Of a DNA stretch of 64,000 bases, positions 1 to 64,000 are shown in pieces. Source of the DNA: a virus; IMG/VR virus record IMGVR_UViG_3300032087_002150, positions 87,661 through 151,660 of that record; one strand, given 5' to 3'. Position numbers and translations under genes: made by a program. How positions within the stretch are numbered: position 1 is the first letter of the stretch; each line of letters starts with the position of its first letter. The notes under the pieces were generated by a model. That model did not search any database. It saw nothing but the letters and a program-made list of their open reading frames with translations, and was not told the origin of the DNA.

Positions 1-139
1 TTTTGTTAGGACGGTCAAGAGTCGGGTCTACCTGTAGTCCACAAATCAAATAATCACATTGGTCTTTGGCATCACGAAGCATTTGTACATGTCCAGCATG
101 CAGCAAATCAAAAGCACTACAAGTAAACCCAACTCTCAT
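1..139 (-). CDS. cytidylyltransferase (glycerol-3-phosphate CTase/TagD-like), N-terminal part, runs off window edge
   Basis: Not in the ORF track. Manual translation gives MRVGFTCSAFDLLHAGHVQMLRDAKDQCDYLICGLQVDP, with the FDxxHxGH motif. Its ATG overlaps the upstream stop (ATGA). Confidence 0.85.
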   Translation of the reverse strand, partial: MRVGFTCSAFDLLHAGHVQMLRDAKDQCDYLICGLQVDPTLDRPNK

Positions 140-1560
140 CCGAAAAACTCCTCAAGCGAACCTGCTTGTTGGAAAGCATTAGGATGATATTCCATCAACA
201 TGGACTTACCACCCTTCTTTTCAAGGTATTCATACCACTCAGTCTCATCCCACATGCCAGGGGAGACACCATTCCAATACTCGCGCCATAACTTATGCTC
301 TTTGTTAAGTCGGCGGTCATCAACGTATTGTTTACGATACGACTCATACTCCCAAGAACCCAACTTATCCATATCCTCGCGGAAGTAATATACCAGAGAC
401 ATACGCATCAAGTCATCTTCACCTGAGTCGGGTGCTTCGATAGGAGTGTTGCCATGGATCACTCGCATGTTATCAACGAGTAGCAGGTCTCCTGGTCGAA
501 CGTTGATAGCAACGCGAACCTCTGGACAAACAAGATAACCACCCTTCCAGTTTCGCTTACCGTCACTGATCACAGTCAGGTTTGAGAATCCTGGGACGAG
601 CGAACCTTGGTCACGGTGGCATGCCATACGTGCATTACGATCCTTGGTGGTTGTGTTCACTGTAATCGTAGTGAAGGTTGTATCCTCGCCGATCAAGAAA
701 CGGTTGTCCAATCTATCAGCAAATGCTTTCTGCTTGCTGTATCGTTCAGGAAGCAACTCGGCGAAAGTCTTGTCGAGTTTACGAGCGAACGGATATGACT
801 TCTCAAACTTCTCACGGTTGTGGTCAACGTATGAAGTCGCCCGACCATATGGGATACGTGGGTATCGACCATAGAAACCTGCGATACCTGACCAGATAGC
901 AGTCGCATAAGAAGTATCGGAGATCATGGTATCACGAACACGCTGAGCATATATTGATGCTGCATGAATATCTGGAGAATAACCAAGACCCTTGGTCAAC
1001 TCAGAAAGTCGCACCATTAGTTTCGGAAAGAACCCATCATACTCGCCGAACTCTTTCTCAATAGCAGTCGTCAACCAAACTTCGCCTCTCGCCTGCTCAT
1101 CGTTGCTGCTTTTAGCAATCTCTTCCAACGGATCAGATCCGTCGATGCTTGGCGGTTGCCCTTTGATGTACCAATCGAGGACTCTACTTTGAAACGCAGT
1201 GACCCACTCGCGACCATATGACTTGCCTTCCCTCGGACCTGCTGCTAGACCACGATTGTTCGACTCAACTGCTGCGCCATACAACCCTTCAAGAGCACCG
1301 TCCTGTTCTTCCTGAGTAAACACACCCTTGCGGAACTTAAACGCAATACGATCCTCGTTTAGAGTATCACCTGTCAACGAGTTACTCGGAAGATAAAAAT
1401 CTGTATCTCTATCAATCAAGATGTCATAGTGTTCCTCGTCAACAAACTGACCAAGGACTTTGTCTTCAGACTCTATGAAGTTAGCAATGTATACATCTTG
1501 ACCTTCGTCACCAGTGAACCAGTCCCAAGTGTAGTTTCCGTGTTTGATTTTTTCGTTCAT
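136..1560 (-). CDS. TET/JBP-family 2OG-Fe(II) dioxygenase (putative DNA pyrimidine hydroxylase)
   Basis: FTTITVN, CHRDQGS (HxD), PGDLLLVD, IHGNTP (distal His) and RMSLVYYFRE match the TET/JBP signature. Confidence 0.8.
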   Translation of the reverse strand: MNEKIKHGNYTWDWFTGDEGQDVYIANFIESEDKVLGQFVDEEHYDILIDRDTDFYLPSNSLTGDTLNEDRIAFKFRKGVFTQEEQDGALEGLYGAAVESNNRGLAAGPREGKSYGREWVTAFQSRVLDWYIKGQPPSIDGSDPLEEIAKSSNDEQARGEVWLTTAIEKEFGEYDGFFPKLMVRLSELTKGLGYSPDIHAASIYAQRVRDTMISDTSYATAIWSGIAGFYGRYPRIPYGRATSYVDHNREKFEKSYPFARKLDKTFAELLPERYSKQKAFADRLDNRFLIGEDTTFTTITVNTTTKDRNARMACHRDQGSLVPGFSNLTVISDGKRNWKGGYLVCPEVRVAINVRPGDLLLVDNMRVIHGNTPIEAPDSGEDDLMRMSLVYYFREDMDKLGSWEYESYRKQYVDDRRLNKEHKLWREYWNGVSPGMWDETEWYEYLEKKGGKSMLMEYHPNAFQQAGSLEEFFG

Positions 1561-1578
1561 AGTTCCTATTCTACTAAA

Positions 1579-1749
1579 TCACAAATCAAAAGTCAATACC
1601 TGAGAATCAACCATTGTAAACTTTTGACTTTTGGTTCGTATCTCTAATCCGTTGTATTTATGTTTGATCCCGTTTTCAGTCATTTCCTTAGATAAAGAGG
1701 CGAGGTCATTGTACTTCATTGATTTCTTCTTGGGAATATATTTCTTCAT
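1579..1749 (-). CDS. small basic hypothetical protein (56 aa)
   Basis: Manual translation MKKYIPKKKSMKYNDLASLS...QVLTFDL. It fills the gap and has an ATGA overlap with the upstream gene. Confidence 0.55.
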   Translation of the reverse strand: MKKYIPKKKSMKYNDLASLSKEMTENGIKHKYNGLEIRTKSQKFTMVDSQVLTFDL

Positions 1750-2261
1750 TTATTATGTTTCTTTGCACCTTTAAGGTACTCATTACCACAATCAGAATGC
1801 GGTCCATTGGCATCAACGTAATGTAAGAAGGATTGGTAAACCATACCATCTGGATTAGAATCTCTCCAGTGCATCAATGGGCGGTGGTATACTACTGCGT
1901 CACCTTGTTCCATAGCATATGAACCACCATCCCAATGAAACTCCCAAGGAGATTTTTCATTGCGAAGGCAAACAGTGACACTGACTTGACAAGCAGGACG
2001 ATCGCTGTGCTTCTCTAAGGTTTCTCCTACGGAATATATTCTACAATAGTCGTAAGTTGGAATGAGTTCTAATCCAGTAATAGATTCCATCTTCTCGAGA
2101 GAATCTTCTAGTAAGTCCCAGTTTGCACCATAGATTGCCCAAGAGTTTCTACATTGACCGTCATCAAACTGCATATTTTCTTTCATGCTTTCCATTCTAT
2201 CTGCGTATTGATTCGCAGTGTCAATGTCCAAGAACCCTTTTACGACTTGCGCGAGTTTCAT
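1746..2261 (-). CDS. 2OG-Fe(II) oxygenase (prolyl-hydroxylase-like)
   Basis: LEKHSDRPACQVSVT (HxD), GDAVVY, HWRD and QSFLHYV. Confidence 0.8.
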   Translation of the reverse strand: MKLAQVVKGFLDIDTANQYADRMESMKENMQFDDGQCRNSWAIYGANWDLLEDSLEKMESITGLELIPTYDYCRIYSVGETLEKHSDRPACQVSVTVCLRNEKSPWEFHWDGGSYAMEQGDAVVYHRPLMHWRDSNPDGMVYQSFLHYVDANGPHSDCGNEYLKGAKKHNK

Positions 2262-3976
2262 GCTGCTATCTTCGAGAAGTTTTTATCTTTAACGAACTCA
2301 ATCTTAGAGTCGAACTTACCCTCAAGCATTTCACCTTTGTGTGAAATGATAAACACATTGGTATCTTCGCCGAGAGTATGAATAATCTTCATTAGGTTTT
2401 CGATACCTGCTTCATCTAGCGATGAGTCGAACGTCTCATCAAGGATGAGAAGATTAGTACTGATACTGTTCTTCATCTTAGCAACCTGTCGCCAAGTAAA
2501 CAAGAGCGCCAAGTCGATACGTTGCTTCTCGCCCTCAGAGAAAGAGTCATAGGTAAACGAATCACGGTGGCGCGATCGTATAGTTTCTTGGAAACTTTCG
2601 TTAAGGTCAAAGTGAACATAGAAGTCTAGGATAGACAGATACTGATTGACGAGCTTGTTGATAACAGGCAAGTATTGTTTTACGATTTTAGTTTTGATGC
2701 CAGTATCCTTCAGCATCTCTGCTATCACACTGTTGTATGCTGCTGTATCATTTAGTTTATTTCTAGTGTCCATCAACTCATGGTATTCTTTTACTAGAAC
2801 ATCATAATCGTCGTTCGCCTTAGCAAGATCTGATTTATCATCGGACAAGTTTTCAATGTCGTACTCAGCAATCTGTATTTCCGAGTTACACTTGTTAATC
2901 AAATCTTGATGCGTTTGTATCTCGTTTCTCCATTCTTGATTCTGACTTGACCTAGACTCGCCTTCAGCAAGACGCTCGGTTACTTCTGCTGTTTCCTCTG
3001 TGATTTTAGCAAGAGATGATTGAAACTCTGTTGCTGTGACTTTTGCTTGCTCGATTTTCCCTCTTTTGAGTTGCTCGTCGATGTCTTGCTCACAGGTGGG
3101 GCAGGTCTGGTTGTTCTCATAGAATCGTGTTTCCTTGACTAATGCTTTGATTTTAGTTTTTATTTCAGTATTGGCAGATTGAAGATCGACCAAAGCAGAT
3201 CTCGCTTGAGTGAGTTCTTCTTCTAATCCTATACTGTTCCCAGAGATTTTATCAGTCAGTTCTGTGATGCTATTAATATGTGATTCTTTCTCATCCTTGT
3301 ATCGTTGGATGAGTTCTTCTTTTTCCTGTTTAGCATCATGATTGAGTTTAGAGATATCGCGAATGTATTTCTTTTGTGCTTCAGTTTTGGTTTCGTTAAT
3401 CTCAATGTCATGGTATGCTTGATTAATCTTTTCTTTCAATGCTGAGTTTCGTTCTTTCAGCAACGCATTCATCTTAGAGAACACGCCGATATCAAGTAGA
3501 TCTTCGATCACTTCCCTACGGTTGAACGCAGACAGTTGCATAAATGGAGTGAAGGAAGAAGAACCAAGTACCACTACCTGATGAAATGTTTTATGGGTCA
3601 ACTTCAGAATATTCTGCTCTAGGACTTTTTGATATTCTTTGTTGTGAGAGTTTTGATTGAGCAGAGTACCGTCAACATATATCTCAAACTTCGCAGGTTT
3701 TAATCCACGAAACACCCTGTACTTTTTAGCACCGATAGTAAACTCCACCTCTACTTCACACTTCTTATCGTTGACCGAGTTGACCAGTTGTGGTTTATTT
3801 ATGTTTCTGTGCGCTTTGCCGAACAATGCGAACGAGATAGCATCGAGCATAGTTGATTTACCCGAACCGTTTTGTCCAACAACTAATGTGTGTTTGCTCG
3901 CATCTAAACTTATATCCGTCCAGTTGTTACCAGTGGACAAAAAGTTTTTGTATCTAACCGATGTGAAATATATCAT
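2258..3976 (-). CDS. gp46: recombination endonuclease ATPase subunit (Rad50/SbcC-like)
   Basis: Walker A GQNGSGKST, CPTC zinc hook, FSEGEKQR signature, ILDETFD Walker B. Confidence 0.97.
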   Translation of the reverse strand: MIYFTSVRYKNFLSTGNNWTDISLDASKHTLVVGQNGSGKSTMLDAISFALFGKAHRNINKPQLVNSVNDKKCEVEVEFTIGAKKYRVFRGLKPAKFEIYVDGTLLNQNSHNKEYQKVLEQNILKLTHKTFHQVVVLGSSSFTPFMQLSAFNRREVIEDLLDIGVFSKMNALLKERNSALKEKINQAYHDIEINETKTEAQKKYIRDISKLNHDAKQEKEELIQRYKDEKESHINSITELTDKISGNSIGLEEELTQARSALVDLQSANTEIKTKIKALVKETRFYENNQTCPTCEQDIDEQLKRGKIEQAKVTATEFQSSLAKITEETAEVTERLAEGESRSSQNQEWRNEIQTHQDLINKCNSEIQIAEYDIENLSDDKSDLAKANDDYDVLVKEYHELMDTRNKLNDTAAYNSVIAEMLKDTGIKTKIVKQYLPVINKLVNQYLSILDFYVHFDLNESFQETIRSRHRDSFTYDSFSEGEKQRIDLALLFTWRQVAKMKNSISTNLLILDETFDSSLDEAGIENLMKIIHTLGEDTNVFIISHKGEMLEGKFDSKIEFVKDKNFSKIAA

Positions 3977-4227
3977 AAGACAGGGAACCTTTCTATCAGA
4001 TCATAGAACCCACCAATGAGTTCATCGTCAACCCAAACAATTGGTAAGGGTTTATCACTAACCCAATATTTTGCGACTTCTTCCGGAGGATTTTTTGCCA
4101 TTCCAATATCAAACTTTAGAAACTTGTATTCTATTTCTAAAAGTCTACAGTGCATTTCGCAACGTTTTGACCAAGCACAAATATCCTCACCAAATGGGCC
4201 AGTCATGCCAACTATTACAACCATCAA
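3973..4227 (-). CDS. glutaredoxin-like protein (atypical CAWS site)
   Basis: C-terminal PIVWVDDELIGGFYDL is the glutaredoxin cis-Pro/GG motif. The active-site position reads CAWS. Confidence 0.6.
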   Translation of the reverse strand: MMVVIVGMTGPFGEDICAWSKRCEMHCRLLEIEYKFLKFDIGMAKNPPEEVAKYWVSDKPLPIVWVDDELIGGFYDLIERFPVL

Positions 4228-5285
4228 GAGATTTCCATAGTTTGCGCTTCTACCATCAAGTCTGTCATTTCTTTCTTGATACGTTCTTTATCTAAGATAG
4301 TTTCAACGTTGTCAACATACTGTGATAGCAAAGTAGATGTATCTTCAACTTCAAGTCCTTCGTCGCTTACCGACTCACCAGTAAACTCATTGAAGTCCTC
4401 TTGTATTTTAAGATCATAGATATCGCGTTGCTGAATCCTGTCGATGAATCTCTCGAAAGTAAACCCATCGGTCTTATTAATCACAACAACCTTCACGAAC
4501 CTCTTGTCCAGTATGGACAAGTCCATCTCGTTGTAATCTTCCTTCTCATCATCATAGCGAATGCGATGGAAAAGTGTCAGCGGATTACGAACAGGAGTTA
4601 GTTCGCGAGTCTCAGTATCAAACACATGAAAGAACTTGTCATCATGTGCATCATTCCAAAAGAACTCCATCTGAGAACCAAGGTAATGAATGTTGCCTTG
4701 ATTAGACTTACAGTGATAATGTCCAGAGAGTACCAACTCAAACCTGCGTAGATTATCAGTAGACATACCGTGAGTACAAGGCACGCCCCGAAGCATATCA
4801 AACCCATTCAACTCAAAGTGACCGCCTACAACATCTGCCTTACAGTTTACTAGAAACTCATTTATTTCTTCCTCATTGTCTTGGCATATCCAAGGAACCA
4901 AAGCAAACTTCAACCCATCATAATCAAGGACAGTTGCTTGTTGTACAATGTTCACCTCGTTCATGTAATGACCGAGCAGTTCCTTCAATGAGTTGAGTTC
5001 GTTGGTATTCTTATAATAGGTGTCATGATTACCAGGAATGATGTCCATCGTAATCTTATCTTTACGCAACCTTTCAAGAAACACCTTACGATTACTGTTC
5101 AGTGCTTTGAAGTTAATGAACCTTCGGTGTTCGTAATAGTCACCAAGGTGCACGATATGTTTGATGTCGTTCTCTTCCAGATATGGAAAGAACACTTCGT
5201 TATAGAAGCGTTCTTGGTAATCTATAAAAATATCTGAAGAGTTCCTGATACCACAATGGGTATCGTTTAGTATGGCAAACTTCAA
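4224..5285 (-). CDS. gp47: recombination endonuclease nuclease subunit (Mre11/SbcD-like)
   Basis: DTHCG, HLGD, GNHD and SGHYH metallophosphoesterase motifs, next to gp46. Confidence 0.97.
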   Translation of the reverse strand: MKFAILNDTHCGIRNSSDIFIDYQERFYNEVFFPYLEENDIKHIVHLGDYYEHRRFINFKALNSNRKVFLERLRKDKITMDIIPGNHDTYYKNTNELNSLKELLGHYMNEVNIVQQATVLDYDGLKFALVPWICQDNEEEINEFLVNCKADVVGGHFELNGFDMLRGVPCTHGMSTDNLRRFELVLSGHYHCKSNQGNIHYLGSQMEFFWNDAHDDKFFHVFDTETRELTPVRNPLTLFHRIRYDDEKEDYNEMDLSILDKRFVKVVVINKTDGFTFERFIDRIQQRDIYDLKIQEDFNEFTGESVSDEGLEVEDTSTLLSQYVDNVETILDKERIKKEMTDLMVEAQTMEIS

Positions 5286-5287
5286 AA

Positions 5288-5884
5288 CTATTCCTCTAGG
5301 AATTCTGTGAGGTCTGAGTCAACTTGATATGATTTTTTACGATTAGCGACCTTGGTCACTTTCTTATACTCATCAACTGCTTTGTCTTTTTCTTTCACGT
5401 CATCAATGCGGCGACGAAGATTATCAACAAAGGACTGCACTGCTTTTGCTACTTGCGGATCTTCGTCAGGGTCAACCATAAACTCTTCGATGCCTGACTC
5501 AGCAAGGAACTTTAGTTTTACGTCTTGTTGTTTCTTTTCTTTCTTGATACGACGAATGAACGCAAACCAAGAGATCTGAGTAAAGTATCCGAATGCGTTT
5601 GGTTTACCCTTTCTAGTTGCTGCTTCAATGTTGTAGTTCCCCACAGCATTCAAACAGTTTTCAACTGCGTCCATCACCATTTCTTCACGATAGGTGTATC
5701 GGACAAAGTTTGATTTATGCGAAAGACCTTCAGCAATTTTTAGAAAGCAGCGAGCAATGTAATCGGTAACCATCGGATCGGGTTGATTCTTTTCCCTCGC
5801 CTCTCTAACGGTCTTTACATAATCTACGACTGCTTGTGAAAACTCTTTGTTATTCACATAATGTGGACGTTCGCTCGGTTTCAT
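5288..5884 (-). CDS. gp55: late transcription sigma factor
   Basis: HYVNNKEF, IAEGLSHKSNFVRYTYREEMVMDAVENC, NAFGYFTQI, plus synteny. Confidence 0.95.
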   Translation of the reverse strand: MKPSERPHYVNNKEFSQAVVDYVKTVREAREKNQPDPMVTDYIARCFLKIAEGLSHKSNFVRYTYREEMVMDAVENCLNAVGNYNIEAATRKGKPNAFGYFTQISWFAFIRRIKKEKKQQDVKLKFLAESGIEEFMVDPDEDPQVAKAVQSFVDNLRRRIDDVKEKDKAVDEYKKVTKVANRKKSYQVDSDLTEFLEE

Positions 5885-5937
5885 AATAACTCCAAAAAAT
5901 ACAACAAATAATATTGTACTCTAAAATGATTGAAATG

Positions 5938-6327
5938 TCAATCTTTTGGTTTAAACGTGACTACATTGTTTTCGAGAGGAGTTTTGGGTACTGGTTCGCC
6001 GTTACCCAATGCCTCTTGAATAGTCTTACAAGAAGTTAGATACTGATCTATGAGAGAATCTGCTGGTGTGCAAAGGCAGACTACTGATATTGGGTTTACT
6101 GCGCAATGAGTTTCTAAGTTTTCAGTGTATGCAATAAACGGTTTCATCACATAATAGTTTCTTCCCTCAATAACTTCAAGGTCGTCATAATCAAGATCAT
6201 CCAGTTCGTTAACAGTTACCGCATAGTTCAACGTAAAAGAATTTTCATCTTGCTCAATCATTTGAGCAATGACGACGTCCCCTGTATTGAGAAGGAATTG
6301 CCCGATAGAAGGTCTACTGATATTCAT
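5938..6327 (-). CDS. conserved hypothetical protein between uvsW and gp55
   Basis: Clean ORF overlapping the uvsW stop, in a slot typically occupied in marine T4-like phages. Confidence 0.6.
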   Translation of the reverse strand: MNISRPSIGQFLLNTGDVVIAQMIEQDENSFTLNYAVTVNELDDLDYDDLEVIEGRNYYVMKPFIAYTENLETHCAVNPISVVCLCTPADSLIDQYLTSCKTIQEALGNGEPVPKTPLENNVVTFKPKD

Positions 6328-7787
6328 ATATGCACCTTGTGTAGTTCAAAGTCAAACTTCTCTCTATTGTAGATCTTGATCCGCTCGCCTGAGTGATTCA
6401 AAGTGAAGTTCTTTTTCGACTGCCATTGTAAGTCGTCGCAGAGATCATAGAGTTTTGTGTCTTGACCATTGTCTGCTTTTCTAAGTCCTCTACCGATTGA
6501 CTGTAGAACTTTGACTTGTGATTTAGATGGACTTGCAAAAATAATGTTATGGAGGTTCCTAATGTTAATACCAGTAGAAAAAGTGCCAAGACTTGCAACG
6601 ATGATAGCATTTTTTGATCCCTCTACGATTCCCCGTATTGATTCTCTATCCGAAACGTCAGTACCGCCATGTACATAGAAAACACTGTCAAACTTTTCTT
6701 TTATTAACTTATGGAGCACTTCACCATGCTTCTCAACAAACTGAAAGAGAACTAGAGTGTTGCCTGTTTGAGTCAATGCGAGATTGCGTATCAAATTGTT
6801 TCTAGGTTCATATCCAACAAGGAAGTCCACTTCTTCCTGATAAGTTCTCCCTACATTCATTCTACGCAGTTCTTTCGGATAGTCAAGAACTAATACATCT
6901 ATTTTTAGTTTAGCGAGAGTGCCCTGATCTTGTAGGTCGCGAGTGAAGGTCACTCTCTTGGTTGGTCCGAATAATCCCTCAAGCACAAGTTTATTCACCT
7001 GAGTTCCGTCGAGCGTTCCTGTTGTACCAAACCTATAATCTGCCTCGAGGCATTTATTCATCAGGGTTGTTAATGACTTCGCCTTAAATAAGTGACACTC
7101 GTCGCCAAACACACAACCGAACTGCTCGAACCATTCTTTGCCCAAGCGATAGACTGACTGCCAAGTTGTGATGACTACCCTCTTGTCAGTCTTTTTATCT
7201 TTGCCTGAGTATATGATATGACATTCCTCAGGAGAGTCGAATCCATAGTCCTCAAAGTCCTTGTACATCTGCTCAACCAACGATGTTGTTGGCACGACTA
7301 TTAGTACCGACTTCTCATGTTGATCAAGATACCAACGCATTAGGTTATAGATTATGAACGACTTACCAGAACCTGTCGGTGACAGCAAGAGGCAGCGTTT
7401 GCGTTCTATACCGTGTACGATAGCATCATACTGATAGTCGCGAGGAGCGAAAGGCATTCCCCACATTGCTTGAGAAGCAACTAACTTCTGATGATCCACC
7501 TTGTTAGTTGCATTGGGTAGACCGTAGGGACTGTCCTTCAACTGTATATGGTAGTGACGATCTGCTGCGAACCTACAAAGTTTCGTATACAATCCAACGT
7601 TGAGTTCACAAGTCAGCGAGTTGAACAAACGAATCTTACCGTCCCACTGTCTGCGCCGCACAGCAGGCATAAACTTAGCACCAGGAACGTTGAATGAAAA
7701 ATACTCACTCAGCTCGTGCCGAACTCCTGGTTCGCAGAGAACTGCCATCATAGAATGGTTCTGCATTTGAAGAGTGAGTGTTGCCAC
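6324..7787 (-). CDS. uvsW: SF2 RNA-DNA/DNA-DNA helicase UvsW
   Basis: SPTGSGKS, DECH, TGT and QSIGRGLR motifs. Confidence 0.96.
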   Translation of the reverse strand: MATLTLQMQNHSMMAVLCEPGVRHELSEYFSFNVPGAKFMPAVRRRQWDGKIRLFNSLTCELNVGLYTKLCRFAADRHYHIQLKDSPYGLPNATNKVDHQKLVASQAMWGMPFAPRDYQYDAIVHGIERKRCLLLSPTGSGKSFIIYNLMRWYLDQHEKSVLIVVPTTSLVEQMYKDFEDYGFDSPEECHIIYSGKDKKTDKRVVITTWQSVYRLGKEWFEQFGCVFGDECHLFKAKSLTTLMNKCLEADYRFGTTGTLDGTQVNKLVLEGLFGPTKRVTFTRDLQDQGTLAKLKIDVLVLDYPKELRRMNVGRTYQEEVDFLVGYEPRNNLIRNLALTQTGNTLVLFQFVEKHGEVLHKLIKEKFDSVFYVHGGTDVSDRESIRGIVEGSKNAIIVASLGTFSTGINIRNLHNIIFASPSKSQVKVLQSIGRGLRKADNGQDTKLYDLCDDLQWQSKKNFTLNHSGERIKIYNREKFDFELHKVHI

Positions 7788-7984
7788 TAGATACCGTAGA
7801 TGTCTTTTCTAAAATCTTCACTTTTACCAAACTGCGCTGCTGCTTCTTCTTTCGCTTTCGCTAGAACGATAGGCGAGTTTGGCTTACGTTTCGCTCGATA
7901 AGAACCATGCGAACTTAACTTTGCTCTCTTTCTAACTTTCAGACTGACTTTCATCGTCTTCGACATATCGCTTCCACACTCCAT
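7787..7984 (-). CDS. small basic hypothetical protein (true start probably 7966, MSKTMKV)
   Basis: Lys/Arg-rich ORF within the operon. Confidence 0.5.
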   Translation of the reverse strand: MECGSDMSKTMKVSLKVRKRAKLSSHGSYRAKRKPNSPIVLAKAKEEAAAQFGKSEDFRKDIYGI

Positions 7985-8312
7985 CTGTTGTCAATTTAAA
8001 ACATGCTATAAAAAAATCAGGGCGAGTGTTACTCGTCCATTCTTCAGGGGCAATCATACTCATAACATCTTGCCCTTTATTATTGTACAGATAATACTTC
8101 TTCCCAATGATGGGAGTAACGCCGATAGCAGCATTCTCCACACGTGTAGTATCTTGTACCAGTTTCACAAGAGCATCATACTCCTCTTGTAACTTTTCTA
8201 TCCTGCCTTCTATATATTGGTTTCCCTTCAGTGGGTTGCCATGGTCAACGATAGCAGGAAAAGAAGGTGTCGTACCATAAGCGAGCAGAGATTTTTTATC
8301 CCCCTGACTCAA
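7932..8312 (-). CDS. DUF2452-like protein
   Basis: TPIIGKKYYLY...SMIAPEEW...DGVW pattern recalled from the DUF2452 family. Confidence 0.6.
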   Translation of the reverse strand: MSQGDKKSLLAYGTTPSFPAIVDHGNPLKGNQYIEGRIEKLQEEYDALVKLVQDTTRVENAAIGVTPIIGKKYYLYNNKGQDVMSMIAPEEWTSNTRPDFFIACFKLTTDGVWKRYVEDDESQSES

Positions 8313-8736
8313 ACCTTCGTACCTCTATGATATTTCGAATGTGTTGATGACGCCACTTTATACCCTCTACCATTTCCTTCAACGCATCAACCATTGCTTT
8401 ATAGTAAGCAATCTTTTGCTCGCTCTGCTGTATCTCTTTATCACTGTCATAATAATAACTGAGATCGCCTTTCATAATCTTCAAACCATCGAAAGGATCA
8501 TGTTCCCACCCAAGCGAGTTTATTTCTTCTTGAGACAGTTTTCCGTTATACCAAAGGAACTTATTCTTCAACAACACTTGTTGATTCGATTCCGCTCTCT
8601 TCAATAGAAGTTTCGCTTGGGTCAAATAACCCAGATACTTTGCGTGTAGTTTTGGTGTGTCACGAGAACAATCATCTAACTTATGGGATATCTCACAATC
8701 TTGCGACCATTGCGCAAGAATATCATCAAGATTCAT
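8296..8736 (-). CDS. uvsY: recombination mediator UvsY
   Basis: PKLHAKYL, WYNGK, IRNIIEVRRFESG, plus synteny. Confidence 0.9.
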   Translation of the reverse strand: MNLDDILAQWSQDCEISHKLDDCSRDTPKLHAKYLGYLTQAKLLLKRAESNQQVLLKNKFLWYNGKLSQEEINSLGWEHDPFDGLKIMKGDLSYYYDSDKEIQQSEQKIAYYKAMVDALKEMVEGIKWRHQHIRNIIEVRRFESGG

Positions 8737-8739
8737 ACT

Positions 8740-9258
8740 TTACTCTATTTCAAAATAACTAAACCTGAAACTCGCTGGGAAACTGACATACTCAACTCCT
8801 TGGTTCTGCGCCTCAAACTGAATGTCGCCGATAGCAACTGGGATACAGTCTCTATACTTAAACAGTTTGTTTTTATTGTTCGCGCTGTTGAGTGCAGTGA
8901 TTACTATGTCAGCATATGTTGGTGTAGTGCTACTTGATCCACCAAAGTCATTTCTCTTGGCGATCTGTTCATTGTTAACCAACCTTAACATCCAATCATA
9001 CAACTCAGTGTAGGAGTTTAAATCCTCATCTAACAACACGTTCATCGTCAGTTCGCCGTACTGCATTTGGTTTCCTGGCATAGGAACACCTGCTATACGT
9101 TGGTATGGTGTTTCAGCTGCTGGGTTTGATGCTCCAGGATGATTGATAGATTGTACGAAAAACTCAAGATTCGCATAATTCTGACGATCAATGATGACCC
9201 GAAACCCAGTCGGTTGAAAAAGGTTGATGTTGGTTGTTAAATTGTTGGACATGTACAC
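8740..9258 (-). CDS. gp3: tail tube terminator/completion protein
   Basis: NLFQPTGF, FFVQSINHPG, LLDEDLNSYTELYDWM, FRFSYFEI. Confidence 0.88.
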   Translation of the reverse strand: MYMSNNLTTNINLFQPTGFRVIIDRQNYANLEFFVQSINHPGASNPAAETPYQRIAGVPMPGNQMQYGELTMNVLLDEDLNSYTELYDWMLRLVNNEQIAKRNDFGGSSSTTPTYADIVITALNSANNKNKLFKYRDCIPVAIGDIQFEAQNQGVEYVSFPASFRFSYFEIE

Positions 9259-9286
9259 TTTCCCTATTGAAAGGTCTATTCTATAC

Positions 9287-9294
9287 TATTTAGG
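9287..9294 (-). promoter_or_regulatory. late promoter variant (CCTAAATA) for gp3
   Basis: Follows the terminator, about 30 nt before the gp3 start. Confidence 0.55.
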
Positions 9295-9314
9295 CATAAA
9301 AGTCAATAGGGTAT

Positions 9315-9338
9315 AAAAAATGCCCCAAAAGGGGCATT
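9315..9338 (-). terminator. intrinsic terminator
   Basis: Minus strand AATGCCCC-TTTT-GGGGCATT followed by a T tract. Confidence 0.8.
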
Positions 9339-9356
9339 CTCTCTCAAGATAAAAGT

Positions 9357-9779
9357 TTATCCTGCTGGACATACTGATGCGTCGTCAGATGCATCAAACT
9401 TCTCGTCACCGCAACCATAAGTACGGTCGTTGTTCGTGTCACAAGCACGTTCCCATGCCTGATCAGCAAACGAGTAACCAAACTCATAGAGCACATGTGC
9501 TTTACACCACTCGTGCGAACCAACAGGGTTGGGGTTAGGAGTTGGTTCTGGGCGATCTACCTTCTCAGTTGGCCACTGCTTTTTAAACTGCACTGACTTT
9601 GAGTATGGGTGATAAGACCAAAGGTTTGGTTGCTTAGAAACGAAAATGTATTCGTCGTCAGCAACAGTGTAGACATCACCGTTATCATAAGTGATGGTAT
9701 GAGCGTGTGCCAAGATGGGCAGGCACAATAAGAAAAGAATAATATTTTTCATATCATCTCCAAGTTTGTTTCGAAACAA
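9357..9779 (-). CDS. exported hypothetical protein with signal peptide (true start probably 9752)
   Basis: MKNIILFLLCLPILAHA looks like a Sec signal with an AxA site. GGAG SD precedes the ATG at 9752. Four Cys in the C-terminal part. Confidence 0.7.
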   Translation of the reverse strand: MFRNKLGDDMKNIILFLLCLPILAHAHTITYDNGDVYTVADDEYIFVSKQPNLWSYHPYSKSVQFKKQWPTEKVDRPEPTPNPNPVGSHEWCKAHVLYEFGYSFADQAWERACDTNNDRTYGCGDEKFDASDDASVCPAG

Positions 9780-9802
9780 AATGCAACCTCATGTTGCAGT
9801 AT

Positions 9803-9810
9803 TACTTATA
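9803..9810 (-). promoter_or_regulatory. late promoter variant (TATAAGTA)
   Basis: Directly after the gp23 terminator. The same variant occurs at 15311. Confidence 0.55.
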
Positions 9811-9815
9811 CAAAT

Positions 9816-9840
9816 AAAAAAGGGGGACCGAAGTCCCCCC
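9816..9840 (-). terminator. intrinsic terminator after the major capsid gene
   Basis: Minus strand GGGGGAC-TTCG-GTCCCCC-TTTTTT, a UUCG tetraloop. Confidence 0.9.
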
Positions 9841-9884
9841 ACACAAATACCGATTTTTATTATTATTGTTCGGTATACCGTATC

Positions 9885-11225
9885 TTAGGCAGAAACCATC
9901 AGGTTGTCTACACGGAAGATGCGGTAGTATTGGTTGGTCTTAGCAGAAGCGAGACCATCAGCAGGTGAGTTACCTACGAATGGGTTAGACGCCATGCCAT
10001 AACGAGTCTTAAACCCGATACGTGGCTGGAAGTCGTTCTCGCCGACAGCGCGAACCATCTGGAGTGGTACATATGGGCAGTAGAATACACCTGCGTCATA
10101 TGGGTTAGTGCCCTTGTAACCAACAGTTACATAGTCAGCAACCGCATATGGGTCGATGTAGATGCGCATACGACCGTTCAGAACACCAGCAAAAGTGTTA
10201 CCAGTGTCGTCAACTTCCAGAGAAGTGCTCAGAGCAGGAGCGTAGTCAAGCATACCAGAAGCAGCGAGAGCAGTAGCAACATCAGAAGATACGATTGCTA
10301 CGTTACCCTTACCACGACGAGTTTCTTTAGCGATAGTGTTCGCTTCACGATCCAGTTGAACCAGCAGACCCTTGAACTTCTCAACAGACCAACGACCATC
10401 AGCGTCCGTAGACAGGTCGAAGATACCGTTGGTAGCAGTGTTAGCAGTCAGTGCACCAGTCTTCGCTTGGCTGTTGATAGTACGGATAACTTCGCGGTTG
10501 ATTTCAGCAAGGATTTCTACTGAAAGGATGTTAGCGAGTTCCGCTTCAGCGTCAAGACCGTGGATTGCTTTCAGGTCTTGAGCGAGTTCGATGGTGTACT
10601 CTGCCTTCAGCGCACGTGACTTAGCAGTTACAGTCGCCTTCTCGATGGTGAAACCCATCTCGTTGAAGTCAGAAACACCGCCAGTGCCGAGTGCTTCAGC
10701 GTCAGCAGTTGGCATACCGCCACCAATGCTTGGACCAGAGCGGTCGTCATTGATAGTGCTGTCGCCGTTTGAGTCAGTTACACCGTCAAGACCAGAAGGA
10801 CCAGCAGTGTGAGTCGTAGAAGAGTCACCAGAGTATGGTACAACTGCTTCGTTGAACAATGCTTCTTGATCTACAGTAGTGCCAGAAGCTGCTGACTTGT
10901 AGCGAGACTTCATAGCGAAGATCAGACCAGTAGGACCAGACATTGGTTGAACACCACATACGTCGTATGCCATCAGGTTAGGCATAGCGCGACGAACGAG
11001 CGAGATCAATACTGGGTTCCAGTTGTCAGCACTTGAAGTATTGTTAGCAGCAGCAGCTTCGTTCAAGAAAGATGACTGAGCACCTTCAGCGCGCATTGCT
11101 GCTTCTTGGTTTTCAAGAATAGCAGCAGTTACTTTGCGACGATAAGCATCTTTGATGTCGCCTGCTGATTCTTCGTTAAGTACTGGTGCCCACTTCTGCA
11201 CCAGTGATTCGTAGTTCAAATCCAT
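9885..11225 (-). CDS. gp23: major capsid protein
   Basis: LVRRAMPNLMAYDVCGVQPMSGPTGLIFAM, ELAQDLKAIHGLDAE, FQPRIGFKTRYG. Confidence 0.99.
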   Translation of the reverse strand: MDLNYESLVQKWAPVLNEESAGDIKDAYRRKVTAAILENQEAAMRAEGAQSSFLNEAAAANNTSSADNWNPVLISLVRRAMPNLMAYDVCGVQPMSGPTGLIFAMKSRYKSAASGTTVDQEALFNEAVVPYSGDSSTTHTAGPSGLDGVTDSNGDSTINDDRSGPSIGGGMPTADAEALGTGGVSDFNEMGFTIEKATVTAKSRALKAEYTIELAQDLKAIHGLDAEAELANILSVEILAEINREVIRTINSQAKTGALTANTATNGIFDLSTDADGRWSVEKFKGLLVQLDREANTIAKETRRGKGNVAIVSSDVATALAASGMLDYAPALSTSLEVDDTGNTFAGVLNGRMRIYIDPYAVADYVTVGYKGTNPYDAGVFYCPYVPLQMVRAVGENDFQPRIGFKTRYGMASNPFVGNSPADGLASAKTNQYYRIFRVDNLMVSA

Positions 11226-11253
11226 TTTTATTTCTCCTTATGGGTAATATGGA

Positions 11254-12285
11254 TTAAGATCGATTGATTTTTCGCATGGCGTTGAGGTAAGATTCCATTG
11301 AAGGAGCAACTTCTTCAGAAACAACGTCGCCGTCAGTTTCTTCGACAATCTCTTCTTCGGTTTCTACCGTCGCCTTAGCAAAGAATGACTCTTTGATAGT
11401 AGCAACTTTGGACGCAAACTGTTCAGCGTCATCAAAGTCAACACCTTCTACCAGAGAGTAGAACTTCTCTTTCTGAGTATCAGCGAGTTCAGATGCTGCT
11501 TCGGCAACGATTGCTGCACGCTTCAGACCTTCAACTTCTTCACTCAGAGAAATCGCATCAGCAGTGGTCTTGTTGAGAGCTTCTTCGAGTTCTTCAACTT
11601 GATCTGCCAAATCGTCAACGAGGTCAACCTTGGATTCTGGCACGTCGATGTAAGACTCAGTGAAGAGGTTCTTCAACCCTTCCATGAAGTTCTCAGCAAT
11701 CTCAGCACGCAGACCAGTTTGGATAGCGACTTTGTTGTCTTCCATCCACTGCTCAACCACGTAGTTCAGGTAGGAATCAACCTTTTCAACCAACTCAGTC
11801 TTCTGCGCAGCAGTTTCCTCAGCGAGTTTTTCTTCGTAGGATGATTCGATTCGCTCTACTTCTTCAGAGAGCTTTGATTTCAATGCTGCTTCAAAGATTA
11901 CAGCAGTTTTTGCCTTAAACTCATCGCTGAGAGTGGCTTCAGACTCGACTAATGCTGCGAGTTCTTCAGAGTGAGTATCTGCTTCCGCAACTACTTCTTC
12001 CTCTTCCAACTCGACTTCTTCGCCCATCATCTTACCGTATGCTGCTTGAAGGTCAACCTTCTTCATAGCATTCAACTTACCGTACATAGCATTAATCATA
12101 CCTGCTTTGGTCTTTGGCATTGGTTCGCTGTTGCTCTTGTCACCCGTACGAGCAGGTGCTTTATCAGTTGCGTCTGCTGCCTTATCGACAGATGCTACTG
12201 ATTGTGCTTCAGCGTTTTTCATATCATGCCCTTTTGCTTCCGCAACTTCCTGCTCATCGCGGAGTTCAATGTTTTGATCTTCCAT
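11254..12285 (-). CDS. gp22: prohead core scaffold protein
   Basis: Acidic coiled coil, KVDSYLNYVVEQW, position upstream of gp23. Confidence 0.93.
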   Translation of the reverse strand: MEDQNIELRDEQEVAEAKGHDMKNAEAQSVASVDKAADATDKAPARTGDKSNSEPMPKTKAGMINAMYGKLNAMKKVDLQAAYGKMMGEEVELEEEEVVAEADTHSEELAALVESEATLSDEFKAKTAVIFEAALKSKLSEEVERIESSYEEKLAEETAAQKTELVEKVDSYLNYVVEQWMEDNKVAIQTGLRAEIAENFMEGLKNLFTESYIDVPESKVDLVDDLADQVEELEEALNKTTADAISLSEEVEGLKRAAIVAEAASELADTQKEKFYSLVEGVDFDDAEQFASKVATIKESFFAKATVETEEEIVEETDGDVVSEEVAPSMESYLNAMRKINRS

Positions 12286-12298
12286 TGTGTTCTCCTTA

Positions 12299-12970
12299 TT
12301 AAAAAGATCTTTTTAAGGATGAGAGGAAATTTTTGTACTCAACGATTTGATCCACGCCATTAATAGACGGAAGCGCATCGACATGAGTTTCGATTTCAGT
12401 CTCTTGTTCCTCACATATCTCTTGAGCAGTAAGTACGCCATTGTTCCAGACCCATTCAACACCTTCCATGATTCCATTAACAAATGCTCCTGGTGCAGAT
12501 GGATCTTGCACGATGTCAACCGTGCTTAAAACAAAGTCGTCCTTAACATACATTGCGCCATTGCGCTGCTCAAGACTACCCATTCCACGAGTTGAGACAC
12601 CAAGATTTACACCGCCCTCAAGCAATCCCTGTACGATCTTGCCCATAGGAGTATCTAATATTGATGCCTTTCCGATAACATCATTGCCTTCAAAGTGAAG
12701 GTCAGTGATCTTATGCGAAACTTTGTCGAGGTTGACGGTTGGACCATCAGGATGGTTCAGTTCGCCAACTGCTCTATCTTTTGCGACCTGCTCGGAAACA
12801 TACTTCTCGACGGCAGACTCCATAATTGGTTTAGGGTACACCCTACCATTACGGTTCTTCTGCTCTGCCTGAGCAAATACACCTTCGATAACATATGACT
12901 TCTTGCCGTCTTTTCTTTCTTCGACAAGACACTGTAGTGTGTTGTCATTATATTCAGCAATTAGTTTCAT
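12299..12970 (-). CDS. gp21: prohead protease
   Basis: NRNGRVYP, GELNHP, GVSTRGMGSL, DIVQDPSAP. Confidence 0.97.
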   Translation of the reverse strand: MKLIAEYNDNTLQCLVEERKDGKKSYVIEGVFAQAEQKNRNGRVYPKPIMESAVEKYVSEQVAKDRAVGELNHPDGPTVNLDKVSHKITDLHFEGNDVIGKASILDTPMGKIVQGLLEGGVNLGVSTRGMGSLEQRNGAMYVKDDFVLSTVDIVQDPSAPGAFVNGIMEGVEWVWNNGVLTAQEICEEQETEIETHVDALPSINGVDQIVEYKNFLSSLKRSF

Positions 12971-13167
12971 GTTAGTTCCTTGATCGCAGTTTCTATTGAT
13001 TTTTGTGCGTCCCTTTGACTACGGAACGTATCTAACATATCTCCGTCAATATAGGCAACGAAACCTTTGGCAGTCTTTTGTATCTCAGTTTTAATTCTGC
13101 GATACTTCTTCGTCCAGACTACTTCGCCCTTCGGTTTGCGTTGCCTTAATTCGGAGAACGTAATCAT
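12967..13167 (-). CDS. small prohead-region protein (gp68 position)
   Basis: Synteny and a late promoter directly upstream. Confidence 0.5.
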   Translation of the reverse strand: MITFSELRQRKPKGEVVWTKKYRRIKTEIQKTAKGFVAYIDGDMLDTFRSQRDAQKSIETAIKELT

Positions 13168-13173
13168 AAGATT

Positions 13174-13181
13174 TATTTATA
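13174..13181 (-). promoter_or_regulatory. gp55-dependent late promoter TATAAATA
   Basis: Exact T4 late consensus at a gene boundary. Confidence 0.7.
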
Positions 13182-13716
13182 CGTTTTCTTCTTCTGATTC
13201 GTCTTCAGACTCTTCAGAGTTTAAAATTTCTTCAACTTCATCAGCATAGAGTCCAAGGGTATCCTCTGGTTCCTCATGCTCTTCCTCATCAGGAAGTTCT
13301 GCTACTGGTTCTTCTGGAGTAGGTTCTTCTTCTACTTCAGGTTCTTCAACCTCAGCAACTTCTGGTTCCGCTTCTGCCTCTGCTTCGACTTCAACTTCAG
13401 TCTCTGCTTCCGCTTCCGCTTCTATTTCTGCATCAACCTCGTCTATTGCTGCCTCTACTTCCTCATCAGAAAGTTCTTCTTCGGCACCGTTATAAACTTG
13501 ATTGGCGATTCGAATCTTTTCTTGGTCCATAGCATCATTGATTCTATCTTGAATCAAATCTTGGAACATTTTACTAGAGGTGAAAGCATCACCCTTTTCA
13601 ATTGAGTTCACCAAATCAGCAACTGTAACAGTTACAGGTTCTTGTGTCTCGTTTGAGACATCACTCATTTCAACTTCAGGTTTAGTTTCCATCATCATCT
13701 CCTGCTGGTTCATCAC
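13177..13716 (-). CDS. acidic prohead core protein (gp67-like; start probably near 13668)
   Basis: Very Glu-rich, between the portal and protease genes. Confidence 0.65.
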   Translation of the reverse strand: MMNQQEMMMETKPEVEMSDVSNETQEPVTVTVADLVNSIEKGDAFTSSKMFQDLIQDRINDAMDQEKIRIANQVYNGAEEELSDEEVEAAIDEVDAEIEAEAEAETEVEVEAEAEAEPEVAEVEEPEVEEEPTPEEPVAELPDEEEHEEPEDTLGLYADEVEEILNSEESEDESEEENV

Positions 13717-15256
13717 CTAGTTCATCTTCTTTGGGACCTTCATTCGCTATAGCGAGGTCCATTTCTTCTATTTCTTGATCGGTAAAATGAAATACATTTT
13801 TCATTACCCATTCTTTAGAAAGATATTCACCAACATACTGGGATGCTTGATCCATTAGACCTAAACGCTCTCGGAACACTTCAGCATCTTTCAGTTCAGT
13901 ATAATGATTATCTTTATAAAAGTCTACTCGAATGCGATTGTGGAACAGTTCCATCCAATCACTATCAGTAATAATTCCTTTCAGTACAAGTTGCTGTCGA
14001 AGAATATGAATGAACAACTTGCTGAATCTAGCACGTAATCGTGAGATAAACTTCTGGAATTTAATTTCTTCACGATTGATCTCAGTAGCACGACCGAGCG
14101 AATACGCTTGCTCCTGCTCCAGTCGAGATACTGGCACGTTCAGTGCTTGATAAACCTTGCGCTGGAAATACTTGATGTCATCAATCTCACCAAGATTTGA
14201 ACCGCCAGGAAGTGTAGTCACCTCAGTTCCGCGACCACCTTCTCGGCGTGGTAACCAGAAGTCATCAAGCATAGACATATGCTTACGGGAATCTTTCAGT
14301 TCGCCAGTTGCCTGATCATATACCAGTTTGTTTCTGTAGCGAGTCATCAAAGAGTTTACATACTCTTCTGCCTTACCCTTCGGCAAGTTACCAGTGTCAA
14401 CGTAAAAGATTCTTCGCTCGGGTGCACGCGCCAGTCGATAGATAATCAAGGAGTCTTCCATCATACGCAACTGATTAATTGGTCGCAGTGCTTTATGAAG
14501 GTGAGAAATGACTTTCGCTTTCGTGTCGTCCAGTACACCTGAAGTGACATAACTTACTGAGTCAACGCTGAGTTTAACTGCTTGGTTCGCTGTTGGATCT
14601 ACACCAGCAGGAACACCTTTCTTGGTTTCAAAGTTCTTATCAGAGAAAAGATAGAACTCTTCAACCTTGTTTACAACTTTTACACCTGATGCTTTATCTT
14701 CTTTCTTCTTGACGTTACGCACCTTGCGCATCTTCATAGAGTCGATGTATCGAACCTCTTGAATACCTGCTTTCATGTTTGCGTTATCAACAATCAGGTG
14801 ATGGTACAGTCTACCGTCAATGTACCAACTACGGAAAATGTCATGAGCACGCTCATTAAAGGTGAGCATATTCAAAACATTTTGGAATTCTTCAACAATC
14901 TTTTTCTTAATACCAACAGAAACATCAACCCTATCAAGATTGACTTCTACTACATTTTCGTCGTCAGGTATTACGATTGCTTCGTTTACAATTTCTTCAA
15001 TCGCCATATCAACTTCAGGGTGAGTTGCTGCTTGACGATATTTTCGAATGAGGTCTGCCTGATCTTTTACTTGAAGATCGGCATAGATATTCATGTGAGT
15101 GCCATATGCATACGAAGGAGCAGTTACATAACCTGCGCCATCGTCGTCAGTTGGCGGAACAACTGATGCAGCAGGAGCCGGTGTTACAGCATCCTGATCT
15201 TTTTTAGACCGCCTGATCTCAAAACCAAATAATTTAATTCCGTCGCCTTCTGCCAT
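13682..15256 (-). CDS. gp20: portal vertex protein
   Basis: WYIDGRLY, NQLRMMEDSLIIYRLARAPERRIFYVD, DFWLPRREGGRGTE. Confidence 0.98.
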   Translation of the reverse strand: MAEGDGIKLFGFEIRRSKKDQDAVTPAPAASVVPPTDDDGAGYVTAPSYAYGTHMNIYADLQVKDQADLIRKYRQAATHPEVDMAIEEIVNEAIVIPDDENVVEVNLDRVDVSVGIKKKIVEEFQNVLNMLTFNERAHDIFRSWYIDGRLYHHLIVDNANMKAGIQEVRYIDSMKMRKVRNVKKKEDKASGVKVVNKVEEFYLFSDKNFETKKGVPAGVDPTANQAVKLSVDSVSYVTSGVLDDTKAKVISHLHKALRPINQLRMMEDSLIIYRLARAPERRIFYVDTGNLPKGKAEEYVNSLMTRYRNKLVYDQATGELKDSRKHMSMLDDFWLPRREGGRGTEVTTLPGGSNLGEIDDIKYFQRKVYQALNVPVSRLEQEQAYSLGRATEINREEIKFQKFISRLRARFSKLFIHILRQQLVLKGIITDSDWMELFHNRIRVDFYKDNHYTELKDAEVFRERLGLMDQASQYVGEYLSKEWVMKNVFHFTDQEIEEMDLAIANEGPKEDELGDEPAGDDDGN

Positions 15257-15277
15257 ATTTGAAATCTCAGTTGTGGA

Positions 15278-15300
15278 AGAAAGGGGGAGCGAACTCCCCC
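15278..15300 (-). terminator. intrinsic terminator after the tail tube gene
   Basis: Minus strand GGGGGAG-TTCG-CTCCCCC-TTTTC. Confidence 0.85.
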
Positions 15301-15310
15301 TGCTTTACTT

Positions 15311-15318
15311 TACTTATA
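15311..15318 (-). promoter_or_regulatory. late promoter variant (TATAAGTA) upstream of gp20
   Basis: Intergenic, one mismatch to consensus. Confidence 0.45.
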
Positions 15319-15331
15319 GTCTTCTTGCAAG

Positions 15332-15880
15332 TTATCCAAGAATAGCACTATTCGTCCAGTAGTCGTACTCAATTGTCACAGTAAAGGTCTCGATTTCACC
15401 CGCCTGAGCAAAATCAAGGTCAATAGCAGACACGTTAGTTGGGAACGCATTCTTAAGGATGTACTTGCCCTTAGAACTTGGTGTACCCTGTTGATCTGCC
15501 TGATGAACTTCCATATCAACAGCATATGTGCCGATACCAGAGTTATTTGACTGTTGACCTTCGTTGCTTTCATGGGTGTTGATACCGCTCATCCATGCCT
15601 CAAACGCACCACGGAGTTCGTGGTCTACATCATTGTAAACCGTGATAGTCCATGGTTCGAATGTTCGGTCGCCTGCCAACTTAATGATCCTGCCTCGGAA
15701 TGGTACTTCTACCAGTCCAACCGTGCTAGCAGGCAACTGGGCACTGCGGCACATAAATGAGGCAAGTTCATTGTCACCACCAGCATATCCTGGGAAGTTG
15801 ACTTTGACCTCGAACATATTGGCACGAGCGCCACCCTTGACCAACTTACCGCGAAACTGATCTACATTAAGAATTGCCAT
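15332..15880 (-). CDS. gp19: tail tube protein
   Basis: GGARANMF, PFRGRIIKLAGDRTFEPWTIT, YDYW. Confidence 0.97.
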   Translation of the reverse strand: MAILNVDQFRGKLVKGGARANMFEVKVNFPGYAGGDNELASFMCRSAQLPASTVGLVEVPFRGRIIKLAGDRTFEPWTITVYNDVDHELRGAFEAWMSGINTHESNEGQQSNNSGIGTYAVDMEVHQADQQGTPSSKGKYILKNAFPTNVSAIDLDFAQAGEIETFTVTIEYDYWTNSAILG

Positions 15881-15908
15881 TTTAGTATCTCCTTGTAGTC
15901 GTTACGGG

Positions 15909-17693
15909 TTAGAATTGAATGCCAGAGTTAACGATCTCTTCAAAGTTCGCACCAGTTCTAGTAGCAACAAAGTTCAACGTGATGAAGTTGATGCTTCTAG
16001 ATGGCTTGATGAAGAGTGTCGCAACGAACTCGTTACGATCGATAACTTCTGGGGTGTTGTTACGCTCGTCACACTGTACGAAGAAGTCCTGAATACCACG
16101 ACGTGCTTGAATCTCTCGCAGGAGAGGTTCTACAATCGCTACGAACTCGGCGCGAGTAAACTCGTCGTTGAATTCGAACAGGAAGTTACGTGCAGCAACA
16201 GAGATCGCTTTCTCGAGAGCAAGGAACAAGCGTCGAACATTGATGCGATCAAACGCAGATGGTCGAGCAAGTTTAGTCTTGTCGCCGAACAGGATAATAC
16301 CACGTCCTGGGAACTGAACAATTGGGTTTACACCCTTTTTGTACAGTTCGTCACGCTCTGCTTTACTTGGTGAATAAGCGAGGTTGGTCACACCAACATA
16401 CTCACCGCGTCGCTCACCAGCAGGTGACCACCATGGACCATAGTTTGTGTCCGCAGCAGCCATAATACCAGCAGTGGTAGAAGCAGCAGGAATGTAGATG
16501 TAGTTGTCGTTGTACTTGTCGTATACACGCAAGAAGTTGTTATCAACGATCAAGTAAGAAGACGCTGTAAACTGATTAGTAGTTTCCAGAGTGTCATTTA
16601 CTGGATCAATGTTGTTAACAACGTCATCGCGAGCAGGCGACGCAATAGCAACACAATCTTTTCGGGTTACGCCAGCAATTGCGGCGAGGTCATTAACGAG
16701 AGTGACTTGATCAGTCGTCGACGACATACTTGGAGCAATCAACAATGAAACGTCAATTTGCTCTACGTCTTCGAACTCATCGAATCCGTTTTGGATATCA
16801 CCGACATCCAAAGCAGCGCCATCACGTCCACCAGAAAGAGCAGTGTTAGCAGAGTCTTCAGACCAAGATACGTTAGTGGCGTAGTTGGTAGTTCCTGAAG
16901 TAGCAGGAGCAGTGCCCCAAGTGGCAGTAGCAATGGTGTTTACTGAGTCGACATCACCGGACCAAATATAATTTGAACCGTTGTTCAGCACAGTTTTGAA
17001 GAAGTTGTCAGAACCGTCTACAGTCTTGGCGCCAGAAGCGACAGACAGGAATGGGAATGTCTCGAGGACAGTTCCTTTAGTTCCTGAGATAAGACCGTCT
17101 GAGTCAACTACTACAAGGTGAATTTCGTCATGTAACACAGTTCCTGGTCGGTCAAGTGCCCATTGAGAAGTTCCTGGGATAGCATCAAACTTATCTGAAT
17201 AATCCCATGCTGCCCAGTTAGTGGCAGTCTGAGCAGATGAGTCAGTTTCGCCTGATTCAATAGCGAAAATAGAAACTGCGAGAGAGTTACCGAGCTCTCC
17301 TGGATACTTTGCGACAAACATGTCGAGTCCAGATTGTTGCTCGAAGTGATCTTCATTCTTGACTTGGTGCTTAGTAGCAGTCAAAGAAGAGTTAAGTGCG
17401 CTGTCACCGATAGCGACGCTACCAGATGGAATCGCACGACAGACTTGCAGGTTCCCAGAATAACGCAGGTACTGAGCACAGGAGAAATAATCTACTGCGT
17501 GATCAGCATCTGGCGTACCAAACTCTCTTGCGAGTTCATCTTCATTAGAGACGATAGTTGGTACTTCAACGGGACCCCACTTAAATGCTCCGACATATCC
17601 AGCAAGCGAAGTATCAACATTTGGGACCACAGGGGTCAAGTCGAATTCGCGAACTACGATAGCAGGAGACAGAGATGGAGCTGTAAGTGCCAT
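15909..17693 (-). CDS. gp18: contractile tail sheath protein
   Basis: SPAIVVREFD, WWSPAG, FDRINVRRLF, IKPSRSINFITLNF. Confidence 0.98.
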   Translation of the reverse strand: MALTAPSLSPAIVVREFDLTPVVPNVDTSLAGYVGAFKWGPVEVPTIVSNEDELAREFGTPDADHAVDYFSCAQYLRYSGNLQVCRAIPSGSVAIGDSALNSSLTATKHQVKNEDHFEQQSGLDMFVAKYPGELGNSLAVSIFAIESGETDSSAQTATNWAAWDYSDKFDAIPGTSQWALDRPGTVLHDEIHLVVVDSDGLISGTKGTVLETFPFLSVASGAKTVDGSDNFFKTVLNNGSNYIWSGDVDSVNTIATATWGTAPATSGTTNYATNVSWSEDSANTALSGGRDGAALDVGDIQNGFDEFEDVEQIDVSLLIAPSMSSTTDQVTLVNDLAAIAGVTRKDCVAIASPARDDVVNNIDPVNDTLETTNQFTASSYLIVDNNFLRVYDKYNDNYIYIPAASTTAGIMAAADTNYGPWWSPAGERRGEYVGVTNLAYSPSKAERDELYKKGVNPIVQFPGRGIILFGDKTKLARPSAFDRINVRRLFLALEKAISVAARNFLFEFNDEFTRAEFVAIVEPLLREIQARRGIQDFFVQCDERNNTPEVIDRNEFVATLFIKPSRSINFITLNFVATRTGANFEEIVNSGIQF

Positions 17694-17768
17694 TTTAGTT
17701 TCCTCTTTGCAAAAAGAAATTATAAGTTTTATACATTATAAGGTCGGCACCTAAGTGCTCAATGCATT

Positions 17769-17776
17769 TATTTATA
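17769..17776 (-). promoter_or_regulatory. late promoter TATAAATA for gp18
   Basis: Exact consensus, intergenic. Confidence 0.8.
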
Positions 17777-17787
17777 AGTTGGTATAT

Positions 17788-19413
17788 TTAGGCGTAATCC
17801 TCAGGGTTATAGACCAACCATGGGTCTGCCTTCTCCTCATATGATACTTCAGGAACTTCTTCTTGCTTAAATCCGAAGGGTGGGACGTCTTCTTCTATTT
17901 CTTGCATACGTTGCTCAAACATCATTTTCTTAATATTGATATCAGTCATCTCTGCAAAGAATGTAGTTTGTACCAAGAAACCGAACATAACAAGGTTCAT
18001 GACCAAGTCATCGTGATTCCCGTCTTTCGCTTCGTATGATGCACCCTTTGCTTCAAAGGTGCTTATTTCTAGTATAGTGTTTTCATCCACAATGTCAAGT
18101 TTGCGCTCTTCCAGTAAGTCTTTAAATCCTGAGCATCCAAGACGTTTAGTTCGTCTTGTCATCTCTACGCCGATACCACTAGATTTTACTGTAGAGGACA
18201 TGTGCACGTTTTCATATTCTCGTTCGTGATATAATCCAGAACAAACCAGTTGACCTGCATCGTTAGATTCTATCACCACATATGCTTGATTGTAAGAAGT
18301 CGCCCATTTATAAATAATATCTGGGAAGAGTAGTGGAGAAATAAGATTGTTGCGATACACTGCTACCTGTTTGAAAGGTCTACTGCTAATGTCGATGACG
18401 TTAAACGTACTATAATCCTGTCCTCTCCCTTTACTTACGTCAACACACATGACGTATTGTGACCCCTTGCGAGGTTCATCGTAAACAAGTAGATCACCGC
18501 CCTCGAGAATTTTCTTGGGTCGACCTGCCTTCAGGTTTAACAGGGTCTCGGCATTGATTAACGTATCGCCTGTACCGAAGAAGGTGTTGCCAAACTCCTG
18601 ATCAAACTGTATCTGAGAAGTGTTATTAATCGTTTCTTCTTTCCACTTCTCGTCTCTCCCAGGAACGTCCCACCAATCTACACGGAACGGTTTATATTCA
18701 TTCACACCCTGTACGGCACCTTCCCATATCTTATGGAAAGGATTACCGATACCGTTGGCGGTAGATGTAATGATCACCTTCGTATCTTTACCTGACGAAA
18801 CCACAGGGTAAGTTGAGGTGTAAAACTCCGCTGCCCTTTCGACGAACGCAAACTCGTCAAGGAACAGTAGGTTTACAGACTGACCACGAATAGATGATCC
18901 GGAAGTCGCTGCGGCAAATATCTTTGAGTTATTACTAAACTCTATACTACCTTTGTTTAGAACCTTACATCCTGGTTGTAGATAAAAAGGCAGGTTCTCT
19001 AGCATCAAGGTGATACGCGAAAGCATCTCCCTCGCAGTCGCACCCTTGTTAGCAAGGACTGCTACAGTTTTCTCAGGGTGAAATATAGCATACCAAAGGA
19101 GATATGCTACCGAGGATATAGACTTACCAGACTGACGACAAGCAAGGACAACAGTAAAACGGTTGTCATTAAATTGCCGGAACATTTCCTCTTGATATGG
19201 GTACAACTCAAACGGGACTAGACCATCGTTGAGATTAATGATTTTTAAATGGTTAGTAGCAAAGTGAGCAGGGTCCGACATACACTTGGCGTACTCGGCA
19301 ACTTTTTCTTGAGTCCAATCCTCCTGTATGCCATCTTTCTTGACATGAGGATTACCGAGATAGTGCGTGTCGGGTTTAGACTTGGTCGTGTCCTGAATCT
19401 GCGAGGGCATCAT
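17788..19413 (-). CDS. gp17: terminase large subunit
   Basis: CRQSGKS, LDEFAFV, STANG, VDVSKGRGQDYS, HDDLVM. Confidence 0.98.
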   Translation of the reverse strand: MMPSQIQDTTKSKPDTHYLGNPHVKKDGIQEDWTQEKVAEYAKCMSDPAHFATNHLKIINLNDGLVPFELYPYQEEMFRQFNDNRFTVVLACRQSGKSISSVAYLLWYAIFHPEKTVAVLANKGATAREMLSRITLMLENLPFYLQPGCKVLNKGSIEFSNNSKIFAAATSGSSIRGQSVNLLFLDEFAFVERAAEFYTSTYPVVSSGKDTKVIITSTANGIGNPFHKIWEGAVQGVNEYKPFRVDWWDVPGRDEKWKEETINNTSQIQFDQEFGNTFFGTGDTLINAETLLNLKAGRPKKILEGGDLLVYDEPRKGSQYVMCVDVSKGRGQDYSTFNVIDISSRPFKQVAVYRNNLISPLLFPDIIYKWATSYNQAYVVIESNDAGQLVCSGLYHEREYENVHMSSTVKSSGIGVEMTRRTKRLGCSGFKDLLEERKLDIVDENTILEISTFEAKGASYEAKDGNHDDLVMNLVMFGFLVQTTFFAEMTDINIKKMMFEQRMQEIEEDVPPFGFKQEEVPEVSYEEKADPWLVYNPEDYA

Positions 19414-19741
19414 GTTGAGGAGTAATATCCTTTTCGTTCACTTGTTTCAGCGCACGCTGAAGATCGGTAGTTGAACCGATAAAAACATTCGTCGTTTCTT
19501 GTTTAGGTAGTGCCTTGACATCTTCCTTTTCTATATCCTTCTTTTGCTTGTGAAGGTTCATCAACTGTTGAGAAACATCAGAGGTGTCTTTTATAAGTTT
19601 GGCAAGAACTTCATATGCTCTGGGGTGTTCGCTGCTCTTAGCGACTTCAATCATTTCTTCTACACCGTCGCGACCCTTGCCGATTAAATCGTACAGAGTT
19701 TCTCTGGCGAACTGGTAGTCATTATCTTTATCTGATTCCAT
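19376..19741 (-). CDS. gp16: terminase small subunit
   Basis: SEHPRAYEV, NVFIGSTTDLQ. Confidence 0.93.
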   Translation of the reverse strand: MESDKDNDYQFARETLYDLIGKGRDGVEEMIEVAKSSEHPRAYEVLAKLIKDTSDVSQQLMNLHKQKKDIEKEDVKALPKQETTNVFIGSTTDLQRALKQVNEKDITPQHDALADSGHDQV

Positions 19742-20553
19742 TATGGATTATTAAAATAGTCATGAGGCACATAGGTATCACTATCTAGTATTGACGGCGA
19801 TACGGTATAATCAGAGTCCAATGAAACTGGACGAGGATTCGTTTCAACTCTTACAGTCTCCAAATACCTATCAGAGTCAGCAGAGTTAATATCCATATTG
19901 TACATATCCATGTCGATACGAGTAATAATCTTGCCTTCGTCTGGTTTTGGACCATAGAAGTTTACTTTCATATCAAAGGTCAAGGTATAGATTATCGTAC
20001 GACGATCTTCCATCGCTCCTTCAAAGTTATCAGTAAATGCTACCGACTGTAATATTACAGGAACGTCTTCTTTGATATCCGGATAATCTTCAATCGGTTT
20101 AAAACTTACTGTGTATTGTGGAGCAAAGTAAGGCAATATTTGTTCTACTACTTGTAGGGCATCGTTGTGCTGTTTAGCATAAACATTAAGTTCAAACGTA
20201 ATAATGTATGGAGTTGCAGTGTAGAACTTACTCGCTTTCTGACTGTCTTCAATACCAGTTCTAGTAAAATAATTGGTCTTAGGAAGTTGTCGTTGAGCAT
20301 CATACGCAATTGATAGAACTTCAAAGGACATACGAGGCAGTTTGATTGCTAACTGTCTTTCATTATCCTCGCCCTGATTCATTTCATTGATACGTTCTAA
20401 GAACTTACGAGCAGGCGCATACGCCAGAGGAACTTTTTGCTGGGCATAAACATTATTACCATCACGGCGAATCATGTATAGGTTGTTGAACATCGCACCA
20501 AATACTGCGACGCACTTCCTAACTCGCTCGTGATAAAAATGACCGCCAAACAT
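19741..20553 (-). CDS. gp15: tail sheath stabiliser/terminator
   Basis: HFYHERVRK, KLPRMSFE, EQILPYFAP. Confidence 0.95.
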   Translation of the reverse strand: MFGGHFYHERVRKCVAVFGAMFNNLYMIRRDGNNVYAQQKVPLAYAPARKFLERINEMNQGEDNERQLAIKLPRMSFEVLSIAYDAQRQLPKTNYFTRTGIEDSQKASKFYTATPYIITFELNVYAKQHNDALQVVEQILPYFAPQYTVSFKPIEDYPDIKEDVPVILQSVAFTDNFEGAMEDRRTIIYTLTFDMKVNFYGPKPDEGKIITRIDMDMYNMDINSADSDRYLETVRVETNPRPVSLDSDYTVSPSILDSDTYVPHDYFNNP

Positions 20554-21497
20554 TAACTAAAATCCCCAAATGGATTATCTTCGCTGAAGTCTACGAACTC
20601 TAATACAGAAACATCAAAGTCAGTGACGTTAGAAGTCCAAGTACTGCTCGCTCCTATTGGATTTATATCTCCACCAGCAGCGCCAGATTGAATCTGTTGT
20701 AGTTCAGCAACAGCAATAGGAGTAGCGATAGAAGTCGCAACTCCGACGCTATCAACAGAGAAAACTTGCCTTGTGGTAGTAAAGGACTTGTACTCACCAG
20801 AGGTGTTACCAACGTTGGCAAGTCTCATAATATTATCGGAATCAGACCAGTGTACAACTTCACCAGTAACAACATAATCGTCGAATGCTTGAGTAACTCT
20901 ATCCCCTCTAGTGAATCCATTAGAGGCAGAGTCCATAGTAAGTTGCCACTGATATGCGGCGAACTCTTCAATGTCGTCGATGCCCTGATATGTACCAGTA
21001 CTGAACCGTTCTCCACTGTACTCGAACAACTCAAGTCTCATTCTGAATACAGGAAGTTGCCCTAACTGATAGAAAGGATTCTCATCTTCTACCTTCATAA
21101 TCTCAAAGGTAGAACCAGATAATGGAATGTGTATCAGGTCGCCTTCGCGAGGACGATAGTAGACATCATCTTTTTTCTCAACATACTGACGAATCTCGCT
21201 GTTAAATCTACGGCGAGCCATAATAACTGTGGCAGCATCACGGATCTCTACACCAAACTTTTGAAAGAGGTCGCCCTCTCCATCGTATCCTTCTACGTTT
21301 TCAACATAGACTTCTACTTTGAATGCATATCGAAACTCTGAAAGAATCTCATCATTAAAGACCATATCTCTGGACACAACTTCTCGGGGCAGATAATAAA
21401 CATCTTGCCCATAGAACTTGAGAGATTCAACGATTAGATTTTCGTAGAGAGCTTGTTCAGATTTTACGTTGTGGCGAAAGTGTACTGAAGTTGCCAT
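20553..21497 (-). CDS. gp14: neck protein
   Basis: GQDVYYLPR, PREGDLI, PFYQLG, FSEDNPFG. Confidence 0.95.
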   Translation of the reverse strand: MATSVHFRHNVKSEQALYENLIVESLKFYGQDVYYLPREVVSRDMVFNDEILSEFRYAFKVEVYVENVEGYDGEGDLFQKFGVEIRDAATVIMARRRFNSEIRQYVEKKDDVYYRPREGDLIHIPLSGSTFEIMKVEDENPFYQLGQLPVFRMRLELFEYSGERFSTGTYQGIDDIEEFAAYQWQLTMDSASNGFTRGDRVTQAFDDYVVTGEVVHWSDSDNIMRLANVGNTSGEYKSFTTTRQVFSVDSVGVATSIATPIAVAELQQIQSGAAGGDINPIGASSTWTSNVTDFDVSVLEFVDFSEDNPFGDFS

Positions 21498-21501
21498 GAC
21501 G

Positions 21502-22260
21502 TTATCCTACAAAGAAGTCTGGCGGCACTTCCTGTTCGAGACGCATTCTTTCTCGAATCTTTTCCTGTTCTTCTCTGCCCTCTTCGATATAGCGAGCGCC
21601 ACTAATGGTGACGCCGCCAGGAAGTTGCATACCTTCAAACTTTGACATATTTTGACCCCACTGCTCTTTGATAAGGGCAGTGGTATAGTCCTTAATGAAC
21701 ATATCATTGTAGATATTGGTATGCGTTGTTGGATCAACGGTTTGATAAACTTCAAGAGCAATATATTTTCCAGCACTCAAGGTGCCGTCTTCAATATCGC
21801 TGTGCATATATAAACGATTTTGCCGACGTGCAAAAGTAATTAAAGGTAGACCATTGACTTTCATATCAATCAACTCCATGTACTGACGAACTTGGTCATA
21901 GTACGACAGACCGCCATAACCAACATCAGACATTTGATGAAAGTCGCTCATGGCAAATTGGTAGTTGAATGAAAAGAAATTAGAACTGTTAATGACCGAA
22001 GCACTAACAGGGAACATTTTAGTTACATACAATATATTTGTAGGTAGAGTAATATATTTGTTTGTAATGTCGTCAGATGTTAACTGATGTTCGTAATAGA
22101 CGCGCATAGTTGCGTCGTGATGAAACTCTTGATACAACTGAATGGCATCATCAATCTTATCTTCGATTTGATCTTCATCGACGTTGACTTCAACAACTGG
22201 TTCACCCAGTCTACGAAGGCAAAATTCGATCAGGTCAGCGCGAGATGAAACTACCGCCAT
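21502..22260 (-). CDS. gp13: neck protein
   Basis: LRRLGEPVVEVNV, KEQWGQNMSKFEGMQLPGG. Confidence 0.95.
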   Translation of the reverse strand: MAVVSSRADLIEFCLRRLGEPVVEVNVDEDQIEDKIDDAIQLYQEFHHDATMRVYYEHQLTSDDITNKYITLPTNILYVTKMFPVSASVINSSNFFSFNYQFAMSDFHQMSDVGYGGLSYYDQVRQYMELIDMKVNGLPLITFARRQNRLYMHSDIEDGTLSAGKYIALEVYQTVDPTTHTNIYNDMFIKDYTTALIKEQWGQNMSKFEGMQLPGGVTISGARYIEEGREEQEKIRERMRLEQEVPPDFFVG

Positions 22261-22261
22261 G

Positions 22262-23035
22262 TTATGCTCCGTTCAGCAATGTACCAGCAGAGTCGTAAAT
22301 TCCGATACCATTAAAACCATCAACTTGATCTGCGTTGAGGTTTGTTACTTTAGTTGTTGATGCAACAGTAAAAGGTGCTGTTCCTGTTGTGTTACTGAAG
22401 TTAACAGTTGCACCAGCAGCAGCAGTAAGTGTAGTTCCGTTATCGAACGTCAGCGTACCAGTAGTGTAGTTATCGGTAGCACCGCTGCTAAGGAACAATG
22501 GGGCATTTGAATCAATTTGACCTTGAACCTTTGCCGAATCGTACGACTCAACAGTAGCAAAGGAAAGTACACCAGATCCATTCGTAGTTATAAACTGATT
22601 AATTGCGCCATCAGAAACAGGATAAGTCAATCCGTTTAATACCGCACCACCAGATGCTGTTAAAGTATTAGTAAAAGTTTTAGCACCAGAAACAGATTGC
22701 GTACCAGTTAGTGTAACAGCAGCAGAATCAATCTGACCTAGAACTTTCGCGGAATCATATGATTCTACAGTTGCAAAAGAAAGTGTGCCTGAACCGTTTG
22801 TGGTTATAAACTGATTGATAGCACCATCAACAGTAGGATAGGTCAGACCATTTAAGACAGCACCGTTGGATGCAGTCAAAGTATTAGAGAACGTCTTAGC
22901 ACCGCTAATCGTTTGACTAGTGCCGAGAGTTACATAATTGTTTGTAACATCTGAATTTAATGCCTGAAAGTTGGAGTCTAACTCTGTGAAGGTTAGTGCA
23001 GATCCTTTTACGTTTCTTAGAGTGAGTTCGGCCAT
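22262..23035 (-). CDS. virion fibre/whisker-like structural protein with internal duplication
   Basis: N-terminal KGSALTFTELDSNF fibre motif, QTISGAKTF repeats, and a tandem 72-aa duplication. Confidence 0.65.
   Translation of the reverse strand: MAELTLRNVKGSALTFTELDSNFQALNSDVTNNYVTLGTSQTISGAKTFSNTLTASNGAVLNGLTYPTVDGAINQFITTNGSGTLSFATVESYDSAKVLGQIDSAAVTLTGTQSVSGAKTFTNTLTASGGAVLNGLTYPVSDGAINQFITTNGSGVLSFATVESYDSAKVQGQIDSNAPLFLSSGATDNYTTGTLTFDNGTTLTAAAGATVNFSNTTGTAPFTVASTTKVTNLNADQVDGFNGIGIYDSAGTLLNGA
22502..22933 (-). repeat. tandem 216-bp (72-aa) duplication
   Basis: VTLxxxQxxSGAKTF...ATVESYDSAKVxGQIDSxA occurs twice. Confidence 0.9.
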
Positions 23036-23059
23036 ACCATTATTTCCTCAGGCAAGTTG

Positions 23060-23079
23060 AGGGGGAGGATACTCCCCCT
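23060..23079. promoter_or_regulatory. GC-rich intergenic hairpin (terminator or transcript stabiliser)
   Basis: AGGGGGAG-GATA-CTCCCCCT. No good U tract on the minus strand. Confidence 0.5.
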
Positions 23080-23121
23080 TGATCTTTATTCATCACGAAT
23101 CAACAACTGATTCGTTTTAAA

Positions 23122-23502
23122 TCAGTTTGGCGCTTCGTAAGTCAGTGAAGAAATACTGATAGTATCGCCAGCACCGATAGAGGTAGATGACAAGATAATG
23201 TCGCCACCGCCACCAGTAGCAGTAACTGAACCAGTGAAGCAAGAATCACCAGCGCCAGAGAATACAGTAAACTTAGTTACAGTACCTGCTTTACAGTTAG
23301 TGTCGTCTGTGATTGCAGCAGCAGTAGCAATACCGTTAGCAGCAGCACCGAAAGCAGTTGCGCTAAAAGCAAGTGAAGCAACTACTGAGTCGTTCTGACC
23401 ACCATTCTGGAACTTAATAGAACCAGCACCGCCAGCGTCAATCAGGTCAACAACATAATCCGCAATACCGTTGCGAACATCAGTTGGGTGAGTAACAGCC
23501 AT
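23122..23502 (-). CDS. small beta-rich virion structural protein
   Basis: Gly/Ala/Thr-rich, strong AGGAG SD, within the structural cluster. Confidence 0.6.
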   Translation of the reverse strand: MAVTHPTDVRNGIADYVVDLIDAGGAGSIKFQNGGQNDSVVASLAFSATAFGAAANGIATAAAITDDTNCKAGTVTKFTVFSGAGDSCFTGSVTATGGGGDIILSSTSIGAGDTISISSLTYEAPN

Positions 23503-23523
23503 TTTAATCTCCTTTAGGATTTA

Positions 23524-23688
23524 TTACTTTTGTTTTTCATCCCGCTCTTTGCCGTCGGCGACAAGTTTAGCGAGTTGCTCTTTCGAGACTTTTGCGGTCA
23601 CTTTCACCTCTTCACGAGTGCCATCCTTTCGGATAACTGTGGCGGTGCCCGTCAACTTTCCAAGACTTGATTTAGTCTTAATACCCAT
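23524..23688 (-). CDS. small basic hypothetical protein (54 aa)
   Basis: Not in the ORF track. Manual translation MGIKTKSSLGKLTGTATVIRKDGTREEVKVTAKVS...EKQK, with GAGG upstream. Confidence 0.5.
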   Translation of the reverse strand: MGIKTKSSLGKLTGTATVIRKDGTREEVKVTAKVSKEQLAKLVADGKERDEKQK

Positions 23689-23696
23689 TATTTATA
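23689..23696 (-). promoter_or_regulatory. late promoter TATAAATA
   Basis: Exact consensus, intergenic. Confidence 0.7.
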
Positions 23697-23715
23697 ATCC
23701 TCAATGATTTAAAAA

Positions 23716-24072
23716 TTATTTAGTTACGCTCTTAGAGACAATTATTTTACCTTCTAAGATTCGTTCAACATACGGATTACCTGATGCTGAATCCGTATAT
23801 TCAATCTCCACGTCATAAACATACCTCCTCCTGGTCAAGGAGTCGGTTTGTGTGTTAGTGAGGATTATATCAATAATCCCGTCACTAGCAGGGGAAATAA
23901 CTCTAGCGTCAAATGAAACTGCTTCTGAGGAGTCTGCCCCATAACTACGATTAATCTTTCCTCTAACAGTGGTATTCGCTAAATCCCTGTAAGATGCATC
24001 TGCGTCAAGAAGTCTCAAACGCCATCTAGCGTCTGCTCCTTGATCTACATATAAATCTTCATACAATGCCAT
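23716..24072 (-). CDS. virion structural protein (BppU-N-like adaptor)
   Basis: LYVDQGAD...LTNTQT...RYVYDVEI...RILEGKIIV pattern common in marine T4-like phages. Confidence 0.7.
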   Translation of the reverse strand: MALYEDLYVDQGADARWRLRLLDADASYRDLANTTVRGKINRSYGADSSEAVSFDARVISPASDGIIDIILTNTQTDSLTRRRYVYDVEIEYTDSASGNPYVERILEGKIIVSKSVTK

Positions 24073-24104
24073 CTGTTATATCCAAGTATCTTTTTTAACT
24101 ATTC

Positions 24105-24112
24105 TATTTATA
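24105..24112 (-). promoter_or_regulatory. late promoter TATAAATA
   Basis: Exact consensus overlapping the upstream stop codon. Confidence 0.7.
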
Positions 24113-27100
24113 CTTCAATCTGACCAAGTGGTCGTCTGATAGTAATTGTCGACAATGCAGGTTTATATATTCTAAATGCTTTAACCAGCGGAATCGCCTC
24201 AGTCAACTCTGTACGTTGGGCAACACCCTCTACTGAAGATACACCAACCTCATCAGCGGTTAGATCTGCTTCTATCGAGAATACAGTTCGTTTAGTTACA
24301 GCATTAACTACTGAAGGTTGAGCATCTAAACCTGCAACGCCATTACTATCTGGCACACCTGTTGCTACAACCACTATTCTCTCAGCAACACCAGATGCTG
24401 AAGATGATCCTGCTTCTACAGATAGTCCACCTTGGTCATCAACTTCTCGATCACCAACACCAGCAACTCCGGAGGCACCAACTTCAGCAGCAGTTAGAGC
24501 ACCGTCTACTATGACAACTACTCTTTCAGCAACTCCAACTACTGTTACATCTTGAACAACAGCAGCGCCAGAACCAACTACGGTTCTTTCAGATACACCA
24601 GCAACAGTCGAAGATTGAGCAGCAGGAGTTGCGTCAGTGTCAACAACGGCACGTTCTGCCACACCAGTAACATCAGATGCATCCGCTACCACCAAAGCAG
24701 CGTATTCTGTTACAACTTCACGTTCGCCGTTACCAGTTACAGAAGAAACACCAACTTCAGCAGCAGTTAGATCGCCGTCTACTATTACGACAGTTCTTTC
24801 TGCTACGCCAGATACAGTTGCTTCTTGCGCCTTTGGCGTTCCTGACGAATTGGCAACAATTTCTGGTACAACTTCTACCTGTGAATCGCTAGGTTGTAGT
24901 GAACCAGTTGCTGTTATAACACGTTCCGCTACACCAGCGACAACGTTGTTAACAGTAGGTCTTAGGGCATGCGTAGCAAGGTTATCATCAATCTCACGTT
25001 CAGCAACGCCTGCGACTCCCGAAGCACCAACTTCCGAAGCACTTAGATCGCCATCTACAATAACAATAGTTCTCTCTGATACGCCAGAAACGGTAGAGGA
25101 TTGAGCAGAAGAAGTTGCATCAATATCGTTTATAGTTCTAATACCAGATCCATTAACTGCTGCATCTTGTGTAGTTAAGGAAACTGCTGATCTAATCTCA
25201 CGCTCTGCTACACCAGCAACAACGTTGTTGAGCGTAGGTCTTAGAGCATGGGTAACGCCATCGTCTTCAATCTCGCGTTCTGCTACACCAGCGACACCGG
25301 AAGCACCAACTTCAGCAGCAGTTAGATCTGTTTCAACAGATACGACAGTTCTTTCTGCTACGCCAGATACAACAGCATCCTGCGCCTGTATAGCACCTGT
25401 TGAGTTAGAAGTTATTTCTGTAACAGCAGTTACAACTGGCGCATCGGTGGTAAGAGTAACTGCTGACCTAATCTCACGCTCGGCAACACCAGAAACATCG
25501 GAAGGATCGTCAACTATTAGCGCAGATTGCTCGGTGATTATTTCGCGCTCACCATTACCAGCAACTACTGAAACACCGATTTCATCAGCGGTTAGATCTG
25601 CTTCAACAGATATAACAGTACGTTCGGATGTACCTACAACAACAGAAGATTGAGCAGCAGGAGTAGCATCAACATCATTGATTGTACGTTCTGCTGTTCC
25701 TGCTACAGAAGAAGAATCAACAGCGAGTGCTTGTACAACGTTGTTAGTTTCAATCTCGCGTTCTGCTACACCAGCAACACCAGAAGATCCTATCTCTGAA
25801 GCAGTTAATGCTCCGTCAACGACAGTGATTTCTCTTTCTGCTGTGCCAACAACAGTTACATTTTGAGCAGATAAGGTCGCGCCTGATCGTATTTCTCTTT
25901 CCGCGACTCCCGATACTATTGCGTCCTGAGATGCTACTTGCGGTGGTATCGGATCTCTTACAGTTCTTTCAGATACACCACCAACCGTCGAAGACTGGGC
26001 AGTAAGAGCGGTGTCAACATCAACTATAGTCCTTTCCGCAACACCAGTTTCAATACTAGAAGATTGAGCAGCAAGCGCAGTGCTGACGTCTACAATGATG
26101 CGCTCAGCGGCACCAACAACAGCAGAAGGATCATCTATCGCAAGCGCACTTACCTGAGTAACAACGTTTCGTTCAGCGTTACCTGTGGTTGCCGCTACTC
26201 CAACTTCAGCAGCAGTTAAATCAGTGTCAACTCCAACTATGGTGCGCTCAGCGACTCCAGTTTCTATAGTTGAAGAATCAGCAGCAAGAACAGTATCTAC
26301 ATCAACAATGCTGCGCTCAGCAAAACCACCTGTACCACTACCACTCGTTTGTAGAGAAGAACTTAAGACTGATGGTCCTTTAGTTGCGGTGATATTTGTA
26401 ATGTTATTTTCTGTTGGTTTTAGTGCTATTGCTCCAGCAACTATAGTACGCTCAGCAACGCCAGCAACTACATTGTTTTCTGATGGTTGTAAGGCAGCGG
26501 AAGTTACTCGTCCAATATTTGCTGTTACTGTAACTTGAGAAGGAGTATCTACTTCTGCTGCTGAGACAACAGTTACAATAGAACGTTCGCCATCACCAGC
26601 AACATCAGTAATAACTGATTCGTCATCGTGTAAAGAACCAGATCCAGTGATTTCACGTTCAGATACACCAGCAACAACAGAAGATTGAGCAGTAGGAGTT
26701 CCCGATCCAACTATGGTTCTTTCCGATACACCAGAAACAGTAACATCTTGAGAAGCAGGTGTGGCATCTACATCTGCGATGATACGCTCTGCGACACCAG
26801 AGGCACTAGATGGATCTGCGTTTACATCACCATCAACTTGCCCATGTACTTCAAGTTCAATAACACGCTCGGCAACACCAAAGACTAAGTTATTTGAAGT
26901 TGGTTGCGGAGCACCAGAACCTGTAATAACCCTCTCGGCGGCACTAGCAACGGTGCTACTTTGTGCTTGTATCGCAGCACTCTCAGATACAATAGTTCTT
27001 TCTGCTACGCCAGATACAGTAACGTCTTGAGCAGATATCGTAGGTGATGTTACAAACCCTTGATTACCTGATCCAGAAACAGAAGATGATTCCGCTGTTA

Positions 27101-27797
27101 CTGTAATGCCACCTTGATCATCGATGATTCTTTCAGCAACGCCAGCAACTACATTGTTAGCAGTAGGTTGTAACGTGCCTTGAGCAGTACGAGAAGCACG
27201 TGCTTCTCCAGATACATTATTATTAGTGATAGGTTGAAGTGCCGCTGATCCAACTTGTGTTATTTCGCGTTCGGCGGCACCATCTACTGCTACATTTTGA
27301 GCAGATACAGCACCTGATGCATTTCTAGTTGCTGTAGCGGAACCAGAAACAGTAGAATTTTGTGCTTGCGGGGAACCACTACCATTACTTGTGATTACAG
27401 TGGTTCCAGAAACAGAAGATTCTTGAGCAGCAGGAGTAGCATCAGTATCTACTACACTACGTTCGGCAATACCTGCGACGTCTGATGCGTCAGATACAAC
27501 GAGGGCAGCGACCTCAGAGACAACTTCACGTTCACCATTACCAGTTACGGAAGAAACACCAATCTCATCAGCAGTTAAATCTGCTTCGATTGTTGTTACA
27601 GTTCTCTTGGTAGTACCTGAGACGGAAGAATCTTGTGATTGGGCAGCGCCAGATCCAGTAATCTTGCGCTCGGCAACTCCAGAGACTGTTGCGTCTTGCG
27701 CTGTTAGTTCAACGACGAGTCTATGCTCGCCGCCAACATATCCAGAATCATGATACGTATCGTCTACGTATGGGATAAACTGTGCTGATGATGCCAA
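24108..27797 (-). CDS. large repeat-built virion protein (about 30-aa GVAERxI repeats)
   Basis: Almost entirely tandem degenerate repeats. TTG start, with a late promoter upstream. Confidence 0.75.
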   Translation of the reverse strand: MASSAQFIPYVDDTYHDSGYVGGEHRLVVELTAQDATVSGVAERKITGSGAAQSQDSSVSGTTKRTVTTIEADLTADEIGVSSVTGNGEREVVSEVAALVVSDASDVAGIAERSVVDTDATPAAQESSVSGTTVITSNGSGSPQAQNSTVSGSATATRNASGAVSAQNVAVDGAAEREITQVGSAALQPITNNNVSGEARASRTAQGTLQPTANNVVAGVAERIIDDQGGITVTAESSSVSGSGNQGFVTSPTISAQDVTVSGVAERTIVSESAAIQAQSSTVASAAERVITGSGAPQPTSNNLVFGVAERVIELEVHGQVDGDVNADPSSASGVAERIIADVDATPASQDVTVSGVSERTIVGSGTPTAQSSVVAGVSEREITGSGSLHDDESVITDVAGDGERSIVTVVSAAEVDTPSQVTVTANIGRVTSAALQPSENNVVAGVAERTIVAGAIALKPTENNITNITATKGPSVLSSSLQTSGSGTGGFAERSIVDVDTVLAADSSTIETGVAERTIVGVDTDLTAAEVGVAATTGNAERNVVTQVSALAIDDPSAVVGAAERIIVDVSTALAAQSSSIETGVAERTIVDVDTALTAQSSTVGGVSERTVRDPIPPQVASQDAIVSGVAEREIRSGATLSAQNVTVVGTAEREITVVDGALTASEIGSSGVAGVAEREIETNNVVQALAVDSSSVAGTAERTINDVDATPAAQSSVVVGTSERTVISVEADLTADEIGVSVVAGNGEREIITEQSALIVDDPSDVSGVAEREIRSAVTLTTDAPVVTAVTEITSNSTGAIQAQDAVVSGVAERTVVSVETDLTAAEVGASGVAGVAEREIEDDGVTHALRPTLNNVVAGVAEREIRSAVSLTTQDAAVNGSGIRTINDIDATSSAQSSTVSGVSERTIVIVDGDLSASEVGASGVAGVAEREIDDNLATHALRPTVNNVVAGVAERVITATGSLQPSDSQVEVVPEIVANSSGTPKAQEATVSGVAERTVVIVDGDLTAAEVGVSSVTGNGEREVVTEYAALVVADASDVTGVAERAVVDTDATPAAQSSTVAGVSERTVVGSGAAVVQDVTVVGVAERVVVIVDGALTAAEVGASGVAGVGDREVDDQGGLSVEAGSSSASGVAERIVVVATGVPDSNGVAGLDAQPSVVNAVTKRTVFSIEADLTADEVGVSSVEGVAQRTELTEAIPLVKAFRIYKPALSTITIRRPLGQIEV

Positions 27798-27835
27798 GGT
27801 GTTACCTTTTTATAGTTATAAATCAGTACAACTAC

Positions 27836-27843
27836 TATTTAGG
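27836..27843 (-). promoter_or_regulatory. late promoter variant CCTAAATA
   Basis: Upstream of the 1229-aa repeat gene. Confidence 0.55.
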
Positions 27844-28522
27844 CAGTTTCTATTTCCTCAATCACGTTTTCGGCCATTGCTTTTCCTCGTTCATCACCAT
27901 TAAAGACGAATGCTATAGTAGTTCTGAGGCAATTGGTCTTAGCAGCATGATATAAAAGTCTATCAGGTTCTTCATATGTTCCATAATATCCATACTTACA
28001 CTGCCAACCCTTCACGTCAGGGATTACTACATGTTCTTTGGTTTTGGGATCAATATGTTCCCATTGCCCGTCACCGCTTTCAGACCAAGTAAAGATAATA
28101 TTAAATCCTGGTGCGTTGGCGTTGTTATGCCAACCAATATAACCTTTTGGGGGGTAAACCATAGAAAGTGCTTTACGGTGAGCACCAAGATAAATGCAAA
28201 CATCATCAACAAGTTGTTCACCCTTTCCCGCGAGTTCTACTTGTTTGTCGATATCGGCGTATCGAAAGTGTTCCGCTCTCAGTTCAAATCCCATCGATGA
28301 TTCTGGGTATCCAAAATGTTCTCTACCTTTGTAGATTATTTGTTTGCGGTAATCGTCTCCAGTGTACCAGTCAGCATCATCATCTTTGTTGTAGTTGCTG
28401 ACTTTTGCAATGTCAATCGTTTGTACTAAATCAGAATATTCGTTTAACAGATCTAAGAATTCTTCATTGCGAATAATCGCAGTGTTCATCGGTTCAGCAT
28501 AAAAATCCATAATATTAATCAA
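27839..28522 (-). CDS. cupin/2OG-Fe(II) oxygenase-like protein with HxN motif
   Basis: YPPKGYIGWHNNAN...LLYHAA...LRTTI shows double-stranded beta-helix-type His spacing. Confidence 0.55.
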   Translation of the reverse strand: MINIMDFYAEPMNTAIIRNEEFLDLLNEYSDLVQTIDIAKVSNYNKDDDADWYTGDDYRKQIIYKGREHFGYPESSMGFELRAEHFRYADIDKQVELAGKGEQLVDDVCIYLGAHRKALSMVYPPKGYIGWHNNANAPGFNIIFTWSESGDGQWEHIDPKTKEHVVIPDVKGWQCKYGYYGTYEEPDRLLYHAAKTNCLRTTIAFVFNGDERGKAMAENVIEEIETA

Positions 28523-30650
28523 CTCTCACATATAGCGTATAAGTTTCAATCGTCTCCGGAGTATTAGTTAGTGTCGCACCAGTGTATTGCCCAGTGTATT
28601 GAGCAGTATAGTTTCCAGTGAAGTTCGCAGTATAAGTTCTTGATCCAGCAAATCCTCGTATGCCCAAAAATGTTCCTGGTGTGAGGTAGTTAGAGCTTGC
28701 ATAGTTTCTAGATCCACCAAAGGATCTGGTACCACCAAATGTTCGAATACCTGTGAAGTTAGCATTCGCAAAACCAGCAAAGGTGCCAGGGACTGGACTG
28801 GTGAAAGTACCAGATCTCGCACCAGAATAGTTTGCGGGAGTTACACCTAGGAAAGCAGCATTTGATGCAAAGTTTCCTGCCCTCACTCCAGAATAGTTTG
28901 CTGGTGTTACTCCGAGGAAGTTATTATTGCTCGCAAAACTTCCTGGTCTCACACCAGTATAGTTCGCTGGAGTGGTTCCCAAGAAGTTAAAGTTCGCGGC
29001 GAAGTATGCGTTTCTTGTGCCGAGATAAGATGATGTTCTACTGCCAAGATAGTTTCTTACCCCAAGATACCCACGAGGACCGACATAGTTTCTGGTGCCA
29101 GCAAACTGCCAAGTTCTCGATCCAGCGAATAATCGCCAACCGTTAAAGTTCTTCGGTCCTTGGAACCAGCGCAATCCAGTAAAGGGGAGTGGTTCAAAAG
29201 GTTGGAAACGAGTGAATACCCTTGCCCCTTGATAACCGCCAACACCCAAGAACGACTGATAAACGCCAAAGTTTGCTGGCATTGGACCATTGAAGTTTGC
29301 AGATCCACCAAATGTTTGTTGCGCTCCTTCGAAGTAAACGGATCTCGCAAAGTTTGCAGGGGTGGTGACAGAGAAATAAGCACTTCTTGGACCCAAGAAA
29401 CTTCTTGGTCCAACATAATATGTTGGCGTAACACCTCCAAATGCAGCAGATCTCGTACCAGCAAAACTTCTGGGTCCAACGTAATATGTTGGAGTTGTTC
29501 CTAGGAAGTTTGCTGCTCTTGTACCAGCAAAACTTCTTGGTCCAGTATAGTTTGCTGGGGTGGTGCCAAGGAAGTTAAATGCACGGTTTCCTACATAAGA
29601 ACCTGTTCTTACACCAGCATAGTTTGCTGGTCTCGTTCCCGCAAAAACTGCTGGAGAAGTAAAATTGGCAGGACTTGTATAGTTACCAGCATAGTTTCTC
29701 GAACCACCAAATGCTCGCACTCCAGTAAAATTGGCAGGAGAAGTATAAGTGGCAGCGTAGTTCCTAGTACCAGAATATTGAACATTAGAATATCCAGTGT
29801 ACTGACCTGCGTATTGTTGGTCCGCAGTAGTATAACGAGTGTCTACAGCTGTACCACGTGCTTCCCAAGTTCCTGTTCTCGTAGGTGCGCCCTGTGCCGA
29901 TGAGCGTAGTTCGTATGTACCGACTTCTCCATGCCTAAAATATTTTCCTGCTATCTGTCCAAAGGTAAGCGACATCTCTGAATCAGTCATCGCTTCTAAA
30001 CCACCATCATATGACGCTAGAGGATAGGAACCATACTGTGTTCGTTTGACGTGCATCGCATTACATTTAGCAGGAGCAGTAATAGTCTGTCTCTGCCAAA
30101 TACTATACTGAGTTACATTGCCATCTGTAGTTGTATCAGTAAAAACATTAGAAAGAGTGGCAGACCAGTCTCCGCTCGGAGCAGAGGCAGCAAGTCTTTG
30201 CGATCCAGGATATTCATTTGACTGTATAATTGACATGAGCGATTGCCCGATGCCATCCATAGCATCAGAATCCATATCAAATATGTTACCGTCCGACTCA
30301 TAAACAGGACGACGAAACAATCCCGTACTCTGGTCGTCCAGTTTTACTGCTCCGGAAGCACTATCACCCTTTAATTGATAGAGAGTAGTTGTGGTCGATC
30401 CAATAGAAAGTGAAGATCCTGGGTGTGTTCCTACTGCTTCGTTATAGAAAGTGTCAGTGTATGAACCAATGGCAGAATCTCTATGCGCGATTGTAATAGA
30501 TGATTTAATAGCAGTGGGACCAAGAGTCCCTCTTTCAGCAAAGCGCAATCCCGCCTGATACGCGAGATAGTTCTCATTGGTAGAAGTCGCCCTTTGCAAA
30601 TTGCCAGACGCATCTTTTTGAATAATTGGTAATTTGTAAGGTTTCGCCAT
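28515..30650 (-). CDS. fibre-like virion protein with [NF/Y]xGxR repeats (paralog B)
   Basis: About 275-aa N-domain, about 410 aa of aromatic/Gly repeats, C-terminal ETYTLYVRV. Confidence 0.7.
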   Translation of the reverse strand: MAKPYKLPIIQKDASGNLQRATSTNENYLAYQAGLRFAERGTLGPTAIKSSITIAHRDSAIGSYTDTFYNEAVGTHPGSSLSIGSTTTTLYQLKGDSASGAVKLDDQSTGLFRRPVYESDGNIFDMDSDAMDGIGQSLMSIIQSNEYPGSQRLAASAPSGDWSATLSNVFTDTTTDGNVTQYSIWQRQTITAPAKCNAMHVKRTQYGSYPLASYDGGLEAMTDSEMSLTFGQIAGKYFRHGEVGTYELRSSAQGAPTRTGTWEARGTAVDTRYTTADQQYAGQYTGYSNVQYSGTRNYAATYTSPANFTGVRAFGGSRNYAGNYTSPANFTSPAVFAGTRPANYAGVRTGSYVGNRAFNFLGTTPANYTGPRSFAGTRAANFLGTTPTYYVGPRSFAGTRSAAFGGVTPTYYVGPRSFLGPRSAYFSVTTPANFARSVYFEGAQQTFGGSANFNGPMPANFGVYQSFLGVGGYQGARVFTRFQPFEPLPFTGLRWFQGPKNFNGWRLFAGSRTWQFAGTRNYVGPRGYLGVRNYLGSRTSSYLGTRNAYFAANFNFLGTTPANYTGVRPGSFASNNNFLGVTPANYSGVRAGNFASNAAFLGVTPANYSGARSGTFTSPVPGTFAGFANANFTGIRTFGGTRSFGGSRNYASSNYLTPGTFLGIRGFAGSRTYTANFTGNYTAQYTGQYTGATLTNTPETIETYTLYVRVD

Positions 30651-30682
30651 GACTATCTGCTATGCCGATGAATTTATTAATC

Positions 30683-30690
30683 TATTTATA
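30683..30690 (-). promoter_or_regulatory. late promoter TATAAATA
   Basis: Exact consensus upstream of fibre paralog B. Confidence 0.75.
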
Positions 30691-30704
30691 CGTTTAGCAA
30701 CTGC

Positions 30705-31487
30705 TTATGGTTTGCCTTCAAAATGATCCCCAACCTGAATCGCTGTTATTTCAGATAGATTTCTAGTAGCAGTATATGATTTATGATATAAAACTGTATT
30801 TTCTGGCATAGGCACTTCCCTATGCAACAAAGACCAATAGTTCCAACGATAGTTGTCTTCAAAAACACCAATCTTCAAGTCTTTATACTTCTCAACTTTT
30901 TCTGTTAACCACCAAAGAGTAAACTGATCCCAATGCCTTAAATGGTATGGGTAAGTTTCTTTATCATAGTTCCCCTCTTCATCGGTCGGCCACCAATGAC
31001 CTGCTCTTTGCTGCACATAAATGTCATACCATTCTTGCATAAATTCCATGACTAGAGGGTTGCTGCTATCATACAAACAAACGCCACCGCAAAGAGTAAA
31101 CTTACCGCCAGGAAAATCTATGTCTCTAAAGATATGATAACACTCTTCTCTTAAGTCAGTGAATACCATATCATTATCGCCGAGTTCATCAAACACCAAG
31201 GCGATGTCTTCATGCAAACATTCCATATCTGCGTCAATATAGAAAGTTTTATCGAATGGACTTTGAGCCATGCCCCAAAGTTTCGCTCTGTAGTTGTCGT
31301 CGCAGAAAATTATATGATCAGCAATCTTTTCCCGACCATCACAAAACCGTTCTTCGGTTACAAAGCAGACTTTTGCCTCGGGGTGATAGTCCTTTATCTG
31401 CTCTATAAGATTTAATGCCCAAGCATAGTAGACATCTTCTTTAGAGGCAACAATCAAGTATCCGTTATTTTGACTCTGCTGCTTCAT
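30705..31487 (-). CDS. GT-A fold glycosyltransferase (GT8-like)
   Basis: AKLWGMAQSPFDKTFYIDAD (DxD), CGGVCLY, WDQFTLW, RWNY and a C-terminal His. Confidence 0.75.
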   Translation of the reverse strand: MKQQSQNNGYLIVASKEDVYYAWALNLIEQIKDYHPEAKVCFVTEERFCDGREKIADHIIFCDDNYRAKLWGMAQSPFDKTFYIDADMECLHEDIALVFDELGDNDMVFTDLREECYHIFRDIDFPGGKFTLCGGVCLYDSSNPLVMEFMQEWYDIYVQQRAGHWWPTDEEGNYDKETYPYHLRHWDQFTLWWLTEKVEKYKDLKIGVFEDNYRWNYWSLLHREVPMPENTVLYHKSYTATRNLSEITAIQVGDHFEGKP

Positions 31488-31944
31488 TAGTTACAAATCC
31501 AATACCAAGTTCTTCCATCATGATTAGTTGAGCGTACAAGTTGAGTTCTACAAGATTCTTAGAACGTCGCAGTTTGCTCTTTAAAGTTTTATTGGAAGTG
31601 TTTTTGATTTGATCGATTTCTAGGATTTTGATCTTGGCGTCAAACAGTTTTTCTAACTCTCTCGCCTGCTCTTCTGCCTTCTTCCTTTGCTCGTCGATTT
31701 CCTTTTCTTTGGATTTGCGTTCTTGACGTTCTTTGGTGTTCTCGTCAATTTTTTCCTCACCAATCTGTTCTAACAATTCGGTGAAGTCGGGATTTAAATC
31801 CCCATTAATGTCAAACTTCCGGACAGTAACGACTTGAGAGATTTCTCTGTTATTTTCGTCAGTAATTAAAAGAATGGCTTCTGCCATTTCTTTTTCTTCA
31901 TTGTGCCAAAAGGCATTGTCCATCCACTTTCTGGTCGCCATCAT
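31465..31944 (-). CDS. hypothetical protein with charged coiled coil
   Basis: ORF overlapping the glycosyltransferase start, GGAG SD. Confidence 0.6.
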   Translation of the reverse strand: MMATRKWMDNAFWHNEEKEMAEAILLITDENNREISQVVTVRKFDINGDLNPDFTELLEQIGEEKIDENTKERQERKSKEKEIDEQRKKAEEQARELEKLFDAKIKILEIDQIKNTSNKTLKSKLRRSKNLVELNLYAQLIMMEELGIGFVTNEAAESK

Positions 31945-31967
31945 AAACTCCTATGATATAAAATAAT

Positions 31968-33920
31968 TTAAGTTGCTGACACCCTTGTATATAGTGTATA
32001 TGTTTCCACATCTACTGGCACTGCCACCAGAGTTTCGCCAGCATATTGATTACCAAACTGTCTCGTATAGTATCTAGTGTATTGTCCAGTGTACTGCCCT
32101 GCATAATAACCAGTGTATGTTGCTGATCTTGTTCCGGTGAAGTTGATACTAGAAGGACCCAAGTACTGATCAGCATAGTTTCGGTTGCCAGTATAGTTTG
32201 CTGCGAAGTTTCTGACTCCTAAGAAGTTAACAGGTGCACTTGTATATTGTCCTGCATAGTTTCTTGAACCAGCAAACTGCCTAGTGCCAGCAAACTGTCT
32301 AGTTCCTGGGAAGTTTGCTGCTCTAGTTCCTAAGAAAGCACGAACCCCAGAATATGCAATATAGTTAGTGGATGCGAAATAATTATTTCCTAGGAAGTTA
32401 GCAGGTGTTGCTCTGACTCCAGAATAAGTTGGGAATCCAGTAAAAGTTGCAGGAGCAGGTCCCAAGAAATTCGTAACAGGTCCAGAGAAGTTTTCAGATA
32501 CCGCAACAAAGTTATTCGTTGGTCCTGGTCTCACCCCTGAAAAGAAATTCGGAAAACCTGCTTCAAAAGGTGCGGTGTTGCCTAATCTTTGACCAGTGTA
32601 AAATGCTGGTCCAACAAAGGTGCCAGGAGTAGGCGCACCAAAGGTTGTATAACTGCGTATTCCAGAATAAGAGCGAGTTCCTGCGAAGTTTGCTTGCCTA
32701 ACACCCACATAGGATGATGCAATATTAGCAGTGAAGGTTCCTGGAGCAGGTCTAGTTCCTAGGAAGTTTCTAGAACCAAGGTAAGAGGATGTTCCGAAAG
32801 CAGTAAAGGTCATTGGAACATAATCTGTTGCTGGTCTCACGCCCAAGAAGTTAGTCAAGGCAGAAGTAAACTGTGTTGTGGCGCTTGTGTATTGCCCAGC
32901 ATAGTTCCTTGACCCCGCAAACTGACGAGTTCCCGCAAAGTTTACAGGATTTGCTCTAACGCCAGCAAAGGATTCAGATTTAGTTCGTGATCCACTAAAA
33001 AGAACTTGCCTTACACCGAGGAAAGTTGCGGGAGGATTTTCATACCTTAATCTTGTGTATTGCCCAGTGTACTGTCCACTGTACTGAGTAGCGAACTGTC
33101 CAGTATACTGAGTTCCAGCATATTGCAGAATCTGTGTGGTGTTCTTTGTATCAACAGCAGTTCCTCTTGCTTCCCAAGTTCCGGAAGCAGTTGGAGCACC
33201 TTGCGCTGAAGAGCGCAGTTCGTATTCACCAACTCCGTTCGTATAGTACCCATAACGAATCATACCGTTACCGATTTCACCAACTTCTGATGCCGACAAC
33301 TCCTGAAAATCAAAATCGTTTATTCGTTTAATTGGATAATATACTTCTGAGTCAACATTGATTGTGAATTTGCGCCAAATATGATAATCAGTTGTCCCGT
33401 CAGTTTTAGTATCACTGAAGCAAGTATCAATCCATTTTTCGTATTCTGCTGATGGTTGAGTAGAGGACAACCTGAAAGTTCCAACTCTTTCTTCAGAATG
33501 GACAATTTCGTTTACTCTGAGAGCAAGAAGTTCATAACTCGCAGAATCCATAGGGTGTAATCCACCGTCTGAATCTACAACAATCATGTTCTCAACTACG
33601 CCATCAAATGGCACCTCATAAACTGAGTCCAACATCTGATACAATGTTGTAGTGGTAGTTGATGGTGCGGAAATGGACGTTCCTGGGTGCGTTCCGATTG
33701 GATCAGTGTAGAACGTATCGGTAAAAGTACCAATAGCAGAATCTTCAGCAGTATTCGTTAAGGTAATAGCACCGGAATATCGTTTACCTACTGAATCGAA
33801 TGCACCGACAAGTGCAAGACCACCTTCGTTGGCGAAGAGTTCTTCTTCCAACAAGGTCATTTGTTTAAGATCGCCGCTTGAGTTTAGGATCTTTATCGGT
33901 ATGCTATTCCAAGCAGACAT
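31968..33920 (-). CDS. fibre-like virion protein with [NF/Y]xGxR repeats (paralog A)
   Basis: Shares FTDTFY..GTHPG, YELRSSAQGAPT..GTWEARGTAVDT and ETYTLYxRV with 28515..30650. Confidence 0.7.
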   Translation of the reverse strand: MSAWNSIPIKILNSSGDLKQMTLLEEELFANEGGLALVGAFDSVGKRYSGAITLTNTAEDSAIGTFTDTFYTDPIGTHPGTSISAPSTTTTTLYQMLDSVYEVPFDGVVENMIVVDSDGGLHPMDSASYELLALRVNEIVHSEERVGTFRLSSTQPSAEYEKWIDTCFSDTKTDGTTDYHIWRKFTINVDSEVYYPIKRINDFDFQELSASEVGEIGNGMIRYGYYTNGVGEYELRSSAQGAPTASGTWEARGTAVDTKNTTQILQYAGTQYTGQFATQYSGQYTGQYTRLRYENPPATFLGVRQVLFSGSRTKSESFAGVRANPVNFAGTRQFAGSRNYAGQYTSATTQFTSALTNFLGVRPATDYVPMTFTAFGTSSYLGSRNFLGTRPAPGTFTANIASSYVGVRQANFAGTRSYSGIRSYTTFGAPTPGTFVGPAFYTGQRLGNTAPFEAGFPNFFSGVRPGPTNNFVAVSENFSGPVTNFLGPAPATFTGFPTYSGVRATPANFLGNNYFASTNYIAYSGVRAFLGTRAANFPGTRQFAGTRQFAGSRNYAGQYTSAPVNFLGVRNFAANYTGNRNYADQYLGPSSINFTGTRSATYTGYYAGQYTGQYTRYYTRQFGNQYAGETLVAVPVDVETYTLYTRVSAT

Positions 33921-33937
33921 ACTGTATTATCCTTTCT

Positions 33938-35092
33938 TTAAGCGTTCAACAATGTGCCATTGCGATCATAAACGTTCGGGACTCTGGCGTTGACTTCGGC
34001 AAGTGCTCCGTGGACAGTTTTAGCAGTTGTATGCGGAGTGGCATCACCAGAGGCAGGCATTTCTATTGCTCGAGAGAAAACGATATCTGCGCTGTCAGTT
34101 CTCCACACTTCCTGTGAAGCAGAATAAAGTCCAGTGTAGAAAATTATGTCGCCGGAATTATTAACAATACTGGCAAACTCAGAACCTTCTACAGAATCAG
34201 TTTGAAAGTGAATATGCCCATTACCAGAAGCAAGGCGCACATCCGAGTCAGCATCAAGAGTAACACCACCAACAGCGGTAGTAATCATGAGAGTGCGAGC
34301 AACTTCCATTCGAGTTTCTGCTGGCGCGAGGTTCCAACTGATAACCTGATCGCTGTCTCTATAGAAGTAAATATTACCGTCATAGGTGTCTAGTGTCATA
34401 TCGCCTGTAACATCAATATGGTATCCACCAGTTACTTCTAGTTTATTATCTGGACCAAAGGTGTACTCGTATCTTGTATTGCTACCTCGCATGAAGGTAA
34501 TACCAGAAGCAGAATCTGCTACTTGCAGAGTCAACTGACCATCAGTTGAAATGGTGTAGTCGCCAGTTACAGAATCTATGTTACTGGTTCCCATCGTACG
34601 ATTGAATCGAGTGACGCCGCCATCTTTATGGACGATGACCCCACCATCAGCATCTAAGGTAATGTTATTTTGAACATCGAATGAAAGATCGCCTGTTACT
34701 GTGTGCGTTTCATCGCCAACAGTGATTACGGCGAGAGCGGAGTCAGTGGTAATCTTACCTGCGTTAGCATCAAATACTGCTTCGATTTCATTAATGGCGT
34801 CAACAATCACCTTCGCTTCGGTGTCCAAGTCAGCACCACTACCGCCACCAGCACCGTGCAAGTCGCTGTCAAGTTCGTTGAGAGCGTCTACAAGGGTGTT
34901 CGCGGTAAAGTCGGTCAAACCCCTTACCTTACCCAAATTGCCTGATGTTTCTGGTCCAATAGCGGAATCCAGATACTTCATATCTGAGTCAACAATATCA
35001 CCGAAATGATTAAGGTCAGTGATTAGTTGTTGAAAGGTATCCGTCGTCTGAAATAGAGGATGGTCGCTGTCATGAAACATGTTATTCGACAT
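33938..35092 (-). CDS. fibre/whisker-like structural protein
   Basis: N-terminal TDTFQQL..DLN, repeated TAxTLVxAxNE segments, and beta-helix-like repeats. Confidence 0.6.
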   Translation of the reverse strand: MSNNMFHDSDHPLFQTTDTFQQLITDLNHFGDIVDSDMKYLDSAIGPETSGNLGKVRGLTDFTANTLVDALNELDSDLHGAGGGSGADLDTEAKVIVDAINEIEAVFDANAGKITTDSALAVITVGDETHTVTGDLSFDVQNNITLDADGGVIVHKDGGVTRFNRTMGTSNIDSVTGDYTISTDGQLTLQVADSASGITFMRGSNTRYEYTFGPDNKLEVTGGYHIDVTGDMTLDTYDGNIYFYRDSDQVISWNLAPAETRMEVARTLMITTAVGGVTLDADSDVRLASGNGHIHFQTDSVEGSEFASIVNNSGDIIFYTGLYSASQEVWRTDSADIVFSRAIEMPASGDATPHTTAKTVHGALAEVNARVPNVYDRNGTLLNA

Positions 35093-35093
35093 T

Positions 35094-35324
35094 TTAGTGC
35101 TTCTCTATCATTGTTTTTATTAGGTCTTTAAGTTCCGAGAACTCTTTTTTTAAATCAGCGATATCTTCTTGCATCGCTTTTTCTTTTTCCCTTTTGGCGA
35201 TTACACGTTTTTTCATTTCGCGTGCACGCTGTATTTCTTCCTTGTTTGTATTTAGTATTGCGCCAGTAGAGAGGTCTTTAACTAGACTAGAATGACCCTC
35301 AACATGCCTAAGTTCTTTTTTCAT
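35094..35324 (-). CDS. conserved small hypothetical protein
   Basis: VEGHSSLVKDLSTGAILN plus a coiled coil. This type of gene typically follows the DUF4815 gene. Confidence 0.7.
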   Translation of the reverse strand: MKKELRHVEGHSSLVKDLSTGAILNTNKEEIQRAREMKKRVIAKREKEKAMQEDIADLKKEFSELKDLIKTMIEKH

Positions 35325-38300
35325 CAGATCAAAGCAATCGCTTTAATGTCTCGAATGATCGGAACTTGACAACTATTCCTGGTTCTCAACACTATTTTTA
35401 TTTGGAACTGACGGAAGTCAGGAAGGTTGCCATCAATCCCGCCTAGAAGATACCTATACTCGCTATATGTAATCTCTCCAGGACCCTGAACATACAGGTT
35501 CTTAGGAGGATCATTATCTGGGACGACTCGCTCCCAGTCTACAGTATAGATATCCTGATCATCGCCAGTAGTTGTTCGATAATATAAATCGAAATCTGCT
35601 TCTGGCGGTACGTGCAACTTAGCAATAATTCGCAAACCATTTCCTGCCTCAGGGAGGATAATTGGTTTTGTAATATGCTTGGATGGAGTAGTACCAGACA
35701 ACGGATGAGTTTCAGGCAGGAAGTCTTGTGGAGCATTCCTTACGGTATCAGCACCATCAGAATCCCATGCTTGGTTGTCAACGATGTAGTTAAGCATGTT
35801 TGCTCCGACACCTTGAATATCAATCATCGGAGTCAAATCAGAAACGTAACCAGACGCTTTCACAGATTGCGCTCTAGGACCGCCAAAGTTGGAAACCTGA
35901 GATGTTTGTAACTTAGTGGTAACAACGATTGAAGGTTCTCCATTCAACGCTGTTGGACTCAAAGTTTGATCACTATTAGCGAGGTAACGAGGTGTGTCAA
36001 AGTATATTGTCTCAAATGGAGTCAATGTAAACATTCCATTACCATTTGTTCCTGGGGTTGACGTATCGTCGATATCAAATCTGGTGTCTTGGGTTGGTGT
36101 AGAAAGTCCAACCTTACCATGCGAGAATCCGCTAACGAAACTTGCTTGATACTGAATACTGGTTCCTGTGAATTCTACATCAGAAACATTCCAAGTAAAC
36201 CTGTCGATATTACAAGCGGAAAGACTGCTTACTGAATCTGCGCCAAACTTACCAGTCGAAGTAAAGGTTGATCCGTCATTAATGGCAACATAATAACCAT
36301 TAACATCAGGATCCACAACCACGTTGGCACTGTCCATAATTGAACCGCCAGTAACACCGTTGTAATCAGTTCCTGATCCTAATCCTCGGATAATAACCTT
36401 ATCGCCGTCTAGCAAGTTGTGGTACTTGTGCTCAACACGGAAACGAGTTAGGTCGTCCGAATCAACAGATAAACTTGTTGCATAATTGTGGTTAACTCTA
36501 AAATCTGGTTGATTGTAGAAATTAACAAATCCTTGCTTCTTGAACTTCGCAGTATAGATACGGAATGCCAAATCTTGATTCTGTTTTGGAGTCCAAGTAG
36601 AACCGTTCTGAGACAAGAAGAGAGAACCAGTTGCAGGTTGCTTAGAAACACGCTTATCAGTTCTACCGATTACCAGATCATATGTTGTTGCTACAAATGC
36701 CTCGTATCCATCACAGTCTGACAATAGAACCAGAGCGTATTCTTTACCCGCCTGAATATAAATTGGTTCTTCAAACTCAAAAGTTACTGGGTTCGCTAGA
36801 ATATTATCCAGAGTAGTTTCGTCAGGATCGGTCACATTAGGAATCGCAGCAACCACATCACGCACTTCTTTAGCGGTCTTATAAACACAGTGCTGCTCGC
36901 TTATAGGCGCACGGTTCGGAGTTCCGTTTGTCACATCTCTTATCTGTAACTGTAGTTGAACTTGAGGTTCACTAGCAGCAGGTGCTCTCCGCATAAACAC
37001 ATCAATCTTGGTGATGAATGCTCCGCTAGTCATGGATGAAGCGACTAGCGAGAAAGTCTGCGCCAATGGATCATATGGAACCCAAACAACTTCGCTTTCT
37101 GTCGAGATCGTTTCGCTTTCTAACGTCTCTGCCACTCGATCAATATAATCCTCAGTTCTAACAACGCGAGTGCTTACAATATCTCTCCTTCTGGTGATTG
37201 CACGACCAGCAGCGCGATATCTTGTTTTCGCTCTAGAAAGTGCGTCGCTACTTACGCCAGAAGAAACGTCCAAAAGTTTTACTTCGCGCGAACCAACTCT
37301 AAACTTCCATCCGGCATAGTCATAAACAGCAGGATCTCCTGCGCCGAAACGAGCAACACCTTCTTTAACTTTCTTCAACCAAGTTTCAAGTTCTTCTTCG
37401 TAAGGGAACACTTCAGATTCAGGAACAGGGATGACTGCTGTATTCGGGATGAACAAATCAAAATACAGATTACCGAATTGGTCTGAAATAAGAACGTTTT
37501 CGTTTGAAACATTGAGAGAATTAGGATGCTTCTTCATCCAAGTAGCAACAGGCGCATATTGTTTATTTTGTGCACCTGCGTCCAGCAATGTGGTGTAAGA
37601 ACCTTCGTCCCGACTCAATACCCACTGATCCATCCTAACTCCGTCGAAGTACAACCAGAAACGTGTATCTGGGCGCAGACCTTCTGCTTTACCGAGCACT
37701 CGTCGAGCTCGGATAAATGGAACAGTACTTACATCTATGATCTTATCTTCGTCGAAAGTTTCAATTTGATCGCTTACTACGCGAGTGCGAACACGCTCAG
37801 TAATTCTTTGAGTAACTCGGCGAGTGGTTGTCGTTCTTTCGATTTCTCGCTCGACACGACCTGCCTCATTAATTCTACGTCCACCCAAATCTCTAGTTGT
37901 GGTTCTTGTAGAAACAAAGGTAGCAGTCCAAGTTCTAGGAACATATGCAGATAGATCATTCAACTTAATGTAAATGGTTTCGTTGGTAATATTTCTATCA
38001 GGCAAGCGATGATTGTCTACCCAGAAATCAGCGGAAGGTCTTAGTTTCAGATTACCTTCACCAGCAAATACGTTAAATGGGTTGACATTATAGTACCCAC
38101 GTTCTTCGTATGAGTATGGGGTCATCCATGAAATTACTTCTTGACTTAGAGCGGAATCAAGAACTTCTTGATAGTCCAGCATCAACATATCGCCCTTTCG
38201 GACAATGTTGCTCAAAGAAGGAATAGTAGTTGTGCCTCTTGCTCCGGATACCGAGTCGCCTGAATCGTAGATAAAGTCGTTCCAGAACTTAGTATGCTTC

Positions 38301-41152
38301 GGTTGAATCTCGCCCTTTAACGTATCAAGAGTCTGCGTGATCCAACTTTCGTCATCAATAAAGTTCGGTCCAACTTCTGCTGAAGCGAGGGCAAGTCCAT
38401 AACTGAAATCGTCAACGAAGAAACCAGTCTTAGAGCGAATATTCCCTTCGCCATCCTGCTCGATAAGATTTTGCGCTTCTTGTTCGATAAACGAAAGGGC
38501 AACAGTTTCTTCCAATCGCCCGACTCGGTTTCTTAGACGATCGATGTCTCGCATAGTGTAGCGAGGATATCGGTTAGTGGAAACCATCAAATCCCTGACA
38601 GATTTAGTATTGCCGTTCAACAAAATATTGAAGAGGCGCATTGTACTTTCATCTGGTTGAGGAATTCCTGGTACGAGTTCCTCATCTCCTCTCTTAGTAT
38701 AGAGAACAGGTCTAAATGTGGTTTTGTCGTATGTTAAGTTGATCCCATCTATTCTCTTATTATAGTATTCTACACCAAAACTAATTGTATCACCATCTCT
38801 AGGAATTTCATTGTAGTCTGCAGAGTTTATGGTATCTTCTAATGGGTTAAGTTTTGGACGCAGGTCGAAATACTGATGTAGAGGATATGGTTCGCCATCC
38901 AACTTGGAGACAAACGTAGGAATATCACCGTAGTCAAACTCAGGGAACTGACTTGTTGCAGATGCTGAGTCAGTAAACAAGTATGAGTTTGGTGAGAAGT
39001 ATCCGTCATTTCTAGTCCAAGTAAAGTATCCAATCTTCGCAAGGACTGAGTCGGTAAGATCACTGACTCCTCTGTTTGGGGTCAATGAAACAGGACCGTA
39101 GAAGTTATCTCGTTGTCCACCGTCAAATACGACGTTGTTAGTGATCACTGATCCATCAGAGTCAGAATCATATGCGTGGAGCAATCTCACACCGTCATAC
39201 AATCCAGACATCGCAGTTCCATCTGCTTTACTGGTAATCAGGAAACGATCACCAACAGAATCATTGTATCTTCGCAGTTTAAACCAACCTTCTGTGTACT
39301 TCTTCGTGTCTGGAGTAAGACCACCAGACTTCAATCCTTTTTGTACATAATAGTATACTTTGTAGTTGTGACCGTTTACAGGATTTGGGGGAGTAATAGT
39401 TGCTGTTCCTGACGATATAGTAATGTCACCCGCGCCGATGATAGGCGCACTATCTGTGTCAGTGTTGATGAAAACCCATTGTCCATCATCAACGAAATCT
39501 TCATCTGATCCACAAGTGAGTGATAGAGTTCCTGATGAAACCGAAACATCATCAAACCTTTGAACTGTCATTTTTACATCACTGACACTCTTAACGCGGT
39601 GGTTTGAAATTTCAAATAGAGAATTATTAACTTCCGGTCCAATTATAAATGCTTGTTGATCTTCTAATTGAAACTGTAATGTGTCAGTAGCAGATGCAGC
39701 ACCAACTTCGCGCATAGTCTCAACATCGCGGAAGTTTTTTCCTGCCTGCATTTGAATATCCATCAAATGAACTCGATATTGAGTATCAATACCTTTTACA
39801 TTATTGCCTGTTTTACCGTTGTCTACAGTTGTCCAGTCCATATTAACAACGGACTTAACTCGCGCATGACCGATACAGACACCACTTTCGTTTAGCAGTT
39901 GTTGTTTCTTCAGTAAGTTAAGGTTAGAAGGATTCCAGTCTCCTAAGAAACTATTAGTGCCTGAATCATTGCCCTTGACGCCGAGATAGTTCTTGAAGAA
40001 AACGCCTGTGCTTGTGCCTGAATCTGAAGTAGTTGAGACTGGTTTTTCAACATAAAGAACATTGTCGAGTTCTTGTTCTAAACGAAATCCGTCTACATAG
40101 GCAAGGGGATTCAATCCTTGATCATTGACTCCGGACAAGTGATATCGCATTCTCGTAGCATCACCGTTGGAGTCATCCCATTCGTCAACTTCCAAAGCAA
40201 ATTTGTTGACGATAAAGTCTCCGAGTGCTTCGTTTTGGCGAGTCGCCATTCTTCTTTCAATTTGATTAAAACTATCCGTGCCCTGTTTAATCTGTACAAT
40301 CTTAGATTCTCGAACCTTAGCAAATTCAATGAAGTCCAATCTATCAGATACTTGATTTTCAGTTATTAGTTGAAGTCGGATTCTATAGCGATCGGCACCT
40401 GGAGATGATAGGTTTGGTCGAGCACCTTGGTTGTCGTACAATCTTTCGTCATCAAGAACAGTAACAATGTCTTGTACAATTTCAAAACCAACGTTGGCGT
40501 TTGCTACTGCGCTGTGCTTAGAGATGGCAAGTTGCTGTTTCGGGGCGATAACGAAATGCCCACGAGTAAAGAAGTCAGCAGTCTGCATTGTGAAGATAAC
40601 ACCTCGTCCAGTTGAAGAGGGTTCACCAGCAGCAGTATCCTGCTTGTGTACTCGCAAGTCGCTCAACCCAGGAATTTCCAAAGTTTCTTCTTCGACAAAA
40701 GCAAGTGGGGCGGTAAAAGTATCAGTGTTAGATGCACCTGCTGCGCCTTGAGAAACATATCTTCCATATAATACAGGAAGATCGTCTCCGCTTGCAACTT
40801 CTACGTGGTTACATTGGAAAATAAGTCCAGATGTTTTGCCGCCCTGTGTACTTGTACCAGTAATTGTGGCGCCAATATAATCTTCCGGATCGTCATACAG
40901 TTCGTCAACGATCACATATGATCGAATGTCAGTACCTGCACCAGAACTCTTCGGAGCTACCGCACCGCCATCTTGAAAAATGTTTGCAGCGAACTTCGTG
41001 ATTTGATTCTGCAAGATTGTTTGTAACTGAGTAAGTTCCCTCGCCTGCAAAGGACGACCGCTGTTGAACAGGATGCGATAATATCCATCGCTATCAAGGA
41101 AATCGTCTTTGTAAACGTTCTTAAACGTGTTATCAGTATACGGATTAGGCAT
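35324..41152 (-). CDS. large virion structural protein (DUF4815/VrlC-like)
   Basis: YYRILFNSGRPLQARELTQLQTILQNQI, SPGADRY, KTGFFVDDF, DPLAQTF, GSLFLSQNGSTWT. Confidence 0.88.
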   Translation of the reverse strand: MPNPYTDNTFKNVYKDDFLDSDGYYRILFNSGRPLQARELTQLQTILQNQITKFAANIFQDGGAVAPKSSGAGTDIRSYVIVDELYDDPEDYIGATITGTSTQGGKTSGLIFQCNHVEVASGDDLPVLYGRYVSQGAAGASNTDTFTAPLAFVEEETLEIPGLSDLRVHKQDTAAGEPSSTGRGVIFTMQTADFFTRGHFVIAPKQQLAISKHSAVANANVGFEIVQDIVTVLDDERLYDNQGARPNLSSPGADRYRIRLQLITENQVSDRLDFIEFAKVRESKIVQIKQGTDSFNQIERRMATRQNEALGDFIVNKFALEVDEWDDSNGDATRMRYHLSGVNDQGLNPLAYVDGFRLEQELDNVLYVEKPVSTTSDSGTSTGVFFKNYLGVKGNDSGTNSFLGDWNPSNLNLLKKQQLLNESGVCIGHARVKSVVNMDWTTVDNGKTGNNVKGIDTQYRVHLMDIQMQAGKNFRDVETMREVGAASATDTLQFQLEDQQAFIIGPEVNNSLFEISNHRVKSVSDVKMTVQRFDDVSVSSGTLSLTCGSDEDFVDDGQWVFINTDTDSAPIIGAGDITISSGTATITPPNPVNGHNYKVYYYVQKGLKSGGLTPDTKKYTEGWFKLRRYNDSVGDRFLITSKADGTAMSGLYDGVRLLHAYDSDSDGSVITNNVVFDGGQRDNFYGPVSLTPNRGVSDLTDSVLAKIGYFTWTRNDGYFSPNSYLFTDSASATSQFPEFDYGDIPTFVSKLDGEPYPLHQYFDLRPKLNPLEDTINSADYNEIPRDGDTISFGVEYYNKRIDGINLTYDKTTFRPVLYTKRGDEELVPGIPQPDESTMRLFNILLNGNTKSVRDLMVSTNRYPRYTMRDIDRLRNRVGRLEETVALSFIEQEAQNLIEQDGEGNIRSKTGFFVDDFSYGLALASAEVGPNFIDDESWITQTLDTLKGEIQPKHTKFWNDFIYDSGDSVSGARGTTTIPSLSNIVRKGDMLMLDYQEVLDSALSQEVISWMTPYSYEERGYYNVNPFNVFAGEGNLKLRPSADFWVDNHRLPDRNITNETIYIKLNDLSAYVPRTWTATFVSTRTTTRDLGGRRINEAGRVEREIERTTTTRRVTQRITERVRTRVVSDQIETFDEDKIIDVSTVPFIRARRVLGKAEGLRPDTRFWLYFDGVRMDQWVLSRDEGSYTTLLDAGAQNKQYAPVATWMKKHPNSLNVSNENVLISDQFGNLYFDLFIPNTAVIPVPESEVFPYEEELETWLKKVKEGVARFGAGDPAVYDYAGWKFRVGSREVKLLDVSSGVSSDALSRAKTRYRAAGRAITRRRDIVSTRVVRTEDYIDRVAETLESETISTESEVVWVPYDPLAQTFSLVASSMTSGAFITKIDVFMRRAPAASEPQVQLQLQIRDVTNGTPNRAPISEQHCVYKTAKEVRDVVAAIPNVTDPDETTLDNILANPVTFEFEEPIYIQAGKEYALVLLSDCDGYEAFVATTYDLVIGRTDKRVSKQPATGSLFLSQNGSTWTPKQNQDLAFRIYTAKFKKQGFVNFYNQPDFRVNHNYATSLSVDSDDLTRFRVEHKYHNLLDGDKVIIRGLGSGTDYNGVTGGSIMDSANVVVDPDVNGYYVAINDGSTFTSTGKFGADSVSSLSACNIDRFTWNVSDVEFTGTSIQYQASFVSGFSHGKVGLSTPTQDTRFDIDDTSTPGTNGNGMFTLTPFETIYFDTPRYLANSDQTLSPTALNGEPSIVVTTKLQTSQVSNFGGPRAQSVKASGYVSDLTPMIDIQGVGANMLNYIVDNQAWDSDGADTVRNAPQDFLPETHPLSGTTPSKHITKPIILPEAGNGLRIIAKLHVPPEADFDLYYRTTTGDDQDIYTVDWERVVPDNDPPKNLYVQGPGEITYSEYRYLLGGIDGNLPDFRQFQIKIVLRTRNSCQVPIIRDIKAIALI

Positions 41153-41164
41153 TTTTTATTTTCC

Positions 41165-42739
41165 TTACAGGTCAATCACGATCTTGACGTCTTCAGTTTG
41201 TTCGTCATCTCGAGTAATTTTAACTCTGTTATCTATGTAGATAACTTCTCCCGAGAACCTGTCTGCTTCTGCTGGTCGTAAGTGTGGTTCACGAATATTA
41301 TTAGCACTATCATTTGGAACAATTGTTCCAGTGCCCAAAGGAGATGTTCCTTCGTAAAATTCTATGTTATTTGTTCCATCAAATCTCTTAAATCCAGTTG
41401 CTCTTGTTTGATGGACATACGCAACTGCTGTTGTTGAATCATATGTAGCATCGAAGTAGTCTAGAATTGCTTCAGCATTCGAATTAGTCTGCCTTACTAT
41501 TTGGTCACCAGTTAAGTTAGCAGCAAAACCACTTGTTCCTTGTACGAACAATCTCTTGTAAACTTGGGCGGTCAGACTACTCACAACTGAATCGCCTGTG
41601 AAATCAATCAAATCTGCTGAATCTTTTAGCGGATTCTTGATCAATCCAACCTGACGGAAGTCGTTTCGCACATTAAAGTCGTTGTTTTCTACACCAGTCA
41701 GAGTTGCGTTAAACATAATTGCTGACGAGTTCAAGTTTACAACTGGGTTGCCTCCCATGCCAGAGTCACCGTCGATAATCGCGCGAAGCACACATCCAGA
41801 ACCAGTACCAACACTGTCTGGATCCAACTCTACAGATGCGTTTTTATAATTTTTACCGAACGAAAACGTCGACGCAGTAGCAGAGTCTTTCATAATTACC
41901 TGATAGACGACACCAGAGGCATTAGTCCTGGCAAACCCTCGCGCGGAGTCTCCTGGATTAGTTCTAAATCCAAGACCTCGGTTGCGAATATTTTCTCCAA
42001 ATATTTGCAGACTAATAGTGGTGTTTGCAGAATATCCACTACCACCATTTTCGACAGCAACACCGATGATTTGTCCATCAACCGCTGCTTTTTGAATCGC
42101 TAACTGATTCGCTCTTGTGGTTGTTAGTTCGTCAGTGGCAGGACCGCCGTCAGCGGAGTCAATGATTTTTTCTACTGGGATATATGATGAAGTTAAAAAC
42201 TTTCTCGCTTCAGCAGCACCAACCGTAAACAAAAACTGCCAAACATATCCGTCATTAGGGTCAGAAAAAGGTACTCCTGTAGTTGTAGCAGGTTTTACGG
42301 TAGAAGTATTTGGGTTTCCATCCGCGTCCATACCTTGTTGTAGGCAAACAAACACACTATTATCATCAGTGATCACGTAGTATGACTGTTGAATATCACC
42401 ATCTGCTCTAATGGTAGTGTTAGAACTGTAATAATTGTCCCACTGATTGTATACTGTACCAGCAATCCAGTTATGTCTTGGTACAACGTATGAAACGTCA
42501 GGAACAAGTTTCAAAGACTGTAGGGATTCTTGAAACTTTAAGGCATCATCGCGTGAAGGATTTGGAACAGGAGGATTGAGTTCGCCAGTTGTGGCAGTCG
42601 AATCCCACTCTTCTGCTCGACCAATCCCAAGATAAAAACGATCCGAGTCAGTTCCTGCTGTTTTACCAATGTTTAAGTAAGAGTCATAAATCTTTTCAAG
42701 AATTTCTCTTTTAAAACTATCTGATACTGTTGCTACCAT
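41165..42739 (-). CDS. gp8: baseplate wedge subunit
   Basis: VPRHNWIAG, YYVITDD..VFVCL, DGYVWQFLF, SGEVIYIDNR, QTEDVKIVI. Confidence 0.88.
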   Translation of the reverse strand: MVATVSDSFKREILEKIYDSYLNIGKTAGTDSDRFYLGIGRAEEWDSTATTGELNPPVPNPSRDDALKFQESLQSLKLVPDVSYVVPRHNWIAGTVYNQWDNYYSSNTTIRADGDIQQSYYVITDDNSVFVCLQQGMDADGNPNTSTVKPATTTGVPFSDPNDGYVWQFLFTVGAAEARKFLTSSYIPVEKIIDSADGGPATDELTTTRANQLAIQKAAVDGQIIGVAVENGGSGYSANTTISLQIFGENIRNRGLGFRTNPGDSARGFARTNASGVVYQVIMKDSATASTFSFGKNYKNASVELDPDSVGTGSGCVLRAIIDGDSGMGGNPVVNLNSSAIMFNATLTGVENNDFNVRNDFRQVGLIKNPLKDSADLIDFTGDSVVSSLTAQVYKRLFVQGTSGFAANLTGDQIVRQTNSNAEAILDYFDATYDSTTAVAYVHQTRATGFKRFDGTNNIEFYEGTSPLGTGTIVPNDSANNIREPHLRPAEADRFSGEVIYIDNRVKITRDDEQTEDVKIVIDL

Positions 42740-42753
42740 TTTTCCCTACTCTC

Positions 42754-43599
42754 TTATGGTACAATTGTTAAACTATCGGAAGAATCAAGACCCATAGGCA
42801 TCCATTCGGATGGCGTAGCGTGCCAAATCAATTCTATTCCGCGCTTTCCTTTCAAGACCATTGAAGTTCCTGGTCCGAAATTTGATGGCGTGATAGTTGC
42901 GTTCCCGCTGTTAATGTTTACAAACTTTTTAATTTGCCCTGTTACTGTTCCATCTGGGCAAGTAATCGTCGTTGTTCCAGTGCTGTTGATGAACGTGATA
43001 GGAACCCATGGATCAGCAGCGCCAGAAGCAGTTAATTCTTCTGTGTTTTGAATGATCGGAGCATCTACGTACAAACCTCCTTCATTTAAAGGAGTGATTC
43101 GAATATCAACGTCAGTTGTTCCACTTGCAGCATCGCTATCAACGCACAACTTTATGGAATTGACAGAATCGCCGTTATCCAATCTTAGAAAATGTGTTGA
43201 AGAAGTGACGCCATTTAACTCTAGAATCTGATTACCATTGGAGTCATGAATCATGCCAACCTTTGGTGTAGTCAAAGTCTTATTAGTCAGAGTGTCTATA
43301 GTATTTTTAAGAACTACAGTACCAGTCGTATTTGGCAAAGTAATTGTTTTATTACTACCAGTCGCGACATCACCAACTAACGTAGTTGTATATGATCCTA
43401 CATCTGAATCGCCAAAAATAATATTACCATCGGAATCTAGGTGAAAGTTTCCCGTCGCTGCATCTGAATCGCCAAGGAGTTCGAAGATTGTTTCAAAATT
43501 CCCGTTGATTTTATCAGCAGCAGCGCGCAGAGTATCACCAGTGCCATCATTAGCAGTGGTTCCGTTCAGCAATATTAGTCGGTTTGTACTGTGTGCCAT
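42754..43599 (-). CDS. gp9/gp10-like baseplate-fibre connector
   Basis: N-terminal GTTANDGTGDTLRAAADKINGNF motif. Confidence 0.7.
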   Translation of the reverse strand: MAHSTNRLILLNGTTANDGTGDTLRAAADKINGNFETIFELLGDSDAATGNFHLDSDGNIIFGDSDVGSYTTTLVGDVATGSNKTITLPNTTGTVVLKNTIDTLTNKTLTTPKVGMIHDSNGNQILELNGVTSSTHFLRLDNGDSVNSIKLCVDSDAASGTTDVDIRITPLNEGGLYVDAPIIQNTEELTASGAADPWVPITFINSTGTTTITCPDGTVTGQIKKFVNINSGNATITPSNFGPGTSMVLKGKRGIELIWHATPSEWMPMGLDSSDSLTIVP

Positions 43600-43625
43600 T
43601 TTTGCGTTCCGTAAATTCTACTGTT

Positions 43626-43633
43626 TATTTATA
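43626..43633 (-). promoter_or_regulatory. late promoter TATAAATA
   Basis: Exact consensus, intergenic. Confidence 0.75.
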
Positions 43634-43639
43634 CCAGTT

Positions 43640-45184
43640 TTATGAAGTTCCACTAGGATTATGAATAGTTCCATCACTATCTATAGGCAATAATGGATTT
43701 TCTGTATATTGGATAAGATTATCGTCATTCGCCCCAAATACACTTGTGTTTCCTAGACCATCACTGTCGCCATTCAAGAAAGCATTTTTCAACCGTCCAG
43801 AAGAAGAACCTGCCATTGCTGCCAGTCTATCTCTAATTAACTCGGTATCTGGTGCTGTCGAACTATCGCGAAGATCGTTAGGGAACTTTATAGTCGTGAA
43901 GTTGCCTGATCCATCACTATCGTATCCATACCACTTATCTTCATCAAGCAGGTTAATTGTGTTTGAAAGGTCAGCATATGTGCCATCAATCGTTCTTCCT
44001 TCAATGAGATCTGCCTCATAGATTGATTTATACTGAGTGTGCCAACCACCAACGTTGCGAGGATGCGTCATATCATTAACGCGAGTCCTAATCTTTTCAC
44101 CATATGGTCCTGGTCCAATCTCTGTGATTGAAGTAGAGAACAATCCTGTTCCGTTGCGCTTCAATACTTGCGCAGTAGAGAACACCTCTACAGGAGGTGG
44201 TGGTTCGATAAACGATGGTTGTGGACCCAAATTAAAGTCAAAAATCGAGTTTATCTGCACCTCACCAGCAAGGTACATACCTGCTGGATGCACGAACGTT
44301 TTGTATGCCTGCCTCCAAACTGGTACACCAATAGGAGTAGATATTAAAATTCCATACAATTGATAGAACTTATTATCAGTGATTCTTTTCAGCGTTACTT
44401 CTGAACCGATAGTTGAGTATGATCTGGTTTCTGAAACCATCTTCAGATTACTTCCGACAGGAACATACCCTGTATCATTTAAGAACTTTAATTGTGAGTC
44501 ACTATCATATAGTGATTCGCCGTTACTATCAGTTCCGATAGGAGTCAGTGGCGTTAAATATTGCCCTTCACTGTCAACTGGGGTCAATCTGATATTAAAA
44601 GCAGAAAACTCTCTCGTGTAATCTATGCCCTGCCTCAGTGGAACATATTCGCCTTGACTGTCTTGAACATATAGGTTTATTTCTGAACCCATAAAGGTAT
44701 AGGGGAAGTTATGTCCACCGTTTTCGCCTTGACCTTCAAAAATCATTTCTTCTTCGTTAGGGTCTCCAACGTAGAAAACTTCATCTTTTCCGTAACGAAC
44801 TTCAATATCGAGACCGTAAAATACACGGAAGAACTGTTTGATAGAAAACTCAGTTCCCTTTGATCGGTATAATAAGTTTGAATATTGTAACGAAGTTCTT
44901 TTATCTTGGAACGATTCGTAGTATGGTTTACCCATCAAGAGTTCGTTGGCAATAAAGTCGAGCAACTCAACCTTCGCGCCAGTTACGTCTCTGTTCAACA
45001 ACAAATCATTTAGTGCTTCAGTCGCTGCACCTTCTTCCTCTAATGTTTTATAATATTCTTGTAGGAAGTTTACAAGTTTTGGGTACTTGGTGTCAAAATG
45101 TCCGGGCAAGGTCTCATAAACCTGATACTTATCAAGGTCAAGTTTATGGCGATAAACGTCTGTTAGAGTTTTATCTAATGGCAT
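43640..45184 (-). CDS. gp7: baseplate wedge subunit (gp7-like)
   Basis: YPKLVNFLQEYY, LYRSKGTEFS..FFRVFYG, FVHPAGM, following gp6. Confidence 0.75.
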   Translation of the reverse strand: MPLDKTLTDVYRHKLDLDKYQVYETLPGHFDTKYPKLVNFLQEYYKTLEEEGAATEALNDLLLNRDVTGAKVELLDFIANELLMGKPYYESFQDKRTSLQYSNLLYRSKGTEFSIKQFFRVFYGLDIEVRYGKDEVFYVGDPNEEEMIFEGQGENGGHNFPYTFMGSEINLYVQDSQGEYVPLRQGIDYTREFSAFNIRLTPVDSEGQYLTPLTPIGTDSNGESLYDSDSQLKFLNDTGYVPVGSNLKMVSETRSYSTIGSEVTLKRITDNKFYQLYGILISTPIGVPVWRQAYKTFVHPAGMYLAGEVQINSIFDFNLGPQPSFIEPPPPVEVFSTAQVLKRNGTGLFSTSITEIGPGPYGEKIRTRVNDMTHPRNVGGWHTQYKSIYEADLIEGRTIDGTYADLSNTINLLDEDKWYGYDSDGSGNFTTIKFPNDLRDSSTAPDTELIRDRLAAMAGSSSGRLKNAFLNGDSDGLGNTSVFGANDDNLIQYTENPLLPIDSDGTIHNPSGTS

Positions 45185-45189
45185 TTTAT

Positions 45190-47112
45190 TTACTCAGTGT
45201 CGACCAATATTGCCTTCGCGAAAGATTCTTCAGCGTCATACTTAACTACGTTATTCAACTTTGCCACCACAACTGATTCATTTGCCGGAACCGCAAAAAT
45301 TTTGATAAAGTTTCTGGCGTTCGGAATACTTTGAACAGTAAGTCCGTCGATTTTCACGATTCCCTCGGCGGCATTGTAAGAACCAATATTACTTACCAAT
45401 ATCCTCCCTGAGATACTTACCAACTCAAGATCGCTAGAAGGTTTGCTATCAAACACAACTGGATTTATTCCTGGTGGAGAAATTCTAACTCTCTTATCCA
45501 ACTTGTTGCGAATAAAGCATGTCTGGTTTCGGTATATGAACAAAGAACTGGTGATTGTCGGTTCAATAACGAGTGTTGGATCCCTCAATGCTACAGGGAA
45601 ATACAATTCATGATTTTGCTGTAAGTTGTAAACTGGGGTAATTCTTCTGTTTATCCTAATATTGGATCTAGAAGAAAGAACTGACGGGTTAGTAGCATCA
45701 ATTTTAGTCAACATATTAGATCTACGGAAAACTTGATCAAACTTACCTGTGTTGTCATTAAAGTAGTTATCAATGGCAGTTTGAACATCAGCGCGAATCG
45801 TAGACTCAGTATTACCTGTTAAAGAAGGGTTCCACTGGAAAAAAGTTTGCGCAGAAATAAAAGTTTCCACTGGATCGGTGAAGTTTAATCGGAAAGAAGC
45901 GATCGAAAACTCATCTGCTAGGTCAAGTATGCCTCTCCTAACAAGGTCAATGGTGGCATTGGTCAAGTTCTCTTTGAATACAATGGAAGTGAACACCGCA
46001 CCATAGTCTGGTTTGTCGTCGTCTTCGCCGCCCCAAGATTTGATGTCGTCAATATAGTTTGCGTATCTCTTCAAAATAATTGCAGAATAGTCTGTTGCTG
46101 TTACCATTCGGTTTTGAGCAGCATACTGGTATGGCGCTCTTATTCTGATAGATTCGATATCTTCTTTATCGTCACCGCCAGCAGATCTGGTCTGTACTGA
46201 AATACTAACATCTTCATCAGGAACAGCAATTGCGTCTCCTGTTTGCCTCTCAACGAATTCTAGAGAACTACTCAATCGCAGAGTTGGAATATTGTTAGCA
46301 ATTGCCCCATTAGTTCGCAGATAGTTAATGTTAATAACATTACCTGCTTGCGGTGCTTGTCCTAAAGAATTTCCGTTACCGAAAGTCAATTCATAAAATC
46401 CGTTCGGGGATTCTCTCAATACGTACAAGCGAGAAAGTTCAGTAATGGTTGTTGCGTTTAACAGATTAGTATGCTCCACCGAACTACCATCAGTCGCTGC
46501 TGCTTCTTGATTGGTGTAAACTTTTACGATTGCAGTGTTGATATCAATGTTTTCATCAGGGATAACATAAACTGTGTCCACAACATCACCAACAACAAAC
46601 TGTAAGTTTACTTCTTCGCCTTCAAACACTCTAATCGGTTGTGATGCGTCAGCAGTTGGGGCAAACCTGTAGACTTCACCGCCTCTAGAAACAGCACTAA
46701 TAGATTCTCTGTTAGAAAATGTATAGTCGATTCCGTCTTTTACACCTCGAAGTACCAGTTGTCCTGGTTGCAAAGTTTGATTGTTTGCTACGTTTAATAG
46801 ATCGACTGTATTAACTTCTACCTCAACCGTAGACTCTGGAGATTTTTTAGAATTCGGAACATAACCCAAAGACTCAGCAAGGGATACAACAGATGGACGC
46901 AGTTGAGCAGTAACGAGATAAGATTCGTTTAGAGAAAAGTTTGCGATAAGACCATTTAGATGCGTATTATATGCCAAAACATCTAGGATGTTTGATAATC
47001 CAGATGCCTCGAAATCGTAATCTTCAAACTCCTGAGTGTCTTTCAAAGACTGCTTAAGAGTATCTTTGATCTGTTGAAAATCTAACTTTGAAGAATTAAT
47101 TGTTGTTGCCAT
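45190..47112 (-). CDS. gp6: baseplate wedge subunit
   Basis: LDFQQIK, LDVLAYNTH, FGNG, AQNRMVTATDY, WGGED. Confidence 0.95.
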   Translation of the reverse strand: MATTINSSKLDFQQIKDTLKQSLKDTQEFEDYDFEASGLSNILDVLAYNTHLNGLIANFSLNESYLVTAQLRPSVVSLAESLGYVPNSKKSPESTVEVEVNTVDLLNVANNQTLQPGQLVLRGVKDGIDYTFSNRESISAVSRGGEVYRFAPTADASQPIRVFEGEEVNLQFVVGDVVDTVYVIPDENIDINTAIVKVYTNQEAAATDGSSVEHTNLLNATTITELSRLYVLRESPNGFYELTFGNGNSLGQAPQAGNVININYLRTNGAIANNIPTLRLSSSLEFVERQTGDAIAVPDEDVSISVQTRSAGGDDKEDIESIRIRAPYQYAAQNRMVTATDYSAIILKRYANYIDDIKSWGGEDDDKPDYGAVFTSIVFKENLTNATIDLVRRGILDLADEFSIASFRLNFTDPVETFISAQTFFQWNPSLTGNTESTIRADVQTAIDNYFNDNTGKFDQVFRRSNMLTKIDATNPSVLSSRSNIRINRRITPVYNLQQNHELYFPVALRDPTLVIEPTITSSLFIYRNQTCFIRNKLDKRVRISPPGINPVVFDSKPSSDLELVSISGRILVSNIGSYNAAEGIVKIDGLTVQSIPNARNFIKIFAVPANESVVVAKLNNVVKYDAEESFAKAILVDTE

Positions 47113-47618
47113 TATCGTAACCTGTTCAAGTTTACTCTTGCTGAAAATTGCCCTTGGGAATTGTCTATTTCAAATTCTACAATAATAGCAACTGTGTTTC
47201 TAAGACTATCCCTATCGAATATGCTTGCTGCGCCTGAATTAACGAGTCTGTTTCCGTCATAAAATTTAACGTCAGTGACAGTTACTCTCGGTTCATCTCT
47301 ATTAAGTGCTCTGATAATTTGCCTTCTAACCAACTCTTCAGAGTATGTTTCAACCATGTCGAACAACATTGATCTGAGGTTCGCACCGTAATTTGGGTTG
47401 AAAGGTTTTTCTAGTCTGTCAGTCAGTAAGACGTTTTCCACTGCTTGAATTACAGCAGCAGTGTCAACTTTTTTATAGACGTCGCCTTGCTTCTTGCCAT
47501 CTTCATTAATAGATCCTGGCTTAGCAGAAAAAGACAAATCTATGTCTTTGTAGTCTATTTTTTTCCCAGTGACTAACGTAGTATCAGTCTTTCCTGGGGT
47601 GACTCGTTTCAGTGCCAT
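47112..47618 (-). CDS. gp25: baseplate wedge subunit
   Basis: YKDIDLSF, EKPFNPNYG, EPRV. Confidence 0.92.
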   Translation of the reverse strand: MALKRVTPGKTDTTLVTGKKIDYKDIDLSFSAKPGSINEDGKKQGDVYKKVDTAAVIQAVENVLLTDRLEKPFNPNYGANLRSMLFDMVETYSEELVRRQIIRALNRDEPRVTVTDVKFYDGNRLVNSGAASIFDRDSLRNTVAIIVEFEIDNSQGQFSARVNLNRLR

Positions 47619-47645
47619 TCTTATTATCCGATGGTTTGATACATC

Positions 47646-47653
47646 TATTTATA
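47646..47653 (-). promoter_or_regulatory. late promoter TATAAATA for gp25
   Basis: Exact consensus, intergenic. Confidence 0.75.
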
Positions 47654-47659
47654 CTGCTA

Positions 47660-50044
47660 TCAGTCGGTTATTTCTATAAGGTCTGCGCCTGACAACAATT
47701 GTCTGTTGAAGTATGTACAAACTTTCATCTCAAAAGTTGCCTTAAAGTCTTTTTCGATTTTAGGCATCACCACTATTAGTTGTTGAGTAAGAACATTATC
47801 TGGTCGAGTATAATCATAATCCAAACTTAACTGGTCGTAGAAGAACAAGTCTCGAATATGCAAAGAAAGTTCAAAGGTCGCGCTATAGTCGATCTTTCCG
47901 CGAGAGTTATAAAGAGTGTACGCGCATGCGCGACCCTCATACTTCAACTCATTAATATATGGTGCGCCTTGTACAATAGATTTTTGACAACTACCGCCAT
48001 CTTCTTTCCGATATGGTTCTCTCCAGTATCGCTTGATAGCAGGTTCACTAGAGGAACCGTCGTACTTTCTACGGATACCGTTCGCTGGGTTGTAATATCC
48101 TTCCGTAACCTGTAATCTGAAGTTGCTAAACTCTTTCAGAGAAGAAACACCTTCCATCAACCATGCATGCAGATAAAACTGTCGCGCGAGGTCTTGTCGA
48201 TCTTTAACGATAGGAACAAAGTCCAAAGAAGTTTTAGATCCTGGGGCACCAAAGAACTTAGACATGGTGCTAGACTTAGACAATCTGGTTTTACTTGTGA
48301 TCGGCGCATCCATTTTATCAGGGTTGTAGAGAGGATCTGCCAAAATAGTTCTAGTTGCCGCCTGTTTATTTTTAGGCAAGAATGTTTTGGACGCACGCTC
48401 TACTGGGTTACCAAGAAGCGAATATCCAAACCTTGCTGTTGGGATACTTGTACCAGTTCTCTTAATCTCGTATGGAGCAGATGGACCAGGATCTTTGTAT
48501 TTTGCGCTTAACCTGTTTTCGTCTAGCAATGATTGTATACACTTTGGTCCATCAGTTTGACCTTCTGGAGAAGTTGCCGTATCGTTAGCACCGTCCATCG
48601 TTCGCAACTTGGAGCGAATCTCTGGCGTTTCTGGTGTCCAGTTGAAGTAATAAGTGTATGTGTCGTTCTTCGCAATCTTATCTTCAATGGTATCGTCGTG
48701 GTCGATAACAACCTTACGAACAGCATATGGGGAAGTCTTGTTCCATACTTCCCACCACTTAGTCGGGTTTCCGTAATACTGGTACAAAGGTTCGTGCCCT
48801 AATATATTCTCTGAGTGCTCCGAACTCATGGCAAGTCCTTGGTTTAATCCTCCTGGCAATCCTGGGATAATCCACCAATCTGGGTCGTCATTGAGCACAC
48901 TACCATCAAATCGCATGGATTGCAGAACTACATGGTTATCCTTCGCGTTCCAACCCCACTCAAATTGATAATCTGGTTTTACGCTCATCGGCGATGGAGT
49001 AAACGTACCAGGAACTCCTCCGACACTACTTGCTACCAATGCGCCACTCGCAGCAAAGGCAGAGTGGGCATGCTCGGAAAACTTGGAGTATTTCGCAGTC
49101 CATGCTTCAAGGGCACGACCTACAAGGTTGCCATGAAATACTGTATTCTTGCCTTGTGTATCATCACCGCCACCAGTGAACAAAGATCCAAAGAAGTGAA
49201 ACTCCTCACCTCCAATCTTACCCTTTCTTCCGATAATATGCATACGATCAGATGAGAATGTAGTAAACCCGCCACAAGCAGTTGTGAGATGTTTTTCTGC
49301 TGTCATACGAATACCGCGACGAGCGTTCGGAATAATATCTTTATTCGACAGGATTCGATAATCGCCTTTTGTGATTACCTTATGCTCACTCGCAGTAAAA
49401 TCTACGACGTCACCCCAGACCTTTGTATCTTTATTACCACGAACAATGGTTTGATGCGTGTCACCAGTTTCAGTAATATAAGAACCATGAATCGAGTGAT
49501 TGTGATTCGCCCCAATATCTACGTTCATTGTACCACCAACAGTCAGATTATAGTTTCCGTTGACTGTTAGATTCATGTCCCCGTCGTATGTTATGTTGCC
49601 TTCACCCTGCACAATCAGTTCGTGATCTGCACCAACCACTTGAACCTGATGCGTACGCGAAGCGATAAGAACTGAACCGTCTTGCTTTAGTTCTACGCCT
49701 GCGCCAGTGTGATGTTTGATCAGGATCCGCTGATTCCCAGGAGTATCATCTATCTCAAACGAATGACCTGATGGTGTTACGTTTGCTTGGTTAAATGGGA
49801 ATATAGAAGTTGTGCCGATCGGGACATCAAAACTGACGCCCATAGTGCTTCCGCGCATCCAAAGATCATTGACCTTGACGCCGCGACCAGCAGCACTTAC
49901 GTTAGAAGAAAACCAGGTGTACCGTAAAGGATACTCACCTGTTGGATCCACTGATCCATCTAGCGGTATGCCTGTTGTTAACTCCTCGCTTTCTGCATTA
50001 GGGTCATTAATTCTGTCTGTAACTTTATTAGAACCAGTGGTCAT
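47660..50044 (-). CDS. gp5 C-terminal part: beta-helix spike plus degenerate peptidase-M15-like domain
   Basis: TPSGHSFEIDDTPGNQRI, HHTGA, and VxG repeats of the gp5/VgrG beta-helix. Confidence 0.8.
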   Translation of the reverse strand: MTTGSNKVTDRINDPNAESEELTTGIPLDGSVDPTGEYPLRYTWFSSNVSAAGRGVKVNDLWMRGSTMGVSFDVPIGTTSIFPFNQANVTPSGHSFEIDDTPGNQRILIKHHTGAGVELKQDGSVLIASRTHQVQVVGADHELIVQGEGNITYDGDMNLTVNGNYNLTVGGTMNVDIGANHNHSIHGSYITETGDTHQTIVRGNKDTKVWGDVVDFTASEHKVITKGDYRILSNKDIIPNARRGIRMTAEKHLTTACGGFTTFSSDRMHIIGRKGKIGGEEFHFFGSLFTGGGDDTQGKNTVFHGNLVGRALEAWTAKYSKFSEHAHSAFAASGALVASSVGGVPGTFTPSPMSVKPDYQFEWGWNAKDNHVVLQSMRFDGSVLNDDPDWWIIPGLPGGLNQGLAMSSEHSENILGHEPLYQYYGNPTKWWEVWNKTSPYAVRKVVIDHDDTIEDKIAKNDTYTYYFNWTPETPEIRSKLRTMDGANDTATSPEGQTDGPKCIQSLLDENRLSAKYKDPGPSAPYEIKRTGTSIPTARFGYSLLGNPVERASKTFLPKNKQAATRTILADPLYNPDKMDAPITSKTRLSKSSTMSKFFGAPGSKTSLDFVPIVKDRQDLARQFYLHAWLMEGVSSLKEFSNFRLQVTEGYYNPANGIRRKYDGSSSEPAIKRYWREPYRKEDGGSCQKSIVQGAPYINELKYEGRACAYTLYNSRGKIDYSATFELSLHIRDLFFYDQLSLDYDYTRPDNVLTQQLIVVMPKIEKDFKATFEMKVCTYFNRQLLSGADLIEITD

Positions 50045-51522
50045 TAGAATTTCTTCTCCATAGCGTCAGGGTCTTTGGTTAATATATCTGGACCTTGACC
50101 TTCAAGTGCCTTCAAGATGTCCTGAGGAGACAGTGCAGGATCGTTTGGAGGATCCATATACAAACTCTGCTTATTAAAATTGTTGTACACATAGTCGCGC
50201 ACATCAAACCCAGGATCGTTTTGGGACACGTCTACATCCATATGACCCAATGCCTGCCCACCAGGATATTGGTCAAAGAACGTTCTAAAAATTTGATACA
50301 AACTATTATATTGAGACTGTGTAATGCTTCTCGGCGAAACTTCTATTTCCATATCCCTCGAATCTGAAGGTACATTAACACCGCCAACTAAGCACACACC
50401 AATCGAGTATGCATTATGGTTATTAACTGGGCAATGATTTCCTACGCTGTTTAGAGGAACACCTCTTTCAACTGCTCCATCTCTACGGATAATTAAGTGA
50501 TATGCATTATCGCCTGCTCCAGTTAATTTAGTCAACTGCGCAGCGGTAAGATTAGCGTTCGTAAAAGTTTCAGACCAATGCACGATTATCTCGGAAATAT
50601 CGCGAGTCATACTCGCCATCTCCGCTTCAAGTTCTTCTATAGAAGAAATGTAGGTGCTACCTGCCTGAATATTACTCCCACCTATTTCATAACTAGGAGG
50701 TCCGACAATATCAAGTTCTTGCTCTTCTGTTAATCCTATGATAGTTGGAGCAACATCACCAACGGTATCGGTATACTCTTTACTTGAGTTTGGTCCACCA
50801 TTTATCCCTTGTATCGCGTTACCAGCAAGTTCTTTTGCATTTTCTACTGATAGTTCGGAAGTGTCAATTATTCCCGCAGCATCACCCGCTGCTTTTATAG
50901 ATTCTTTTACTTGTTTTGAAGTTTTTGGTCCAATAACGTCATCAACTGAAATCAAATCTTGTTGAGATAAAATTTTGTTTACAACTATTGTTTTAGCATC
51001 GTTTATTGTAGCAGGTGCACCTGTATCCGATGTTATCCCTGCTTGTAGCAAGGCATCATTAATTAGTGCCATGCTGTCGTTTACTATATTGTTCGCAGCA
51101 TTCTGCGCAAATCCTGGCAATCCAAGTTTCAAAACTTCTTGGTCAACCGCGCCAGCAATTTGCTGTAACTTCTTCTCGTATCTAGTTGTTATGGTTGCTA
51201 GTTGATTTTCAATATTAACCGAAGGTGCCTTTTTTGTCAGCACTCCAGCGATATCTGTCGACCGAAGAACATTTGCCAAAGTTTCAACACTCATTCCTGG
51301 TGTTGATCCGACCATCAACTCCGCGACCTGCTCGTATAATCCTGGCGTTGGATTTCCGTTATTTTCTCTGAGAGTTGTAGCAACCAGAGTGTCGATTTCT
51401 TCTTTAGTGCTGTCTGGCAATGTTCCTCCTGTCAGAGAATCAAACGCCGCAGCGGTTCCATTCGCCGAGACAACTGACTGTGCGATGAGAGTATTAAAGG
51501 CACTTTGTGTTCCAATCGCCAT
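50044..51522 (-). CDS. baseplate-associated N-acetylmuramoyl-L-alanine amidase (Amidase_2 domain at C-terminus)
   Basis: IIVHWSET, AYHLIIRRDGAVERG, GNH, NAYSIGVCLVGG, GHMDV...DPGFDV (T7 lysozyme/AmpD pattern). Confidence 0.85.
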   Translation of the reverse strand: MAIGTQSAFNTLIAQSVVSANGTAAAFDSLTGGTLPDSTKEEIDTLVATTLRENNGNPTPGLYEQVAELMVGSTPGMSVETLANVLRSTDIAGVLTKKAPSVNIENQLATITTRYEKKLQQIAGAVDQEVLKLGLPGFAQNAANNIVNDSMALINDALLQAGITSDTGAPATINDAKTIVVNKILSQQDLISVDDVIGPKTSKQVKESIKAAGDAAGIIDTSELSVENAKELAGNAIQGINGGPNSSKEYTDTVGDVAPTIIGLTEEQELDIVGPPSYEIGGSNIQAGSTYISSIEELEAEMASMTRDISEIIVHWSETFTNANLTAAQLTKLTGAGDNAYHLIIRRDGAVERGVPLNSVGNHCPVNNHNAYSIGVCLVGGVNVPSDSRDMEIEVSPRSITQSQYNSLYQIFRTFFDQYPGGQALGHMDVDVSQNDPGFDVRDYVYNNFNKQSLYMDPPNDPALSPQDILKALEGQGPDILTKDPDAMEKKF

Positions 51523-51528
51523 ATTACA

Positions 51529-52578
51529 TTATCCCTTATTTTTCGGAGGAACTTCGTCGACTGGTGAAATAAAGTTCACGATACCGTCAATCTTATCCTT
51601 CACGAACTTCAATCCTTCTAAAGGTGCATAGGTGCCGACATCTTCCGCAAGTGCTGGCAAACTGCCATCATACATACCGTTTGATTTTTCTTTGATGACT
51701 TCTTCAAGCATAGTCTTCACGCTCAGAGCAGTTGCGCCATTCACCACTCGCCATGGATAGTTGTTTCTTTCATTATCCAAGTGATATACGATATCATCGT
51801 TATCACCATCCGCGGCATCGCCTTGTTGCTCGCGAACTTGGTCGCCGCCAATCGTATAGGTGATTGTACCATAGAACCAAGCGACCTGATCACTGTAAAG
51901 AGGAACAGTGCCTCCTGGTTCTTTAAAAGTTCCGCAGACTATTTGAGCAGGAACTGCTACATCTTGCTTCCAAACATATCCAAGGTCCCAATCTTGATCT
52001 CCCCAACCCGAAGCGAGAGATCCAGTGCTCGGTTTAGTTAATGGAGTTCTTCCTGGCAGTCTAACATCGTCATCACCAAACTCTGGTTCATACCAAAATT
52101 GTGGGATGTAAACTGGCAAAGATCCTGGTGTGAGTCCACCATTACCAACTTGTTGATACAAATACTTTTGAGTTCCCGAATAGTTTACTTGGTGAAACTC
52201 ATCGTTGTACATGTGATCACCTGGCTTACCACCCTGCTCTTTCCAGTATTCAGGCAACTCCATTTCGCCGTGTACATACAACATACCTGTGCCATATGTA
52301 AGGTGATCTATGTCGGGAACTTCTTCGGTCAACGAGACCCAACCATCTGCTCTATCGTGATGGACTGGACGCATGTCATTGTAAGGGTGTTTACCGAACG
52401 AGTTTAGATTACCTGTCCTCTCGAAGTCTCGAACGCTGTATCGACCAATGTTTGATAAGTTTTCAATCAACCATTGCTTGATTCTTTCTGCGTGTGCTTT
52501 TTCAAGGTCACGAAGTCCAATCCTATCAAAAAAGTTTTTGATGTATTGATTAATTTCGCTTAAATTAATTCGTGCCAT
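51529..52578 (-). CDS. hypothetical protein inside the gp5 locus
   Basis: Tightly packed ORF with no motif I recognise. Confidence 0.6.
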   Translation of the reverse strand: MARINLSEINQYIKNFFDRIGLRDLEKAHAERIKQWLIENLSNIGRYSVRDFERTGNLNSFGKHPYNDMRPVHHDRADGWVSLTEEVPDIDHLTYGTGMLYVHGEMELPEYWKEQGGKPGDHMYNDEFHQVNYSGTQKYLYQQVGNGGLTPGSLPVYIPQFWYEPEFGDDDVRLPGRTPLTKPSTGSLASGWGDQDWDLGYVWKQDVAVPAQIVCGTFKEPGGTVPLYSDQVAWFYGTITYTIGGDQVREQQGDAADGDNDDIVYHLDNERNNYPWRVVNGATALSVKTMLEEVIKEKSNGMYDGSLPALAEDVGTYAPLEGLKFVKDKIDGIVNFISPVDEVPPKNKG

Positions 52579-53477
52579 TACCTTGCTCCAAGACCACCAT
52601 AAATTGCCTTCGCCTTACCTTCTGCTGATGATTTACTACAAGCAGTTTTAGGATCAACATAATACTTCACAAGTTGTGCGACCTGTCCATTACCTTTCTC
52701 TTCAATACCGTCAACCTTCGCGCCAAACAAGTTGCCTTCAATCTCGCGCGCACGAAGCAACTTGGACATCGCATTAGAACGAGCAGTTTTAAGTTCGTGA
52801 AGAACATAAAGCAACTGTCCTTCAAAGTCTGTTGAATCTCTAGCAGGTGCCAATCTGCGTATGTATGCGTAGAAACGATAGTATCTAGGCGTGTTGGGTT
52901 GCCATCCAGCAATGCCGATACCATTACTCACGTTGGTGGGATCAAGTCCACTAATTTCTTGTAGCACTCCAGTAATTGAAGATGCTTGTTTTGCATTAAA
53001 TCCATTGTCTATAAAATAACGAGCAACATCTCCTGCTGGTTTACTGCTAGTTGTTAATATTGGATCAATCGCCTCAGCATTAGATTGTTTAAATTCATAA
53101 CTGAATGGGTTGGTCGCCATATCCTCGCGTTTTGACGCCTGAACCGTAGTTGGAAATTCAATACGAGGTAAAGAACCAAGCACCAACGGTAATTGTGAAG
53201 TTGCGCCATCTAGGAAGAATCCAAATACTAAAGCACCAGGAAGTATCTGAGAACTTGTACCGAGACCAGAAACACCATAAGTATCTCCTGGGTTCATAAC
53301 CTGCGCCCAAGGCAAGTCTCTTTGTGGGATACCAGTTTTATCTGTTGTATCTGCGTGAAGACCGTGTATGCGAATCTGTACTCTACCTTCCAATCCATAT
53401 GGAGGAGTGTTGTCGATTACGTTAGCAACGAACCAACGAACATCGTCACCGTAGTATTCCTGATTAAATGTTCTCAC
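52578..53477 (-). CDS. gp5: gp5 N-terminal OB-fold plus degenerate phage tail lysozyme-like domain
   Basis: GRVQIRIHGLH, DLPWA, VFGFFLDG..QLPLVLG, followed by QASSITGVLQEISGLDP...GQLLYVLHEL. Confidence 0.8.
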   Translation of the reverse strand: MRTFNQEYYGDDVRWFVANVIDNTPPYGLEGRVQIRIHGLHADTTDKTGIPQRDLPWAQVMNPGDTYGVSGLGTSSQILPGALVFGFFLDGATSQLPLVLGSLPRIEFPTTVQASKREDMATNPFSYEFKQSNAEAIDPILTTSSKPAGDVARYFIDNGFNAKQASSITGVLQEISGLDPTNVSNGIGIAGWQPNTPRYYRFYAYIRRLAPARDSTDFEGQLLYVLHELKTARSNAMSKLLRAREIEGNLFGAKVDGIEEKGNGQVAQLVKYYVDPKTACSKSSAEGKAKAIYGGLGAR

Positions 53478-54859
53478 TTAGGAGTGCCTCCGTCATAATC
53501 GGCAACCTTTGTTACTGAGGCAACCACTTCGTGCTTTGTCGAATAGAACGCATTTCTAACTTTATGCACTAAGAAAGTACCTGATAAGTCTTTATTAAAT
53601 TCTTCGTCGCCAGCATCTTCTACGTTTGTGTTCTTGAAATTAATTTTAACAAGGTCGCCAACGGTAACACCAGAAGCACCTTCAGATAATGTTTGCCAAA
53701 AAGAGACACCAGGAAATTTTAAGTCCATCATATTTTTGTTAAACATGCTCTTTACTGCATAATGCCTTAACTTATTCAGTGCTTCTGACTCGTCGAATAC
53801 ATCGTGATAACTATTTCTATATCCATAAGTTCCATAAGAAGTTACGATGTTTATAAAACGCGAGTCAAACTGATCCATAGTTTTCGTTTCGTTCTCGATA
53901 GTCAATGTTTGTTTGTCATCGAAAACATTTTGTTCTCCCTCTGACATCATCCCATATGCTTTCATTTTCTCCAGCAACTTAGTGATGTCGTATCTTCTAG
54001 TAAACCTTTGACTGCTGAACACATCATAAGAACTTAGATTGGCACCGAGAGCACCTTCTTGTATCATTTTTAACGTATCTTGTATGTTTTCCATTAGCAA
54101 GTCTTTTACTTGGAATTTCTGCTTATCCAAGGAACCGCCACCAGTTTCCGAAGCTCGACTTTGTGAATACAGTAGAGGTTGATCGGCGTTCCAAACCTCT
54201 TTATTAAACATATATTCAATGTTACCAAATCGCATCACATCTTTACCATCATTTAATTGCTGATCGTACAATGTACAGTATGCGTAAAAGGGTGCCCCAA
54301 TACTCGTAGTTGCCCTGTCGATTAACCAATCAACAGTTTCTAGAGGTGTAATGTATGGTATGACTACTGTAACTGGTTCTTGTCGACTAGGTTCGCCGCC
54401 CATATAGTTTCTATCTGTACGAACATCAAGGTGATTCTTCAGAACTGCTTCAGAAATATCTTCTAGTTTACCACTGTATGATCTAGATATCTTAATCGCT
54501 TGATCGCGATAGGCATGCGGTGATATTAAATTTAAATGATAGATTTCCGAACGCTCGCCAACTTTAACAATTTGAACTATTGAAACCACATTGAACTTAT
54601 ACTTGACTTCAATTCCCTCTAATTCAGGGATTTCAATCGTCATAGTAAGTTCTTCAGTGCCTTTTATTTTTATTTCATCAAAAACGCCAGCGTCATCTAA
54701 AATTGCAATTTGACCGGTGATGTAAGGTTTTTCAAGATCTTCGAAAAAGTTTACCTCAACAACCATTTGCTTTAATTCATAATCTTCGCCTAATCTTTCT
54801 GCGGACAACAATGCCCCAGTGATTTTATATTCTTGCTTTACATTTTGCGGTGCTGGCAT
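53474..54859 (-). CDS. baseplate hub protein (gp27-like)
   Basis: FEDLEKPYITG, KISRSYSG, LSGTFLVHKVR, upstream of gp5. Confidence 0.75.
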   Translation of the reverse strand: MPAPQNVKQEYKITGALLSAERLGEDYELKQMVVEVNFFEDLEKPYITGQIAILDDAGVFDEIKIKGTEELTMTIEIPELEGIEVKYKFNVVSIVQIVKVGERSEIYHLNLISPHAYRDQAIKISRSYSGKLEDISEAVLKNHLDVRTDRNYMGGEPSRQEPVTVVIPYITPLETVDWLIDRATTSIGAPFYAYCTLYDQQLNDGKDVMRFGNIEYMFNKEVWNADQPLLYSQSRASETGGGSLDKQKFQVKDLLMENIQDTLKMIQEGALGANLSSYDVFSSQRFTRRYDITKLLEKMKAYGMMSEGEQNVFDDKQTLTIENETKTMDQFDSRFINIVTSYGTYGYRNSYHDVFDESEALNKLRHYAVKSMFNKNMMDLKFPGVSFWQTLSEGASGVTVGDLVKINFKNTNVEDAGDEEFNKDLSGTFLVHKVRNAFYSTKHEVVASVTKVADYDGGTPK

Positions 54860-54861
54860 GA

Positions 54862-55803
54862 TTATCTTCTACTACCAGTCAGGAGAGAGTTGTACTCTGA
54901 GACAACTTGACTGATGACGTCCCGTTTCAATACCTTTATTGATCGTTGCTCATCGTTCACTTCGCGCAAACGTTGAAAATTTGAAACTGATTGTTGAGTG
55001 GTAACACTAGTCCAGTCATAAGCATGAGGAGAAGTAGGAGCATAGGTTGGTTTTATCCATTTGCCTTCAGCATCCTCATAGTGATGTGGCGCATCATACT
55101 GTTTATATGCCTGTATTATTCTCATTACTTCAAATTGTTTATCTGAAGGAGGAACGTGATCTTGCCCTTCTTGTCCAGCAACATTCTGATTGTTCATAAT
55201 TAACTTAGCAGAGAACTCTGATGTGGTGATCAAGTTGGAAGTCAATATACCAGTTTGTCCAAGGTCTAAGTTGGGGTTAGTATTAACTGTTGTAGTAGCA
55301 GCAACGTTTATTGCACTTCCTATATTAAAGTCTAATGTTATCTGACCAAGATCATAATCAATTTTTATGATTTGCCCTGCGAGTTTATTTTCCCTCAACC
55401 AGACATAACTACCAAGTTTAAAAGTCGGAGAAGAAGATAGTGGTTTGTATACACCCAAAGAGTTGCTCAACGCTTCGCCAGAAACTCTAAAAGTAAAATG
55501 CGGATAATATTGTTGCGCGCGAAGATACAGTTGAGAGTTGTCTATCGGCCATCCTTGCTCTTTCAACTTATCGTTTAACAACCAGAAAGTCCAGTAGTAA
55601 TCAGTCGTGCCATAAATCTTATATGAAACGTGATCTGGTCTTTCCCCATTTTGAATTTGATAGTTCTGATAAAATGTACCATACTCTTTAACTTGATCAA
55701 GAGCATCAATGTATACAGTTAAATTTTGAAAGTTTACCTTACTTTCTTCGTTACCAAATTTATATTCCACCAAGGGGAATTGTCTGAAGTAGTTTGTAGT
55801 CAT
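54862..55803 (-). CDS. gp53: baseplate wedge subunit
   Basis: YFRQFP, GERPDHVSYKIYG..YYWTF, NDEQRSIKVL. Confidence 0.92.
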   Translation of the reverse strand: MTTNYFRQFPLVEYKFGNEESKVNFQNLTVYIDALDQVKEYGTFYQNYQIQNGERPDHVSYKIYGTTDYYWTFWLLNDKLKEQGWPIDNSQLYLRAQQYYPHFTFRVSGEALSNSLGVYKPLSSSPTFKLGSYVWLRENKLAGQIIKIDYDLGQITLDFNIGSAINVAATTTVNTNPNLDLGQTGILTSNLITTSEFSAKLIMNNQNVAGQEGQDHVPPSDKQFEVMRIIQAYKQYDAPHHYEDAEGKWIKPTYAPTSPHAYDWTSVTTQQSVSNFQRLREVNDEQRSIKVLKRDVISQVVSEYNSLLTGSRR

Positions 55804-55806
55804 TTA

Positions 55807-56550
55807 TCAGTACCCCGCCAGAACATCTTCTTGAGAGATAGTTCTGGATTCAGTGAATGTTAAGTTTAAGTCTGTTTCAGCAAAGGTGCCAGTACCGCCT
55901 CCTTCCTGAAGCATAGTTTGTCCAGTCGGGTTATATGAAACCTGAAGTGCTTCTAGATAAGCAGGAACTGTTTTAGGGGCATTTTCAATTCTTTCCCCCT
56001 CGTAAAACATTTCAATTTCATATCTGTTCGGAAATCTGTAACCCAAAGAAGTTCCTTCATTTCCTCCTGCGAGCAAGGTGGGATACATTTGCGTACGAAA
56101 CTCTTTAATAATATCTTTGATGTTGTTTGCTTCTTGCTGCGAAGTCGGTATCAACTTAAAGTTGTATTGAAAAGATCTAAGACTAACCTGTTTGAACAGC
56201 GCACGTGTATTTGGGTTTGGTGATGTTTTGTTTCTTAATTGTGCCGCTACTCCTGTTCCACCAGGACCCATTCTTCTAGCAAGTTCAGCAACGGCAACAT
56301 TACCACTTTGCTTTAGAGTTTCTAGATAACCTTGTTCTTCTACTGCATTACCATCAGCTGATGCTGAAAAAGCAGCAGCGCCTGCTGCTCCCAGTCCCAT
56401 ATTTTCATATTCCATTTTATCAGCAAATAAAACTCCTGCTGGCAAATATAATTCTATGGTCTCGCCTGCTGGTCCATCGGTTTCGTCTACTGGGGTGAAC
56501 CGAACCAAACCAGGATATCCGCGATCTGCTACTGGAAATTTGTACGCCAT
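55807..56550 (-). CDS. gp48: baseplate tail tube cap
   Basis: LYLP, NPNTRALF..LRSFQYNFKL.P.S..EA, LTFTE. Confidence 0.85.
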   Translation of the reverse strand: MAYKFPVADRGYPGLVRFTPVDETDGPAGETIELYLPAGVLFADKMEYENMGLGAAGAAAFSASADGNAVEEQGYLETLKQSGNVAVAELARRMGPGGTGVAAQLRNKTSPNPNTRALFKQVSLRSFQYNFKLIPTSQQEANNIKDIIKEFRTQMYPTLLAGGNEGTSLGYRFPNRYEIEMFYEGERIENAPKTVPAYLEALQVSYNPTGQTMLQEGGGTGTFAETDLNLTFTESRTISQEDVLAGY

Positions 56551-56566
56551 GTAACCTTACTCTTTG

Positions 56567-56600
56567 CTAAATATGGTTGTTATTATTTCAGTTATTTATA
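56567..56600. promoter_or_regulatory. face-to-face late promoters: CTAAATA (+, gp4) and TATAAATA (-, gp48)
   Basis: Both motifs lie in the 54-bp divergent intergenic region. Confidence 0.65.
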
Positions 56601-56604
56601 TACA

Positions 56605-57108
56605 ATGCCAAGAACTTATAAAGGCAAATACACTGTAAAACATCGTAGCAAGTATAAGGGCAACCCCGAGGAGGTCGTGTACAGATCTCATTGGGAAAAA
56701 TCTGTTATGCAGTGGTTGGACAACAACTCAGAAGTTGCGCAGTGGAACAGCGAAGATTTTATCATCCCATACTATTACGATGTGGACAAGAAGTGGCATA
56801 AATACCACATGGACTTCTGGATTAAGTTTAAGAGTGGGAACGTATTACTTGTAGAAGTGAAACCAAAAAAGCAAACTCAACCGCCGAAGTCAAAGAATCC
56901 TCGCTCCAAACGCTCTCTCAACGAAGCATTCACCTACATCAAAAATCGTAACAAGTGGGAGGCAGCGCAACAGATCGCTTTGGATAATGGTTACAAGTTT
57001 GCGATATGGACTGAAGATGAGTTGACCAAAATGAAGATACTCAACAAAACTCCTGGCAAACTAAAGAAACTAAAACCTCTCGCTCCATTTAAGAAAAAGA
57101 AGAATTAG
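56605..57108 (+). CDS. gp4: head completion nuclease
   Basis: KYKGNP..VVYRSHWE, EVKPKKQT, KWEAA. It is divergent from gp48, as in marine T4-like phages. Confidence 0.92.
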   Translation: MPRTYKGKYTVKHRSKYKGNPEEVVYRSHWEKSVMQWLDNNSEVAQWNSEDFIIPYYYDVDKKWHKYHMDFWIKFKSGNVLLVEVKPKKQTQPPKSKNPRSKRSLNEAFTYIKNRNKWEAAQQIALDNGYKFAIWTEDELTKMKILNKTPGKLKKLKPLAPFKKKKN

Positions 57109-59249
57109 ATTCTCCTTCCTCTATATGCTCCACGATGAGTTCTATCGCTCTTATCAGTTGGAGAAGGCATTGGACCAGCATTAATATTATTGTTGGTGAC
57201 ACTGTTACTTGTGTTACTTGGAGCATTAACAAGGGTTGCTGCTGCTTGCGCCGCATCTTCTTTTGCTCTTGCTGCCTTTTCGGTTTCCATACTTAAAACA
57301 TTGTCGCGAGCGATTGCCTCACCGCCACCAACATCATCGCCGAATCCAAAGAAACCTTTTACCTTGCCGAGCAGATTTGTAGCATCTTCTTTTAACTCGT
57401 CTGTTGCTGGCGCAAAGAAGTTATTGATTTTTTCTGCGATACTTTTTTCGTTTTCCCTGAGGAAGTCTTTCACTTGAGTTGGAGTGGCACCTGCATCAAT
57501 CATACGGCGAACCTTACCCATTACGATAGGACCAACCTCAAACTCTTCAAGGGAGTCCTCTAGTTCCTTGAACTCGTCAGTGGCAAGGTTATCAATCGAT
57601 TTATAGGTATCGAAACGCACCTTACCCTTACCTGTCATGTCATCGAATGAGGCGGTAACTCCTGTTTGAGTGGTAATATTTTCTGTTTGTCCAAGTTCGT
57701 TTACAACTTGTTGGTCCACGCTCTCTTTTGCATATGAGAATATGCTATCGTCCTCAATACCAGAAGCATTATCCGCAAATGTTTTCTGATAGTCATCTCC
57801 AGAAGATTCAGTAGTCACCGAAGTTTTACCTGCAAGCTGGGTAGTGCCTTCGTCAGGACGGAAAGGATAGAACGGACCAAACCCAACTGGACCGATAAAC
57901 GGAACATCAAACTCTACACGAGGAATACCTATCTCGGCGAACATATTCGTTAAAGTTTGTTGTATACCAGAAAAGTTAAACAGTCCAGCAAACCAATCTT
58001 TTAGAGAGCGGAGACCTTCTATCATCGGGTCCATCCACCAACTGTTTATTGACGCGATCTCGTCAATTAACGGATCAAACGCATTCATCGTACCGAACTC
58101 GAACGCACCTCCTTCTTCAGTTGGCATTTCACCCGTTGCTCTAGGAGCAGGTCCATCGCCAATAACCAATCCCCTCTTGCCAGTTTCTGGATTAACTTTA
58201 GTTGGAGCAGCAGGTGCGCTACCAATTACGCGACCACGCTTGCCAGGAACCTTTTGAGTTTGAGCATCTTGCTCTGCTCTAGATTCCTCATTTGCCATCG
58301 CAATTGCTTGACGCGGAGTGAAACCAAGGTCGGTAAATTTCTCTACTTGTTCTTTTGTCACTCCTTCATCGGCAATGTCAGGGTTGTCGCTTCTTTCAGG
58401 AACGTCACTTTCTAGGTCTTCAGGACCACCACGTTTGGCATCAGGAGGTGCTTCTGGTTCCTCGTCATCATCACCGCCGAACCAATTTAACGGATTAAGA
58501 TATTTTATCGCGTTCGATGCCCATTCTGTTAAACCATCCCAAAACTCTGAAAGAGCATTTTTCATACCATCAAGTGCTTCTGAGAAAGAGAATTCTGGGA
58601 AGAACTTTTTAATTGCTAGGAATGCTACTCCGATCGCAGCAGCAATGGCAAGTATAGGCAGGAGGATAGGAGCAAGAGCAGCAACTATTGGCGCCAGCAT
58701 GGCCATGAGAGCACTAAACATAGCAGTGATAGCAGGGACCACTGTTGTCATCACGAATCCAGCAACAGCACTTATCCCAGAGAATAACATACTACCCAAA
58801 GACAGCATACCAGTTTTTAGCAAACCAAGAACTTTAACAGTCTTACCTGCCCACATACCTGCTGTGTTAGTGAAGTCCTCTATTGCGGAAAAGATGCCTC
58901 CGAATAGATCTTCTTCTTGACCTTTCAAGAAACCAGATTTAAATTCTGTTTTTAATTTTTCAGTTCTTGATGGTTTGTCGTCACCGTCACCACCATCTTT
59001 CTCATCGCGACCTTTTAGTTTTTCGCGAGTGTCAGCATCTTTTTTCTCTTTTTCGTAGATACTCTTATCAGCATTGATTAGGTCAGCAAATCCTTGCGTC
59101 AACGCAGCGGGAACGGTGTTCATGAACGTGAGTAATACCTCTGACAACTGACTCAGATTATCGTTGATCTCAAAATTAGATTCTAAAGTAAGTTCTGAAA
59201 AAGTGTTCAGTTCTTTTAGTTCTGCTACGACTGACTCTAAAGATGCCAT
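57105..59249 (-). CDS. putative tape measure protein (gp29-like)
   Basis: Long helical protein with a hydrophobic Ala/Ile/Leu segment, downstream of gp26/gp51, with its own late promoter. Confidence 0.6.
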   Translation of the reverse strand: MASLESVVAELKELNTFSELTLESNFEINDNLSQLSEVLLTFMNTVPAALTQGFADLINADKSIYEKEKKDADTREKLKGRDEKDGGDGDDKPSRTEKLKTEFKSGFLKGQEEDLFGGIFSAIEDFTNTAGMWAGKTVKVLGLLKTGMLSLGSMLFSGISAVAGFVMTTVVPAITAMFSALMAMLAPIVAALAPILLPILAIAAAIGVAFLAIKKFFPEFSFSEALDGMKNALSEFWDGLTEWASNAIKYLNPLNWFGGDDDEEPEAPPDAKRGGPEDLESDVPERSDNPDIADEGVTKEQVEKFTDLGFTPRQAIAMANEESRAEQDAQTQKVPGKRGRVIGSAPAAPTKVNPETGKRGLVIGDGPAPRATGEMPTEEGGAFEFGTMNAFDPLIDEIASINSWWMDPMIEGLRSLKDWFAGLFNFSGIQQTLTNMFAEIGIPRVEFDVPFIGPVGFGPFYPFRPDEGTTQLAGKTSVTTESSGDDYQKTFADNASGIEDDSIFSYAKESVDQQVVNELGQTENITTQTGVTASFDDMTGKGKVRFDTYKSIDNLATDEFKELEDSLEEFEVGPIVMGKVRRMIDAGATPTQVKDFLRENEKSIAEKINNFFAPATDELKEDATNLLGKVKGFFGFGDDVGGGEAIARDNVLSMETEKAARAKEDAAQAAATLVNAPSNTSNSVTNNNINAGPMPSPTDKSDRTHRGAYRGRRI

Positions 59250-59278
59250 TTGTTATTCTCAGTTTAGGCGATATTGTT

Positions 59279-59286
59279 TATTTATA
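59279..59286 (-). promoter_or_regulatory. late promoter TATAAATA for the tape measure gene
   Basis: Exact consensus, intergenic. Confidence 0.75.
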
Positions 59287-59481
59287 TCACATCCTCGCGA
59301 GTTTTCTCTGCTCTGCTTTTTCGTTTTGTTCTTTGATGTACTCAGTGAGGAGGGTTATGTAGATCTCCCTCTCCCAAGGTAACATATGCTCTAGTTCAGT
59401 TAGCGAATAATTATGATGTTGCATCAGAGCGAAGTTGGTCTTATAATGGTTTATAAGACTGTCATGAGAGAGGGTAATCAG
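59287..59481 (-). CDS. gp51-like baseplate/tail assembly protein; 64-codon frame, first ATG at 59424 (45 aa)
   Basis: Not in the ORF track. LITLSHDSLINHYKTNFALMQHHNYSLTELEHMLPWEREIY... in the -1 frame relative to gp26. Confidence 0.8.
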   Translation of the reverse strand: MITLSHDSLINHYKTNFALMQHHNYSLTELEHMLPWEREIYITLLTEYIKEQNEKAEQRKLARM

Positions 59482-60209
59482 AAAAAATCAGTCAACCCTT
59501 TTAGTTCTAGTTCGTTCTCTGCGCCGCACTTAATACAATTAAACTGGGCAAGGTGAGTAAGTGCTGGAACATTCTGTAAGAATTCAGTAATTTTTTCCAA
59601 CTGACTCGCTGTCATAGATTGTATAAACTCTACGATCTCAGACATTTCTTGCGATTCACAATCAATCCTTTCTTCTTCGGTAATAACAGCAGCAATAGAT
59701 CTGGCGATAACTTCTAAGGCAGCGTTGACGTCCTTTTCAGCATTTTGGACATCACCTTCCATGAGAGACCCATAAGAAGGATATTGCATTTCTACTGAAA
59801 TATGATCAGTGATAGGTATGATATTATTGCCTTTGGGAACGTCAATATGCAATTGTTCGAGATTGATGACATACTCGTTTCTCATCTTGCATTTTTCTTC
59901 TTTACAGGTCATGATGATTGTTGAGGTTTCGCCTACTGACTTTGATCTAAGTTGCGTGAACATGTACTCGATATCAAATGTAGCGAGTTTGTTCATATCA
60001 ACATTTTCTGACGGGTCTAGGCAAGAAACAATCGTATCGGTCATTGCTTCAAGGCAAGTCTGTGGATCTTGAGACTCAAATGCCTGAAGTAAGATTTTTT
60101 CTTCTTTGACGAGGTAGGGTCTGTATTTAACTCGACGCCCTGTGGAGGGAATCTCCATAGTAAAATTCAGCGTCTCATTAACGCGTGGTAATGCCATAAT
60201 ATTCTCCAA
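59478..60209 (-). CDS. gp26: baseplate hub assembly protein (T4 gp26/gp51 family)
   Basis: MALP, YRPYLVKEEKILL, FDIEYMFTQLRSKSVGE, CxxC, GLTDFF. Confidence 0.9.
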   Translation of the reverse strand: MENIMALPRVNETLNFTMEIPSTGRRVKYRPYLVKEEKILLQAFESQDPQTCLEAMTDTIVSCLDPSENVDMNKLATFDIEYMFTQLRSKSVGETSTIIMTCKEEKCKMRNEYVINLEQLHIDVPKGNNIIPITDHISVEMQYPSYGSLMEGDVQNAEKDVNAALEVIARSIAAVITEEERIDCESQEMSEIVEFIQSMTASQLEKITEFLQNVPALTHLAQFNCIKCGAENELELKGLTDFF

Positions 60210-60223
60210 TAATATTAGGTGTT

Positions 60224-60772
60224 TTATTGAACCTCAAGTTGACTATATTGTAAGGTGACAGTCAATTCACCCACAGCACCAACTGCTTGATTGTTTAACT
60301 CAATTTCGTTAATACTTAACGGGAAACAATTTAGGATCTTTGCCGAGTAGATATCATTTCCCTGCCTATCTTGTTGCTTCACAGTAATCGGATGAACATA
60401 ATTGTCATAAAATCCAGCAGTATATGGCGCAGTAGGATTAATACAAAGATCCATCCATCCTTGAAAGTATTTTCTTGCGCTATACGTGTGCGTCAAATAA
60501 AATGTCATGGACAATACATCGACGTTATACCCAGAGGCAACCTTTATAGGTTCCATCCCAAGTTGTCGGTCCAAGGTGTTTAATGATTTCCCTGGGATTC
60601 TCACTGCTGTGCACAATTCGCTGAGTGATGTGGCGAGAGCAGCAACATCTACTGCTTCTCCACCAGGAGTAGAACCAGAAATTGGGGGCATCTCAACCAT
60701 CCACCTATTGGTGTATGCTGGTCCTTGTTCTGCTTCAAATCTTCCTCTAAGAGTATCTGTACTAAAACTCAT
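60224..60772 (-). CDS. tail tube initiator (gp54-like, gp19 paralog)
   Basis: Tube-fold pattern: IPGK, YFQGWMD, NCFPLSI. Confidence 0.7.
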   Translation of the reverse strand: MSFSTDTLRGRFEAEQGPAYTNRWMVEMPPISGSTPGGEAVDVAALATSLSELCTAVRIPGKSLNTLDRQLGMEPIKVASGYNVDVLSMTFYLTHTYSARKYFQGWMDLCINPTAPYTAGFYDNYVHPITVKQQDRQGNDIYSAKILNCFPLSINEIELNNQAVGAVGELTVTLQYSQLEVQ

Positions 60773-61374
60773 TATCGTTTCCTGGCAATCTCTCTACTGT
60801 CTTTAAACACTCTTCCTTCACCTGCTTTTCGCCAAGAGGCGAGCGGTAGATGTACAGCAACTTCCCATTCAGGGGCAGGAACATTTGCTATCCTGCCATA
60901 AATCTGATCATATCTATATCTTTTTATACACGCTTTGTGTGCGCGCAATTGAGTTCTGGATTTCAAATAATCATAATCTATCTTCAGATATGTATTCCAT
61001 CTAAACTCAGTATTACTTGCTCTTGACAGTAGATTGTAGAACAACCTTTGTCTCAGGTCTATCGGAAGGTAATGAAGATTCAATCCAGTGAATCCTTCCT
61101 TTTGCCTGCTTATCATGATAACAAGGGGGAATCTATCATAGTATGGTAGTTCCTGTTTCCCAACAGGGTTATATCTAAACAAATACATTCTACCAATAAA
61201 TTGATTCGCCGCCATTTTTATAGGAGGATTCCTAATAATACTCTGGCGATCTACTGGTAGTTTGTTTATCTCCCTGATTCTGTCGTAAAACCATTCCTGA
61301 GAAAGTTTAGTATTGGACTCAATACCTTCTTCCTCGAGAAGATCCTTATATTTTTCGAACAGGTTTTCATCCAT
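60772..61374 (-). CDS. gp2: DNA end protector protein
   Basis: LPYYDRFPL, GLNLHYLP, CIKRY. Confidence 0.93.
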   Translation of the reverse strand: MDENLFEKYKDLLEEEGIESNTKLSQEWFYDRIREINKLPVDRQSIIRNPPIKMAANQFIGRMYLFRYNPVGKQELPYYDRFPLVIMISRQKEGFTGLNLHYLPIDLRQRLFYNLLSRASNTEFRWNTYLKIDYDYLKSRTQLRAHKACIKRYRYDQIYGRIANVPAPEWEVAVHLPLASWRKAGEGRVFKDSREIARKR

Positions 61375-61380
61375 ACGAAG

Positions 61381-61395
61381 TATTTATACTAAATA
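61381..61395. promoter_or_regulatory. back-to-back late promoters (TATAAATA on -, CTAAATA on +)
   Basis: TATTTATACTAAATA in a 26-bp divergent spacer. Confidence 0.65.
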
Positions 61396-61400
61396 CTTAC

Positions 61401-61664
61401 ATGAAAATACATAAGAAAATCGCTGAGTGGATCAAGTCGCTATTCATAGACCGTTATGAGATAACGATCTACTTCCCAGGACCTGTAACTGAAAATCCAG
61501 ATGGCACAAAAGTCGCTGGGAGCAACCCAAAGACTTTTATATGTAAGAAAAAACCAGTTGTAGTGAAAGGTGAATGCGAGTTCAAGTTTACAACTGTAGA
61601 AAAGAAAGTCTACAAGATCAAGACTGTCAACCCAGTTGGGTTTGATATTGTTAAGGTAAAATAA
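61401..61664 (+). CDS. hypothetical protein
   Basis: ORF divergent from gp2, preceded by CTAAATA and ending at the gp32 terminator. Confidence 0.6.
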   Translation: MKIHKKIAEWIKSLFIDRYEITIYFPGPVTENPDGTKVAGSNPKTFICKKKPVVVKGECEFKFTTVEKKVYKIKTVNPVGFDIVKVK

Positions 61665-61685
61665 AAAAGGGCACCGAAGTGCCCC
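61663..61685 (-). terminator. intrinsic terminator after gp32
   Basis: Minus strand GGGCAC-TTCG-GTGCCC-TTTTTT. Confidence 0.88.
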
Positions 61686-61698
61686 GAGCTTCCCAAGT

Positions 61699-62607
61699 TT
61701 AATCAGCGTTCGCCAATTTCTGGAAGTAAGAGAAAGCATCCTCGTCGCCATCATCACTCGCTTCTTCAGCAGTGGCAGCGGCACTAACCTTAATCTCTGG
61801 AGCAGAAGCAACTGGAGCAGGTGCTGGTTCAGCAACTGTGTCCACTGCTGCTTCTTGCTGAGGGGTGTTAGCAGTCGCCCCCAAGACTTCGTTCAACTTC
61901 GCTTGGAGTTGATCATAGGTCTTGTAGGTGCTTGGGTCAACGAAAGTAGAAATATCATGCAGAGAGTTAACTGCTGCCTGAAGTTGTACTTCATCGCCCT
62001 CAAACAACGGAGCAGGTGCTTTAAACTCAGAACGATCATAGTTACGATACCCTTCAACGTTGCGGATCTTCAGTTGGAAGTCAGCACCGTTCCACAGATC
62101 AAAAGGATCAACAGGAGTTTCTCCAGGAAACTGTGGTTGCATCAGGTCTTGGATCTTGTCAAAGATCTTTTTACCGAACTGATACATGAAGACTTTGCCT
62201 TCATTCTCAGGCGCAGCAGGATCTGAGATAACCAAAATGTTTGTTACATAATGGAGACGTCGCTTCTGCTTACGAACCTGTTCACGATCTTCCTCATTGC
62301 CAGAGTTCCACAACTTGGAGTTGTACTCGCCGAGAGGATCTTGCTGACCGAGCGAGGTCAGAGACTTCTCGATGTACCACTTACCAGTTGGTCCCTTGAA
62401 CCCATGGTCCCAGTAGCGAACCCATGGTACTTCATTTTCGGAAGGAAGGAATCGAATGACTGCGTAACCATTGCCTGCCTTATCGACAGTTGGTTTCCAC
62501 ATATTGGTATCTTCGGAACGTTCGGTAGAACCACCAGTTGCTTCTTGAGCAGCAGCAACCAGTTTATTGATGTCGTATCGACGTGATTTTAATGCGTTTA
62601 AGTCCAT
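61699..62607 (-). CDS. gp32: single-stranded DNA-binding protein
   Basis: GNGYAVIRFLP, GKKIFDKI, YRNYDRSEF, acidic tail ending SYFQKLA. Confidence 0.97.
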   Translation of the reverse strand: MDLNALKSRRYDINKLVAAAQEATGGSTERSEDTNMWKPTVDKAGNGYAVIRFLPSENEVPWVRYWDHGFKGPTGKWYIEKSLTSLGQQDPLGEYNSKLWNSGNEEDREQVRKQKRRLHYVTNILVISDPAAPENEGKVFMYQFGKKIFDKIQDLMQPQFPGETPVDPFDLWNGADFQLKIRNVEGYRNYDRSEFKAPAPLFEGDEVQLQAAVNSLHDISTFVDPSTYKTYDQLQAKLNEVLGATANTPQQEAAVDTVAEPAPAPVASAPEIKVSAAATAEEASDDGDEDAFSYFQKLANAD

Positions 62608-62677
62608 GTGTATTTTCCTTGTATGTCTGAAATGTACAGTGTATTCAAAGTATGTTGAGCAATATAACGCTCAACCA

Positions 62678-62685
62678 TATTTATA
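62678..62685 (-). promoter_or_regulatory. late promoter TATAAATA for gp32
   Basis: Exact consensus, intergenic. Confidence 0.7.
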
Positions 62686-62709
62686 TCATACTGGATTTTG
62701 AGCAGAATG

Positions 62710-63306
62710 TCAAGCACTTTTTGGGAAGTTCATTAAGGATCTAACTCCCTTCTTACCTGCCCAACTAATCAGGATGACCCTTTTACCTTTCTTGACTTCG
62801 GTTGCTTCGTGTTGAAACCAAGCAGGGAACATTATAGTTTCGAATGGTTCTAGATCAACTTCGATTTCAATATCTGTAGTTGGCAACCAAACTTTCAGTT
62901 TCCCGCCTTCAAGGTCATCAGATTTTTCTATCATGGTGACGCAGGTAAAGTACCTATTATGCGCCGAACCTTCGGGATTATCGTCGCGGTGCTTTTTAAA
63001 TTGTTGCCCAGGAAAATATCTCACCCACTCAAACTGCGCCCACCAAAGATCTTCCGATGCTTCGGGATACCATTCTCTAAACATCTCATCAATGGTAAGA
63101 CTAACATCAAACAATCTTTTGTAGTCTATAGGCAGGTGATAGCAACTTCTATTGTGACTTGTAGATTCCCCATCTTTTTCATTATAGACCTTTGCCCTGA
63201 AGACTTGGGATTCATCTGCCTGCCACTTCTCTAAGAGAAACTCTTTTTGTTCTTCGTCAAAAATGAAATCCCGTACAAAGGGATCAGTCAATGGGTAGTT
63301 GTCCAT
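62710..63306 (-). CDS. 2OG-Fe(II) oxygenase (prolyl 4-hydroxylase-like)
   Basis: FKKHRDD, LEGGKL, FPAWFQHEATEVKKGKR. Confidence 0.85.
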   Translation of the reverse strand: MDNYPLTDPFVRDFIFDEEQKEFLLEKWQADESQVFRAKVYNEKDGESTSHNRSCYHLPIDYKRLFDVSLTIDEMFREWYPEASEDLWWAQFEWVRYFPGQQFKKHRDDNPEGSAHNRYFTCVTMIEKSDDLEGGKLKVWLPTTDIEIEVDLEPFETIMFPAWFQHEATEVKKGKRVILISWAGKKGVRSLMNFPKSA

Positions 63307-63535
63307 TTTTTTCCAAGAAGTTTAAATCCATCGCCTCAGATTCAATTTTCTGTTTCAACGAGACGGAAACATACTTTCGAGAATCTTCTATTTCGATTCC
63401 ATTCTCTTCACAAGCATAGATGACCGCATCAATGTAAGGCATCTTTTTAGACATTACTATGTCTTCAACCAACTTACCGAATTTGGTTTTGGTCATAAAC
63501 TCAAGAGTATCAACAATCTCTTCTTCAGTCATCAT
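63284..63535 (-). CDS. gp33: late transcription coactivator
   Basis: YIDAV..CEENGIEIE...LKQKIESEAMDLNFL. Confidence 0.9.
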   Translation of the reverse strand: MMTEEEIVDTLEFMTKTKFGKLVEDIVMSKKMPYIDAVIYACEENGIEIEDSRKYVSVSLKQKIESEAMDLNFLEKNGQLPID

Positions 63536-63695
63536 GAGTCTCCTCCGACTCAGTTTCTTTCTCTAATGAGACAGGGGATGCCTCTTCCTTCAGCGCATCA
63601 ATCAACTGATGCACTTCAGAGAAAGGTTTTGATGCAAGGTATTCTACAACCCTGTTAAACAGTATTGGAGGAACTGCTATGTATTGTTCGCTCAT
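63525..63695 (-). CDS. small hypothetical protein (start revised to ATG 63695)
   Basis: MSEQYIAVPP... with an ATGA overlap to the upstream ORF stop. Confidence 0.6.
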   Translation of the reverse strand: MSEQYIAVPPILFNRVVEYLASKPFSEVHQLIDALKEEASPVSLEKETESEETHDD

Positions 63696-64000
63696 GCCCT
63701 TTGCTCCTTCGCAAGTTCTTTCGTCCAAGTCATTCCAATATCAGGATAGAACACTCCGACATCTCTTTTCACGTTGCCATTTTTATCATATGCCAACGCA
63801 TAACACACCCATTCCATATCGCTTTCTCGGGCAGCGCCATATTTATTGTCGCACCAAACACCGTCGCGAATCCAGATACCAAGGTTCTTTACATACGTTT
63901 CAGCAATTTGAAACTCTTGTCTTTGTTTACTATCCTTGCTATCTTTTTGATGACGGATACTTTTAACTTTGTCGCGCCAAACTTTTAGTTGCTCCTTTAC
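63692..64000 (-). CDS. hypothetical protein, C-terminal part (starts outside window)
   Basis: Open frame of 102 codons, VKEQLKVWRDK...VFYPDIGMTWTKELAKEQRA. Confidence 0.7.
   Translation of the reverse strand, partial: VKEQLKVWRDKVKSIRHQKDSKDSKQRQEFQIAETYVKNLGIWIRDGVWCDNKYGAARESDMEWVCYALAYDKNGNVKRDVGVFYPDIGMTWTKELAKEQRA

Follow-up and report, generated by a model that had tools for sequence, protein, structure and literature searches.

Genes and predicted features of the locus

The window analysed here is a 64,000-nucleotide stretch of the 151.7-kb genome of an uncultured marine T4-like phage. The genes considered are given below with the observed number of Asp-Ser (DS) dipeptides in their products versus the number expected from composition.

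9885..11225, minus strand: gp23 major capsid protein (tblastn, major capsid, 65% identical to phage C48C1); DS 3 vs 2.3
22262..23035, minus strand: 257-aa fibre with an internal duplication; DS 6 vs 1.4, z 4.2
27839..28522, minus strand: 227-aa protein, third member of the glycosyltransferase (GT) cassette
28515..30650, minus strand: fibre paralog B, 711 aa; DS 4 vs 1.7, not significant
30705..31487, minus strand: predicted glycosyltransferase of GT8 fold (GT-A, DxD; AF2 and Foldseek), 260 aa
31465..31944, minus strand: 159-aa protein, conserved cassette partner of the GT
31968..33920, minus strand: fibre paralog A, 650 aa; DS 6 vs 1.8, all in residues 42-190
33938..35092, minus strand: 384-aa fibre; DS 11 vs 3.2, z 4.8
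35324..41152, minus strand: VrlC-like giant baseplate protein, 1942 aa (DUF4815, Pfam PF16075); DS 18 vs 12.2
41165..42739, minus strand: gp8 baseplate wedge protein, 524 aa (Pfam PF09215, PHROG 438); strongest DS excess, 13 vs 3.6, z 5.4
42754..43599, minus strand: gp9/gp10-N-like wedge or fibre-connector protein, 281 aa (Pfam PF07880); DS 8 vs 1.8, z 4.9
43640..45184, minus strand: gp7-position wedge protein, 514 aa (Pfam PF23786, Baseplate_wedge); DS 9 vs 2.8, z 3.8
45190..47112, minus strand: gp6 inner wedge protein, 640 aa (Pfam PF21379 and PF21871); DS-depleted, 1 vs 3.9
47660..50044, minus strand: gp5-like hub/spike protein, 794 aa (weak Gp5 C-terminal matches); DS 0 vs 4.3

The region 21502-35092 is laid out like the published host recognition cluster of pelagimyophages and cyanomyophages (Zaragoza-Solas et al. 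2020, PMC7029224), in which tail fibres are interleaved with glycosyltransferases in a variable island delimited by VrlC, its upstream edge, and gp14. The 384-aa fibre matched no Pfam or PHROG family, and the 257-aa fibre gave a weak BppL_N match below the cut-off. Fibre paralogs A and B are 35% identical over 756 columns, and homology between the gp9/10-like protein (residues 16-142) and the 384-aa fibre (residues 81-205) defines a module common to both.

The product of 30705..31487 had been called a glycosyltransferase in the preliminary description, and this assignment is upheld by the predicted structure. The AF2 model (pLDDT 90.9) retrieved glycogenin, LgtC, UGGT and GlyE in Foldseek at E about 6e-9, and by its predicted fold the protein is a genuine glycosyltransferase. 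It resembles the retaining GT8 enzymes (glycogenin, LgtC) and the catalytic domain of UGGT in its GT-A fold and invariant DxD (D85-x-D87), and further in an invariant Asp-Gln (D187, Q188) and a late His (H235), which we take to be the equivalents of LgtC D188/Q189/H244. Unlike those enzymes it has no Pfam GT8 or PDB sequence match, nor any match to another Pfam or a PHROG family, and the TM-score is only about 0.5. The 159-aa protein, for which no Pfam or PHROG family was found, has homologs adjoining the GT in the relatives L061, L016, L022, L055 and L166. Homologs of the 227-aa protein, likewise of no Pfam family, directly follow the GT in L061 and L166; the two genes are contiguous in relatives, but fibre paralog B intervenes here.

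DS excess in peripheral tail proteins

Among the 191 ORFs of the genome, the six most DS-enriched products were gp8, the gp9/10-like and gp7-position proteins, and the 384-, 257- and 650-aa fibres, with excesses of 2.5- to 4.5-fold (shuffle, p ≤ 0.006). For the whole genome, 214 DS were observed vs 205.9 expected. The DS surplus in the outer baseplate and tail-fibre proteins is genuine, at about three-fold, and it is restricted to peripheral tail proteins. An earlier hand count, which our recount reproduced exactly in every number, had been read as virion-wide enrichment; that reading stands for the six peripheral tail proteins and not for the capsid, sheath, portal and neck. Counts were within chance for gp23, which served as a negative control inside the reported span, for the gp18 sheath (5 vs 3.7), the portal (5 vs 2.1), the neck proteins and a 1229-aa protein (6 vs 8.7). 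The VrlC-like protein was marginal (p about 0.04-0.075), with SD likewise at 18. The placement described earlier for gp23 (DS at 134, 151 and 155), gp18 (spanning 97-280 of 594 residues) and gp15 (226, 246 and 257) agreed with the recomputed positions. Since the counts of gp23, gp18, portal and neck are within chance, their clustering in variable parts carries no statistical weight.

The surplus survived comparison with composition and with control dipeptides. In nine outer proteins DS reached 79 vs 29.5 and ranked first among all 400 dipeptides. The reverse dipeptide SD was not comparably enriched (44 vs 29.5), and no enrichment was found in these proteins for DT (30 vs 37.8, ratio 0.79), ES (14 vs 17.4) or NS (20 vs 27.0). 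The serines within DS use AGY codons at 28.5%, as compared to 26.8% in the genome, and the bias is therefore not a DNA motif; it operates on protein and is directional. Asp and Ser both favour loops, and some copies stem from internal duplications, as in the fibre repeats of relatives and in the 257-aa fibre, where one duplication supplies four of six DS and pairs occur at 9-residue spacing (94/103, 166/175). Even so, an origin by chance, composition or a DNA-level motif (e.g. GANTC methylation sites, GAY-TCN) is hardly credible: it is refuted by the shuffle test and the top six ranks, by the SD and codon controls, by the absence of ES (GAR-TCN) enrichment, by a coil-only expectation for gp8 of 2.9 vs 13 observed, and by the recurrence of the bias in >100 homologs.

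The sites follow a D-S-(D/A/V)-x-G-like consensus. DS[ADS] is enriched 7-fold, Asp is the commonest residue after DS (24 of 79), and Gly is enriched 2.4-fold at +2. There are approximately ten DSDG copies, four of them in the gp7-position protein. These copies resemble the DxDG loops that bind calcium, and DG is mildly elevated in the outer set (1.45-fold), as might be expected if DS(D/A)xG loops were cation (Ca2+/Mg2+) or hydration sites stabilising the fibres and baseplate periphery in seawater, with DS-poor lineages nested in the clade reflecting a change of habitat. We regard this as improbable, since the majority of sites, being DSA or DSV, supply one acidic ligand only, and since marine cyanophages and Pelagibacter phages of the same waters lack the bias.

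Distribution of the bias and of glycosyltransferases among relatives

The DS bias is characteristic of a single clade of uncultured marine T4-like phages, to which this genome belongs. It is absent from T4, cyanophages, phage C48C1 and Pelagibacter phage Mosig, a cultured pelagimyophage that, unlike this genome, also lacks this GT family. Homologs of gp8 with 35-90% identity have observed/expected DS ratios of 2.1-3.4 and a DT ratio of 0.5, and the gp9/10-like orthologs of DS-rich loci contain 134 DS vs 57.4. The opposite holds for inner baseplate proteins: gp6, gp25 and the gp5-like protein show an approximately two-fold depletion of DS that is confined to the DS-rich clade (0.41-0.46 vs 0.83-0.93). 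For gp6, the counts are 58 vs 134.4 (0.43) in DS-rich loci and 70 vs 74.9 in DS-poor loci, with an SD ratio of 0.56 in both; the gp5-like ratio in DS-rich loci is 0.46. The earlier proposal that DS was selected on exposed surfaces thus stands as lineage-specific selection in peripheral tail proteins, as seen in the gp8 homologs, and not as a virion-wide effect.

The GT8-fold enzyme had been suggested as the cause of the motif, and the predicted GT-A fold with its DxD, the position of the gene among fibre genes and the presence of the protein-directed GT8/GT24 enzymes glycogenin, UGGT and GlyE among the closest folds are all compatible with glycosylation of DS serines in virion proteins. In the relative G001, moreover, fibres with a strong DS excess (46 vs 16.5, 23 vs 7.7 and 22 vs 7.1) border the GT. 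However, the LPS enzyme LgtC is also among the top fold matches, and the expected loss of the bias in relatives without the GT fails in both directions. Intact orthologs occur in DS-poor L061 (55-59% identical, YIDAD kept; gp8 0 DS vs 2.9, fibres without DS excess), in DS-poor C48C1 (gp8 3 vs 2.7) and in the P0045 lineage (13 vs 18.1 for the whole host recognition cluster). Conversely, DS-rich G002 has no GT ortholog even at E 0.1, although the contig covers its host recognition cluster in full. This distribution largely refutes the enzyme as DS glycosylator, a role we consider very improbable. Elsewhere the genome carries a GT25-rich sugar island, which is also present in one DS-poor relative, and neither GT set tracks the DS excess.

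A broader possibility is that DS(A/D/S) is a putative serine-directed modification sequon (for glycosylation, a phospho-sugar or another group), read by a host cytoplasmic enzyme or by some phage enzyme outside the two GT sets; peripheral tail proteins would then keep their sites and inner baseplate proteins would avoid them. The directional, Ser-specific bias across proteins of no detectable similarity would fit, as would the coupling of gp8, gp9-like and gp7 enrichment with gp6, gp25 and gp5-like depletion in the same clade. So would the abundance of tailoring enzymes encoded in the genome (two GT25, a Nucleotid_trans-like protein, a weak GT8-like match, a sulfotransferase, a methyltransferase, an epimerase and a carbamoyltransferase). 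Further evidence comes from L061, which is nested in the DS-rich clade with 99% support and has kept the fold families, its gp8 being 56% identical to those of its sisters. Its loss of DS was coordinated across gp8, gp9-like, VrlC and fibres, and preferential: gp8 retained 3 of the 20 DS common to the sisters, whereas 47% of the other dipeptides common to them were kept (Fisher p 0.005), and gp6 regained DS (6 vs 4.2). P0045 is a second nested DS-poor lineage. On the other hand, DS-poor phages carry both GT sets, and the GTs of the published cluster, in which GT8 is the commonest family, were read as modifiers of the host O-chain, with no mention of a DS bias (PMC7029224). Non-structural proteins have a DS baseline of 0.82-0.92, alike in DS-rich and DS-poor genomes, so the proteome-wide avoidance expected of a promiscuous DS-directed enzyme is not seen. 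Because one nested lineage lost DS preferentially, we retain the action of a different modifying enzyme or of a host factor as an unlikely, though not negligible, reading.

Structural context of the motif and comparison with known systems

In gp8, 7 of the 13 DS (31, 46, 194, 285, 325, 373 and 383) fall in columns conserved across 120 homologs, and of the 1027 DS in the alignment of 121 sequences, 624 lie in columns where DS makes up 30% or more. Outside such columns DS are scattered at approximately 3.3 per protein, which equals the composition expectation of 3.6, and there is accordingly no sign of extra sites gained in variable loops, as a modification sequon might have produced. In the AF2 model of gp8 (pLDDT 86), 12 of the 13 DS are located in coil, 2-3 residues beyond the end of a strand, or on the residue with which a short helix begins (7, 194 and 373); DS19 lies inside helix 7-22. 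The alternatives in the conserved columns, S-D, A-E, S-P and P-E, consist of residues typical of capping. In the fibres of relatives, DS is in phase with the repeats: the Mtd_N fibre of G002 carries GTIDSARIP every 18 residues, and the units in G001 include LSYDSATGV, ATFDSATIT and ANFDSDLGD.

Most probably, the DS excess reflects a building motif of fibre modules that is peculiar to this lineage. More specifically, we see about an even chance that D-S-(A/D/S/V)-x-(G) is a structural element of these modules in one lineage and not a glycosylation code. We infer a capping or turn role, in which Asp would cap a tight turn or the beginning of a helix, with the motif opening both the small units from which trimeric fibre shafts are built and the surface loops of gp8, the gp9/10-like and the gp7-position proteins. 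The modules of this clade would place Ser after the capping Asp, where other phages have Ala, Gly or Pro, and the excess would reflect conserved structural positions and repeat units. The preference for Ser over Ala, Thr or Gly in several mutually dissimilar proteins, the preferential loss in L061 and the clade-confined depletion of gp6, gp25 and gp5-like proteins are observations that a purely structural role does not account for.

The general protein O-glycosylation sequon of Bacteroidota is (D)(S/T)(A/I/L/V/M/T) (PMC8550257). The motif is similarly short and Asp-Ser-led, and 35 of 79 DS, mostly with Ala and Val, are followed by A/I/L/V/M/T. This +1 class is at background (p 0.12), however, the commonest +1 residue is Asp, which is disallowed there, and Thr is excluded here (DT[AILVMT] 9 vs 14.4 in outer proteins). 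The Bacteroidota system modifies exported proteins in the periplasm, whereas virions of tailed phages assemble in the cytoplasm, and the nearest cultured relatives have SAR11, OM43 and cyanobacteria as hosts, not Bacteroidota. The analogy drawn in the preliminary description does not hold on these points.

As far as the account in PMC12619734 goes, mycobacteriophage virions are glycosylated by phage-encoded glycosyltransferases (Freeman et al. 2023), with glycans on C-terminal extensions of capsid and tail-tube subunits. Within the limits of that account, the likeness is in GT genes beside structural genes and the idea of a virion-surface sugar; the difference is that capsid and tube lack a DS excess here and the GTs do not track the motif.

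The staphylococcal GT-B enzymes SdgA and SdgB glycosylate Ser in D-S-D contexts in the cytoplasm, on long tandem SD repeats. Serines inside D-S-D contexts are common to both, but the DS sites here are isolated.

A repeat identical in unit and register to the G002 repeat GTIDSARIP is found, for example, in the tailspike of Streptomyces phage Kradal and the adsorption protein of Lactobacillus phage Ldl1. This homologous GT(L/F)DA(A/S)(R/K)(I/V) repeat occurs across phages of Actinobacteria and Firmicutes and marine phages (tblastn), and minor tail proteins of Mycobacterium and Arthrobacter phages likewise match the repeat region. The fibres of the window, unlike that of G002, carry the motif without such regular repeats. 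The Kradal and Ldl1 repeats have Ala after Asp, in contrast to Ser in the marine clade; thus, Asp followed by a small residue is widespread and only the Ser is clade-specific.

Phage identity and gene order

The window makes up the final 64 kb of a virus record 151,660 bp long, and every gene in it is on the minus strand. Its major capsid protein shares 65% identity with the phage C48C1 protein and 57-61% with the counterparts in Methylophilales phage Melnitz, Pelagibacter phage HTVC008M and cyanomyophages. By these identities, the window derives from an uncultured marine myophage of the T4-like group, whose nearest cultured relatives have SAR11, OM43 and cyanobacteria as hosts. A cyanophage identity was ruled out, since no psbA-type family (PF00124) was found in the whole genome.

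The span for which an enrichment of Asp-Ser (DS) pairs had been reported begins at gp23, takes in the sheath, the neck and a variable fibre island, and ends at the baseplate wedge. The stretch from VrlC to gp14 matches the layout of the pelagimyophage host recognition cluster, in which fibres are interleaved with glycosyltransferases, chiefly GT8, that were read by the authors as modifiers of the host O-chain (PMC7029224). The proteins considered below are the following.

Baseplate and fibre proteins of the window
gp8, minus strand: baseplate wedge protein (PF09215)
gp7-position protein, minus strand: wedge protein (PF23786)
gp6, minus strand: baseplate wedge protein
42754-43599, minus strand: gp9/10-N-like protein (PF07880)
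33938-35092, minus strand: 384-aa fibre
31968-33920, minus strand: fibre paralog A
22262-23035, minus strand: 257-aa fibre
VrlC-like protein, minus strand: 1942-aa baseplate protein (DUF4815)

Several other features were observed in this region. The 384-aa fibre and the gp9/10-like protein are homologous over residues 81-205 of the former and 16-142 of the latter (27% identity, E 5e-5), which suggests that the two share an attachment module. A segment of about 72 residues is duplicated in tandem within the 257-aa fibre, with GSG.LSFATVESYDSAKV.GQIDS occurring twice, and this fibre also has a weak match to the N-terminal domain of lactococcal BppL. A 118-aa protein (23716-24072, minus strand) has a sub-threshold match to an LtfC-like beta-sandwich (24.8 bits, cut-off 27) and may be a fibre accessory protein. 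The gp5-like hub protein shows only weak gp5 C-terminal repeats, and the adjoining 492-aa protein (50044-51522, minus strand) carries an Amidase_2 (N-acetylmuramoyl-L-alanine amidase) domain. The cell-wall-cutting activity may thus sit on this separate baseplate protein rather than on the gp5-like protein.

DS pairs at the tail periphery

The preliminary description proposed that DS pairs are enriched throughout the virion. Its hand counts were all reproduced, and their significance was evaluated with 1000 shuffles of each protein. A real excess (p ≤0.006) was confirmed for six proteins: gp8 (13 observed against 3.6 expected from composition, p 0.001), the 384-aa fibre (11 against 3.2, p 0.001), the gp9/10-like protein (8 against 1.8, p 0.001), the gp7-position protein (9 against 2.8, p 0.002), the 257-aa fibre (6 against 1.4, p 0.003) and fibre paralog A (6 against 1.8, p 0.006). 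These are also the six most DS-enriched among the 191 ORFs of the genome, in which 214 DS pairs occur against 205.9 expected. The capsid, sheath, portal and neck proteins and a 1229-aa protein are within chance, and the VrlC-like protein is marginal. Thus, the excess is real and is limited to the tail periphery, not virion-wide.

In the nine outer proteins, DS is the strongest outlier among all 400 dipeptides (79 against 29.5). None of the control dipeptides is enriched: SD (44) is near expectation, and DT (30 against 37.8), ES (14 against 17.4) and NS (20 against 27.0) show no excess. The serine codons inside DS track genome usage. Since the controls are unenriched and the codons are those of the genome, the signal is directional and resides at the protein level. 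A DNA-level cause, such as GANTC or GAYTC, was rejected because serine is encoded by AGY as often as in the genome at large and ES shows no excess. An artefact of loop composition was likewise rejected, based on the near-expected SD count and on a coil-restricted expectation in gp8 of only 2.9 DS pairs.

The motif extends beyond the two residues. Among the 79 sites, DS is followed by Asp at 24, by Ala at 21 and by Val at 11, with Gly enriched two positions further, and D-S-(A/D/S) occurs 47 times in the outer proteins against 6.6 expected.

Distribution among relatives

Among 120 gp8 homologs of 35-90% identity, the observed-to-expected ratio was 2.1-3.4 for DS and 0.5-0.7 for DT. About 60% of the DS pairs in these homologs are concentrated in a small number of conserved columns (query sites 31, 46, 194, 285, 325, 373 and 383), and outside these columns DS occurs at composition expectation. 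The alternative that all T4-like phages share the bias was rejected: T4, S-PM2, S-SSM5, Pelagibacter phage Mosig and phage C48C1 all have a ratio near 1 in their baseplate and fibre proteins. A gp6 tree over 80 IMG/VR loci was used to separate a DS-rich clade (38 rows) from DS-poor relatives.

Observed-to-expected ratio of DS in the two groups
gp8: DS-rich clade 2.4, DS-poor clade about 1
gp9-like: DS-rich clade 2.3
gp7-like: DS-rich clade 1.9
gp6: DS-rich clade 0.43, DS-poor 0.83-0.93
gp25: DS-rich clade 0.41, DS-poor 0.83-0.93
gp5-like: DS-rich clade 0.46, DS-poor 0.83-0.93

The whole genomes of five clade members (G001-G005) display a very strong DS excess in the fibres, for example 46 against 16.5, 49 against 14.4 and 29 against 6.4. 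Non-structural proteins have a baseline of 0.82-0.92, equal in DS-rich and DS-poor genomes.

Two DS-poor lineages are nested inside the DS-rich clade. Locus L061 (IMGVR_UViG_3300021085_000111, a 34-kb contig) is placed as the sister of loci L024 and L079 with 99% support. Its gp8 has no DS pair against 2.9 expected, its gp9-like protein is also purged of DS, and its fibres show no excess. Only 3 of the 20 DS pairs common to its sisters in gp8, the gp9-like protein and VrlC are retained, compared to 47% for the remaining shared dipeptides (Fisher p 0.005), and its gp6 has gained DS at five positions (6 against 4.2). The second lineage, P0045, is the nearest relative of the DS-rich subclade to which the window belongs, with gp6 52-58% and gp8 45-54% identical to that subclade. 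With the two lineages, the bias has been lost twice independently inside the clade, and the losses show that DS is dispensable for the folds.

Loss of the bias in these lineages, combined with opposed trends in the outer and inner baseplate, would be expected from a factor that reads DS in trans, and the serine could then be modified by some enzyme or host factor. The same losses and opposed trends could also come from loosened constraint on loops and from differing pools of fibre modules, and we regard serine modification as improbable. In its most specific form, which we likewise consider unlikely, D-S-(A/D/S) would be a serine-directed modification code of the tail periphery in an abundant uncultured marine T4-like clade, written by a phage or host enzyme, favoured on the fibres and outer wedge, disfavoured on the inner baseplate, and switched off at least twice (L061 and P0045). 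Such a code would have no described precedent as a sequon-like signal in virion proteins of tailed phages with Gram-negative marine hosts, and would assign a role to some of the many glycosyltransferases that are so far unexplained in these genomes.

The phage enzyme initially put forward as a possible modifier of DS is a glycosyltransferase of the host recognition cluster, encoded in a conserved three-gene cassette.

Glycosyltransferase cassette of the window
31465-31944, minus strand: 159-aa protein
30705-31487, minus strand: 260-aa glycosyltransferase with a predicted GT8-like GT-A fold (AF2 and Foldseek)
27839-28522, minus strand: 227-aa protein

The three genes are contiguous in loci L061 and L166; in the window, fibre paralog B is inserted between the glycosyltransferase and the gene for the 227-aa protein. 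No Pfam family was found for the latter "oxygenase-like" neighbour. The glycosyltransferase itself matched no Pfam family at E≤0.01 (the PF01501 profile included), no PHROG, and no PDB entry with either single-sequence or profile searches, and the ESM Atlas yielded a mere lead to PF03407/PF01501 clusters. Its AF2 model (pLDDT 90.9, pTM 0.88) matched glycogenin, LgtC, UGGT and GlyE in Foldseek (probability 1.00, E about 6e-9, TM about 0.5). The D85-A-D87 (DxD) motif does not vary among 37 homologs (48-74% identity), the L061 ortholog retains it, and D187-Q188 and H235 are also invariant in this well-conserved family. Judging from the model, the protein is a genuine GT8-fold enzyme.

The distribution of this enzyme does not follow that of the motif. 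It is intact in L061, is present in DS-poor phage C48C1 and shares a record with the DS-poor P0045 gp8. In DS-rich genome G002, whose entire VrlC-to-gp14 island lies inside a 142-kb contig, no homolog was found even at E 0.1. The interpretation of DS as a sequon for this glycosyltransferase thus fails the comparison of relatives that had been suggested as its test, and the enzyme was rejected as the determinant of the bias.

A gene-content comparison identified a second candidate, outside the window.

Sugar-tailoring island
G000:C1:2300-12235 of the genome (locus L121), beside PhoH: Nucleotid_trans-like protein, two GT25 (PF01755, 32.9 and 27.2 bits), phosphoribosyltransferase-like protein, methyltransferase, sulfotransferase, NAD-dependent epimerase, weak GT8-like match and carbamoyltransferase

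A related island in other contigs (L152) has four GT25 genes. The candidate was promising at first, with GT25 homologs in four DS-rich genomes (G001, G002, G003 and G008) and in none of the five complete DS-poor genomes. It was dropped once a GT25 of 60% identity was found on the record bearing the DS-poor P0045 gp8, which shows that the island is not sufficient and fails to track the bias.

Structural context and known systems

The secondary structure of gp8 was assigned by DSSP on an AF2 model (pLDDT 86). In this model, 12 of the 13 DS pairs are located in coil, 2-3 residues past the end of a strand, or on the opening residue of a short helix (7, 194 and 373); DS19 is inside helix 7-22. The sites are thus at turns or helix starts, where homologs carry other capping or turn residues: S-D, A-E and S-P are the alternatives at the DS columns, and the equivalent loops of DS-poor relatives carry PKGG, DG and ST. 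In the fibres, the motif recurs in phase with the repeat units of the shaft. The DS pairs of the 257-aa fibre are spaced nine residues apart, and the fibres of G001 contain LSYDSATGV, ATFDSATIT and ANFDSDLGD units about 20 residues apart. A 1052-aa fibre of G002 (L119:289-3447), whose gene is located between the capsid and sheath genes and not in the host recognition cluster, carries a Bordetella Mtd-like domain at its N-terminus (PF18454, E 6e-11) and, after it, GTIDSARIP repeats of 18 residues.

The best-supported reading, which we hold with middling confidence, is that DS forms a structural turn or cap, specific to the lineage, in the modules of the fibres and wedge. If so, it would provide a compact sequence marker of fibre and outer-baseplate modules in very abundant uncultured ocean phages, and aid the annotation of receptor-binding proteins that now have no family match. 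The two nested DS-poor lineages offer a ready contrast for testing either the structural or the modification reading.

In virion glycosylation of the mycobacteriophage type, the glycosyltransferase would be expected to accompany the motif across relatives, which holds neither for the GT8-fold enzyme nor for the GT25 island. Full-text searches on O-glycosylation of phage virions or tail fibres yielded no paper describing a DS or DSA motif in phage fibres. Tailed phages assemble in the cytoplasm. The O-glycosylation system of Bacteroidota differs in modifying exported substrates in the periplasm. The analogy that had been drawn with the Bacteroidota sequon, D-(S/T)-(A/I/L/V/M/T) (PMC8550257), fails on Thr and on the residue that follows, and probably also on cell compartment. 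Thr does not replace Ser in the outer proteins, where DT is not in excess and DT[AILVMT] occurs 9 times against 14.4 expected. The third position is A/I/L/V/M/T at 35 of the 79 sites, compared to a background fraction of 0.37 (p 0.12), and the commonest residue there is Asp (4.3-fold).

Homologs of the G002 repeat are present in fibres of Streptomyces, Lactobacillus, Mycobacterium, Arthrobacter and other phages. A host shared with Pelagibacter podophages was rejected as an explanation of the bias: the HTVC028P fibre matches the repeat, yet is not DS-rich. In the two phages examined, Streptomyces phage Kradal and Lactobacillus phage Ldl1, the repeat reads GT(L/F)DA(A/S)(R/K)(I/V), with D-A where the marine clade has D-S. 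Asp before a small residue is thus an old structural feature of this repeat, and the serine alone is peculiar to the marine clade.
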